Assembly: GCF_031769215.1 (NCBI RefSeq)
Contig: NW_026782032.1
Location: 310,001 to 374,000, forward strand
DNA from: Ylistrum balloti
Lineage: Eukaryota
DNA length: 64,000 nt
Direction of reading: 5' to 3'
Below are positions 1 through 64,000 of this stretch, one piece after another. The notes beneath the pieces were generated by a model. It worked only from the letters and a program-made list of their open reading frames with translations, had not been told where the DNA came from and did not search any database. A program made the translations under genes and the position numbers. How positions within the stretch are numbered: position 1 is the first letter of the stretch; the number at the start of each line of letters is the position of its first letter.

Positions 1-1247
1 ACACGGTCCCCAAACAGTCAGTGCTTCACAATAAACAGGTGTGCTGGCGATTGTACCAATCATATCGCCATTGTTTCTTCAGATTTCACGACAGACAAGG
101 AAAAGCTACATTGGAACACGTTACGTATACCTAAGTATCGTTGGAATGTGTAGGGCTACGTTAAAGGCTGCCGATCCCGTCCAGTATATAACATATGTTT
201 ACGTTTTTTTCAGTTACTAAAATTATTCCATCTAAATTTATTTTCTATCTCATTCAGAATTTGAATTAGATCAAATCCACGCGCACTCTTAAATTTGTTT
301 ACACCGTCACAAAAAACACGTTTCATTGATAAAGGCGAGAATTGTCTAACACGGACCATTGACAGTCGACGAGCATGCAGCCTTAAGGCATCGTTTCTTT
401 CCCAGACGATTCACGGCAATCTTCTAATGCGTCGATACAACGAACTTTGGGCCCGATGTGATGTCGCGGTTTAATACGCAGTAATATAAGAAATGAAGAT
501 ATGAAGACTTGTCAATAGTGTCATATTGTAGAATATATGTATTCCATAAATATGGAATATAACGAATATACATCGATACAATGTGCTACGAACGACTATA
601 CGCGGAAACCCTGAATCCAACAAGCAGTTGAGATAAGGCATATCTATGCGTTTGAAATTAAAACCGAAATGAGATTCGTTACAATCCAAACATTAACATT
701 CCGATTAATCTAACACCCAAAGTCAAACACGCCCTTTGATTTTTTCTCTCTCTGAATGTTCCGGATAATTACTTTTGGTAAAAATAACCATTAAACTATG
801 CCATTAGTGTAAACCTTTAGTTGCTAGTATGACGTCATGGCGATTGAACTTTTACGAATCCTAAAGAATTCCATTCACCGTTTACAAGTGGTGTGCTGTG
901 ATGACGTATGCACTTTATGGGTATTTTATCGCCAGTCTCGTTTGCAGCATATCTTCCATACCTGACACCAAACATCTGACATTCTTATCTTCAAGCAAAT
1001 TAAACTGATGTGTACTTTAACAGCGAATGTTAGATTATCGCAATTTTTGTTATTTAAAACGTAAATAATGGAGCACGCGAAAACTTGTAACTTATACATG
1101 GCGTGGCAACCTTGTGTGATTATAGTGTTATTGTGAAACCTGCTTTTAAAGTCCGCCAATTTCACAATGACCGGAAAAGCCTTGATATGAGTTGAATAAT
1201 CATTGCTAATCCCTTTGTGTCATGATATTCAAGAATGTTTAAAATAA

Positions 1248-1890
1248 ATGGATGATGTTGTACTTATTACCGTGTAAGTGATCCGGAGGGGAATTATATA
1301 GGATAGTATCGAATTTCTGGCCCCAGTCCTTATAAACCCTGTGGATCCAACTTTCTTCAGGCCATACGAGAGAAATGATGAACGCCAACCTCCATACAAA
1401 ACATATCAATTAATTATGTTGCACGTAAGTGAGAATAGACAGAAGAGAAAATACAAGGAATATTTATAACACTACTACATGTCAATTTTCTTGTTCCTGT
1501 GTTATAAACATTACACCGACATCTTTACTGTAACATTGATATAAAACATTGAAGTGGCATCTTATTCATACAGAGAATATAAAAACGAAATGTCTTTCAA
1601 CGGAGGGGACTTATTTTGTGTCTCCTCCTTTGAAACGACTTCATATTAGCACCTACCGTATATTAGTATCAGTAGAAAATTATTACGTTGAATACTACAA
1701 CATGTACAGGGATAAGTACACAGTCTAAGATATGAGCATATACATTCAGATAAATAAATATATTTATATATCATTAAATTTTCAGGAATGTTGCGGCATC
1801 GTCGTCGGATTTTCGATGAAACTCGGTTTCGAGTTTCGAGTAATATTGCTTATTATCACTGGCGACGTCAATCAAATCCGAAGTCTGTGA
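1248..1890 (+). CDS. Putative 3-exon small ORF, 64 aa (exons 1248-1273, 1361-1424, 1786-1890); could equally be a non-coding spliced transcript
   Basis: GTAAGT donors at 1274 and 1425, and pyrimidine-rich acceptors (ctttcttcag|1361, aaattttcag|1786). The exons join in frame: MDDVVLITVPYERNDERQPPYKTYQLIMLHECCGIVVGFSMKLGFEFRVILLIITGDVNQIRSL*. No homology recognised. Confidence 0.3.
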
Positions 1891-2582
1891 CGATTCATGA
1901 GATTACTGTCTCTCAAGCACTAGATAAAAACATTAAAACACCCAATATGTATCTGCCCGATTTTTTACGAGCCATCTTGATATGTCCCCTCCGGACCACA
2001 CAGTAGTTTTTATTTAGTCTATTAGAAGTTCAAGATATTAACATTGTTACTCTACATTGAATACCAACCCGTTATGATTTGGTTCGGAATCAAATGTGCT
2101 TCTAACATTCCTTTGACAATGACGACGAAACAGTTACAGTGTACACATTCAACACAGATTTGAGTGGCGCTTAATTCAACCTGGTATCTAGATTATTCAA
2201 CTCTGAAACAAATGTACGGAATGTGGTGAAGATTGAATTTGAATTTTAAATACGTTATTTTTAAAAAGTTTAATTATTTGTTCCTGCACTTCGATCCTAC
2301 GGACAAACCAAACGTTGGGAAGTTCAAGCATCAAACTTTGCTCAGTACAGAATTCAGCGTTTCTTAGAGACCATCCTGTGCTATGATCCAAGATTAGCCC
2401 GTAACATTGTCAACTATAAACCATTACTACCTTTGTAATACAGCGTTACAAACTTGAGTGGAATGAGATTCCTACACCGTAGATTATGACAATGGTCAGT
2501 TGTAGGTCTTGGTTCGGAGAATAGGGGAAATAATCCATAATACAGAACGTCGAAGAGAATTGATAGTTCGTTAAACCCAAAG

Positions 2583-2682
2583 AGGGTGTGGTGGGGTGTG
2601 GTGGGGTAGGGTGGGGTGGAGTGGGGTTGGGTGGAGTGGGCTGGGGTGTGGTGGGGTTTAGTGGGGTGGGGTGGGGTGGGGC
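2583..2682 (+). repeat. G-rich (GGGGT)n-type microsatellite, potential G-quadruplex
   Basis: Many GGG/GGGG tracts separated by 1-4 nt (gtggggtgtggtggggtagggtggggtgg...). Confidence 0.85.
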
Positions 2683-2929
2683 GTCACTCATTCTGTAGCT
2701 ACGTTTTTAAATCCATTTATTATCAACTGGTGGTATTAATCAAACAAAAGGGAAACGCAATAAAAAATGATGCTACGCTGTCTGACCATCCTACAGTCAG
2801 TGATAGTGGTTAAAGACTGAACAACTCTACACAGGTAAACGAGAAAATGATAACTGCACAACGTGGGATGTTTGGACTTTGTGTAATGAGCATAAAATTG
2901 TGACAACATTGACCCCTTTACGGACATAC

Positions 2930-3690
2930 TACCAAGCTAGTAAGACAAGACTGACACCGTATCGGACAGACAGCCAATGCTGGCAGAGAAGACCGACGCC
3001 GTATCGGACATACAACAAAGGTAGAGAGACAATATCGAAACTGTAACGAACATACAGCCCAGACAGAGTGGCAAGACTGACACAGATACAACCCTGACAA
3101 AGTGGCAAGACTGACACAGAAACAAGACCGACACCGTAACGTACATACAGCCCAGACAGAGTGACAAGACTGACACAGAAACAAGACCGACACCGTAACG
3201 AACACACAGCCCAGACAGAGTGGCAAGACTGACACAGAAACAGGACCGACACCGTAACGAACATACAGCCCGGACAGAGTGGCAAGATTGACACAGAAAC
3301 AAGACCGACACCGTAACGAACATACAGCTCAGACAGAGAGGCAAGACTGACACAGAAACAGGACCGACACCGTAACGAACATACAGCCCAGACAGAGAGG
3401 CAAGACTGACACAGAAACAAGACAGACGCCGTAACGTACTTACAGCCCAGACAGAGTGGCAAGACTGACACAGAAACAGGACCGACGCCGTAACGAACAC
3501 ACAGCCCAGACAGAGAGGCAAGATTAACACAGAAACAGGACCGACACCGTAACGAACATACAGCCCAGACAGAGTGGCAAGATTGACACAGAAACAAGAC
3601 CGACACCGTAACGAACATACAGCCTAGACATAGAGGCAAGACTGACACAGAAACAGGACCGACGCCGTAACGTGCATACTAGCAAGGTAA
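2930..3690. repeat. 59-bp minisatellite, about 10 good copies plus degenerate flanks
   Basis: Unit gactgacacagaaacaagaccgacaccgtaacgaacatacagcccagacagagtggcaa; starts at 3109 and 3168 give the 59-bp period. Confidence 0.9.
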
Positions 3691-4542
3691 AGAGACAATA
3701 CCGACACACAACATCAGAGACAAGGCCGACTCCGTACCAACAAACAACCAGAATAATTACATGTCGGACACAGTAAAAACGCAGGACATGAAGTTTGCAT
3801 ATGAGCGTTACGTATGCCTAGACATTTTTCCCGTTTTCTTTTATCCCATTTATAAATAAAAACGTTTATTTAAATACATAAATGATAACTTTTCAATGCA
3901 AATATAATGCTAGATATTCCAGGCATATCTCGTGTGAAAATCGGCCAAACCCAACTCCAACACTAAAGAATTCATTCTTATATAGTCGTGAATGAAAGTT
4001 CCGAAATGTACCTAGTCTATTAGATGTACGCAAATCTACACGATCAAAAGGCTAGTGAATTCTCGAGGAAATAATTCAGACACGTAAATATGTTTCAGGC
4101 TACGCCACGTGATTTTTTTAATTTGAGCCTTATATACCTGTTTGATCACCTGTGAAGAAGGCGATATTAAAATCTAACAAACTTATTTGGTTTGTGAAGG
4201 TGAACATACGGTTACTTGATTTTTTTTTCTCATTGACAGCTTGTCCTTTCTCAAGTGATTCACACTCGAATAGCTGTATATATAGTAACAGCCACAGTTC
4301 CACGAGTTCAGAGAAGGTCTTTATGAATGAAAAATATCTAGGACGTGCCGCCAAAATCGACACGCCCCCTTCATTTAAAATTCATTCATAATTTCTCAAG
4401 GATATGAATTGTATTACACATACTGACACGATAGGCTGACGACAGAGGAAGCTGTTTACTATTAACGGTCGAGTTAGCTACACACACTGAAGTGTAGTTG
4501 TAGTATAACACGAAATGATGAAATCAATTTCAGAAAAATGGA

Positions 4543-4593
4543 CCAATCAGAACGCACCTGCTTACTCAGGAGACCTGCTTAACCATATATATA
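4543..4593 (+). promoter_or_regulatory. Candidate CCAAT box and TATA-like element upstream of the LamG gene ATG
   Basis: gaCCAATcag at 4543-4547 and TATATATA at 4586-4593, about 120 nt upstream of ATG 4711. An acceptor-like cttcag at 4706 means an upstream UTR exon is also possible. Confidence 0.35.
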
Positions 4594-4710
4594 CAGCGGG
4601 GTTGTCATTCATAACCCTTGTGTCCGAGAAGACGTCTGTGTATTCCCATATCTACCTAAGTTTTAATACAAAATTACACTTGTGGATTTTAACCATATCT
4701 CTTCAGCAAA

Positions 4711-7700
4711 ATGCATACCTGTGTGTCGTCGATGTTTCAACTTGTGACGACGCTTTACCTGTCCGTGTTACACCTGTCCTACCTAACCCAGGCCTTACCT
4801 CTAGACAGATGCAAGGTAAGTTACAGAACTAGTTTTATAAAAGCTATAGAACATGTGGTATACCCTTAGACTCTTTTTCCTTATTAACGGGTTGTTATAG
4901 AAATAACTATATTGGTAGCCCTCGCACTACTGGACTATTTTAATTTGACAGAACATACAGTGCAGTATACTATATTTGAAACGGTGGAACAGATGTCCCC
5001 TATCGTTTTAATTTTTTTTTCTATATAAAAAAACTACGGAAAAACAGATTGTCCTGATGCTAATAACTTATCCATTACAAGTAATTGCAGATACAGCCAT
5101 TCAAAAATGAAATAATTTCAACGTGATTTTAACAATTTTTCGGTATTCGGTATTAAAATTGTACAAATAACGTTATATTTGGTTGGAAAAAACCGTAAGG
5201 TAATCTAAACCAATGTCAACAGAACTGACATATTGAAGTAGGCCTACATATCGAGAGGTTAACGATAAAACGCTACGTTGCCGCTGTTTGACATGGCCTG
5301 TAATATTACATGCACGTATTAGGAAGTTTTGTCTGTCTTATGAATGGAAATTTACAGGAAATCCTTTAGTGTGACCTTGTAGATACTGTTATAAGTTTGT
5401 ACAATAGGATGGGACTGGTTACCTCTCGTGTCCAGGTGTGCTGTTTGACATTTAGTATATGATACCGGCGGGAAAACAATTCTCGTTTCGTCACGCAGTC
5501 GATTACCCTATATCTGTTTTTTTTTACCTGGAATTGCTTAACATTGTTAGAATGTTGCATAAGTGGTTTTTAACAATGTGTAAAAACATTTCGAAGGTCC
5601 GTTTCCGCATGTTACAGATTTGAAGAGCGATAACTATTTTAAATACCAGAGTGCAAAAAGGTAGATTTTTTTTAATCAATTCATATAGCACGCTATCCAA
5701 CCTGTGACGTAGGTCCCCTATTATGTGAGTGACTGATGTCAATTAATTGATAATCATTCTGCATTTAACTTAGCAAAATAAAGCTGCATGTCATGAAATT
5801 AAAAAAATATATATATAATTAACATCCGATCCTCGTGAATTCAAAAATAGAGCAACGCTTGGCTATGCAGGTATGAAATGGTTTTCGCAAAAAAAAAAAA
5901 AAAAACCCACACATCACATAATGCTAGCGACCGGCGGGTCTGTATTATGGGATCTCAGCTGTTCGCCATAGGCCTCGTTTACACTCTGCAACTTGTTACG
6001 GGCGTAAAATACCATAGAGAGACACGACTAAAAGGAACTGATTTTACAGATGATCAATTAAGTTTTTTACTGCTAAATTGTAAAAACTTAATAAATAAAT
6101 AAAAATATAAACAAATATAAATAAATAACGATAATAATAATGTGTACATGATTACAATATACATATTATACAGGAAAAATAGTTCTACCAAAACCTCTCT
6201 TAAAATGACCGTATTTTTGTGCTAGTACATTTGTCGGAATAATATTACACAGTTATTGAAACTAACTAAACATATTCGCCATAAGTACTGAAATTAATTT
6301 ATTTTATATAGAGTTTATAATTACCGGCGGGACTAAGTTGAAAATAATTAATTTTGCTGCAAGAAATTTCAATTAGATTGTAATGTATTTTCAATTTGAT
6401 TGTCCACTTTGCAATAAATTTAAAACTAGGTTTGTTGATTGTATCGGAAATTTGTAAAAAAAAAAAATCTTCTTTCTTTTCAATTTCCATATTAAAACCA
6501 CATTGCCACATATCTAAGTAACAAAAAGTTGTTAAGTAAGTATGCCTGCTGAATTCAAGATGATAAAATACCTGGAAATTCAGCCGCTAAATACTTTTAT
6601 CACCTAACTACATATTTAATTACTTTAGTAGCGCGTTAAAATGTTGAATATTTTGACAGCATGTGATACAAAGTGCTTTATAGTAAAATCCGTTTATAAA
6701 AATAGACTTAAAAGTGAAACTATTGTTATTTCTTGAGACGCGACGTTTAAAGAATATCATAACCCAGTTGGTCTTTTGGCGATTTGACCAAAGAAATGTA
6801 CATATGTAGACAAAAGATTAGTGTTTTCTTCTAGTTTTCTGTCATTATTACACAACAAATTCCAGGAATTGGAATGTCGTTATACAAAGAAAGTTGAGAA
6901 CATTTTTTCTTTTCAAAAAGTGGGAATTTCTGTTAATCGCAGTTTGAAATTAGTTTAAAATAAAGCTCTAATCAATGATGAAATTGCATTTTTTAAAACT
7001 TCAGGGTTTAAAAGTCGTCTATATTTAGGCCAGTACATGCAGTCATGTTATGGGGAGACAGAGATCATTAACACGAGAACTTATGATTCGTATTAGTCTC
7101 ATTTTCATTTATCAGTATAGCGACGGAAAACAAATTTTGTTTACTGCCTTCGTTTAATCTTCTCAACCCCACACATGCGTGGACACTTCATTTCATCTAA
7201 ATTACTTACATACTTACGAGGTCAAACACGCGATACTTGACGTGTACGTAAACTCCCACGCAATACCTATAACGGACATTTGCGACAGGAGAGGACATTA
7301 CAAATAACAACACGTGCCTTTGACAAAACGGATGCAAATTAAATATGGACAAGTATACAGTCTTAAGAGACATATTTCACGTGTAGGTCACTAAGAGTGA
7401 TGTGCTATAACGAGAATATTAGGCTGGGAACGTTATGGTAGGATTCCGCACCTACAGTGTTCTGAAATATTTATGTCGGGCAGCTAAAACGGTCATAAGA
7501 GGATTTTAACCGTTTTGGTTATCGTCATCGTGTAGGAGAGTTTGATCGACGCCGTACCACTGTTCCTGTTCTGACAGATAGAATTCACGTTCTATTAACT
7601 TATTAAAGCGCAAACTCTTTCCAAGAATACTTGTAGAAGCATTGTGTAACGTGCAAGAACGTATAGTGTTATTATGTCACCAGCGTTGATATGTCTTTCC

Positions 7701-10700
7701 GAATCGATATAAAATATCACAGAATTAATTTCTAAGTGTTCCGCCTTGCAAACTCCTCATTAATTCGCATACCTAAAAACAATGATAAGATGAGGGAAAA
7801 TATGGCTCACCTGTAGAATGAGTATAGCTGACGTGAAATCCGTTAGATAAATGAATAAGTAATCACGAAAAGTGCTGACAGTGCAGCAACATTGTCACAC
7901 TGTCTTCTCTCTAGAGCACCGTCTACATGCATGCAGAGAAATAATATTTCTGGGCAAAAAGGTAAAATTACATTTTTTGATTAGCGACGCTTAGTGTTAC
8001 CACTGTACTTGGACATTAAAATTAAATTACCCATGTTACCCTGTTGAATATTAGCCGCAATAAATTAGTTCGTCTGGTGTCTGGGATTCGATACCGGGCG
8101 GAACCACTGGGACGAAATAATTGTCTTTGCTTATACTGCAGAGCCTAAACCAATGGACGCAGACAAGCGCCTGGCAGGCTTGATTCTGATTGGCTGTACA
8201 GACCTCCGGAACTGGTCATAATTAAGAGAAAGTTTCCTCGTTTGTATGTTCAACAGGCTGTATATAATAACCACCCCATAAATTGAGAATTATTATACCC
8301 TCCACATCACATGCCGGAATTATAGGGCCACGAATCCCCACCGGCAACATCCCATAACAACACGTGAGAGAATTCACCCAGAAACAGGTCAGCTTCGCGT
8401 CAAAATGGATCGTTTACATTAATCATAAATCAGGACACTAATTTGTTTCTAAATCCCCGTTTCGCATGTCTGTGTTGAAATATGTACCTTGCCAGGTGTT
8501 ACTTGTATTTATGTAATACTACCTGTATGTGAAATGTGGATTAATTTAATTGTTAGTGTCGGATTAGGTAGTGGAAACTTAAGAAGCCATTTAACACAGC
8601 GAGTCGTAATACAACACTATAAGCCTGTCAACTTCCTTAAAAAGTCAAGCTCCGACAGACGACAATCGAGAGAAAAAAAACCCAGATTTCCCCTCTTATC
8701 ATAGACTTTATAAAGTAACATACTGTCACACAAACTTAAACAATGTACCGTTCAAAACGCCACCTTGAAGAATGCCATGGCAAGCTTTAATCGAAGAATT
8801 TGGCAAGTTGTTGTCGAATTCAATCATTTTAAACATTCGGTATTGTTGATATAATCCCTTCAGTTTTTTAACAAAAGCATGTATTCAGTATTTTTTCACG
8901 CGGGCTTTTAATTTTAGTCGCTTCAAAACATTTTACCTGGTCAGTTAATTAAAAGTAGCACACCTGGCCACTTAATTAAAGGAAACACACAAGGTGTCAC
9001 CTGTATATATTGATTTAGGTAGTTAAATGGGTAAATGGTAACTGTTGTTTTGTGACTTCTCCAGCTACACGAGAGCACTAATTGACCGTTAGACAAGACC
9101 TACCGGAGTCCAGTGGTTCTAAATCCTGTTAGCTTACCTAGCTACAGCACAAACTAAAAGCATACATTGTTCGAAGCGTCTGAACGACATAGAAATCCCT
9201 GCTTGTTGTAGTCCTTGCTATTTGAGTCAAACATATTGTTGACGCTTTTATTGTTTTAGTTTAGCATATTTTAAGAAAATAATTCATTTATTCTATATCA
9301 AGCTTATCAGGATTTGAATAAAACTGAACACAGAAATGACCACCAGTGACTATCATGTTTATGTTGCCCACACCACTGACCGCGACCAGTCGGATTATAT
9401 GCTCTTGAGCTTTGTTGTGGTGGCCCAATGTTTTCCATTTTTCTGTCCAGGAGATCTCGATCTCCGAAGTCGACAAAGTGACCAATGCCAATTCTGTTGT
9501 GTATAAAAATACCACATATCTCACACAAAACGTTTTTACATTCTCACGTGATATTCTTTTGTCTTGATTTTGACTGACATGATCGGTTCATATAAAATTG
9601 TTTTCACAATCAGTCTGTAACAATATTTATTTTGATCGCTGTCGTAAAGAAAACATTTTTTCAGCTAAAAAGCTCCACAATACGTTAAGTCCTACATCGT
9701 AGTTTTAATAGTTACAGACTAAAACGTATTCACTTTAATAAAACGTCTTTTATTCAGAGTATAACGGACAAAGGTTATTTGTCTTTTATTTAGATTTTAA
9801 TGTCAGTTATATCAATGTTTTGCTAAAGGTCTTTGATAACTCAGTGGGTAAAACACAGGAATCCATCACCTCAGTGGAGGTCTAATCCTGGACCTGGAGT
9901 GTTCATATTTCTCAGGAAATTGAGATCATGGTCTCCATATGTTGTTTTACTATCTTGGACAATGTGTTTTACCAAATATTTTGCTTTGGATAGCATACAG
10001 CAGCTCCCGCATGGTGTTCACTGACATGGTCACCAGCTAATTTAAAGAGACTCCATCTTTAAATGACATTGGCTATTTTAGGGGCAATAGACCAAACCAA
10101 AGCAAAGCAACTTGTGGTGACACATGTGGTTTACGGAGTAAATACTGTACTACCTGTGTTTTAACTTGTGGGTTTACGTCAGTAATACCTGTCTTGTACC
10201 TAGTATAGGCAAATTACTGGTTATATATTTTATTACTACAATCAGCGATCGACAAATGGGCAGTCACGTGTTTGGGGTCCTCGGGTCCGAGTACACCCAA
10301 GGCGCGATTACACGAGATAAGCATGGTACTTAACATTTCCGATCTGTAACAAATAATCTACGCGATTTCCTGTTCGCTGCATGTCTTTGCATAACCGATA
10401 ATGTAATACATTTTGTGACATTTTTACAGACACTGTATCACTATATAAACCGACTCGCAGTATTACCGATCAGGATCGCTGATATGGTATCAAGCTTGAG
10501 TGTGTTAATTTAATACCATTCTGCAAACAAAAATTTCTTAAAGCTAAATGAAAGATAAGTCATATTTTTATTTTAATCTGAAGGCGGCGACGTTGACTTT
10601 TGATAAAAACACCCAATATCTTGAGTAAAATTATTGTCATTTTTAACACAGATATTTTTTCTTTACTTGCAGTCAGCCATCTCGATCTTCTCTAGCAGCG

Positions 10701-12019
10701 GGGCTTACATTGAATCTCTTAACAAAAGTCGCGTGGCACTTCCGGTATTACAGAAAGGATTTACAACGGGGTATGTTGTATCTATTTTATTGAAACGTCC
10801 ATCCTCCCAATTCTGTTTGGAATTATACATCTTATCATATACAGATATATCAAGTATTTTGATATTTTTGTCACGAAAGAAACATTCTACTTAAACTCCA
10901 CACCATGTTACAAAGTGCACCGCATTTCTCTGCCAACTAGGACCCATGGTGTTGTTTTTTTTACTAGATTTTTTAATGTCGGTCTTGGTCAAGCCAGAGA
11001 CAATTCATCTCAACTAACTTTTACTTATCTTGAATTCCAACAGACATGAGATGAAATTCGAATTCAAGACAACGTCACCAAACGGAGTCTTGTTTTACAT
11101 GACACCCGAGCGTCGCCAGAATGAGCTAGTAGCTTTAGATATCATCAATGGCCACCCCAGGTACCACATCCGGTGTAAACAGATCGAGGCAACTCTAACA
11201 CTATCTAGGATACGTGTGGACGATGGAAGATGGCACAAGGCGAGTATAATTATATTTGAATTTTAAAATAATGACTCTTTTAATGAAGATTATGGAAAAT
11301 GACCTATAGCGACCCACCGTAGTACGCTAACATGACTATCCCATCCATTGACGCCATGGAAACACGGCGTAATTGTAATGTTAAGGGATCAGATCTACTG
11401 AATATTGACCCTGGCGATATTTTATATTACAGATAGTATTCAGAAGAAGGAACAACCGTGGTAAACTGTTTGTGGACCGTTCTCCTTATTTCCATGACTA
11501 CCGTGTAGACTGTGGTGCCTTTACGTCCTTGACCTTTGGAGGCGTTGACCCGAACCGGAAGTACAGCAACCTACACAGAGAGGTAAGGCAATGCACCGTT
11601 AAAACCTATCTGAGAAATAGGCCTTTAAAATCTGTTCAGTTCCTCAACACGTTCAATAGAATAAATTTACGGTAAGTAGATGAAGTGCTAGCATTCGGTC
11701 TCCAACCAAGCGCGAGTTTTAATAAGTAAAACCCGGAACTATTTTCTACACTGATGAACAAGAGGAGAAGTCAACGATATATGTAAACATGGGAGGGATG
11801 AGAGACATGAGGGACTGTCAACAAACATATTTGAGTAAAGAAAAATACGATGTGTAAGATGGACAACAAAACTTACGATGTTTTTGACGATTTGTCCATT
11901 TGTCTTTCCAGCTGAACACAAAGCATGGTCACTTCCTGGGCTGTATTCGGCGCGTAGACGTGTCAACTGGTGTAGAAGAGAGTCGAGCGCAGTACCAAGG
12001 CGTCTCGGAATGTTCTTGA
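4711..12019 (+). CDS. Secreted single laminin-G (LamG/LNS) domain protein, 218 aa; exons 4711-4815, 10673-10770, 11044-11239, 11433-11582, 11912-12019
   Basis: Exon phases join without stops (0,2,0,0). The N-terminus is signal-peptide-like (MFQLVTTLYLSVLHLSYLTQA-LP). LamG motifs appear in order: FKTTSPNGVLFY, LVALDIINGHPRY, VDDGRWHKIVFRR..GKLFVD, LTFGG, FLGCIRRV...GVSEC*. Intron 11240-11432 is GC-AG. Confidence 0.88.
8070..8160 (-). mobile_element. Possible degenerate tRNA-derived SINE head in LamG intron 1
   Basis: The minus strand carries a B-box-like ggtatcgaatccc (plus 8083-8095) with a weak A-box-like segment upstream; no full tRNA fold. Confidence 0.3.
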
Positions 12020-12809
12020 TTACGACACACAATGACTGCATTTGCATTCTGTGATAATGACGTCATATCTTCTATTTCGGAGATGACGTCATCACATTTA
12101 AACGAGGAAAATACTCTCTTCTCATGGCCATTACGTCAAGCATATCAACATCTTAGTTCTCGTGTACGGGAGAAATGTGTTCAAAGAAGAGTTTCGAAAC
12201 CTCAGGATTGTCTGTTCTCGGGAATGCAGACACGAATTATCCGCCCTTTGTTTTAAAAGGTCGTCGATGAAGATTGAATTAGAACAGTATTATTGCTAAA
12301 GAAGGCGAGACCCCTGTCTTGAAATGCGAATATCATCGTCACATACTGTTTGTATAATATCTTATCTAAATGTTCGTTGTTGTTTGAATGGATTCTTATT
12401 TTAACTTATTTAATAAGTTGCACAATGAATTATTCTCTTAACAAGCGGATTGGAAACAAATAACACTATCCATTGTGTTAGCCAAGGTTATAGGTCATGG
12501 GCAATAAGTTGAAGGTCATAGTGAATAGTGACTGTCTATCTCCTTGAAAACAAGATTATCGTGAACGAAACTTAGTGCTATTTTCAGAAAGGAGAAAAAC
12601 TGTTTTAATGTTTTCTTCTCTTTTTAAGTTTTTTGTGCATTTATGAGTTGTTACATATTGTTTATTGTACATAAAGGTGTTGTTGACTTTACACTGTATT
12701 AAATCTATTTGATTACTTTGAGAATCTTGAATGTGTCTTCCCTTTATTATGTATAATATTTATGGATTTGTAGAACACAATATTATATAATTATACAACA
12801 CACTTCTCT

Positions 12810-14650
12810 AGATTGTACGACAGTCACTGCTATAGATTGTACGACAGACACTGCTATAGATTGTACGACAGACACTGTTTAGATTGTACGACAGACACTA
12901 CTATAGATTGTACGACAGACACTGTTATAGATTGTACGACAGACACTGCTATAGATTGTACGACAGACACTGCTATATATTGTACGACAGACACTACTAT
13001 AGATTGTACGACAGACACTGCTATATATTGTACGACAGTCACTGGGATGGATTGTATTACAAACACTGGGATAGATTGTACGACAGACACTGCTATAGAT
13101 TGTACGACAGACACTGCTATAGATTGTACGACAGACACTACTATAGATTGTACGACAGACACTGCTATAGATTGTACGACAGACACTACTATAGATTGTA
13201 CGACAGACATTGCTATAGATTGCACGACAGACACTGTTATAGATTGTACGACAGACACTACTATATATTGTACGACAGACACTGCTATAGATTGTACGAC
13301 AGACACTACTATATATTGTACGACAGACACTATAGATTGTACGACAGACACTGCTATAGATTGTACGACAGACACTGCTATAGATTGTACGACAGACACT
13401 ACTATAGATTGTACGACAAATACTACTAAAAATATGTACGACAGTCACTGCTATAGATTGTACGACAGACACTGCTATAGATTGTACGACAGACACTGCT
13501 ATAGATTGTACGACAGACACTGCTATAGATTGTACTACAAACACTGCTATAGATTGTATGACAGACACTGCTATAGATTGTACAACAGTCACTGCTATAG
13601 ATTGTACGACAGTCACTACTATAGATAGTACGACAGACACTGCTATAGATTGTACGACAGACACTGCTATAGATTGTACGACAGACACTACTATAGATTG
13701 TACGACAGACACTGCTATAGATTGTACGACAGACACTGCTATAGATTGTACGACAGACACTACTATAGATTGTACGACAGACACTACTATAGATTGTACG
13801 ACAGACACTACTATAGATTGTACGACAGACACTGCTATAGATTGTACGACAGACACTACTATAGATTGTACGACAGACACTACTATAGATTGTACGACAG
13901 ACACTACTATAGATTGTACGACAAATACTACTATAGATTGTACGACAAATACTACTATTAATATGTACGACAGTCACTGCTATAGATTGTACGACAGTCA
14001 CTACTATAGATTGTACGACAAATACTACTAAAAATATGTACGACAGTCACTGCTATAGATTGTACGACAGACACTGCTATAGATTGTACGACAGACACTG
14101 CTATAGATTGTACGACAGACACTGCTATAGATTGTACGACAGACACTGCTATAGATTGTACGACAGACACTGCTATAGATTGTACGACAGACACTGCTAT
14201 AGATTGTACGACAGACACTGCTATAGATTGTACGACAGACACTGCTATAGATTGTACGACAGACACTGCTATAGATTGTACGACAGACACTGCTATAGAC
14301 TGTACGACACACACTACTATAGATTGTACGACAGACACTGCTATAGATTTGTACGACAGACACTGCTATAGATTGTACGACAGACACTGCTATAGATTGT
14401 ACGACAGACACTGCTATAGATTGTACGACAGACTATAGATTGTACGACAGACATGTGCTGTTATAGATTGTAGACAGACTACTATAGATTGTACGACAGA
14501 CGCTGTTATAGATTGTACGATAGACACTACTATAGATCGTACGACAAATACTACTAAAAATATGTACGACAGTCACTGCTATAGATTGTACGACAGTCAC
14601 TGCTATAGATTGTACGACAGATGTTGCTTTAAATTTGTCCGACAGACACC
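12810..14650. repeat. 24-bp minisatellite, roughly 75 copies
   Basis: Unit gctatagattgtacgacagacact with c/g/t variants; explains the overlapping TTDTAIDC / SVCRTIYS / YDRHCYRL ORFs. Confidence 0.95.
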
Positions 14651-16444
14651 GCTATAAATTTGAACGGAAGTCATTACCATATAATTTTGAGGTAGAAAAT
14701 ACTACAGATTTCTATGAAAGACAACATTATAGCTTGAGACACTGGGACAGATAAAAAACAAAATGGCCGATAAACGGTCAATCAAAAAGAAGGCTGTTGG
14801 GATCAGTTAAATGGCTATCAGAGAGCGAAAAAACAAATATAAAATATTCTTAACATCTAGGAGAAAGTTAATTAAATGTAATAAAGAAACAAATAGACCG
14901 TGACTGCATTGTAACTCGTTGTGAGGTAAGAGAGACAACTCTTTTATTTACTGCTCTGCTGACGCACGCTATGGTTACGTCATAAAAAATACGTCTTTAC
15001 TGTGTTGTCGGAATGTCAGCTTTACTTATTTACTGAAATCAATTTCGTCCTTAACTAAAACAAAATGATAGTCTACAGCCACGGACAAAACTTTTCCCCC
15101 TAGAAAAGATATCGGATTTACTATTTATAGTAGACATTGCCGTATCACACTCGCATGAGGGTTTTTAGATAAAACAAGAAAAAAAATATGATAACACGAT
15201 GTCCATAAATGCAATCTTTTTAATGGAGCTCGGATTATTTCTAAAACCTCAAACGACCGTATCTATGCACGCTTATCAAACAGCGATCGCTTATTAAAGG
15301 GCGATTTTATGGAAAAAAAATATATGATAAATAGACTCTTAAATTCGCTCCAATTCGATTTGTGAAATTCACGACCTCATCATGCTTCGCGTGAGGTCTG
15401 GTAACATGAAATGTACTAAGGCTCGTTTTAAAATCACGCGTGAAATGGACACTTGTGAAAAGTAATGGATATTTAAGAATCGTCATTATTTCCGATGAGA
15501 GTTAAGCTGTCAATATCCTATATCCTAAAAGTAAGTCTGGGCCGTCGGGGTTAACACTCTTAGCGTTTTCTAAGATTAAGGTCAGGGAATGGAGATGGGG
15601 TTGGGGTGAGTGACGTTCTACCTGTAGGTACAGGTAATTTAAATTAGTATATTAGTAGGTTAAGTTTTCATTTAAATTAGAAATCTACAACTTAAAGTTA
15701 TCTGCTCTATCATATTTCTGTTTATTTTCCATCATTATAGATTTTTAAAAAAAATCTAATACTCCCGAATACACTTGCAAATCACTAAAATTTGTTTAAT
15801 TACGGGAAAGTATTAAACGGTAGACATCGTGTCATGTTTTATCAGCTGTCCTGTAGGGAGCTTGTTTTGTTTGTAACTAGGTCCACGTACACGATTTACG
15901 ATTAAGGTCATAATCGAGGTCACCATCAGTATACATATTAGTGTGATATCAAAATGAGTTCATAAATTCTTTATCGTGCCAATCTGTCACGTTGTATCTC
16001 TCAATTTTCAGACTTCAGAGTATTACATAAAACAACTCACATCCTGTATATCACATTACCATAAAAAGGTCAAACGTGCGAGTTTTCAATTTACGTTTTC
16101 ATTTGATCGAGATAAAATCAGGACCATGAATGATATAAGTTACTGACATTTCTTCATGTACTACTCTACCTGGTAATATCATGCATTTTTCTGTGATGTC
16201 ACACATGACAATGGCGGTCTCTGATGTAGTCGGTATACCTTTTAAGCAAATCTGTCGGCCCTTTATAATTTTTTGTTTAACATTTTTTTAATTATAAACC
16301 TAGTTCGTCTTACTTCTAGCAAACGTCTAGGGCGGTCTAGGTTAATCCGTTTGATATTTCAAAAAACAAACTAGACTTAAGATAAACCACATTTTTGGAA
16401 CGGAAAGGCCAACGCGCATGAAGGTAACAGATATGACTCAATCC

Positions 16445-17295
16445 ACTGAGGACTCAGAACACTGGGGAAACAATCAGGGCTCAAAACACTGAGGAAACAG
16501 AATGGGCTCAAAACACTGAGGAAACAGAGAGGGCTGAAAACACTGGGAAACAGAATGGGCTGAAAACACCGGGGAAACAGAGAGGGCTCAAAACACTGAG
16601 GAAACAGAGAGGGCTCAAAACACTGAGGAAACAGAGAGGGCTCAAAACACTGAGGAAACAGAGAGGGCTCAAAACTCTGAGGAAACAGAGAGGGCTGAAA
16701 ACACCGGGGAAACAGAGAGGGCTCAAAACACTGAGGAAACAGAGAGGGCTCAAAACACTGGGGAAACAGAGAGGGCTCAAAACACTGAGGAAACAGACAG
16801 GACTCAAAACACTGGGGAAACAGAGAGGGCTCAAAACACTGAGGAAACAGAGAGGGCTCAAAACACTGAGGAAACAGAGAGGACTCAAAACACTGAGGAA
16901 ACAGAGAGGGCTCAAAACACTGAGGAAACAGAGAGGGCTCAAAACACTGAGGAAACAGAAAGGGCTCAAAACACTGGGGAAACAGAGAGGGCTCAAAACA
17001 CTGAGGAAACAATCAGGGCTCAAAACACTGAGGAAACAATCAGGGCTCAAAACACTGGGGAAACAGAGAGGGCTCAAAACACTGAGGAAACAGAAAGGAC
17101 TCAAAACACTGGGGAAACAGAGAGGGCTCAAAACTCTGAGGAAACAGAGAGGGCTCAAAACACTGAGGAAACAGAAAGGGCTCAAAACACTGGGGAAACA
17201 GAGAGGGCTCAAAACACTGAGGAAACAGAGAGGGCTCAAAACACTGAGGAAACAATCAGGGCTCAAAACACTGGGGAAACAGAGAGGGCTCCATC
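16445..17295. repeat. 27-bp minisatellite, about 31 copies
   Basis: Unit gggctcaaaacactgaggaaacagaga. Confidence 0.95.
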
Positions 17296-17339
17296 CACTG
17301 GGGACCGATGCACCAAGGAGACAGACAGATAGCATGCAA

Positions 17340-18585
17340 TGGGAATAAAAATGGGAATCAATACACTTGGTAAAAAACAGGACTCGATACACTTGGTAAA
17401 AAAACAGGACTATATCACTGGGGAAACAGACTAGGGTAAATACTTCTGAGGTAACAGATGGACTCGATACACATCACGATACTAAGACTCAATACATTTA
17501 TGAAACAAACAGGACTCAGTACACTTGGTAAAAACACAGGACTCAATACACTTGGTAAAAAAACAGGACTTAATACACTGGGGAAACAGACTAGGGTAAA
17601 TACTTCTGAGGTATCAGATGGGACTCGATACACATCAGAAACACTTAGACTCAATACATTTGGGAAACAAACATGACTCACTACATTGGGGTAACAAACA
17701 GACTCAATACACAGGGGTAACAAAAAAGATTTGATACACAGGGGTAACAAACAGACTCAATACACAGGGGTAACAAACAGACTCAATACATAGGGGTAAC
17801 AGACAGACTCAATACACTACAGTAACAATTTACTCAATACAGAGGGGTAACAAACAGGATTCAATACATAGGGGTAACAAACAGACTCAATACACAGGGG
17901 TAACAAACAGACTCAATACACAGGGGTAACAGACATACTCAATACACAGGGGTAACAGACATACTCAATACACAGGGGTAACAGACAGACTCAATACACA
18001 GGGGTAACAGACATACTCAATACACAGGGGTAACAGACAGACTCAATACACTACAGTAACAATTTACTCAATACAGAGGGGTAACAAACAGGATTCAATA
18101 CACAGGGGGAACCAACAGACTCAATACACAAGTATAACAAACAGGATTCAATACACAGGGGAATCCAACAGACTCAATACACAGGTGTAACAAACAGACT
18201 CAGTCACAGGGGTAACCAACAGACTCAATACACAGGTGTAACAAACAGACTCAGTCACAGGGGTAACCAACAGTCAATACACAGGGGTAACATTAGACTC
18301 AATACGCAGTGGTAACAGACTCAACACACAGGGGTAACAAACAGACTTAATACATAGGGGTAACAAACAGACTCAGTCACAGGGGTAACAAACAGACTCA
18401 ATACACAGGGGTAATAAACAGACTCAATACACAGGGGTGATAAACAGAATCAATACACAGGGGTAACAGATAAGATTTAATACACTACAGTAACAGAATT
18501 TACTCAATACAAAGGGGTAACAAACAGGATTCAATACACAGGGGTAACCAACAGACTCAATACACAGGAGTAACAAACAGACGCA
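17340..18585. repeat. Degenerate transition zone followed by 26-bp minisatellite type A
   Basis: Unit gactcaatacacaggggtaacaaaca; starts at 17754 and 17780 give the 26-bp period. 17340-17690 is a diverged relative. Confidence 0.9.
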
Positions 18586-19140
18586 ATACACAGGTAAACA
18601 GACAGGATTCGATACACAGGTAAACAGACAGCATTCGATACACAGGTAAACAGACAGCATTCGATACACAGGTAAACAGACAGGATTCGATACACAGGTA
18701 AACAGACAGCATTCGATACACAGGTAAACAGACAGCATTCGATACACAGGTAAACAGACAGCATTCGATACACAGGTAAACAGACAGGATTCGATACACA
18801 GGTAAACAGACAGGATTCGATACACAGGTAAACAGACAGCATTCGATACACAGGTAAACAGACAGGATTCGATACACAGGTAAACAGACAGCATTCGATA
18901 CACAGGTAAACAGACAGGATTCGATACACAGATAAACAGACAGGACTCGATACACAGGTAAACAGACAGCATTCGATACACAGGTAAACAGACAGGATTT
19001 TGATACACAGGTAAACAGACAGCATTCGATACACAGGTAAACAGACAGGATTTTGATACACAGGTAAACAGACAGGATTCAATACACAGGTAAACAGACA
19101 GGATTCGATACACAGGTAAACAGACAGGATTCAATACACT
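18586..19140. repeat. 26-bp minisatellite type B, about 21 copies
   Basis: Unit gatacacaggtaaacagacag(c/g)attc; starts at 18611 and 18637. Confidence 0.93.
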
Positions 19141-19339
19141 TGGGTAAAGACAGTCTAATACAACAGAAAATATTCAATAGACTCTGGAAACAGACAGAAC
19201 TTAACACACTAAAGAAACAGACATGACTCCCTTTTATACAAATGTCCCTTTTATCCAAGAATAATTCAAACCAAACTTGTACAAAATCCTGACATTCCTC
19301 CAGCAGAAGAAGGATTTTAAAAGATCTGATAAATTTCCT

Positions 19340-21000
19340 CTATTGAGCCCCGCTTCTCAGACCAAATTGGAACAGAAATAGCAATAACAAACTATTATTG
19401 TCACTTGTCGGCCATTTTGTTTTCAGATAAGTCCCAAAATGAGACAATGCACAACCAGGCACAAAAGCGAAGCCTACATACAACATTTGAAAATGATCCA
19501 TCAAGTATTTCTCGAGAAAAAATGATAAAAATAATATAAGGACAGACACACAGACGCCAAACCACAGACTAAAGGTGACAAAAAAGGAGGATATGACAGT
19601 ATGAGACCAGACAGTTGGGGTAGTATTGCATTCTAATGAAGATGTGTACATGCAGAGACACAAGACAGACAAGTTGTATCCTGCTACAATGAGACAAACA
19701 GCAGCTCCCACAGCAACAATTGGGACCTCTGCCTCTTCTTATCTCTCTTCCCTAACCTTTCTGGTAGTGTCACCCTAGCTACACATAGTTAACCCGTTGT
19801 CAGAACATTACCAACATGGTGTCCTCAGCAGAACGTCTTTAGAACAAGCAAATTCAGAGAGATGGCACTTTAAACTAGCCCTGAGTGATTCTCTTATCTA
19901 TGAAGAACACCTTCAAAGGACTTCAGTTTTTTTTTTGTGATAATATAAAACTCTTAAGCAAACAAATCCTGCTAAAATGTCTGTAAATTGGGGCATTAGG
20001 GGTGGGGTAAATTTAACACAAACAGATGCACTCAATCTGATTCATCCAAAAATTAAATATACATTACCCTTTCAAAACAAGCTTCCTGTGTCAAATCATT
20101 TGAGAAGGCATCAAAGCTTACCAACTATTGTCTTGCCTGTTTTGAACGGTTTTCAATACTTTTTTTTTTTTTCATTTCTATGTTTTTTCCCCTCTCAGAT
20201 ATCAAAATTTCAATAAATTTCCCAAGCTTACCAGCCGGAGATCGCCCTTAAGAATACAGGTTACTTTATGACATGTAAACTACGCTCTTACCAGTAATAT
20301 ACTATTCCGTAACAAGGTATTTTTCATTTGGTGATTTAACTGGAGATTAATTACCTGGATCCATGAACTCTAAACTTAATGACGGAGATGTGACAGCCAA
20401 GTCCTTGCCCTACATATGGTGGGGTACCCCCACTAACTTCTTAAGTGGATAAATCTGGACCAATTACTTCCCTTCAGACTTCTTCTTTTACAATAATAAG
20501 CTATCACTTATCACAATTATTGTTCAACATTGATGATCTCTGTGATAATTCACTACAAGTGTAATGATCTTTTCATTAATTTTTTAAAAAAGTTTTGATG
20601 TTGTTGTGACAATTTCTTTTCAAATCCAGACTGATTATCAATGATTTTCAATATTTTTCTATTATAACTTCAACAAAAGTTTTCTTTACGAACAAATCTG
20701 CTGAAATAGGAATCTTGACATTATCTGCAGAGTATTGAATTTATCCAAGGCATTAATAACTGCTGACAGGGTGATTTTAGGTTCAGGAGATAAATATAAT
20801 GTATCAGAAAAACCAGTGGTTTTTTTTAGGAAGGTTAAACTGTTATCAGTTCATGCTTGAAAAACTGGTCAGTACTGCTTGTAATTTGTCTTAAGCTAAA
20901 CCTCCACTGTTGATTCTTGATTGACAGGCAAGTTCTCTTGATCCTGTTTGATCAGTTCTTCTCTTGATTTTTACCCAACATTTGTGTGGTATCCTCGTCT
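19340..21000 (-). pseudogene. Possible decayed membrane-protein gene: hydrophobic ORF 19340-19711 plus a stop/frameshift-ridden coding-like block about 20354-21000
   Basis: 123-codon ORF with several hydrophobic segments. Upstream there is an exon-like block ending at a CAG|GTAATT donor (plus about 20354), with isolated in-frame stops (VKEEV*REVIGPDLST*EVSGGTPPYVGQG). No family recognised. Confidence 0.25.
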
Positions 21001-21229
21001 TGTGTTCCTTCTCCTTATTTCTCTACCCCACCCCTGTGTAGCCCCTCAATCACATGTTTCCACTACTTATTTCTCTGCTCTACCCCTGTGTAGCATCTAA
21101 ATCATGTCTCCTTCTTCCTCTACCCCACCTTGTGTAGCCCCTCAATCATGTGTCACTAGTGAAGCCCCTCAATCATGTGTTTTCACTCACTATTCATCTG
21201 CCCCATCTCTGAGTAGCCTCTTAATCATA

Positions 21230-21975
21230 TTTCCTTATTCCTCTACTCCACCCCGTGTAGTCCCTCAATCATGTGTCTCCACTCCTAATTCCCCTACCCC
21301 ACCCCGTGTAGTCCCTCAATCATGTGTCTCCACTCCTTATTCCCCTACCCCACCACGTGTAGTCCCTCAATCATGTGTCTCCACTCCTTATTCCCCTACC
21401 CCACCCCCGTGTAGTCCCTCAATCATGTGTCTCCACTCCTTATTCCCCTACCCCACCCCGTGTAGTCCCTCAATCATGTGTCTCCACTCCTTATTCCCCT
21501 ACCCCACCCCGTGTAGTCCCTCAATCATGTGTCTCCACTCCTTATCATGTCCCCTACCCCACCCCCGTGTAGTCCCTCAATCATGTGTCTCCACTCCTTA
21601 TTCCCCTACCCCACCCCCTGTAGTCCCTCAATCATGTGTCTCCACTCCTTATTCCCCTACCCCACCCCCGTGTAGCCCCTCAATCATGTGTCTCCACTCC
21701 TTATTCCTCTACCCCACCCCTGAATCATGTGTCTCCACTCCTTATTCCTCTACCCCACCCTCGTGTAGCCCCTCAATCATGTGTCTCCACTCCTTATTCC
21801 TACCCCACCACGTGTAGTCCCTCAATCATGTGTCTCCACTCCTTATTCCTCTACCCCACCCCTGTGTAGCCCCTCAATGTGTCTCCACTCCTTATTCCTC
21901 TACCCCACCCCCGTGTAGCCCCTCAATCATGTGTCTCCACTCCTTATTCCTCTACCCCAACCCTGTGTAGCCCCC
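21230..21975. repeat. 51-bp C-rich minisatellite, about 14 copies
   Basis: Unit gtgtagtccctcaatcatgtgtctccactccttattcccctaccccacccc; G-tract-rich on the minus strand. Confidence 0.93.
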
Positions 21976-24748
21976 TCCCCCTTCCTTATTCATCTCCCTC
22001 ATGTCTGAATAGCCTCTCGATCATGTCTCCATTCCTTATTCCTCCACGTTACACCTGTGTATCCATCATTTACTACAGTCCTAGTATTCCACTATCATTC
22101 CCCTATACAGCCTCGTTCTGTCTCCCTACCTGCATAAAAACTGCAGAGCTCTGATATTTTCAATGAATGATTTGAAAAATGTAAATGATCCTCAATGTGT
22201 TATAGAATATAATTATTCTCATCAATTTACATTTAATAAAGAAAATTAGGAGGTTGGGGGGTTTTGGGGGCTGGAGACTAATCATCGGTAGTGTAGATCA
22301 AAGAGATCTGTTGACAGATGAGTTAGATAGACTATGACGACAAATCCTACTTAATGCATGTGTAAAGAATCTATAGAGAGTTCAATCAAACGGAAAACAC
22401 AGCATAATATATCAGCCACTTAGAACATAAAGTGCCTTTTAAATTATACAACATTTCATAATTTGTTATTTGATATCATCAATGGTCATTAGCATTTAAA
22501 GATATACACTTGGGAACTCTCCTTGACATTAGGGTGTTTAGTGACAGTATTTCGCAATTATGTATTATCTCTAGAGGAGATAGCGTATACACACAGGTAC
22601 CATAGCAGGCGTAGTCACCTGTAAATACATTTGCTGTCTGTCGTAAAAAGGAACTGTTACGTAAACAGACCAAAAACATTGAATGTAAATATTTACAAAA
22701 CGCATAACAACAGACTGTTTACAACCTCAACAAAAACATGATATGCACTAACCTGTCTAACAGAACTAATACATTAAAGATAAAAAAAAAAAAAAACCAA
22801 GCAAAACAAAATCACAAGATTTTCTGATTTTATTGAGATTTAAATCATCATCATTTTTATATACACTATATTTTTGACATCGTTTGATTACTCTGTATAT
22901 GAAAATCTGCTTGAAAAGGCTATTTCTATGGCAAAATAAAACATTTGTTTTGAGTGAATTAAAATCCAAATATTGCAATGAAACACAATCTAATGAATTT
23001 AACTCCACACAAAAGCTGGACAATATCACTTCATCTTTAACAAAGTCTGGTGCCATTTGTAACAAATATGAGTAGATGGGATGCTTAAATGATTGACACA
23101 CTAGTCTGCGTAACACAAAGTAAATTTCCTTTGAAAACATATACACAAATTCCCTTTTTTATAGAGCTCAAAATCAGTGCCTTAAATTTATTTTGTGTAC
23201 AAATTAACCCCAAGGTTACAGGAGTTATGTCCCTTTTTTATAATTCTTCAACCTTTAAATGCAACATATCTTTTAATATCACCAGTATTAACAATATCAA
23301 CAATCTGACCACCAGGGTCACACTCCTTAATTTATATAATTATCATGGTTTAACAATCATGGCACCAAGCAATTTTTTCACATAATTTTCACAAACAGTC
23401 AACAGGTATTATAACAAACAAAGTGATACATACATATGTATATATATACATATATAGGTATGTATTGGTGTCAATACAAACATTCATAGAAGTTTCATTT
23501 CTAATATTTGTACCATGTAGAATCATTAGTACATTATTGTATGTGTGTGTGTTCAGACTGAGTGAAATAAGATTGTGTCTTCATGTGAATTTCTTATTTA
23601 CTTGATATAAAACATCTAGAATCCAGGCTGCATCTGTCCCTGTTTTCAATCCATTCCAAAAAATTTTCTCTATAGAATACATTTCAACATGCAATACTGT
23701 CTATCTCATATTAGTATTGAGATGATAAAAATATTCTGTTTATGGAGAGACAAATCTGTATATTTTTCCCTACCCCGGGTAAAGTTTATAGTGATAAACA
23801 CTACACTTCAGAATTCTCACTAAACATCTCTCAAGTGACATTTATTATCATAAAATGTTGATAAATATTAAATATTCAGCTGGCTTGCACCTGATGTTGA
23901 AAACAATGCTTTAAAACCATTAATAAAAAAAATTGGCCTGTGTATCGCTGATGAATTGGTGGACGTTACTATACATTGTGTGTTATGTATCTGTAATCAT
24001 ACTCATCTTCGGAACCACAACACTAAATATGCCCAACCATGAGAAAGAACTGAAAAAAAAAACTTAAAAAAATAATCTTCCCTGACTACAACTTTACTTC
24101 AGATTTAAAATGAATGTATAAATACTGTTTAAAATAACAAGGAGATCATGATTGCTGTCTCAAAAACTGAAACTATGTAGTACTCTGTACAACAAGTTTG
24201 TGGTGATGTCTCACTGTTGTCTCAAAACTGAAAATGTTTATATCAGTTAGTTTCAATATATATTGTGATATTATTACAGCACTAATGGACAGCAGTCTAG
24301 TTTGCTCTTTTATATAATATCTATAAAAAGACAGGAAAGTCATAATATGTTAACATTTCTTTATGAATTCCATTTTTTGACACCTGAACTTCAAATATCT
24401 GTAGGTAGATTTAGGTGTGATCAGTACAAAAATACAACATCTGTGCATGAACTTTATCGCAACAATATGTTCCACTGATAAAGAACAAACATGCCTATAT
24501 CTCCTTCTGAGAGACATAAACACCAATTCATATCCAAATACTTAGCTGAAATAGTGAAAGACTCTAATCGCACCAAACCTTAACCTGGAGGTTTTGGCAT
24601 CGAAAACAAAGTTCAGGGAGAGTGATCATATGAACTTAACTATTCTTTCATTTAGGTGAGCTAAAAGGTTTTCCGTACCAAGTCTAATATATCGCTTTTG
24701 TAATTAATCTTTTCTTATTCAAAAAAGACTTTCGTAATTAATCTTTTC

Positions 24749-27700
24749 TTATTCAAAAAAGACTTTTCCAGGGTTCATGATTCCTTTTGGATCAAATGTT
24801 CTCTTAAGCTGTCTCATCACCTCCATGCCCGTTTCTCCGATCTCTTTCTGAAGAAGTCCACGTTTACCCATTCCGATACCATGTTCTCCTGTACAGGTTC
24901 CATCCAATTCCATAGCAATTCTGTAAACATAATAACATAACAGTAGACCCTTAGTCATTTCTGAGCTGATTATGAATTCAAACAAGAGGCTGAATGGGCC
25001 TGCTTTGCTAATCTGATATTCATTAATACTTTTCTCAAATACATTCCCATCTAACATTATCAACCTTCAAGGTGGGTTGAAATCAATTCAAATAAAAAAA
25101 AATTGACAGATTATAATCCTAAGGGCTGATAATTATCATTAAGATTCTACAACTAGTTGATTCAGATCTGGAAGAAAATTTGAACCCTGTGCCCTTGGAT
25201 ATGGATATTCTTAGGAATTACCAGCCAAATATAATGATTCTAGACCTTTTAGCTGATCTGAAGAATTGGTTTCATCTCTGTGACTTCAATCATACTTCAC
25301 AGTAATTCTTTTCCATTTATGTTGCTATGGTATTTACTACTGTGCCCAACATAAACCCTCCATGCCACTTACACTGCTATGGTATTTACTACTTTGCCCA
25401 ATATAAGCCCTCGATGCCACTTACGTTGCTATGGTACTTACTACTGTGCCCAATATAAGCCCTTGATGCCACTTATGTTGCTATGATACTAACTACTGTG
25501 CCCAATATAAGCCCTCGATGCCACTTACGTTGCTATGGTACTTACTACTGTGCCCAATATAAACCCTCGATGCCACTTACGTTGCTATGGTATTGATCAC
25601 CATGTCCAATATAAAACCTTCCTTCCACTTACGTTGCTATGGTATCAGCTAGGCCTTGTACCAGTTCTACTTCCTTCTTATTTTCAGTGTCCAACAAAAA
25701 TAAGGTATGAAAATTGCCATCACCAACATGGCCGACCATGGACGCATCTACAATATAAACATATACCTGCAACAATCACTTACTCGGCCATGTACACTGA
25801 AACATCGCTGATCTTCTTCACCTCCTCGGGATTTGAGCGATCGGTGGGAAAAAAGACGTGAAAATTTCCATCCCCAACATGACCAACAATGGGACCTGGC
25901 AATGAGAAAAAGCCCTACAGTGCCAAGTTGGTCAATCAGAGGTCAGTGAGATGCCAACAGAGGACAGTGAGATGCCAACATAGGATGTAACAAGGATGTA
26001 AACAAACTTGTTTGCAAGAGAGAGTGAAAGTACAAATATATAGTCAGTTTAGAGAAAGATGTCTTTCAAACTTTCACAATCTGGCTGTGACGTGAAAATT
26101 ATCAGAGAAAGTGGTCGTGGAAAAGAGCTGTCGTAGTGTCTACATGTATGCATGCATTTTGTTTATATGATTTGAAACAGGATTCTAAGGAAAGAGCTAA
26201 ATATTGTAAAAAAAAGTTTTATACAGATGTGCATATCTAATAATAGTGAAAGCAATCAATACTAACTATTTACACCGACAAATGTCACTTCAATGTAATG
26301 TATTATTCCTATTAGGGATGAGGCCACTTTTAGTATGTTCAAAAATCTTTGTCAGCACTATGCAGCTTCATTTCAAAAGGAATTTTGATAAAACTTTGCA
26401 TTTGTATGAAAAAATATAATATCACAGACAAATTTGAGTTTCATTGTTATAGGGTCAAAATCAAGGTCAAGGTAACCATTCTTATTTTCAGAAAATATTT
26501 GACCTCTTGAGGGATTTCAAATTTCAAGTCTCCAAATTGTTGGGTTATGGTCAAGGTAACAGTTGGTATTTTCAGAAAATCCTTGTAAGCAATCTAGTGG
26601 CTTCATTCCACGAGGGATTTTGATTGAATAAGATGTCTTGTTTATGATGCAGTACTTACCAATGACCCCAGCCTTACGTATGGCCTCCTTCGACCTCACT
26701 ACAACCTCTGGTAAGTTGGATATAGGAACACAAACATCTGTAGAGTAGGGCTGAAAAATAAAAAAAAAAGTACTAAAGATGATAAAACTAACCAACCAAA
26801 ATAATAAAATCTGTTTATGATGGCAGGTAATCTACCAGAACAAGTCGAGGATGACCAAAAAATGATGCAATGTTTTACCTCGCATTTGATACCATCCTTA
26901 AGCCAGGACTGAGTCGCACATCACGGGCCAAACTGGCTTTCAGAGTCTCATGTCTAAACTTTAATATCTACCTCAAAGCCAGGACTGAGAGACACAAATA
27001 TGGTCAAACAGGATTCCAGAATGTCATGTCTAACCACCCATATCTACATTACTGCCAGATCTGAGGGTCATACTTAAGACAATGTCTAACCTTCCTTATT
27101 TACCACTGCCAGGTCAGGGAGCAATACAGGATGTCATGTCTAGCCTTCTACACCAACCTTACTGCCAGGTCAGGGAGCAATACAGGATGTCATGTCTAGC
27201 CTTCTACACCAACCTTACTGCCAGGTCAGGGAGCAATACAGGATGTCATGTCTAACCTTCTACACCAACCTTACTGCCAGGTCAGGGAGCAATACAGGAT
27301 GTCATGTCTAACCTTCCATACCAACCTTACTGCCAGGTCAGGGAACAAAACAGGATGAAAGCTCTTTTATCATGTCAAGCCCTCTATATTTATGTTACTG
27401 CTAGGTTTAAGGCTGCACATATCTAGCCTTCCATACTTACCTTAAAACAGGGTCTAAAGGCCACACAGATGGTCATGTCAAGTCTACCCTATTCTCCTTT
27501 TGCTAAGTTTGTGAGCCATACAACCACAGGATGTCATGTCTAACCTTCCATACCTACCTTACTGCCAGGTTTGAGGGCCATACAGGCATACAGGATGTCA
27601 TGTCTAACCTTCCATACCTACCTTACTGCCAGCTTAAAGGGCCATACAGGCATACAGGATGTCATGTCTAACCTTCCATACCTACCTTACTGCCAGGTTT

Positions 27701-30700
27701 GAGGGCCATACAGGCATACAGGATGTCATGTCTAGCTTTCCAAAGGTGATTTCTCTCGTCAGGATCTGATGCCCACTTAAACTCAGAACCACCATTCATA
27801 GTTGTGATTTCCTCTGCAAGGAGGCAAATGAAAATTGTCAACATTTGTTTTAATCATTCATTTGACTCAATTCAATTTTCTTACATTCTTAAATCAAAAT
27901 TGTATCTTAACTCTATGGAATTACTGAAATCATTTTTTAAAGTGACACAGGTTTTAAGGTAGCAAACTTTCATGTGTTCAAAATTTCAAGCATTTGGAAA
28001 ATAAAGCTGTACAATATTTCTCTTGTAGAATAAGCCAAATAGGCCGATACATTACCTCTGACTCAAAAATGAGCTGTGGGTTTATCACAGGAAAGTGTTT
28101 GTTATTCTACAGAACAGTCATAGATATGGACGATTTCCTTACCAGAAATGACCATAACTGCTTGATAAATATGGTAAATGTCATACTTACTGACAACCTC
28201 AGCCTGTTTGTCCAGTGTATCAGGACTTCCTGTGAACTCAAAGAACAGAGATGGTGCCACCTTCATATCCAGCTTGCTGTATCTATTACATGCATCTACA
28301 GATACCTCATCCAGGAATTCTACAACAAAGGAAACAAAACTTTACATACATATCACTTTTCTCCCTTTTTCAATGTCTAACTAGTTTGTTAGCTGGTTAT
28401 AACCTACCTATCTGGGCTACAGGAATCCCCATCTGTAGGTTGTTATGTGGATATAACTTACCTATCTGGGCTATAGAATTCCCTGTCTATAATTTGTTAC
28501 GTGGATATAACTTACCTATCCGGGCTATAGGAATCCCTGTCTATAATTTGTTATGTGGATATAACTTACCTATCCTGGCTATAGGAACCCCCACCTGTAG
28601 GTTGTTATGAGGATATAACTTACCTATCCTGGCTATAGGAACCCCCACCTGTAGGTTGTGTGGATATAACTTACCTATCCTGGCTATAGGAACCCCCACC
28701 TGTAGGTTGTTATGAGGATATAACTTACCTATCCTGGCTATAGGAACCGCCACCTGTAGGTTGTTGTGTGGATATAACTTACCTATCCTGGCTATAGGAA
28801 CCCCCACCTGTAGGTTGTTATGAGGATATAACTTACCTATCCTGGCTATAGGAACCGCCACCTGTAGGTTGTTGTGTGGATATAAGTTACCTATCCTGGC
28901 TATAGGAACTGCCATCTGTAGGTTGTTATGAGGATATAACTTACCTATCCTGGCAATAGGAACCCCCACCTGTAGGTTGTTGTGTGGATATAAGTTACCT
29001 ATCCTGGCTATAGGAACCGCCACCTGTAGGTTGTTGTGTGGATATAACTTACCTATCCGGGCTATAGGAACCCCCACCTGTAGGTTGTTGTGTGGATATA
29101 AGTTACCTATCCAGACTATAGGAACCCCCACCTGTAGGTTGTTACGTGGATATAACTTACCTATCCGGGCTATAGGAACCCCCACCTGTAGGTTGTTGTG
29201 TGGATATAACTTATTGTCTTGGCTATAGGAATCCCATACCTGTAGGTTGTTGTGTGGATATAACTTACCTATCCTGGCTATAGGAACCCCCACCTGTAGG
29301 TTGTTGTGTGGATATAACTTACCTATCCGGGCTATAGGAACCCCCACCTGTAGGTTGTTGTGTGGATATAACTTACCTATCCGGGCTATAGGAACCCCCA
29401 CCTGTAGGTTGTTGTGTGGATATAACTTACCAATCCTGTCTATAGGAACCCCCACCTGTAGGTTGTTGTGTGGATATAACTTACCTATCCTGGCTATAGG
29501 AACCCCCACCTGTAGGTTGTTGTGTGGATATAACTTACCTATCCTGGCTATAGGAACCCCCACCTGTAGGTTGTTGTGTGGATATAACTTACCTATCCGG
29601 GCTATAGGAACCCCCACCTGTAGGTTGTTGTGTGGTGTCTATGAACCCCCACCTGTAGGTTGTTGTGTGGATATAACTTACCTATCCTGGCTATAGGAAC
29701 CCCCACCTGTAGGTTGTTGTGTGGATATAACTTACCTATCCTGGCTATAGGAACCCCCACCTGTAGGTTTTTGTGTGGATATAACTTACCTATCCTGGCA
29801 ATAGGAACCCCCACCTGTAGGTTGTTGTGTGGATATAAGTTACCTATCCTGGCTATAGGAACTGCCATCTGTAGGTTGTTGTGTGGATATAACTTACCTA
29901 TCCGGGCTATAGGAACCGCCACCTGTAGGTTGTTGTGTGGATATAACTTACCTATCCGGGCTATAGGAACCGCCACTTGTAGGTTGTTGTGTGGATATAA
30001 CTTACCTATCCGGGCTATAGGAATCCCCATCTGTAGGATTTGAACCGTGGAGTCTACAGCCTCCTGGACATTGTTGAAGGAGCAAACAGCTGATATTGTC
30101 TGTATGGATGAAATAAGACATTAACAAACAATCTATGTGTACTTTTCACTATTTATGAAAAGGAACAAACAAAATCAGAAGTTCAGAACAATAGTTTCTG
30201 TCTAAATGTCTTATTCCAGGAAGATAAACAACCTAAGGAGACCGTTTAGAATCACAGAATGCAAATCATTGTCTTCATACTTTAAACTTATTACCATCAA
30301 ATATGAACAAAATCAGATAAATTAAGTAAACAAGTAACAGGCACACATATCTCAGAATATATGAAGAAAAGAAAAAAATAGCAGCCATCTTGTACTTTTG
30401 TAATTCAAACAACATGATATCTCTGTTACAATTTTCATGAATTAACAATTATTAAGAAGTATTCAACATCAAAGTGAATCTGACCAGTCAGAGAAGGCTA
30501 CATATTGTTGTTTTGACATTATTATCCTGCCAGTGGTCTAAAAGAGGTTTATGTCTAGTATCACTTACAGCCTCTGGTATACCGTGGAGACGAATGGTTG
30601 CCTGGGTGATGATACCAAGTGTGCCTTCAGATCCAACAAATAGATTTGTGAGATTATATCCTGCTGAAGTTTTTCTGTAGAAATGATAAAACATGACACA

Positions 30701-33700
30701 TATTGTTTTCAATGTATTAGAGATCAACATAAGAAGTGTGTGGAAGTTCCAGAAAAGTCAGGTATATTTATTACAAGATATTACAGATATCTCAATTTCA
30801 ACCAAAATAGGAAGCAGTATTGTTTAACCAACTCACTTCTATCTTTTATACATCCCATAATACAGTTCTAACATTTTACTTTACCCAAGAAGCATCACTT
30901 ACTTTGTGCGCCTTCCTTTACCAGCAGTGTAGATGATACGACCATCAGGCAGAACTACTTCCATGTTAAGGACATTTTCCCTCATGGTTCCGTACCTCAC
31001 AGCATTGGTACCTGAGGCACTGGTAGCACACATGCCACACAGGGAAGCATCTGCACCAGGGTCTACAAACACAACCAAATTAGACTCAAACATATGTGTC
31101 ATGTGAGTCATCATTTTTTTGGACATTACAAAGATAATCAGGAGAGCATCCTTCTACTTAACCTCGTACAATGCCTGAAGAAGAATGAATGGATATAACT
31201 CATTGCTATAATTTCAAATGTGATTAGTCAGTAGTCACCATGGCAAGCATACATAAACGGGACAAATAGACACTGTCTAACCTTTAGAATAGATTTCAGA
31301 TTTCACAAAGGACAAACAAGTGCATTTTACTTATTTAGATTTAGATACAGTTGAGCAAAACAATAAATTAAAATATGTCATACATTTGTTTCGTCCTTCT
31401 AGAACTCAACAGTGATGTTAAGGGCCTAAATTTTGAAGCCTTGGTGGTGACTATGGATAATCCACAGGAACAAAAGGGAAGTGAAAATCTAGACGGGGAG
31501 GTGCAGCAGCCCCATAATTAAATAAATTTTGTAATTTTTCGAATATCAGATAATTTTATAACAACGTCAAGTACATGTGTGTGTTCTGAACCGTGCCACT
31601 ATTCTAATGAATAGAAACGTGGCATGCAGGTTACGGCAAATCTCAGGGACTGAAAGTCTACCAGCAGTGCCTACCACCCGCTATCTTAAACAAGCTTCAG
31701 TTCAAACCTTGGTTAAATTAATAATAACCTCTATGTCAGTAACAAATGTGGCATAATTATCAAATGTATCTACCCTCCAATTTATTTTCAAAGAAGTCTG
31801 GAGAATTTTGATTCATATGGTGTCATTTTATTTTTCACCATAGTGATCTTTTTACAGTTGTGTTATCATACAGTATCTAAGGTGTAGTACATGGCAGGAC
31901 AGTCCAGTTACCGTAAATATTCGCTTATAGTGTGCACTCGCGTATAGTGCGCAGGTACTTTTTGGAGATCATGTTTAAAAAAAAAAAAATCTACAGAAAA
32001 ATTAATTGACTGGTCACTGCGACGAAACATTTGATGTGGTCTGATCCATTGATAATTAGGAAACCACAATGAGCGTGACCCTAACACATGTAATTACCTT
32101 AAGTATGTCTTAACATGGCATCAGTTTCTGGTTTTCATGGAACATCAGCCACTGAATTGAAAACAAGACCTGGTTTGACAAACTACTGCACTCATCTTTC
32201 AACCAGCCCATGGGATAACATACAAATTTTCACTCCAAGTTGGATGTTAGACTTATTGCAAAGCACTGTTTTTGATTTAAATGGATATATGGATGGACTT
32301 ATTACCAGGCAGGTCTTAGGAGCTTGTGTTGTCATATTGTTTCCTTTGTCAAAACTCCACTTGCTCTGGATAGCATGTGATGGACCTCTCACATCATGAT
32401 CAGTGAAGTAACTACCACTTACTGCTGGGAGAATCCATCTCAAAATGACCCCTATTGTTCACAGGGTGATAAACCAAGAAAACAACAAACAAGCAAGTCT
32501 GGGACAAGTGGAATGAGTCATTACGTGAGATCGCTTGGATCAGCCTACACAAAGAAGGTGAAATCAGATGTTCCACAAATGAGGTAGAAATAGCTGTTCC
32601 ACTTGGAATACACTGTTTTACAAGTTAGATGGAATGAGGTGTTCAATGAGATAGTTGGGAAACAACCTGTTCTATTAGACATGTGGAATTAGTCCAAAGC
32701 ATTCTGATTTCATATCAACTTTTATATATAAGCTTCTGGTCAATGAACATCAGAACTCCGTCCCCATATAAATTGAGGGAAATAAGCAACTTTCGCATGG
32801 ATTGGCATTCAAATGATAATTGTGGAAAGAAATGGTCATTTTCACATGCATATCTCACATGGATTGAAAGGTCTTTATCTACAAGTTGATACCAATGTCA
32901 TGTTTCAAAGTTCAGTACATACATATATGTAAATACTTTTTCTGAAGAAACTCAGTCATGTGACTAAATCAGATCCTGCAATACCCAAGGTATTTCCATA
33001 CATTATTACAAAAATAACCCAGACAAACGTTAACACAGGCTATCACCTTAATTTCTCCTATGAAAGCGAATTCTCTTAGGTAACATTTACACGCTTTTTA
33101 AATCTTAAATCAATTATTTCATAGTCATAATATTGATATATGGCTCCATTCTATGTACATAAGAAACAGAATTGAAGTGGAAGACGGACAGCAGAACTTT
33201 GTTGTTTTCATTATTGTCTGAACTTTTGCACAAACACGAAAAAGTGGCAAGACTATAGGTATGTGACTAGAAGAAGTGTGGCTAACACAAACAGAGTAAG
33301 GTGGGAGAAATGTATGTTTACTGAGTGTATTGGTATTAAAGAGACATGTCCTGTTTGAAAATTATGTAGATAAAGAACAGACCTTTCAACCCATATGTGA
33401 TATGCATGTGAAAATGACAATTTCTTTTCACAATTATTGTTTGACTGCTTACCCATCCATGGGTCACTCATTTCCTTCATTTCTCATCAGAACAGAGTTT
33501 TGACGTTCATTGACGCAAAGCCAACATATAAAGGTTGATAAAACGTCAAAATAATTTGGACTTACCTGTATGTGGAATGAACTGTTATCTGACACAAGTA
33601 GAACAAGCTGTTCAATTAGAATGTTGTAACACAGGACATAAGAACAGTGTAGGTGTACCTATAGGAAATGTGAGTCCTGTGTCCCTTAGGTAGTTGTTTA

Positions 33701-36700
33701 GTGTTACTCTGGTCACCCCTGCCTCCACAGTACAGTCAAAATCCTCAGCGTTGACAGATACTATTTTCTTCATCTTAGACAGGTCAAGACACAGACCTCC
33801 CTGTAACAGAGGTCAAATCAAGGAGGTTACATGACTTTATTTAAGGTTAAATTATGGAGGTCATGTGACCTCAAACAATATCGATATATGGGTGTCATTT
33901 TATGTTGAACAAGGTATTATTTTCACATCATGAAATCAAATCACATGCAAAATAAAAACACTACACATAACATACTGTTCTGAGATGATGATAGATTATA
34001 TGACCATAGCAACATTTTATGTCAAGCTTTCCATTTTCATCATTTTCACTCACCTTCAATGCATTTATGCCACCTTCCAGTCCAGTGCCACTACCAAAGG
34101 GGATGAGTGGCACCTCATTATCATTACACAGCTTGGCCACCCGACTCACATGTTCCGTATTCTCAGCAAAGGCCACAATGTCTGGTGGTGCGGTACTAAA
34201 AATACCACAAATAAGATGGAAGATTTTAGCAAGCAATATTGCAAATAAGTGAAGATTTTATCTCGATAATTATTTCTGATAATGTTCGTCTTTACACATC
34301 ATACTAAAGTATACCACTATTGTTTAAAATGTCTATAAGTAACACAAAATGTACTTGTACTTGTGAATGACAAGATGCTTCACAGGACATTGCCCTCTGT
34401 CTACTTTCATTCTTTCCTGTACCCATTCTACTCACTATCCTGTTGTCAGTGTAACAACACCCAATGTATGATATGTTTTGTTAATACAAGTGTGAACTAT
34501 GGTAAAGATATGAAGAGAAGATATTACCAATTTAGATTTTGTATAAAAAATGCTGTTTTCACAAATTTCCGTTTGAGTATCTATGTTCTGTGATAAAAAG
34601 CATCTTACATTTAATCATTTTGTACGAGATTTATGAATCTCGTCATGAATTTTTCAATTTAAAGTTCTCACTCATTTCATTAATCTCGCATGAATGGCAA
34701 CTTATGCAAGGTCCTCCAACCTTTTCTTCTTCTTTTTAAATAAGATACATAACTAGATCAAACAATGAGAAATATAACTACATAAATATTCAGAAATAAT
34801 TCTGGACACCAGGTCAGGCACAACGGATTCAACATAGACAATGTTATTATCAAAAACAAAGAAATCATTCTAGATCAAATCAATAAAAGAAATATCTACA
34901 GTTATTACAGTTATCACAGGGTCCTGATGAAGCCTCGAATAGAGGCGAAACTAGTAGACAATTAGTAAAAATTACCCACTAACTGGTGACACTTGTTCTT
35001 GTTGCGATTGATTCTCCTACGGTTTTATATCAGTTATTACAGTGATATAAGGATTTGATATGTACATCCAGTACTTACTCATGATAGGACTCATCATGGC
35101 CATGTTGTTCCCGTATGGCATCAGTTGTAGATACATTATCATTGCCAACTATATCAATGACAGCTTGGACAAAGCGATCTGGAATCTTGGCTTTTGTTAC
35201 TGTCTGTTCAAAGAAAGATAAGGGATTCATGCATGAGAAAATGAAAACTTTGTTTCCCATTAAGATAAAATTCTATAACCCTAACACTGGAGACACCCTC
35301 TACCACCCATACATTCTATAACCCTAACACTGGAGACACCCTCTACCACCCATACATTCTATGACTCTTAACACTGGAGACACCCTCTACCACCCATACA
35401 TTCTATAACCCTAACACTGGAGACACCCTCTACCACCCATACATTCTATAACCCTAACACTGGAGACACCCTCTACCACCCATACATTCTATAACCCTAA
35501 CACTGGAGACACCCTCTACCACCCATACATTCTATAACCCTAACACTGGAGACACCCTCTACCACCCATACATTCTATGACTCTAAACCCTAACACTGGA
35601 GACACCCTCTACCACCCATACATTCTATAACCCTAACACTGGAGACACCCTCTACCACCCATACATTCTATAACCCTAACACTGGAGACACCCTCTACCA
35701 CCCATACATTCTATGACTCTAACACTGGAGACACCCTCTACCACCCATACATTCTATGGAGACACCCTCTACCACCCATACCCTCTACCACCCATACATT
35801 CTATGACTCTAACACTGGAGACACCCTCTACCACCCATACATTCTATGACTCTAACACTGGAGACACCCTCTACCACCCATACATTCTATGACTCTAACA
35901 CTGGAGACACCCTCTACCACCCATACATTCTATGACTCTAACACTTGAGACACATTTTTACCATTCAAGCTATTAATTAGTCACAAACATAGCTGTATAT
36001 GAATAATGTAATAAGCTGAACAAGATGTGATTCCAAAGTTTGAAACTAATTGTGAAACCAACTTTGCGAATGGCTAACTCCAAAGGCAGCTATTGTTTTC
36101 TTGCATAGAATTATCAAGGTATTCTGCATGTCATTTAGAAATGGCACTTTACATTATATTAAAATGTCAGTGCCTTAGCCATTGACAGGTACTGGGCTGG
36201 ACTCTGTTAATTAGAATTTTTCCACTTCTATTCACTTGTGTTTTTTCTGTCCAAATACTCAAATTTTGAACACAAACAATTTTCCATATGATTCTGTTAA
36301 TGTGATTTGCAAAAAGTAAGTTATGAGTGGGGAATAATTACAAGCGTTCATTATTGAGATAACAAGTAACAATAGTGCATTTTATTTAACATTACCATCT
36401 ACCATACTTCCATAATTTTAAACTTAAAGATTGTGGATGTAAGTATTTTTCAAAAAGACAAATATATATATATATTTATGCCACTTAACTATTTTGGAAG
36501 CACAACATTTCTTATGTTATATATCCAGACATTTCTAAAGATATAAAAACTTGTTCTCTATTTTATAAAACATTTTCCACATACAAATAGACTTTGAAAT
36601 ATGCCTAGGTTGGAAGACATTGTTGAAAGCAGATACATGTAAAAGCTGTTGGCCTAGAAAATTATCTATTTGAACCTGCATGGCGCAATTTGAGAAAAAA

Positions 36701-37103
36701 AATAGTCTTTCCACTGACCTCGATATACGAACAGAAAAAAACTTTTTTTTTTTTTTTTTACTTATTTGGGGATGCTACCAAATCTAGTTAAACATATCCA
36801 GTACTTTTTGTATGATGTTTAAAGACAATCTACCAAAATCGAAATGCGTAAGGGCTATCCATTTGATTTCAAGTTTTTAGGCATCACGTTACATCCCTAT
36901 AGGTCAGCAAGCGGTCAGTACTGATGTACTACTATGCTATCTTGCCATTCTTACTGAGTAACGCTTGCAAAATAAAAGTTAACATATATATTTGATTGAT
37001 GTCATCCTTATTATACCTGTGTGTTAGCATTATGAACAACAGATCTATGGTATAATCGACGAGTTTGTCGGCAAACAGTCTGCAAAAGTGTTTTACAATA
37101 CAT
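24749..37103 (-). CDS. LDHD: Mitochondrial FAD-dependent D-lactate dehydrogenase, paralog A, 496 aa; exons 37103-37017, 35203-35079, 34195-34054, 33800-33659, 31062-30903, 30674-30569, 30099-30006, 28319-28191, 27813-27686, 26750-26660, 25747-25633, 24920-24749
   Basis: All 12 exons have GT-AG boundaries and consistent phases. Transit-peptide-like exon 1 ([21 protein letters not shown]). Hallmark motifs: [74 protein letters not shown]. Confidence 0.95.
25315..25632 (-). repeat. 52-bp minisatellite built from LDHD-A exon 11 end plus donor, about 6 copies
   Basis: Each unit repeats ccatagcaac|gtaagtgg. Extra GTAAGT copies lie at plus 25575, 25523, 25419 and 25367; the copy at 25471 is mutated to ATAAGT. 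Confidence 0.92.
26870..27685 (-). repeat. Minisatellite built from LDHD-A exon 9 end plus donor: two 64-bp exon-proximal copies, then 56-bp and degenerate copies
   Basis: The unit reproduces agacatgacatcctgtatg...cctggcagtaag|gtaggt. Donor-equivalent positions 27685, 27621 and 27557 are 64 bp apart; the period is 56 bp at 27121/27177. Confidence 0.9.
28395..30005 (-). repeat. 54-bp minisatellite built from LDHD-A exon 7 end plus donor, about 30 copies
   Basis: Unit (minus) acacaacaacctacaggtgggggttcctatagccaggatag|gtaagttatatcc matches the exon end ctacagatggggattcctatagcccggatag|gtaagttatatcc. Confidence 0.96.
32776..33480. repeat. Imperfect inverted repeat pair (arms about 32776-32885 and 33363-33480) in LDHD-A intron 4
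   Basis: ataattgtggaaagaaatggtcattttcacatgcatatc...gaaaggtc recurs as its reverse complement about 480 bp downstream. Confidence 0.8.
35270..35945. repeat. 43-bp minisatellite, about 15 copies, in LDHD-A intron 1
   Basis: Unit ttctataaccctaacactggagacaccctctaccacccataca; starts at 35281 and 35324. Absent from the 264-bp intron 1 of LDHD-B. Confidence 0.93.
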
Positions 37104-37403
37104 TGTGTCTTCTAATTCAGCTTAACTCCCGTTATCAGCTGAGGGGTCTGTCAAGGATTCCTTCGGAACACCTCTAGAATTTGCCAATAATTTTTTTTTT
37201 ATCTTTTATGATATAATTTCTCGCGTGAAAATAACAAACGATGGAGTATTCAGAAAAAGAAATTTGTTATATTGATTGAACATTTGTTTATTCGACGTAT
37301 TCTTTGGGAAGACACAAACTAAATCTGAAACTTGGTCGAGATCATTTACCCACAAACCATTGCATACTTTACAAAATTCCGCTTCCGCTACAGCCTCTTT
37401 CTC
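37104..37403. promoter_or_regulatory. Compact bidirectional promoter LDHD-A / RPL14 with TCT/5'TOP initiator
   Basis: LDHD-A ATG is at 37103 (-) and RPL14 ATG at 37416 (+). The pyrimidine tract cctctttctc at 37394-37403 is typical of ribosomal-protein start sites. Confidence 0.7.
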
Positions 37404-37415
37404 GCAAGTCCAACC

Positions 37416-40400
37416 ATGGTCCTTAGTGAGGTATTTTATCCCATGCTGTAAATGCCATATATTTGGTATCAGAAACGCTAAATAAACAATTAATGTTGTA
37501 ACTTTTAAAAACTGATATGAAATGATCCAGTTTTTAATTCGCTTACAACTTGAATTATGTCTAAAACACTTTTATTTTATCAATATTGTTGTGACTGGTG
37601 TACCGCGTGGAAATAAAAATGGCAGCCCCCATAGTCAAAACGTGAACTTTATTTTCATGAGTGATAAGATCTTTCAAGTGTGATTTATTTGGCCCTTGTG
37701 ATATCACGGTTTCTTTTTGAAAAGAAAATGAAATAATTCAATTGTATTAGATGTTTTGATTATATATTCAAATCTGACTTTACTTATGCAGGGCAAATGT
37801 ATACAACCGAATCATACCAGGTCGCGATCATAATGTGCCCATGGTCGTTTAAACTGCTTATATGTATACAAGGTAGTTGTGTATAACTGAAGGGGCACTG
37901 AATGAGGAAGATGATATCTCAATGTATATTTCTTTTTACTCGGCCACAAAAAAGTACTCTTTGCTTCATTGAAATACACATTTGACTGGTTAGATTGCAG
38001 TTGCACATACGTAACTTGATCTGCTCTTGCAAGCATTTCTCATGCTTTGACAAGCACAAAAATGTTAAATGAGGTTGCAGTTTCAGCAGTAAATTGAAAA
38101 AATGACTTTTAATTCATTATAAAGTTATTTTATATGATTGTGTTTCATTTTTTTTCCAGTTCTGCTTCGTAGAAATCGGGCGGGTGGCCCTTTTTGCCTT
38201 TGGCCCTGATAAGGGAAAACTCTGTGTCATCGTAGATGTTATTGACCAGAATAGGGTAAGTTCATTTAAATAGCACTAGAACAGACTATTATGTGAAGTT
38301 AGATATTGAAATCCAATTGATGAAAATATTAAGAGAAGTCTGAATGTGTTTACCCTCATTGACCATTTAACAATATTTTCAATTTCCAAAGTGGTTTAGT
38401 TTATTTCTTGAACAACTGAAGTCAGTGATGATTTTATGTGTTGGTTTTGTTTGGTCCTTGAAAGATATTGACACATAGGCCCAAAAGCAATAGTGAATAT
38501 AGTAGGTTTTATTTCAATTCAATGCTACTATTTTGATATACAAATTGTCGTAGTGAAAATTTTGTACAAACAGTTTTTTATTCACAACAACATATTTATA
38601 ATAATAATTAAATCTATATGTCAACTTAAGTAGAACAAATTGGTAAAATTTTGGCCTATGACCAATACAATGATAGCAGTAAGTATATTTACAGAAAATA
38701 GACAACTCATTTAGCCATATCTAAAGTTCCTTTTCGGGATCAGTTTCTGTCTCAAATAATCTGTTAAAATTTTCAATTGTGGGAAACTTTTTAAGCACAA
38801 AATTTAAAAAGATTCATGCCATATTTCTAAAGGATAGAGGGTGTTCAAATTCAGTAGCTGCTTGCTCTTGTTCAAAATCATATTGAAAACAAGCTTTGTT
38901 GAGAACAGGACATCTTTATTTTCTTTGACAGGCACTAGTTGATGGACCAGCTACAGGTGTTAGAAGAAAGCAAGTGAACTTCAAGTCTCTTCACCTCACT
39001 CAATTCAAATTAGATATTGGCAGATCCTTGCGCACAGGAAACCTCCTGAAGGTCTGGAATAAAGAAAATATGCAGGCAAAATGGGATGAGACAACCTGGG
39101 CCAAGAAGATTGCCAACAAGGCTTTAGTGAGATTAATTTTATTAACTATACTCTTGTCACTGTTTGTATTTTGTACCCTTTGCCTTTGTGTTGTCAGTGG
39201 TTGCAATATTTGTACAGCATTACATAGTAATATCAACGATTTACACTTGTCACAGCATGAAGGATGAACCTGAGTTCTTGATAGGAATTGCCGTCTGAAT
39301 TTATTGGATGACAATCTCCAGTTCTGACATGCTGTGCATTTCAAAAATGATAAATTGGTGTTGTGTGTTTCTAACAAGGTTGTAAATGTATATAAGAAAT
39401 TGTCTCCAGTTGAAATTTGTGCCTTTATCCGGACAACATATTCTGCTCCAGCATGTAATATTTTATACTGTATAAAACCCCTGTATCTAAGTATGCAAGA
39501 TTAATTTTTTTTTTTCTGCCACAAAAATTTTGTTCTTTATTGATAAATATCGTAATTGAAATTGTTGGACATAAAATACCCAGTGCACCTAACACACACA
39601 CACCCTTTTTTCACAGCCAACAAAAGGTTATTTCCTGAAGTTAAGTTACTTTCATAAGATGAAAAAAAAACCATGTATATTTTCTCAATTTAGAATTTAT
39701 CATGATCTCTGACTCCGTGATTTTTTGTTTTTAAATTTATGTGTACCATATTCTCTTGTCAAGTAATGATATTTGCAGTATTCTAAACATTGGATCTACA
39801 GATAAATTAGAAATTGTAATTTTCCTTTTTAATGGATGTATTTGACAGAGAATTTCAATTTCAAAGCATGAAGGATGAACCCGAGTTCTTGATAGGAATT
39901 GCCGTCTGAATTTATTGGATGACAACCTCCAGTTCTGACATGCTGTAATGTTTTCTAAATATGTCCAATCACTGGCCATCACGCAAAAAATTTTCAACTG
40001 TGGAGAAATAGTTACACCTTACATGATACAAAGATATGACAGAACAATTACGTGTAGTTTCAAATTTTTTGTTTTGGTAATAATTACACTTAGTGTAACA
40101 TTCATTCCCAAATATGTACAAAAAGGAGGGTGGGGGGAGGCAGCTTTTAAGATGAAATTTTTCATAAAAATTCTGAGTTTTCCAAAATATAGAGGTGATG
40201 TTGGCTTTATATAATTATCAGGATACAAATAATTTAGTACTTTACACCTCATATATATATAGCATGAAGGATGAACCCGAGTTCTTGATAGGAATTGCCG
40301 TCTGAATTTATTGGATGACAACCTCCAGTTCTGACATGCTGTAGATAGATAAAAATCTTTTCAGCTGATTCCAGCCTTTTTAAAAAGTAGATAATTCCAT

Positions 40401-41632
40401 ATATAATTTCCACTGAAATAAGAAAATTCAACTGTTAAGACTTTCCACTTTTATCACTGAGTAGGCAACTTGGGGGGAAAATTAAAGAATTAACATCTTT
40501 TCAGTGAAGCTGGACATTTTACAATTACTTGAGATAAAAGAATTGAATTGAGATATGTAGGCCGATTCCTCACCTTAAGGAGCTGGAAGCATACATGATG
40601 AACCTGCGTTCTTGATAGGAATTGCCGTCTGATTGATTTGGATGACAAAACACTACTTCTGATATGCTTTCTTGGTTTTGTCTTTCCACTTTCTGAAAAT
40701 TTCTAAAGTGAAATTAACTTGACATGTTCTTGTTACAGAGGAAATCATTGACAGACTTTGACAGATTCAAGTTGATGAAAGCCAAGCAGGCAGTAAGTAG
40801 CCTAACAATACTTTCCTCAGTTCTTGAATTTATAAATAAAAATGACTAAATATAGAACTGTTTCAGACATATATATTTGTCAGTTTCTGGAGCATAACAG
40901 GAACAATAAATCAGACAATTTCAGCATATTAAGATGTTTGATGCTTCATTATTGAGCTTTGTTCTGATTGACAATAGTAGATTAATCTGAATGAGTTACT
41001 TTAAACATTATACTGTATTTGAACGGATGTTCTGCACAAGTATTTCATTGTATGCTTTTTAAGGAAACTACAAAATTATCTACTTGGGTTCTGAAAGAAA
41101 TTGTACATCTCAAATTTACCATTTAAACAAGCATAATATTTATTTGCTGAAATTCTTTATAGATCTACAGGTAGCAGAAGATAAGCCTAACGACATGTAA
41201 TCCCAGCAGAAATTTTAAATAACAGCATACACACTTGTGCAGTTATCCAATACTCTGCATAAAATCTATGGTCTAGTGACCTTTCAGTGCCAGATTTCCC
41301 AACGCACTGTATTTGGACAGTTTTGCTTGGAGTATTCTCACCTATTTCGCCTGTCCAATCTGACCACAGTAGAGATATTTTGATTTTAAGAGTTTTAAAA
41401 GTCATAAGAATGAGTTCTTCAATAGTAGAGAACAGCCAGAAATTTTGCAACTTGGGCAGAAAATCCCTTTAATGGTACATTAAGAAAGTCCAATATAATG
41501 AGTTGAACTTAAAAAACTATTTTTTTATTTTAACAGAGGAACCGTTTGATTGCCATCGAATGTGGAAAACTGAAGAAGCAGGCGAAGAAAGCACCAGCAA
41601 AACCCTTGAGGGTTAGGAAGCGCAAGAGTTAA
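37416..41632 (+). CDS. RPL14: 60S ribosomal protein L14 (eL14), about 151 aa; exons 37416-37430, 38160-38255, 38932-39126, 40739-40792, 41537-41632
   Basis: FVEIGRVA...[45 protein letters not shown], and a basic tail. All introns are phase 0 with GT-AG. The exon 1 boundary is the least certain part. Confidence 0.95.
37616..37627 (+). promoter_or_regulatory. YY1-like motif in RPL14 intron 1
   Basis: AAAATGGCAGCC; downstream YY1 sites are common in ribosomal-protein genes. Confidence 0.4.
39251..39336 (+). ncRNA. C/D-box snoRNA, U49/SNORD49-like, copy 1
   Basis: 9-bp terminal stem cacagcatg/catgctgtg, variant box C AGGATGA, guide gataggaattgccgt plus D' CTGA, C' TGGATGA, box D CTGA. Confidence 0.75.
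39865..39944 (+). ncRNA. C/D-box snoRNA, U49/SNORD49-like, copy 2
   Basis: Same architecture; terminal stem agcatg/catgct; differs from copy 1 at two positions. Confidence 0.75.
40261..40340 (+). ncRNA. C/D-box snoRNA, U49/SNORD49-like, copy 3
   Basis: Identical to copy 2 over the stem-to-stem region. Confidence 0.75.
40587..40669 (+). ncRNA. C/D-box snoRNA, U49/SNORD49-like, copy 4 (canonical box C)
   Basis: Terminal stem aagcata/tatgctt, perfect box C ATGATGA, same D' guide, box D CTGA. It ends about 70 nt upstream of the acceptor at 40738, the usual intronic snoRNA position. Confidence 0.88.
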
Positions 41633-41658
41633 ACTTGTGTTGTACTGAGGACTTGTTA

Positions 41659-41664
41659 ATTAAA
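41659..41664 (+). terminator. Candidate RPL14 polyadenylation signal ATTAAA
   Basis: 27 nt after the stop codon, followed by GT/T-rich sequence. Confidence 0.55.
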
Positions 41665-44228
41665 GATGCTGGTGTAACATCTGCATTGTCTTGTCTTAAA
41701 TTGTGAGGGAATCTTAACATTTTCATCTCTTATGGGTTTTGATGCCCTTGCCATTTTATTTCTTAAAGCCAGTAATGCATGTACCAAAATTCTGCTTGGT
41801 TGCCATCAAGGGCATGGTGTCAATCAGACACAACCAGTTCCCAAAGATGTTATATTTTCACAAATACGATTTGATCAACTTTATAAAGGGAGGTTACCCA
41901 TTTATACTTAATTTTAAATTTGAAAGAAGAAATTTCATTGATATCGATGTTCAGATCAGATGTCCGACACCTGACATCTGTATTTGAAGGATTCTTGTTA
42001 TGGTATGGTGGTGAAGTATTTGATGGATTGTTCTGAAAATTCATCGGTAGATTCACCTTGTTTGTATCCATCTTTTCAAAATTTTTCCAATAACATCTTG
42101 TTACAGCTCCCTCTTACATTAAATCAAATTTCTTGAAACTTCATTTTAACATAAATTTTCAAAATGACCACCAGCAACCATTAGTTTAGAAGTTATATTG
42201 GATATAAAGATAGCTGCCAATGCCCATCTTGAATTTTGACATCTGTTTTACAAAACATATTTTGATCCTAATCAGATGAAGTAAGCCACTTCAAACTGTA
42301 CTGTCACAATTCTGCATTAACTATAAAAGTTTGTACAGTGAAGGGTTTAACTCGTACTTTGAGCTTGATCCAACATTTGAAATTTGTAAACAGTTTTTAG
42401 TCCATGATCTATCTATCCATAAACAATTATTGTTTTCGCTCTTTTTTTTGTTTTACATTGGAAGTACTGGATGGATAAAATTTTATATGAGGTTCCTCTT
42501 TGTCTCGACACCAATACTTCATTACAGATTAATATTCAAGACAAAAACATTATTCTTGGGACTTCCTCATGTTTATTGACAATTAAAACAATGATATACA
42601 TTGTATAGAAGACATCATTCTGTATATACATATAAAGAAAAACATATATAACACTTTGACATAAATGCAACTCCCACCACAAATATAAAAACAGTAAATA
42701 TGTATATATATAGTGTCAATAGTAAAATTATAAGATATCAATTTGACCAGAAAATGCAGTACCCTACAGTGTTCAGGCTATGAGTGTGGAATTAATGACT
42801 TGTATTCTGCCAGTTTTGCCATCAACATAAATATAATTTTTGTGTAAAAATTTAAGTACAAGAGTAATGCTCCTTCATACATTTACTGCAAAACACGTAG
42901 CTGCTATGACATAGAAAAATTCTTCAACCATTCAGTACAACATTTTCTTTGATGTCAATTATACTGAAAAAAGAAATTATCAGGCCAACATGGTCATTTC
43001 CTAATCTTAAATAGCAGTTATGACTAAACAACCATGGCTACAAATAATTTTTCTCGGAATTATCACAAATGAGGTAGAAGAACGAAAAAAACTTGTACAT
43101 ATGTAACTATACAAACATTTATAAATGTTTGTTCAGATTCAGTGAAACCTGAGAGATTAAGAGGTAAATATTGATACAAAACTTCTTGAAACCAGGATAC
43201 CCTTTCAAACATTTTAGTCCACAGTAGTATCGAGAAACTGAATAGAAGAGCAAAGAGAACATGAGTACTGCAAAGCGGAACAACAGAAGCCTGTCCCATA
43301 CCAAAAGTACAATTTATCCTATAAAAAAGAAGAAAAATACGGTAATGATGAGTCAAATTGTCAAGAAGGAAAACAAATTTTGAAAAAAATTATTTAAAAC
43401 TGAAAGGAGATTATGTGGAAAAGATGAAAAAAAAGTGTTATAACTCTTGTAACATTGGGGAAAATACAATTTTATGTTGTGGTTATCAGGGCTACCATGT
43501 TTCTGAGATAATGGTGAAAAAATTGTAAGATATTAAAATGCAAGAAAATCAAAGCGCGATAACGCCTTCAAAAACTGAGATGTAATGGCTGTGGAGGAAA
43601 ACAATTACATGACATAGTTAAAAAAAGCCTGCCAATTCTGTAAGACACCTTGAAAACAGACAGGAATAACAATGGAAAACAACAAGGGGCAGTTGTACTC
43701 TTTAAGGACAGTTAAATCGAATTGCTACTCAAGAAAATAATTTCATGTCGTGGTTTGAAAGAAATGGATAGAAAACTGAAATATCTGATAATATGGAAAA
43801 CAACAACGGGCAATAATTCATCCAAATGCAGTCATATCTAACTGCCCTTCAGTAAAATACAGTTTCAAGTTATGGTGTTTGAAACTGGCTGGAAAATTGA
43901 AGTAGATTTCAATACAAATAAATGTTTACATTAGATGGATAAAAGATAAAATGGTATGATATGGAAAATTAAAACGGATGCCAAACAATTAGCAATTGTG
44001 TATAAAAACTTCAGACTGTAAATAAAGTGATTTCTTTACTTTGCTGAAAAGGATACCAAATAATTATAAGCATCTGTTTATAAAAATTGGAGATAATACA
44101 AAATGATTACTATGTCAAAAATTTCCCGTGAGCGAGAACAATTAAATGATCTTTCCAATTTCATTCAGGCGAGAAAATAGGTTTTCTGTACCAACTCGTA
44201 TTTTTTCACTGTTATTATCTATCTTTTC

Positions 44229-47200
44229 TCACTCAAAAATGACTTTTCCAGGGTTCATGATTCCTTTTGGATCAAATGTTCTCTTAAGCTGCCTCATCAC
44301 CTCCATGCCCGTTTCTCCAATCTCTTGCTGAAGAAGTCCACGTTTACCCATTCCGATACCATGTTCTCCTGTACAGGTTCCATCCAGTTCCATGGCAATT
44401 CTGTAAACATAATCACACAGAAATAGAATCCATAGCCATAACTAATCAGGAGCGAGTGCGAGTTCGAACAAGAGGTCCAATTGGTCTGCATAATCTAGTA
44501 TTCAAATAATGGTTTCCTTGCATGAATTTACATATCGTATTAGTGACCTTCAAATATTGGCACTATCCAATTATTTTAAGATAAAATCTAGAAAGCTTAT
44601 ATTATTCAAGCTACACAATATTAACCCACAACTGCTGAATTCTGTTTTGGAAGGTAGATTTGACCCCTGTGACCTTGAATATGTATCCAGGCCTTTTCTT
44701 CATTTTTTGCAAACTTGTCAGTTTCTCATTACAGGTCTTTTAGTTAATAAAAAGAAGTTGTTGAGTGTTTTAAATTTGACTTGACTACTAAGTAATCTGT
44801 AATTGAGTCTAGGTCCATTTCTTAAGACAGCCTGTTTTAGGCTTCATCCAAGCATTATTATGATTCTAGACCCTTTGGTTTTTCAGAAGAAGTTGTTTGC
44901 GTGTTTCAGCAAATTTGACCCCTATGACATTTAATGGGGTCAATGTTATTTCTTTTCATAAGTGCTCTCAGCCTGCATACCAGGAACCTACCAGTAAAAT
45001 ATGATTTTAAGTCTTTTGGATAAAGTAATTTATGAGTTTTAACCCCATTACTTTGGTCAGGGTTATTTCTTTTCACAAGAAAGTTGTTTAAAGGCAAGGT
45101 GGTGCTGGACAGGCGCAGATGATGACAGACGGAAGCCTCACCTTGGCATAAGCTCAATTGACAAGGTCAGGTGAACTAAAACTTTTCTAAACAAAACCAA
45201 AACTGCATAACACATATGTATGATAATTTTATTACTGAACAAATGATGGTATTTCTTGCTCTGGCCAAGAGAAACCTTCTATTTCAATTTGTTGCTATGG
45301 TATTTATTACTCTGTCCAATAGAAACCCTCCATTTCATTTGTTGCCATGGTATGTATTACACTGTCCAATATAAAACCTTCATTCCACTTACGTTGCTAT
45401 GGTTTCGGCTAGGCCCTGAACCAGTTCTACTTCCTTCTTATTTTCAGTGTCAAATAGAAATAAGGAATGGATATTGCCATCACCAACATGGCCGACCATG
45501 AACGCATCTACAACATAAACATGCCTTCAGCAATAACCTACTCATTCATGTTTTTGGAGACATCTACATGCCATTGGTGGAAACAAATTGAATATCTCCA
45601 TCTCCAACATGATCAACACTGGCACTGATAAGAAAAAGCTTTTAAGGTCAACGAGATCTCAACATAAGAGGCATGTAACAAGAATACATACTGTAAAATA
45701 ACTTTTCTTTTCAGGTCTTTTTCAAGAAAGTTAACTGCTGCAAACTTCAGGTGATGAAAGTGCCCATGAATAAGAGGTGACCTCCATAGCTTGTCAATAT
45801 ATTTTTGTCTATTTTTTTCAAATCACTTGAAATTATAAATATTACAAAAAGTTTATACAAATGTGTATATCTTATGAAAGGAAAGTAAGTCGATACAATC
45901 TACAATAAGACATCATTGTATTGCCATCCATTGTAACACCAAACTAGCATACTGCCATTTGCCATGATGTTAAGGAACAGCTATGCAAATATCACTTTCC
46001 ATGCCCCTAATAAAACCGTCCCTCAACATCAGTAAATTAATTATCAACTTCACAGCTGACTGAGTCCACTAACAAGTTTTGTATTCTCTTTATATAAATA
46101 TATTTGAATGTGCGTTTTATTTGCTTATGCCAAAAACTTTTTGGATTTTTTTTCTGAACACATCACCATCTCAAGTTCCTCTGATTTTAATTCATGATGA
46201 TTGCAGACTTTTGCAAATTCTGCTATGTTGTAACGCTTATATGCATGTGCGAGATGAAAATGAAAAAGGGAATTCACAAAAAAGCTGAGTGTTAAAATAA
46301 CCAAAAAGGGACCTGTATCACTCACTCTGATATTTCAGCTTTCGCTTAAAACATCTTTATTCAACAAGATCCAAATGTTGCAGTTGAAACTTACTGGAGT
46401 ATGCTAGAATATTTGTGGGCTTCGGATTCACCAGGCAAGGTCAAGCAGTTGCTCTGCAGGTACCCTAAAGTAACGCACAGAAGATTCTTCTAATGAGATA
46501 GAGGAGGTTGCAGTCCAGAGTACTGGAGATGTCTTTGCTGATGAGTCACTTCACAGGCCTTGTCTTGAGTGGGGAAGAAGATGACCAGGTAACAGAAGCA
46601 ACAGCACGTGGGTCAACTGATCCAGAATGGTAGATGAAAAGGAATGGATGATATTTGAAGAAAATTTTTGGGCATGTTGGTGACAACAATGCAGGGCAAT
46701 GAGGATAAGAAGCTGGACACCCTAACAGCCATCACAAACATACAACTTGGGGAAGCAGTTCAGAACTATCTCCTCGCTCTGTGTTGAATACAATGCCTTT
46801 GATGGCAAGGTGGCTAACATGCTGAGCAACCCCTTCATTGACTTATCTACCCAGAAGGTCGCAATATCTTGATTCTCTGGATGCATAGAGCACACAAGCG
46901 TTCTGAGCCAGATGATTTGCGAGGCTAAAGCTGATAGGAGCAATTTGACAGTAGTTTGGCTTGAGTTACCCAATGCATATGGAGATATCCCTCACAAGCT
47001 GCTTGAACTAGCTACACAACATTATCATACCCTAGAACTTGTCACCGCATCACGAAGAAGTACTTTGATGGTATGCAACTCAGGTTCACAGCAACATGGC
47101 AGGATTTGGAGAAGGGAATAGTGACAGGTTGCACAGTGTCACCTATCCTATTTGTGATGGGTATGAACATCATCATGAAAGCCGCTGAGAGAGAGACTAG

Positions 47201-50200
47201 AGGGCCCAGAATGATATCAACCACCTGTTAAGCACAGAGGATACCATCTACACTGGATGATGTCGTGACTTGGGCTCAGATAAAGTTTAAGCTGAAGAAA
47301 TCACAGAGCATGATCAGCTGACAAAAGAGTTCGAACTTAGCGTCCAGGGGGAGGAGACACCATCTACTCTCAACAACCCAATGGAATGCTTCGGGAGATG
47401 GTGTGACGACACCCTGTTCAACAAGAAGAAGGTGGGTGAGATCAAGAAGCAAGTAGAAGAATGGCTGAATAGGATCGATAAATCGGGACTGCCTAAGAAA
47501 TTCAAAGCTTGGCTGTATCAACATGGTATTCTTCCCAGGTTGTCTTGGACCCATATGCTGTAGGAGTACGTAAAGACAGCAGTTGAATCCCTGGAGAGAT
47601 GCGCCAGGATAAAGTTTCAATCATGGCTTGGAGTATAATCTAAGTTTCAGTGGTAAATATTAATGTAGAAATATCTACTGTCTTATGCCTTGAAATTGAT
47701 ATGTTTAACAAAAGCTGTGGTATACAATATATAAACATTGATCCTGTGACATTTCTCATAGGAATCAAAAACTGCCAAACTGATACCCCCAAAAAAACCT
47801 TATTGGAAGAAAGGTGGTGGTATATCAGGGTTGTACTGTACTTACAACCACCACAATTATTTGATTATGATGGACATTACTTGTTAAAGTATCACAATAC
47901 TGGAATGAGAGTTTTAGTCTTCAGTACTTACCAATGGCCCCAGCCTGCTGTATGACCTCATTTGACCTCATTATGACCTCTGGTAAGTTGGATATTGGAA
48001 CACAAACATCTGTAGAGTAGGGCTGAAAAAGTCAAAAATGATAATCACGAAAGATGATAAAACTAACCAACCCCAATAATAAAATCTGTTTATGTTGACA
48101 AGTTGTCTAACAAAATAATTTATCAAGGCAAGAGTAAAACTTAGACATAAACAACTCGCAATCAACGTGCAAACTTTTTCTATACATAAAACTTTCTTAA
48201 CACGCATTTCATCTTTCATTTCACTGCTCTATATTTATCGTATCATTTTACAACAAAATTTGTAATTTTACATTTTATTTTATTTTTCGCTGTGGGTCTT
48301 TCTGGAAAAGAAAATGTTATACTACCTTACTATAAAATAAAACATCCAGACCTCCTCTTAAGCCTTATGGCTTTACAGAATATCAGAAAATTTTGTTAAT
48401 GCACAGTTGGCACAGGGTGGAAGTCTACATTAAATGACATGTCCTGAGCATTTCTTTTATCATCAAAAGGTGCTATTCCCATTTTGTGATTTTTGTACAA
48501 TCTTCTTCTTGAATAATGATTTTTTTCTTATTCAGAAAGTTGACCTCAGAAGTGTTTATTCTAGTCTACCTATTCTGCTATTATTCACAAGCCACATGTC
48601 CCGAGCATTTGTTTAATTAGTGTACTCAGCGGCATGCCGAATGCAATATAAATGTCCTTTCTTTTATTTTGTTGGTATCAACTGCTTTGAGAATTTGGAA
48701 CTTTGTCTCCAATAGCCTTCAACTTTCTAGATGTATCCATGTTAACACTCAGAAAACCAGTGAGTACTACATAGGACCACACCCTGCTGAGCAAAAAGAC
48801 CAAAAATATCATGGTTTGTTTTACCTTGTCTTCTCAGCCTCATTTGACTGGCACACAGCATGTCATATCTTGGCTACCATAGTTGCCTTACTACAAGGTC
48901 AACAAGACATACATTATGTCATGTCTAGGCTACTATACCTGCCTTTTACCAGGTCTGAAAGCCATACAGTATGTCATTTCCAGGCTGTCATACCTACCTT
49001 ACTACCTGGTTTGAGAGCCATATAGAATGTCATATCTAGGCTAACATTTCTTACTGCCAGGTCTAAGGGTCATACCGGATGGCATTTTTAGCCTTCCATA
49101 CTTATCTAAATGCCAGGTCTAAGGGTCACACTGGATGTCATTTTTAGCTTTCCATACTTATCTAACTGCCAGGTCTAAGGGTCATACCAGATGTCATTTT
49201 TAGCCTGCCATACTTATCCAACTGCTAGGTCTAAGGGTCATACCGGATGTCATTTTTAGCCTTCCATACTTATCTAACTGCCAGGTCTAGGGTCATACCG
49301 GATGTCATTTTTAGCCTGCCATACTTATCTAACTGCCAGGTCTGAGAGTCATACCGGATGGCATTTTTAGCCTGCCATACTTATCTAACTGCCAGGTCTG
49401 AGGGTCATACCGGATGTCATTTTTAGCCTTCCATACTTATCTAACTGCCAGGTCTGAGGGTCATACAGGATGACATGTCTAGCTTCCATATCTACCTTTT
49501 TGCCAGGCTTGAGGGCCATACAGGCATACAACATGTCATGTCTAGCCTTCCATAGACGGTTTCTCTCCTGGTGATCTGATGCCCACTTAAAGTCAGATCC
49601 ACCATTCAAGAAAGTAATTTCCTCTGAAAGGAAACAAATGGAAACTGTCATCATTTGTTTTCATAATTTATATGACTCCATTATATTTTCTTACATTCTT
49701 GTATCATAATTTCCAGAATCAATAAAATCATTATAAAGCGATACAGATCTGAAGTGTGAAACGTGCTAATTTTCCTCACCAGAAATGACCATCATTGCTT
49801 GATAGATATGGTAAATGTCATACTTACTGACAACCTCAGCCTGTTTGTCCAGTGTATCAGGACTTCCTGTGAACTCAAAGAATAAAGATGGTGCCACCTT
49901 CATATCCAGCTTGCTGTATCTATTACTTGCATCTACAGATACCTCATCCAGGAATTCTACAACAAAAGAAACAATATACACATAAACCTTTTCTTCCTTT
50001 TTTGATTCTTCTAACTAATTACCATATTGGTATAACTTACCTTACCTCACTATACAAATCCCCATATCTGGGCTATAGGAATCCCCATCTGTAGGTTGTT
50101 ATGTGGATATCACTTACCTATCCTGGCTATAGGAATCCCCATCTGTAGGTTGTTATGTGGATATCACTTACCTATCCTGGCTATAGGAATCCCACACCTG

Positions 50201-53200
50201 TAGGTTGTTGTGTGGATATAACTTACCTATCCGGGCTATAGGAATCCCCATCTGTAGGTTGTTATGTGGATATAACGTACCTATCCTGGCTATAGGAATC
50301 CCCATCTGTAGGTTGTTATGTGGATATAACTTACCTATCCTGGCTATAGGAACCCCCATCTGTAGGTTGTTATGTGGATATAACTTACCTATCCTGGCTA
50401 TAGGAATCCCCATCTGTAGGTTGTTATGTGGATATAACTTACCTATCCTGGCTATAGGAATCCCCATCTGTAGGTTGTTATGTGGATATAACTTACCTAT
50501 CCTGGCTATAGGAACCCCCACCTGTAGGTTATTATGTGGATATAACTTACCTATCCTGGCTATAGGAACCCCCACCTGTAGGTTATTATGTGGATATAGC
50601 TTACCTATTCGGGCTATAGGAACCCCCACCTGTAGGTTATTATGTGGATATAACTTACCTATCCGGGCTATAGGAACCCCCACCTGTAGGTTGTTATGTG
50701 GATATAACTTACCTATCCTGGCTATAGGAACCCCCACCTGTAGGTTGTTATGTGGATATAACGTACCTATCCTGGCTATAGGAACCCCCACCTGTAGGTT
50801 GTTATGTGGATATAACTTACCTATCCAGGCTATAGGAACCCCCACCTGTAGGTTATTATGTGGATATAACTTACCTATCCGGGCTATAGGAACCCCCACC
50901 CGTAGGTTATTATGTGGATATAACTTACCTATCCTGGCTATAGGAACCCCCATCTGTAGGTTGTTATGTGGATATCACTTACCTATCCTGGCTATAGGAA
51001 CCCCCATCTGTAGGTTGTTATGTGGACATAACTTACCTATCCCGGCTATAGGAACCCCCACCTGTAGGTTATTATGTGGATATAACTTACCTATCCTGGC
51101 TATAGGAACCCCCACCTGTAGGTTGTTGTGTGGATATAACTTACCTATCCGGGGTATAGGAATCCCCATCTGTAGGTTGTTATGTGGATATAGCTTACCT
51201 ATCCGGGCTATAGGAACCCCCACCTGTAGGTTGTTATGTGGATATAACTTACCTATCCGGGCTATAGGAACCCCCACCTGTAGGTTGTTATGTGGATATA
51301 ACTTACCTATCCGGGCTATAGGAATCCCCATCTGTAGGTTGTTATGTGGATATAACGTACCTATCCTGGCTATAGGAACCCCCACCTGTAGGTTGTTGTG
51401 TGGATATAACTTATTGTCTTGGCTATAGGAATCCCACACCTGTAGGTTGTTGTGTGGATATAACTTACCTATCCGGGCTATAGGAATTCCCATCTGTAGG
51501 ATTTGAACCGTGGAGTCTACAGCCTCCTGGACATTGTTGAAGGAGCAAACAGCTGATATTGTCTGTATGTATGAAATAAGATATTAACAAACAATCTATG
51601 TGTACTTTTCACTATTTATGAAAGGAAATAACAAAATCAATAGTTCAGAACAATAGTTTCTGTCTGAAAAGTCTCATTGCAGGAAGGAGACCATCTAGAA
51701 TCACATGATGCAAATCATTGTCTTCATACTTTAAACTTATTACCATCAAATATGAACAAAATCAGATAAATTAAGTAAACAAGTAACAGGCACACATATC
51801 TCAGAATATATGAAGAAAGGAAAAAAATAGTGGCCATCTTGTATTTTGAAATTCAAACAACATATTGTGTACTGAATGAAGGCCAATAATGCTACAAAGA
51901 ATTGCAAGTTGCCAGTATCCTCGTTAAGATTTATGTCTTGTATCACTTACAGCCTCTGGTATGCCGTGGAGACGAATGGTTGCCTGGGTGATGATACCAA
52001 GTGTGCCTTCAGATCCAACAAATAGATTTGTGAGATTATATCCTGCTGAAGTTTTTCTGTAGAAATGATAAAACATGACACATATTGTTTTCAATGTATT
52101 ACAGATAAACATAAGAAGTGTGTCGAAGTATGCGTTCCAGAAAAGTCAGGTTTATCTATTACTATATTGTACTATCACTGAGATGTGTTGTAGTTGTAGC
52201 TTAATAAGAAGCAGCATTGTTTAACTAACTCACTTATATCTTTTATACATCCCATAATACAGTTCTAACATTTTACTTTACCCAAGAAGCATCACTTACT
52301 TTGTGCGCCTTCCTTTACCAGCAGTGTAGATGATACGACCATCAGGCAGAACTACTTCCATGTTAAGGACATTTTCCCTCATGGTTCCGTACCTCACAGC
52401 ATTGGTACCTGAGGCACTGGTAGCACACATGCCACACAGGGAAGCATCTGCACCAGGGTCTACAAACACAACCAAATTAGACTCAAACATATGTGTCATG
52501 TGAGTCATCAGTTTTTTGGACATTACAAAGATAATCAGGAGAGCATCCTCCTACTTAACCTCGTACAATGTCTAAAGAAGAATGAATGGATATAACTCAT
52601 TGCTATAATTTCAAACGTGATTACCTGGTAGTCAGTAGTCACTATGGCCAGCATACATAAACGGGACAAATAGACATACATACCTAGATGTAGATGAGAC
52701 ATATGGGTTGATATATCTAACCCTTAGAATACATTCAGCTTCAGTTCAGAGCTTGTCTAATGTACTATATTCTACGTGTGTAATACAAATGTATATGTAG
52801 CATATGAAATATAAAGACGCTTACAACAAATTCACGGCTATACCATAGAAACTTCTAAGTCTGTTCAGGTAACTAATAACTAAGGATGTAATTAGGTGGC
52901 CATTAGTAATGACAGCCTCCCAACACAATCAAGTGTTGTATATCTATACAACTAGATCAGTGGCCAAGTGACAAATAAATAATGAGTGTACCTATAGGAA
53001 ATGTGAGTCCCGTATCCCTTAGGTAGTTGTTTAGTGTTAATCTGGTCACCCCTGCCTCCACAGTACAGTCAAAATCCTCAGCATTGACAGATACTATTTT
53101 CTTCATCTTTGACAGGTTGAGACACAAACCTCCCTGTAACAGAGGTCAAATCAAGGAGGTTACGTGACTTTAATCAAGGTTAAATGAAGGAGGTCATGTG

Positions 53201-56005
53201 ACCTCAAACAATAACAAGATATAGTTGACATTTCGTGTTCAAGTCAAAAAAATTAAAACCAGTGTAAAATACAAAAATTATACATAATATAAAGTTCTGA
53301 GATGTCGATGGGATTGACATTAGTACAACATTTTATGTCAAGCTCCCTATTTTAATTTCACTCACCTTCAATGCATTTATGCCGCCTTCCATTCCAGTAC
53401 CAGTTCCAAAGGGGATGAGTGGCACCTCATTATCATTACACAGCTTGGCCACCCGACTCACATGTACGGTATTCTCAGCAAAGGCCACAATGTCTGGTGG
53501 TGAGGTACTGAACCAAGAAACACCGAGCATAAGATCAAAGATTTCAGCAAATGATATTACAAAATGGATTTTCTCTCTGTGGTTACTTTTGATAAGTCTG
53601 TCTCAATGCATCAACAGTTCTCAGTACCTGTAGATATTAGATCACACAAAATGTACTGGTATTTGTGAATGACAAGATGCTTTGTCAGAATCCATAGTAA
53701 ACATCTACAAGATTAATATTTGTAAAAAATTGTATCTTCAGTGATAGAAGATTTCTAGGTGTCTGAGAGTAGACTGGTCATGACCTTGAAGGATTCCAGA
53801 GATAGGAGGTAAGGAAAGCTGAGGTTGTCACAAGGACAGGCTAGAAAATGGTCAGCTGGTGCTATTGTCAGCAAAGCAGAGAACACACTAGAGAAGCAGG
53901 GCACCATAGGAAGCATGTGTGTTTCAAAATTGTCTGGCTGACTAGATGTCAAAAAAATACTTTTCCTATTTGAACTAGTAAACTCCTCAGGGAGCACCTA
54001 AGTGCAGGACAGCTTTGAATTTCACAATTTTGATAACGTCCCCTTACAGGCTTTACAACTCTGAAAGAACAAATTTGAATTCCAACATTTCTATTTGTTG
54101 AGAATATTTTTGAAGATTTTGAATGCTTTGTCTCTTTGAAGGCCCCTCCCCTGGTTTCTTGAAAGAGGCCAGACCAATAAATTTCAAAATTTTGAACTGC
54201 TTAGCTCAAAGGATGCTCATGGCCCAATGTCAAAAATGTGAAAATGGTAATGAACTTAATATTTGCATGCTAACCAAACTGAGCCCTAAATTCCTCGTAA
54301 GTTAAGTGACAAAGAGTTAACACTACATGTACGTACCCAGGGATTAATCTCAACTACCAGAAACTATTAGTATTCCCCAAATGGTAATTTTTCCCTACTG
54401 AATATAAATATACTGAAAACATGGGCAAGTTTTCTCAAAAACAGAGCTATTTAGTATATTTTAACTGAACATATTTTCAACTCTTACCATCATGAGAAAG
54501 AAATATCGATCTAGCCTTAATATTGTCATATCTTATGAAATCTTCATCATGCATGTAAAATATTTAACTCTTATGAATTCTGAAGTCATGTGGGGTTTCC
54601 GCCTGCATTACTGTATTTTGACAGGAAGACAATTATGCACTCAATATCAAAATATTACCATTTTTCTGTTACATTCACCTCCCTTATATGAAGGTAATAC
54701 CAATTTTGCTACAATGCAACCTGTATCCCACCTTTCCAAAATGTACCTATTATTTAACATTTGAACTAAATACAGTTTCTGGTACAGGAGGAGCAATTTA
54801 CAATGTTCTTTTCTCACTCTCGCAGGTATAGGACAAGACAGTTCTGCATCTTGATTTGTCATTCATTGCCTTTCCTGGTTATAAAATGTAATTGAAAAAC
54901 TATCAATAACATTTCAGATAACTGAGTTGTATTTATACACATGTAAGTCAAACTGTATTTCTTTATGATCTCTTCAATTGTCTCGTTCATCCTACTGATA
55001 ATCACTCAGTACATTTTTAAAAGGTTTAGTTGAATGAGATTATTTTTTCACTGGAGTACTACATCTGGTTTTGGGACCATCTAAAAAGGAATGAAACACA
55101 GATGGGAAGGGAGGTAACTCTAGTCCTAAAAGAACTTCGCTCGGGCACATGTAAGCTATCCTCTTATAAGATTATACCATAGATGAAAATGTTGTGTATA
55201 TATGTACTAATGGGTTGGGGGAAGGGAGGTAACTCGAATTGATTGGTATTAATGTTTGGTTGAAGTTGAAACTCTTCTTATAGAAGGGAGAAAAAAAGTG
55301 ATGAAGAATAAAATTTTGGAAAGGAGATCACGCATCGTTTGATAATTTTCCTCTCAGCAGCAGTAGCGCTAACAAGAAACATCAGTCTTTTGAAAAAATA
55401 CTGAACACCAGGCTTTGCACAGATGACAGATGTTTACGCTGACAATATTTGGGAATTCAAAGAAATCTTGATTATCTCATCAAATTTTTAAAAGAATATG
55501 ATTTGATATGTACATCCAGTACTTACGCATGATAGGACTCATCATGGCCATGTTGTTCCCGTATGGCATCAGTTGTAGACACATTATCATTGCCAACTAT
55601 ATCAATGACAGCTTGGACAAAGCGATCTGGAATCTTTGCCTTTGTTACTGTCTGATCAAATATAGATGAGTGATTCAATATAAAATTTGAAATACAATTA
55701 TCCAATGGCTGACACCTACAGACGCAGATTCTCTATAGAGATGCACGTGAGTAGCATTTATCGTTTTCTTTTTATACATCAAACTGATTTTTTTAACAAA
55801 AATGCTTTACGTATAACTGGACAGCAAAAATAACAGGCTTCATATAACAGTCACAAGCAGACGATAACAAATAACATGTATACTGACAATTATCCATTCA
55901 TGCGTTCCACTCTACCTGTTTGGTGGTGTTATGATGAACAACCGTTCTATGGTATAATCGAACGGAATGCCGGCATACAGCCTGTACAAGTGTTCTACGA
56001 TACAT
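44229..56005 (-). CDS. LDHD: Mitochondrial FAD-dependent D-lactate dehydrogenase, paralog B, 497 aa; exons 56005-55916, 55651-55527, 53507-53366, 53133-52992, 52459-52300, 52056-51951, 51562-51469, 49956-49828, 49623-49496, 48022-47932, 45507-45393, 44400-44229
   Basis: Same 12-exon structure and exon lengths as paralog A, except exon 1 is one codon longer. No in-frame stops seen. Own transit-peptide-like exon ([21 protein letters not shown]). Confidence 0.94.
45285..45392 (-). repeat. Two degenerate copies of LDHD-B exon 11 end with destroyed donors
   Basis: ccatagcaac / ccatggcaac followed by aaattg / aaatga instead of gtaagt. Confidence 0.75.
46385..47650 (+). mobile_element. Decayed non-LTR retrotransposon reverse-transcriptase fragment, HERO/NeSL-like (RLE group), in LDHD-B intron 10
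   Basis: Frameshifted motifs [14 protein letters not shown]...[64 protein letters not shown]; stops and deletions; absent from the equivalent intron of paralog A. Confidence 0.85.
48830..49495 (-). repeat. 56-bp minisatellite built from LDHD-B exon 9 end, about 8 clear copies plus degenerate ones, donors mutated
   Basis: Unit (minus) ...atgacatccggtatgacccttagacctggcagttag|ataagtatggaaggc; period 56 at 49111/49167. Confidence 0.9.
50030..51468 (-). repeat. 54-bp minisatellite built from LDHD-B exon 7 end plus donor, about 26 copies
   Basis: Same unit as 28395-30005, with a mix of CAG ATG (exon-like) and CAG GTG variants. Confidence 0.96.
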
Positions 56006-57884
56006 AGATGTCTTCTTGTTGCAGATTTCCCGTTAATCTCAGCGAGGTATTACAGTAATATTGGGAGAACCAGATGACCAAAAAATTACACTGAAGTCAT
56101 GATAGAGTAGCCAATAACTTGTAGAGACAGCCAGCTGTCTCATGTGAAGTAACCGTGACTGCATAAAATTATCTGGCTCCTTGCATCCATGTGTATTTTG
56201 TTAGCTAATATTTGATAAGATCAAGAGTCCCATGAGGCCTGTATTGCTCATCGGGATGTTTCTACTTTCAATTCCAAATATTTTGATTAATATTATATTG
56301 TTTCATGTAAAACCTTCATTCAAGAAAAACAACTCAATAATGATTGCAAACTCTTAAGTCTCTTCCCCATACTGGGTCCTGCTCCCCTGATGTTCCATAG
56401 GTACTGGTTTTTATAAGGTTAGTGTGCGGTGCGTTATTTTATTTGCTATCGAAATCGAGTCAACAAGTACCCGGATGATGTAAGTGAAATCTATTTCCTT
56501 TCACCCATGGCCATACCTGAAACGAATCGAGTCATTTTTTTTCTTAACAACACTTATAGGCCAAGAAGAAGATGCATTTACAAGATTATACCACTCTACT
56601 CTATTGTATCAAGCCCCAAGGGTGAGACATAGCTACCGTCTATGTAAAATTTAATTTCCTTCATAAAAGAATGTTTCGGACTGAGTATGAACAAAATTCC
56701 TTGAAATAAAAGAAGGAATTTTGTTAACTGGCAAAGTTTTACTTATTAGGCCCAACCCTCGGGCACTAGGGCGCAAATATCAACAATTTTACAAAATTTA
56801 ACCCTAGCACGCTTCTAAACAGAATTTGTAAAATAGAATATATTCATCCCAAAAGAAAAAGGATTTTAAAGAGATTCCTTAATCTCTGATATTGAACCCC
56901 ACCCTTGGAGCCAAATTAGGGTGTCAGATCAACTGTTTATACTAAATTAAGACCCAATTCCACTTCTTATGAAACGGTCTGACAATATGACTGTGACTCT
57001 GGTATGATAGGACTAGGAATGGTAATTAGACATTTTGGTAAATTTTGGTTGAAAAGCTAGACGAACCAGTAATAAAGCTGTTTATATGGATATTTGTGAA
57101 GTTTAAGAATCCAATATGAACGAGAGAGGTCCGTATCCTGATATATAATAGACAATCTAAACCATTCCAATACTAAAATATGATTAACTAGTATTTCTTC
57201 TCTGGAGAGATTGGATAAGGCAATAAAGAACCCTATATATTTTTGCTATATTTTTTTCAACATTTTGAAACAAAATACTTTAAACTTTCCGTATTGGTTT
57301 AGCTCATGTTTTGTTATGTGATCCCCAGAAATACAAATACCCCGAGGCATATTTATACCGACTTGACCGATATCAATCAATATCTTGACAGCTTTCTGGG
57401 ACGACAAAGCAAAATTTTTTTTAATCCCTACCTACCGACTCTGTTTTTTAGGCAGAAACCGGATACAGTTTCTCCCTAATGTGTTTGTAGTGAAAAGTAG
57501 AGAAAAAGTCTGTTGTAATGTGCTGCATTGTCTGATAAATGACATGTATGAAAGGATAATGATTAGAAAAAACTTCATGTTGACGTCAAGATCCAACAAG
57601 ACCTTTAAGAGCTCCCAGGGTCATTAGGTTACTTCCCTTACAACGTTTTACCTAGTGAAAACGGGATAATGGAATATATGACGAATGGTATAACTGATGG
57701 CAGTTAATTATTACATTAGCAAAAATCGTGGCCAAATAAAGCATTTTACACTTAAGAAAGTTGATATCAAATTTGTTCTTGATTCTGTTTTTAATAAAAA
57801 AGAGTTCCGTACCTGTACTTCAAACCACATATGGAAGTTATTATAAGGCTGGGAAAATATGTATACTTATAGTCAACAGTCAGA

Positions 57885-58442
57885 CTAATCCTGACTAGTC
57901 AGACCTACGACCCCTGTCCCTGCTGTTAACTAATCCTGAATAGTCAGACCTACGACCCCTGTCCCTGCTGTTAACTAATCCTGACTAGTCAGACGTACGA
58001 CCCCTGTCCCTGCTGTTAACTAATCCTGACTAGTCAGACCTACGACCCCTGTCCCTGCTGTTAACTAATCCTGACTAGTCAGACCTACGACCCCTGTCCC
58101 TGCTGTTAACTAATCCTGACTAGTCAGACGTACGACCCCTGTCCCTGCTGTTAACTGATCCTGACTAGTCAGACCTACGACCCCTGTCCCTGCCGTTAAC
58201 TAATCCTGACTAGTCAGACCTACGACCCCTGTCCCTGCCGTTAACTAACCCTGACTAGTCAGACCTACGACCCCTGTCCCTGCCGTTAACTAATCCTGAC
58301 TAGTCAGACCTACGACCCCTGTCCCTGCCGTTAACTAATCCTGACTAGTCAGACCTACGACCCCTGTCCCTGCCGTTAACTACTCCTGACTAGTCAGACC
58401 TACGACCCCTGTCCCTGCTGTTAACTAATCCTGACTAGTCAA
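57885..58442. repeat. 45-bp minisatellite, about 12 copies, each with a 12-bp palindrome
   Basis: Unit ctaatcctgactagtcagacctacgacccctgtccctgctgttaa; starts at 57885 and 57930; palindrome CTGACTAGTCAG. Confidence 0.95.
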
Positions 58443-58644
58443 ACCCGCGACTCCTGTCACATGGCCACCAATGTGACATCCTTTATTACGTCACGTAAAA
58501 CATTGATTTCCTATAGTATTATTACGTCACTGTAATACATCCTTTGTCACCATTTGATGACGTAATAATTGCTCATCCTGGTAACTGAACTGTCACTTCG
58601 GGATTTATTAAGTGTATTGAATATAAGCAACTAAATTATTCAAC

Positions 58645-61343
58645 ATGTCGGAGAGATTAATGGAAGGAAAGATGTCCCTGTACGGGAAAAATGCCCCGTC
58701 CCCCGGGGAACTTGCTGGTCTATGGAAAAACGTCTTACAGGTGAGGAAAGCATAACATGACTTTACGAACAGGAGTGAGTAGTTTTTAAACGTTACAGTA
58801 ACTATATTCCTCTGTCTGCTTAGAACTAAGTCAGCATGTCGTGTGGTCGATAAGCAATTAATATTACATCCTGTAGATATTTATTTGTTAATTCAATGGG
58901 TCTTGCGTTCGAAATGAGGACTTTCGGCTTTTCGACAGAAGAAATCCCGTAAAAAAAGGAAAACCCTCCAAAGCCACGTGGTAACAACAGAATGGTTTTA
59001 TTGGATTTCAGAGAAGAGATGTCATCAATAAGCGACACTTGGCAACAGTGGGCAATGGAAGCCAATGGGTTGGCGTTAAACAATGGTCACAAAAAATGAT
59101 TGAAGATGGAAAGGATTCTATTTACGGTCCTCGAACACGAACTACCGTGGTAGGTAATTTTATGTACAGTCTCCTAAAACGAACTACCGTGGTAGGTAAT
59201 TTTATCTACAGTCCCAACACACTAACTACCGTGGTAGGTTATTTTATGTATGGTCCCCTAAAACAAACCATCATGGTAGGTAATTCAATCTACATTCCTC
59301 GAACACGAGCTACAGTGGTAGGTAATTTTATCTACAGTCCCCGAACACGAGCTATCGTGGTAGGTAATTCAGTCTACAGTCCCAACACACGAACTACCTT
59401 TGTAGGTAATTTTATCTACAGTCCCCGTACACGAGCTACCGTGATAGATAATTCAATCTACATTCCTCGAACACGAGCTACAGTGGTAGGTAGTTTTATC
59501 TACATTCCTCGAACACGAACTATCGTGGTAGGTAATTCAATCTACATTCCTCTAACACGAGCTACCGCGACAGGTAAATCTGTCCACGAACCCGAAAACG
59601 AGCTAATTAACCACGGAAGGTAACTCTATCCACGATTCCCGTGCACGAATTACGGTGGTGACTCCGTCTATGTTACATGCACACGAACTACGGTGATTAC
59701 TACGGTCTCCGCACGCGAACTTCTGTAGTTAGCACACTCTAACTCAATTTACGGCTCCTGCACTCAAATTACCGAAGTACGTAATTCCACCTACGGCACC
59801 CCGATACGAACTTCCGTATTAGGTAACTATCTACGGTCTCCGCACACCAATTCTCGTGGTAAGTAACTCTCTATAGGTGTTCGTACACGAACTACCATTG
59901 TACATTTTGTACTTCGTATACAGTTCGTGTACGCGAACCACCGCGGTAAAGAGGTAATATTCATTGTCTCGGTCGATCTAAAAACGTGCATTCGGAGTCA
60001 TCTTGTATATACTTTACATTTGTGATCCAATTTGATGAAAATTTGAAGTTTTTCAGTATCAGCGCGCGCTTGTACAAATTTTTGAGCATAGGATTTAAGT
60101 CACATCTAATCACATTGGATTATGTTCTGTTGCCTAAAAGTTGGTACATTTGCGCGCTGTGTGTCATAATTGCATGTGTGTGTGTGTGTGTGCGTGCGCG
60201 CGCGCACGCGCGTGTGTGTGTATGAGGGTGAGGGTGTGTGTGTGTGTGTTTTCTTTTTAATTATTTATGAGGCGGTCGATATTTTTAACTCTGTTAATGC
60301 TTTACACGTGGTTTTTAGACTGCCTGGTCTTGTATCTCCCTTTATTGTTTGTAGGCGGATGTATCGACAAATTACAAGCGGTTATTCCACATAAAGTATG
60401 GTTACGACAGTAAGATCCACAGAGATGACCGAAAACCTATGTCCACTACTGGTCAGGCTATGCATGATGAGGTATTCAGATTTTTTCTTTCTAAACGACA
60501 AGAATGATGAGGTATTCAGATTTTTTCTTTCTAAACGACAAGAATGATGAGGTATTCAGATTTTTTCTTTCTAAATGACATAGGGATGATGAGGTTCATA
60601 TTTTTTTCTTTCTAAATGACATAGGGATGATGAGGTAGTCAGATTTTTCTTCCTTCTAAATGACATAGGGATGATGAGATAGTCAGATTGTTTTCGTTCG
60701 TAATGACACAGGGATGACGAGGTATCAATATTTTTCTTACTGTTTCCGACTGTTATCGTATAAGGGTCGTCTCCACGGACGAGGACTTGAACATCTGATA
60801 ACTCTAGAACTTGCCATTGTTTGTCTTCACCGTAATATTCTACACATCTCACATAGACATTTCGCGATATACTTTGTATACATTTTGTGCCGATGTCGAA
60901 CCTGATTTTTAACTATACCACTGACGATATTAAAACCACAGGAACTAGAGAAATTGTTGTAAGTTTAGACATTTCTGTGTGTTAGTTAAACATTCAGAAA
61001 AGTCCGTCTACAAGGTGCGCAGACGGGTATCCTTTATATCAAACGAAATGTTCAATTAGATACGGCCAATTTCCCATCTCCTTCCTTTCGACCCCTCGAA
61101 AATGTAGGACGTTGAAACACATGGAGATATTCCCTCTTCGTTAAAACCGGAAGTGTACAGGATTTCCTCCATCTTTGTTTCCAGGAGACCCGCCGGACTG
61201 TTCCGGTTCTGACTTCATCCCAGTATGGAAATCGTGTGTATAAACCACTGGAAACCTTCAGTCGTTCGCACGTATGTATCGAACACATACAGAAAGGCTT
61301 CTACCACAAACGGGGTACGGGATTACCTCCCCTGGAGCCATAG
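58645..61343 (+). CDS. CFAP90: CFAP90/C5orf49-like cilia/flagella-associated small protein, 169 aa; exons 58645-58740, 59012-59149, 60355-60471, 61185-61343
   Basis: All phase-0 GT-AG joins. RLFHIKYGYDSKIHRDDR...DE|ETRRTVPVLTSSQYGNR...FY matches the remembered C5orf49 core (YDQKLHRDDREH...EEE..PVGVLTSSVYGKR...FY). AATAAA at 61353-61358. Exons 3-4 are well supported; exons 1-2 rest on splice signals and frame only. Confidence 0.72.
59115..59960 (+). repeat. 42-bp minisatellite built from the CFAP90-like exon 2 end plus donor, about 12 clear copies then degenerate
   Basis: Unit acgaactaccgtg|gtaggtaattttatctacagtcccaacac-like; period 42 at 59147/59189; open in the exon frame to the stop at 59623. 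Confidence 0.88.
60171..60249. repeat. (GT)n/(GC)n compound microsatellite
   Basis: Strict pyrimidine-purine alternation over 60171-60224, including the 18-bp palindrome 60192-60209. Confidence 0.9.
60463..60730 (+). repeat. About 40-bp minisatellite built from the CFAP90-like exon 3 end plus donor, about 7 copies
   Basis: Unit gatgag|gtattcagattttttctttctaaacgacaagaat; starts at the real donor (60472) and decays distally. Confidence 0.88.
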
Positions 61344-61352
61344 CTTCAACCA

Positions 61353-61358
61353 AATAAA
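61353..61358 (+). terminator. Polyadenylation signal of the CFAP90-like gene
   Basis: AATAAA 10 nt after the TAG stop. Confidence 0.65.
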
Positions 61359-62027
61359 GTTTGATTTATAGTCAAACACGTTGTGTTATCACTTACCATC
61401 TACTGATTCTATTGATAAAATCTCATTGACACCAAGCAGCTGTATTGAGAACTTTCACGACAAGAACTCGATTTACGGTAGATTGCATATCGACCAACAC
61501 TCGTTTTGGAACGTATCAGTGTCTGTTTAATATATATTTATATATATCAGTAGTATATATGCATGTATTTTCCAGATTCTGAGATGAATAATTTTCATAT
61601 CTCAACACATTCCATTTTAACAACGTCAGTTAAACATTGACAAATTTCAGTTGGCATTCATGGACATATGAACGCCAACAGGGTAAGGACAAAATACACT
61701 TTGCTTTAAAGCGCTTCATGTTGAATTTGCCTTATCCTGTTGGCATTCAAAATACCCAGGAATTGTCCTTTTTCATTTCGTTATAAGAGGGAGGCGACAT
61801 CAAGTTGTGTGTGATTCGCCATTTATAATTCGCAAATTATTAATACAAGACGTTTGTTTGTATACATTTTTCGAGTAACGAGCGATAACGAATGTTTAAG
61901 AAATCAAGCAATAACTGATTTGCTGTATACTTCTCACCTCGAATAAACAGAAAGAAGGCATGAACAAAACTTAACTTATTAAATCGCATACCTGAACCCT
62001 TTATTACTGCATATTTTACACCTTAAA

Positions 62028-63020
62028 CGACGTGGGAAATAATTTGTTGGTTGCCTCAGTCGACTGCACACTTTATCCTCTTTCATGGTCAATCATGGGT
62101 TACAGTTAAATTATTCAGAAAACAAGAGTTCGGGTATGGTTGAGTTGATTTCACGCCCTCTTTCTGTAATCGTAATTACACATGAAAGGGAATAATGCAC
62201 TTTTCCATTGTGAGAAGTGTAAAGTATGCAGTACTAAGTAATAAAAGTCACCAAGACGTTTGTAATGATAGACTCAACAACCATTGTCATCTAAACGTTT
62301 GTGAAGGTTGTCATAAGAAGTTGCCACCAAGATGTTGTAACGGTTGGGCTCCACAGCCTTTATAAGAAGAAATACAAAGACGCTTAAAACATTTGGTTTA
62401 ACGACAACAATAATAAGTAGCTGAAACCAGATGCAAGCACATGATATTCAAACAAAATGTGATAAGTACCAGATAAAAGCGCACGTGTTGTCACCACGAT
62501 GTGGGTATAATTTGTTGCATCAGTCGACTTCACACTTTATCCTTTTTCACGGGTAATCATGGGTTACAGTTAAATTATTCAGAAAACAGGAGTTCGGGAA
62601 TGGTTGAGTTGATTTCACGCCCTCTTTCTGTTTACATGTTGTTTGCACCGTCTGCTGCACACAATCCCTTTCATGGTCATGTAATTATGATTACACATGA
62701 AAGGGGACGGTGCAATCATCCAAAGTGAGAAATGTAAAATATGCAGAAATAAGCCAGTCACCAAGACGTTTATAATGATAGGCTTAACAACCCTTGTCAT
62801 AAGAAATAGTCATCTAAACGTTTGTGAAGGTTGTCATAAGAAGTCGCCACCAAGATGTTTGTAACGGTTGGGCTCCGCAGCCTTTATAAGAAGTAGTACA
62901 AAGACGCTTTAAATATTTGGCTTAACGACTACAATAATAAGTAGCTGAAATCATGTGCTTGCATCTCGTATTCAAACAAAGTGTGATAAGTACTAGATAC
63001 AAGCGCCTGTGTTGTCACCA
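62028..63020. repeat. Head-to-tail imperfect duplication (62028-62496 and 62497-63020)
   Basis: Shared blocks cagtcgac..cacactttatcc, aatcatgggttacagttaaattattcagaaaac, ccaccaagatgtt, gtgttgtcacca. Confidence 0.85.
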
Positions 63021-63349
63021 CGTTACAGGGTGACTTGTAATGTAAGCCACTTGTTTAGTTTCGGAAGTTGTGTACGTGCTCGATCATACGTATCCGTGAA
63101 TTTCAATCTTACGTTTCACTAGAACTGCTTAATATTCAGCCCCATATCTGGACACAGGCGAACCATGGCGTACGTATCATCAGGGCTATACCGAATAACC
63201 TTTGAACTTCAATTTTGTGAATGAAACTTTCCACGATTTCCTCGAGTGACTAGACACAGTGTCCTAGTGCCCCAGTTTCCACATTCTCGCAAGAACAGGT
63301 ACATAGGAAATTTACAACCCGTTTGACGGGATGATATAGATATTTGAAT

Positions 63350-64000
63350 ATAACAAGAAGCCTAGCGGCGTTAACGGCCACGGTGATAAGCAATATTTCC
63401 AAGATTAATATAAGGGTATTTAGCTTTCAAAAGTTATGAAAAAGAAATGGTGACATTGATGAAAGAAAGCATGTGTTAATACATGCATACCATCAAAAAT
63501 GTCATATTATACTAATAATTCTTACAAACTTATTTCCAGTGGGAAATAAGCAACGTTGTGCTCCAAAATGCGAATTTTCTATGAAAATTTCAGTAAAGTT
63601 GACCTCCTCTCCAGAAAGAAATGTGAGATCCATTATGGTAATTAAAGCACCTTAAGACGCTACCATCCATGAAGAACATGTGATTCTTCCATACCTGTGT
63701 GTTGAGAAGACGATATTTTTATGCCATTTTGACTCCTTTTGGCCCCGCCCATCAGTCCTTGGGGTCAGTCAGGATCAAATTTGTGCATACCATCATGGTA
63801 CCATCCTTCACTCATAATTCTTATCAAGTTTGTAATATTTCCAAAGGAAATTAAAGAAATTATGCGCAAAAATCTATTTTTCTTCCATATAGTAAAATTT
63901 ACCCCCTCTCCACGGGGAAAATAATGTGAGACTCTGGGCCATGGAATTCACAATTTTAGTAACTTAAGATGCTTCCATCCACGAAGAACATTTGATTCTC
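63350..64000. mobile_element. Probable non-autonomous interspersed repeat with internal subrepeats, truncated by the window end
   Basis: Starts aacaagaag...ggcc. The internal segment ttaagacgctaccatccatgaagaacatgtgattc (about 63650) recurs at about 63965. Similar style at about 56215-56960. Family not identified. Confidence 0.4.

What the first reader, a model, noticed from the sequence alone, without database searches (positions are those of the whole stretch)
25315..60730. Recurrent system: intronic minisatellites made from the upstream exon end plus its 5' splice site (8 arrays, 3 genes)
Seen: directly after the real donors of LDHD exons 7, 9 and 11 (both paralogs) and CFAP90-like exons 2 and 3, the intron is a tandem array whose unit is the last roughly 8-48 nt of that exon, the donor, and a few intron bases. 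Units of 54 and 42 bp are triplet multiples, stop-free in the exon frame for many copies, and keep GT donors in the same phase as the real one. Units of 52, 56, 64 and 40 bp are out of frame or bring in a stop, and several have lost GT (ATAAGT, AAATTG). Established: tandem duplication across a splice site is a proposed route to intron gain and to new alternative donors. Inference: donor-anchored repeat expansion is a recurrent process here, filtered by selection according to reading frame. It could act as a VNTR-tunable splicing switch (protein elongation, NMD, or U1 snRNP decoying).
Basis: partly seen in the sequence, partly recalled or inferred. Interest (0 to 1): 0.88.

Follow-up and report, generated by a model that had tools for sequence, protein, structure and literature searches.

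The report
Splice-junction minisatellites in a scallop
In this scallop genome several introns begin with tandem repeats copied from the end of the preceding exon plus its splice donor; this kind of repeat is already known from amphioxus ("mirages") and one human gene, splicing still uses the first donor, and the proposed frame-dependent "splicing switch" is not supported.

Summary
All eight arrays (LDHD-A and LDHD-B exons 7, 9 and 11b; CFAP90-like exons 2 and 3) have units made of 8-57 nt of exon end, the donor, and 5-39 nt of intron.

The window is from the scallop Ylistrum balloti: my spliced LDHD-A model is 100% identical to XP_060066409.1.

This kind of repeat is known as amphioxus "mirages" and as the human F7 IVS7 repeat. 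It appears unreported for molluscs.

The process is recurrent:
- Pecten maximus, Mizuhopecten yessoensis and Argopecten irradians also carry an exon 9 donor array in LDHD, with units of 70, 64 and 50 bp and up to about 117 copies.
- Those species and Dreissena carry different junction arrays elsewhere in the gene, some on the acceptor side.

RNA contigs from Y. balloti and A. irradians, and all RefSeq isoforms retrieved, use only the first donor.

The frame-selection idea fails. Triplet units are 2 of 9, as chance predicts. Large out-of-frame arrays keep GT in 83-89% of copies.

Best reading: near-neutral junction minisatellites, tolerated because the most upstream donor wins. They are over-represented at junctions for a reason still open.

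The scan noted the same thing on other DNA of this genome, and another follow-up agent reached the same reading.

The parts
30006..30099 (-). LDHD-A exon 7; its last 32 nt are the exon part of the 54-bp unit
   Evidence: RNA joint 30006|28319; tblastn; spliced model 100% identical to XP_060066409.1
28394..30037 (-). 54-bp junction minisatellite in LDHD-A intron 7. It has 30 copies, 29 of them with GT. It is in frame for 7 copies, until a 35-nt donor-less unit at about 29659-29625.
28191..28319 (-). LDHD-A exon 8, joined to the first donor of exon 7
   Evidence: joints
27686..27813 (-). LDHD-A exon 9; its last 57 nt are the exon part of the 64-bp unit
   Evidence: RNA joints 28191|27813 and 27686|26750
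27105..27742 (-). Junction minisatellite in LDHD-A intron 9: 64-bp units (27742-27526), a decayed stretch, then 56-bp units (27357-27105). 9 of 11 copies keep GT.
25784..25895 (-). LDHD-A exon 11a, the member of the mutually exclusive pair used in the RNA contig
25633..25747 (-). LDHD-A exon 11b, the alternative member. It lies 36 nt downstream of 11a; its last 13 nt are in the 52-bp unit.
25313..25645 (-). 52-bp junction minisatellite after exon 11b of LDHD-A; 7 copies, 5 with GT
51469..51562 (-). LDHD-B exon 7
50071..51500 (-). 54-bp junction minisatellite in LDHD-B intron 7; 26 copies, 25 with GT. It shares a donor-less variant unit with paralog A.
49496..49623 (-). LDHD-B exon 9 (start approximate)
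48908..49524 (-). 56-bp junction minisatellite in LDHD-B intron 9; 12 copies, most carrying one spread ATAAGT variant, so 2 of 12 have GT
45393..45507 (-). LDHD-B exon 11b (start approximate); this paralog has no 11a
45246..45403 (-). 50-bp junction minisatellite after LDHD-B exon 11b; 3 copies, the two decoys lack GT
59012..59149 (+). CFAP90-like exon 2. Its end is inferred from reading frame: donor GTG|GTAGGT.
   Evidence: inference from the phase of exon 3
59115..59620 (+). 42-bp junction minisatellite after CFAP90-like exon 2. It is in frame and open for about 11 copies; most copies keep GT.
60355..60471 (+). CFAP90-like exon 3 (Pfam CFAP90 profile positions 12-47)
60464..60738 (+). 40-bp junction minisatellite after CFAP90-like exon 3; 7 copies, 6 with GT, weak GTATTC donors
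61116..61340 (+). Open frame holding CFAP90-like exon 4 (Pfam CFAP90 profile positions 42-91)

Best explanation
These are 'mirage'-type junction minisatellites in the scallop Ylistrum balloti.

Origin: a short segment of 40-70 bp spanning an exon end and its 5' splice site was duplicated in tandem and then expanded by unequal exchange or slippage. Copies within an array are kept alike by concerted evolution.

Why they are tolerated: the spliceosome uses the most upstream donor, the one attached to the real exon. Every downstream copy is therefore removed as intron.

Function: the arrays have no demonstrated function and behave as near-neutral passengers.

What is shown: the anatomy, the shared ancestry of the arrays in paralogs A and B, recurrence and turnover across bivalves, and first-donor use in assembled transcripts and annotated proteins.

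What is inferred: neutrality, the duplication mechanism, and the cause of the excess at junctions. Two causes are possible. One is that the selectively constrained first copy acts as a master copy that keeps the array recognisable for a long time. The other is a mutational bias at splice junctions.
For: Anatomy.

Species: the spliced LDHD-A model is 100% identical to Y. balloti XP_060066409.1.

First donor used:
- RNA-derived contigs of run X6 give joints 30006|28319 and 27686|26750 with GT..AG ends.
- An A. irradians cDNA contig (L005) joins exon 9 at its first donor to exon 10, across a 6-kb intron holding about 112 decoy units.
- All RefSeq LDHD isoforms of four scallops are 495-497 aa.

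Concerted evolution: paralogs A and B share a rare donor-less unit, yet each array has its own dominant variant.

Recurrence and turnover:
- The exon 9 donor array is present in all four scallop genera, with units of 64/56, 70, 64 and 50 bp that differ by indels in one shared unit.
- Exon 7 donor arrays have different unit boundaries in Y. balloti (54 bp) and M. yessoensis (71 bp). P. maximus and A. irradians have none.
- Acceptor-side arrays occur in P. maximus exon 8, A. irradians exon 10 and Dreissena exon 3.

The intronic part of the 54-bp unit resembles the start of the array-free P. maximus intron 7, by my reading of the two sequences, so the unit looks like an ancestral junction.

Precedents: the F7 IVS7 experiments show that identical downstream donors stay silent (PMC1557585). 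Amphioxus mirages do not disturb splicing (PMC3087553, PMC3902484).

Background: tandem repeats are 20.8% of the window by my sum of the intervals. They are 21.7% of a related scallop genome (PMC10225492).
Against: Neutrality is not demonstrated.

The excess at junctions needs an explanation that plain random duplication does not give. In the window, about 5 of 13 independent arrays are at donors against about 0.6 expected. In bivalve LDHD loci, 7 of 24 arrays are at junctions against about 2.4 expected.

The exon 9 array seems to have persisted since the common ancestor of four scallop genera. That could also mean it is maintained by selection.

The RNA evidence consists of assembled contigs and gene models, which hide rare isoforms. 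There is no RNA evidence for CFAP90-like or LDHD-B. Copy-number polymorphism could not be measured.
Confidence: 0.75

Rival explanations
1. Functional splicing device. The donor ladders would act as a tunable switch: downstream donors are used to lengthen the protein (in-frame arrays) or to trigger mRNA decay (out-of-frame arrays). Alternatively, the copies would recruit or decoy U1 snRNP to modulate splicing, transcription or premature polyadenylation, with selection acting according to frame.
For: Most copies keep strong donors identical to the real one: 29/30 and 25/26 in the exon 7 arrays, and 83-89% in arrays of more than 100 copies. The exon 9 array is present in four scallop genera. The 52-bp array sits beside a mutually exclusive exon pair.
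Against: Only the first donor is seen in RNA contigs of two species and in all annotated isoforms. There is no excess of triplet units (2 of 9). Donor retention is not tied to frame once the large out-of-frame arrays are counted. Arrays come and go between species at the other junctions. High GT retention is expected from recent homogenisation alone. An 18-aa insert in the middle of a conserved FAD-linked oxidase is unlikely to be tolerated (my inference).
Confidence: 0.08
2. Splice-junction-targeted mutational process. The arrays would be born preferentially at splice junctions because of something that happens there, such as transcription- or splicing-coupled DNA damage and repair by template switching, or sequence motifs at junctions that favour slippage. 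The excess would then reflect mutation bias, not survival. This reading is compatible with the best explanation and bears only on origin.
For: There is an excess at junctions in the window and across bivalve LDHD loci. Arrays arose independently at the same exon 7 donor, with different unit boundaries, in two genera. Scan notes report many further cases in this genome, including arrays of 40 to about 250 donor copies (not checked by me). A possible ACAG microhomology lies at the 54-bp unit boundary (weak).
Against: No mechanism is shown. Unit boundaries vary widely (8-57 nt of exon, 5-39 nt of intron), and both donor and acceptor sides are hit. A survival bias could give the same excess: a constrained master copy keeps junction arrays detectable, while duplications inside exons are removed by selection. 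Oyster and mussel LDHD have no junction arrays.
Confidence: 0.15
3. Assembly artefact: the arrays are mis-assembled or over-expanded repeats.
For: Short-read contigs of independent runs do not span the long arrays, and some show jumps within them.
Against: Array edges joined to unique flanks are present in contigs of independent DNA runs (table 8). The arrays occur in both paralogs with distinct variants. Homologous or analogous arrays occur in four other, independently assembled, bivalve genomes.
Confidence: 0.02

Closest known systems
Amphioxus 'mirages': minisatellite-like tandem duplications of exon-intron boundaries. Described for Adh3 (Canestro et al. 2002, cited in PMC3087553), globins (PMC3087553), PGBD5 and troponin C (PMC3902484).
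   Same: Tandem arrays whose unit spans an exon-intron boundary. Units are tens of bp. Both donor and acceptor sides occur. Many copies keep AG/GT signals. Normal splicing is not disturbed. Several genes are affected in one genome. Copies evolve in concert.
   Different: Mirages are described only in cephalochordates; this is a bivalve mollusc. Here some arrays are far larger (30 to about 117 copies), and one junction array is shared by four genera. No genome-wide census exists for either group. I could not read the original 2002 paper.
Human F7 intron 7 37-bp VNTR (Borensztajn et al. 2006, PMC1557585)
   Same: The first monomer spans the exon-intron boundary. The downstream donors are identical to the real one, yet only the most upstream is used.
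   Different: It is a single locus with 5-9 copies. Silence of the pseudo-sites was shown by mutagenesis there; here it is only inferred from transcripts. The case here is recurrent in one genome and reaches more than 100 copies in relatives.
Intron gain by tandem duplication across an AGGT proto-splice site (Rogers model; discussed in PMC3087553)
   Same: Tandem duplication creates extra, potentially usable splice sites.
   Different: No new intron is created here. Introns 7, 9 and 11 exist without arrays in other bivalves. The duplication only lengthens an existing intron.

Membership tests
Mirage-type junction minisatellite | Head-to-tail array with a minisatellite-size unit | tested here: met
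   TRF periods of 40-64 bp, 3-30 copies, 78-97% matches
Mirage-type junction minisatellite | The unit spans a real exon-intron boundary, and the terminal copy is the functional junction | tested here: met
   For LDHD-A, exon ends are fixed by RNA joints and a 100% match to the RefSeq protein, and units hold 13-57 nt of exon. For CFAP90-like, exon ends rest on Pfam and frame only.
Mirage-type junction minisatellite | Regular splicing is not disturbed | tested here: met
   First donors appear in RNA contigs, and annotated proteins have normal length. Rare isoforms are not excluded.
Mirage-type junction minisatellite | Length instability or polymorphism between haplotypes | tested here: inconclusive
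   Copy number differs between paralogs (30 against 26; 11 against 12; 7 against 3) and between species. Short-read contigs cannot measure alleles.
F7 IVS7-type donor VNTR | [quoted passage not shown] | tested here: met
   In the LDHD-A exon 7 array, 23 of 29 downstream copies carry the same TAG|GTAAGT 9-mer as the real donor
F7 IVS7-type donor VNTR | Only the most upstream donor is used | tested here: met
   at the level of assembled transcripts and gene models
F7 IVS7-type donor VNTR | Pseudo-donors become active when the upstream donor is inactivated | not testable with these tools
   Needs minigene mutagenesis
Intron gain by tandem duplication | A new intron, absent from relatives, lies between duplicated AGGT sites | tested here: not met
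   The same introns exist in P. maximus, M. yessoensis, A. irradians, oyster, mussel and Dreissena

The most novel reading that the evidence does not exclude
Scallops, and to a lesser degree other bivalves, would have a splice-junction-directed process that seeds minisatellites at 5' and 3' splice sites far above the random rate, convergent with amphioxus. Some of these arrays, such as the LDHD exon 9 ladder kept in four genera and reaching more than 100 live donors, would be maintained because many U1 sites benefit the gene. That would be a new link between splicing and genome instability, and a natural test bed for how the first of 100 identical donors is chosen.
Probability: 0.15. Interest if true: 0.75.

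Novelty: new member of a known kind. Interest (0 to 1): 0.5.

Why it matters
Exon-intron boundary minisatellites are described only for amphioxus and for one human gene. Finding them frequent, recurrent and sometimes very old in scallops suggests a general, under-studied way in which introns grow and splice sites are multiplied.

The arrays are natural experiments on 5' splice-site choice: up to about 117 near-identical donors, yet the first is used.

They also matter in practice. They can mislead gene predictors, because the in-frame arrays read as open frames of 170-360 aa, and they are hard to assemble.

Tried and rejected
- Amphioxus origin of the window. I suspected this from the mirage literature. 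It is rejected: the LDHD model is 94% identical to P. maximus and A. irradians proteins and 100% identical to a Y. balloti protein.
- Rfam scan of the window at gathering thresholds: no match.
- Single-exon search of the representative library. It gave only unnamed fragments, and two of the best-matching contigs had no DNA available.
- The original mirage paper (PMC117041, doi 10.1093/nar/gkf386) is not held.
- A first fuzzy-regex copy count skipped copies and was replaced by a Hamming scan.
- Frame-dependent donor retention. It is significant only if copies are treated as independent, and it is rejected at array level and by the large out-of-frame arrays in relatives.
- Intron gain: rejected, because the introns are shared by all bivalves examined.
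- The 43-bp array in LDHD-A intron 1 (35270-35953) and the 45-bp array upstream of CFAP90-like (57884-58458) contain no exon sequence. They are ordinary minisatellites.
- Copy-number variation and array collapse could not be judged from short-read contigs.
- The units of the arrays at 2.5-22 kb of the window show no strong donor (GTAAGT-type) motif by eye, but the genes there were not annotated. I counted these arrays as non-junction, and that may be wrong.


Full report
**What is there.** TRF lists 27 separate tandem-repeat tracts in the window. By my sum of their intervals they cover 13.3 kb, or 20.8% of the window. This is close to the 21.7% reported for a related scallop genome (PMC10225492). 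A self-comparison shows two tandem paralogous segments, 24.7-37.1 kb and 44.2-56.0 kb. Both carry a D-lactate dehydrogenase (LDHD) gene on the minus strand (Pfam FAD_binding_4 and FAD-oxidase_C; tblastn). A CFAP90-like gene lies on the plus strand from about 59 kb (Pfam CFAP90 on exons 3 and 4).

Read on the gene strand, every one of the eight arrays starts inside an exon.

| Array | Last exon nt | Unit | Composition | Copies |
|---|---|---|---|---|
| LDHD-A exon 7 | 30006 | 54 bp | 32 nt exon + 22 nt intron beginning GTAAGT | 30 |
| LDHD-A exon 9 | 27686 | 64 bp, then a 56-bp derivative | 57 nt exon + 7 nt intron | 11 |
| LDHD-A exon 11b | 25633 | 52 bp | 13 nt exon + 39 nt intron | 7 |
| CFAP90-like exon 2 | 59149 | 42 bp | not split here | about 11-13 |
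| CFAP90-like exon 3 | 60471 | 40 bp | 8 nt exon + 32 nt intron | 7 |

Paralog B has the orthologous three LDHD arrays. The A and B exon 7 arrays share a rare donor-less variant unit. Each array also has its own dominant variant in the intronic part. So the arrays predate the gene duplication, or were exchanged between copies, and have since been homogenised separately. The eight arrays are therefore five independent ones.

**Organism and exon ends.** I joined the LDHD-A exons at the coordinates given by spliced contigs and by sequence motifs. This gave an open frame of 466 aa. It is 94.4% identical to Pecten maximus LDHD X2 and 94.0% identical to Argopecten irradians X2. It is 100% identical to XP_060066409.1, LDHD isoform X2 of Ylistrum balloti. 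The window is therefore from this scallop, not from amphioxus as the literature lead first suggested. LDHD-B corresponds to a second Y. balloti protein, XP_060066422.1.

**Which donor is used.**
- Run X6 is labelled 'DNA?' but holds spliced contigs. Its joints are 30006|28319, 28191|27813, 27686|26750, 26658|25893 (cut +2) and 25784|24920, all with GT..AG ends on the minus strand. The first donor is thus used at exons 7 and 9.
- That contig uses exon 11a and skips 11b.
- P. maximus isoform X2 carries 11a and X1 carries 11b. Exons 11a and 11b are 112 and 115 nt and lie 36 nt apart. This makes them a conserved mutually exclusive pair. Exon 11b is therefore a real exon, but an alternative one.
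- All RefSeq LDHD proteins of the four scallops are 495-497 aa, apart from one 488-aa GenBank model. None has an 18-aa insert.
- In A. irradians a cDNA contig (L005) aligns to the genomic locus with exon 9 ending at its first donor (about 9313) and exon 10 starting at 15301. It skips a 6-kb intron that holds about 112 decoy units.
- Contigs drop rare variants, so minor use of downstream donors is not excluded.

**Recurrence across species.** I fetched the LDHD locus of six other bivalves.

| Species | Junction arrays in LDHD |
|---|---|
| P. maximus | 70-bp x 7 array at the exon 9 donor (57 nt exon + 13 nt intron); 44-bp x 5 array built from the acceptor plus the first 14 nt of exon 8; none after exons 7 or 11b |
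| M. yessoensis | 71-bp x 6 array at the exon 7 donor (38 + 33 nt); 64-bp exon 9 donor array of about 117 copies over 7.5 kb; a two-copy duplication of the exon 11a acceptor junction |
| A. irradians | 50-bp exon 9 donor array of about 112 copies; about five copies of the exon 10 acceptor junction |
| Dreissena polymorpha | about 16 copies of the exon 3 acceptor plus 24 nt of exon |
| Saccostrea cucullata | none |
| Mytilus galloprovincialis | none |

The exon 9 units of the four scallops share their exon part and differ by indels, mainly in the short intronic part. The simplest reading is one ancient array. The exon 7 arrays of Y. balloti and M. yessoensis have different boundaries, and the other two scallops have none, so those look like independent births. 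The intronic 22 nt of the Y. balloti 54-bp unit resembles, by eye, the first 22 nt of the array-free P. maximus intron 7. That suggests the unit is a copy of an ancestral junction.

**Is it more than chance?** I used a rough model: a seed of about 50 nt placed at random, and about 48 donors in 51 kb of non-repeat sequence.
- In the window it predicts about 0.6 donor-straddling arrays among about 13 independent arrays. Five are seen (P about 3e-4).
- In the LDHD loci, 7 of 24 arrays overlap a junction (four donor-side, three acceptor-side), with the exon 9 array counted once. About 2.4 are expected (P about 0.008; between 0.008 and 0.03 depending on the assumed target size).
- These are estimates, not a genome-wide test. 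The arrays at 2.5-22 kb of the window were counted as non-junction without gene annotation.
- Scan notes report many further cases on other DNA of this genome. I did not check those.

**The frame hypothesis.**
- Units that are multiples of three are 2 of 9 unit types, which is the chance rate.
- Once such a unit is open, all its copies are open by descent, so 'stop-free for many copies' carries no extra information.
- GT retention among decoy copies is 61/65 for in-frame arrays and 27/46 for out-of-frame arrays in the first data set. That contrast comes from a few variants spread within arrays, for example ATAAGT in 7 of 11 decoys of LDHD-B exon 9. At array level it gives P = 0.2.
- The large out-of-frame arrays of M. 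yessoensis and A. irradians keep GT in 89% and 83% of copies, and the P. maximus array in 7 of 7.
- By eye, retention seems to follow array homogeneity better than frame; I did not test this. There is no evidence for selection by frame.

**What is known.** Tandem repeats spanning exon-intron boundaries were named 'mirages' in amphioxus Adh3. They were later seen in amphioxus globin, PGBD5 and troponin C genes, on both donor and acceptor sides, without disturbing splicing (PMC3087553, PMC3902484). The human F7 gene has a 37-bp repeat whose first unit spans the exon 7 boundary. Mutagenesis showed that the identical downstream donors are competent but silent because the most upstream site wins (PMC1557585). 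Literature searches found no report for scallops or other molluscs. The library is incomplete, so this absence is weak evidence.

**Verdict.** The arrays are real junction minisatellites of the mirage or F7 type, here in a mollusc. They are tolerated because the first donor is used. They are recurrent, with turnover at most junctions and long persistence at one. The excess at junctions is real as far as I can measure, but its cause is open: either survival through a constrained master copy or a mutational bias. The splicing-switch and frame-selection ideas are not supported. Another follow-up agent of this scan reached the same reading on other DNA of this genome (s1-258768). I had reached mine before seeing that note.

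Noticed in passing
window 25633-25895 (minus strand): LDHD-A has a mutually exclusive exon pair, 11a (112 nt) and 11b (115 nt), separated by only 36 nt. That is too short for an intron, which would enforce exclusivity (my inference). The pair is conserved in P. maximus, A. irradians and Y. balloti as isoforms X1 and X2. LDHD-B has only the 11b type.
   Followed up: partly
window 24.7-37.1 kb and 44.2-56.0 kb: LDHD is tandemly duplicated in Y. balloti, with RPL14 between the copies. At the loci fetched for P. maximus, M. yessoensis, the oyster and the mussel, one LDHD gene lies head-to-head with RPL14. Non-repeat identity between A and B is about 80-95%.
   Followed up: partly
L011 5040-5646 (Dreissena polymorpha LDHD): About 16 tandem copies of the exon 3 acceptor plus the first 24 nt of the exon lie upstream of the real acceptor. 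So junction minisatellites also occur outside scallops.
   Followed up: partly
ENA contig of sample ERZ25073280, no DNA available: A relative's LDHD locus shows six 40-aa called ORFs at a 115-nt period directly after an exon with a FAD-oxidase_C match. This is probably another junction array.
   Followed up: no
window 25145-25344: Word depth is 300-530 in three DNA runs, against about 10-40 nearby. This is a high-copy dispersed repeat in the last LDHD-A intron.
   Followed up: no
window 27705-28186: A contig of run X1 differs at 22 of 482 positions here, while neighbouring pieces differ at 1-5. This suggests a divergent haplotype or an exchange with the paralog.
   Followed up: no
L006 7750-7820 (P. 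maximus intron 7): A tRNA-like segment, probably a SINE, lies just downstream of the exon 7 donor, where Y. balloti has its 54-bp array.
   Followed up: no
window 2.5-3.7, 12.8-14.7, 16.4-19.2, 21.0-22.0, 35.3-36.0 and 57.9-58.5 kb: Large minisatellites without an obvious exon-junction origin. The 35.3-36.0 and 57.9-58.5 kb arrays hold no exon sequence by direct reading; for the four upstream arrays no junction origin is obvious, but the genes there are not annotated. Tandem repeats make up 20.8% of the window.
   Followed up: partly
run X6: The run is labelled 'DNA?' but its contigs are spliced cDNA of LDHD-A, so it is an RNA data set.
   Followed up: yes
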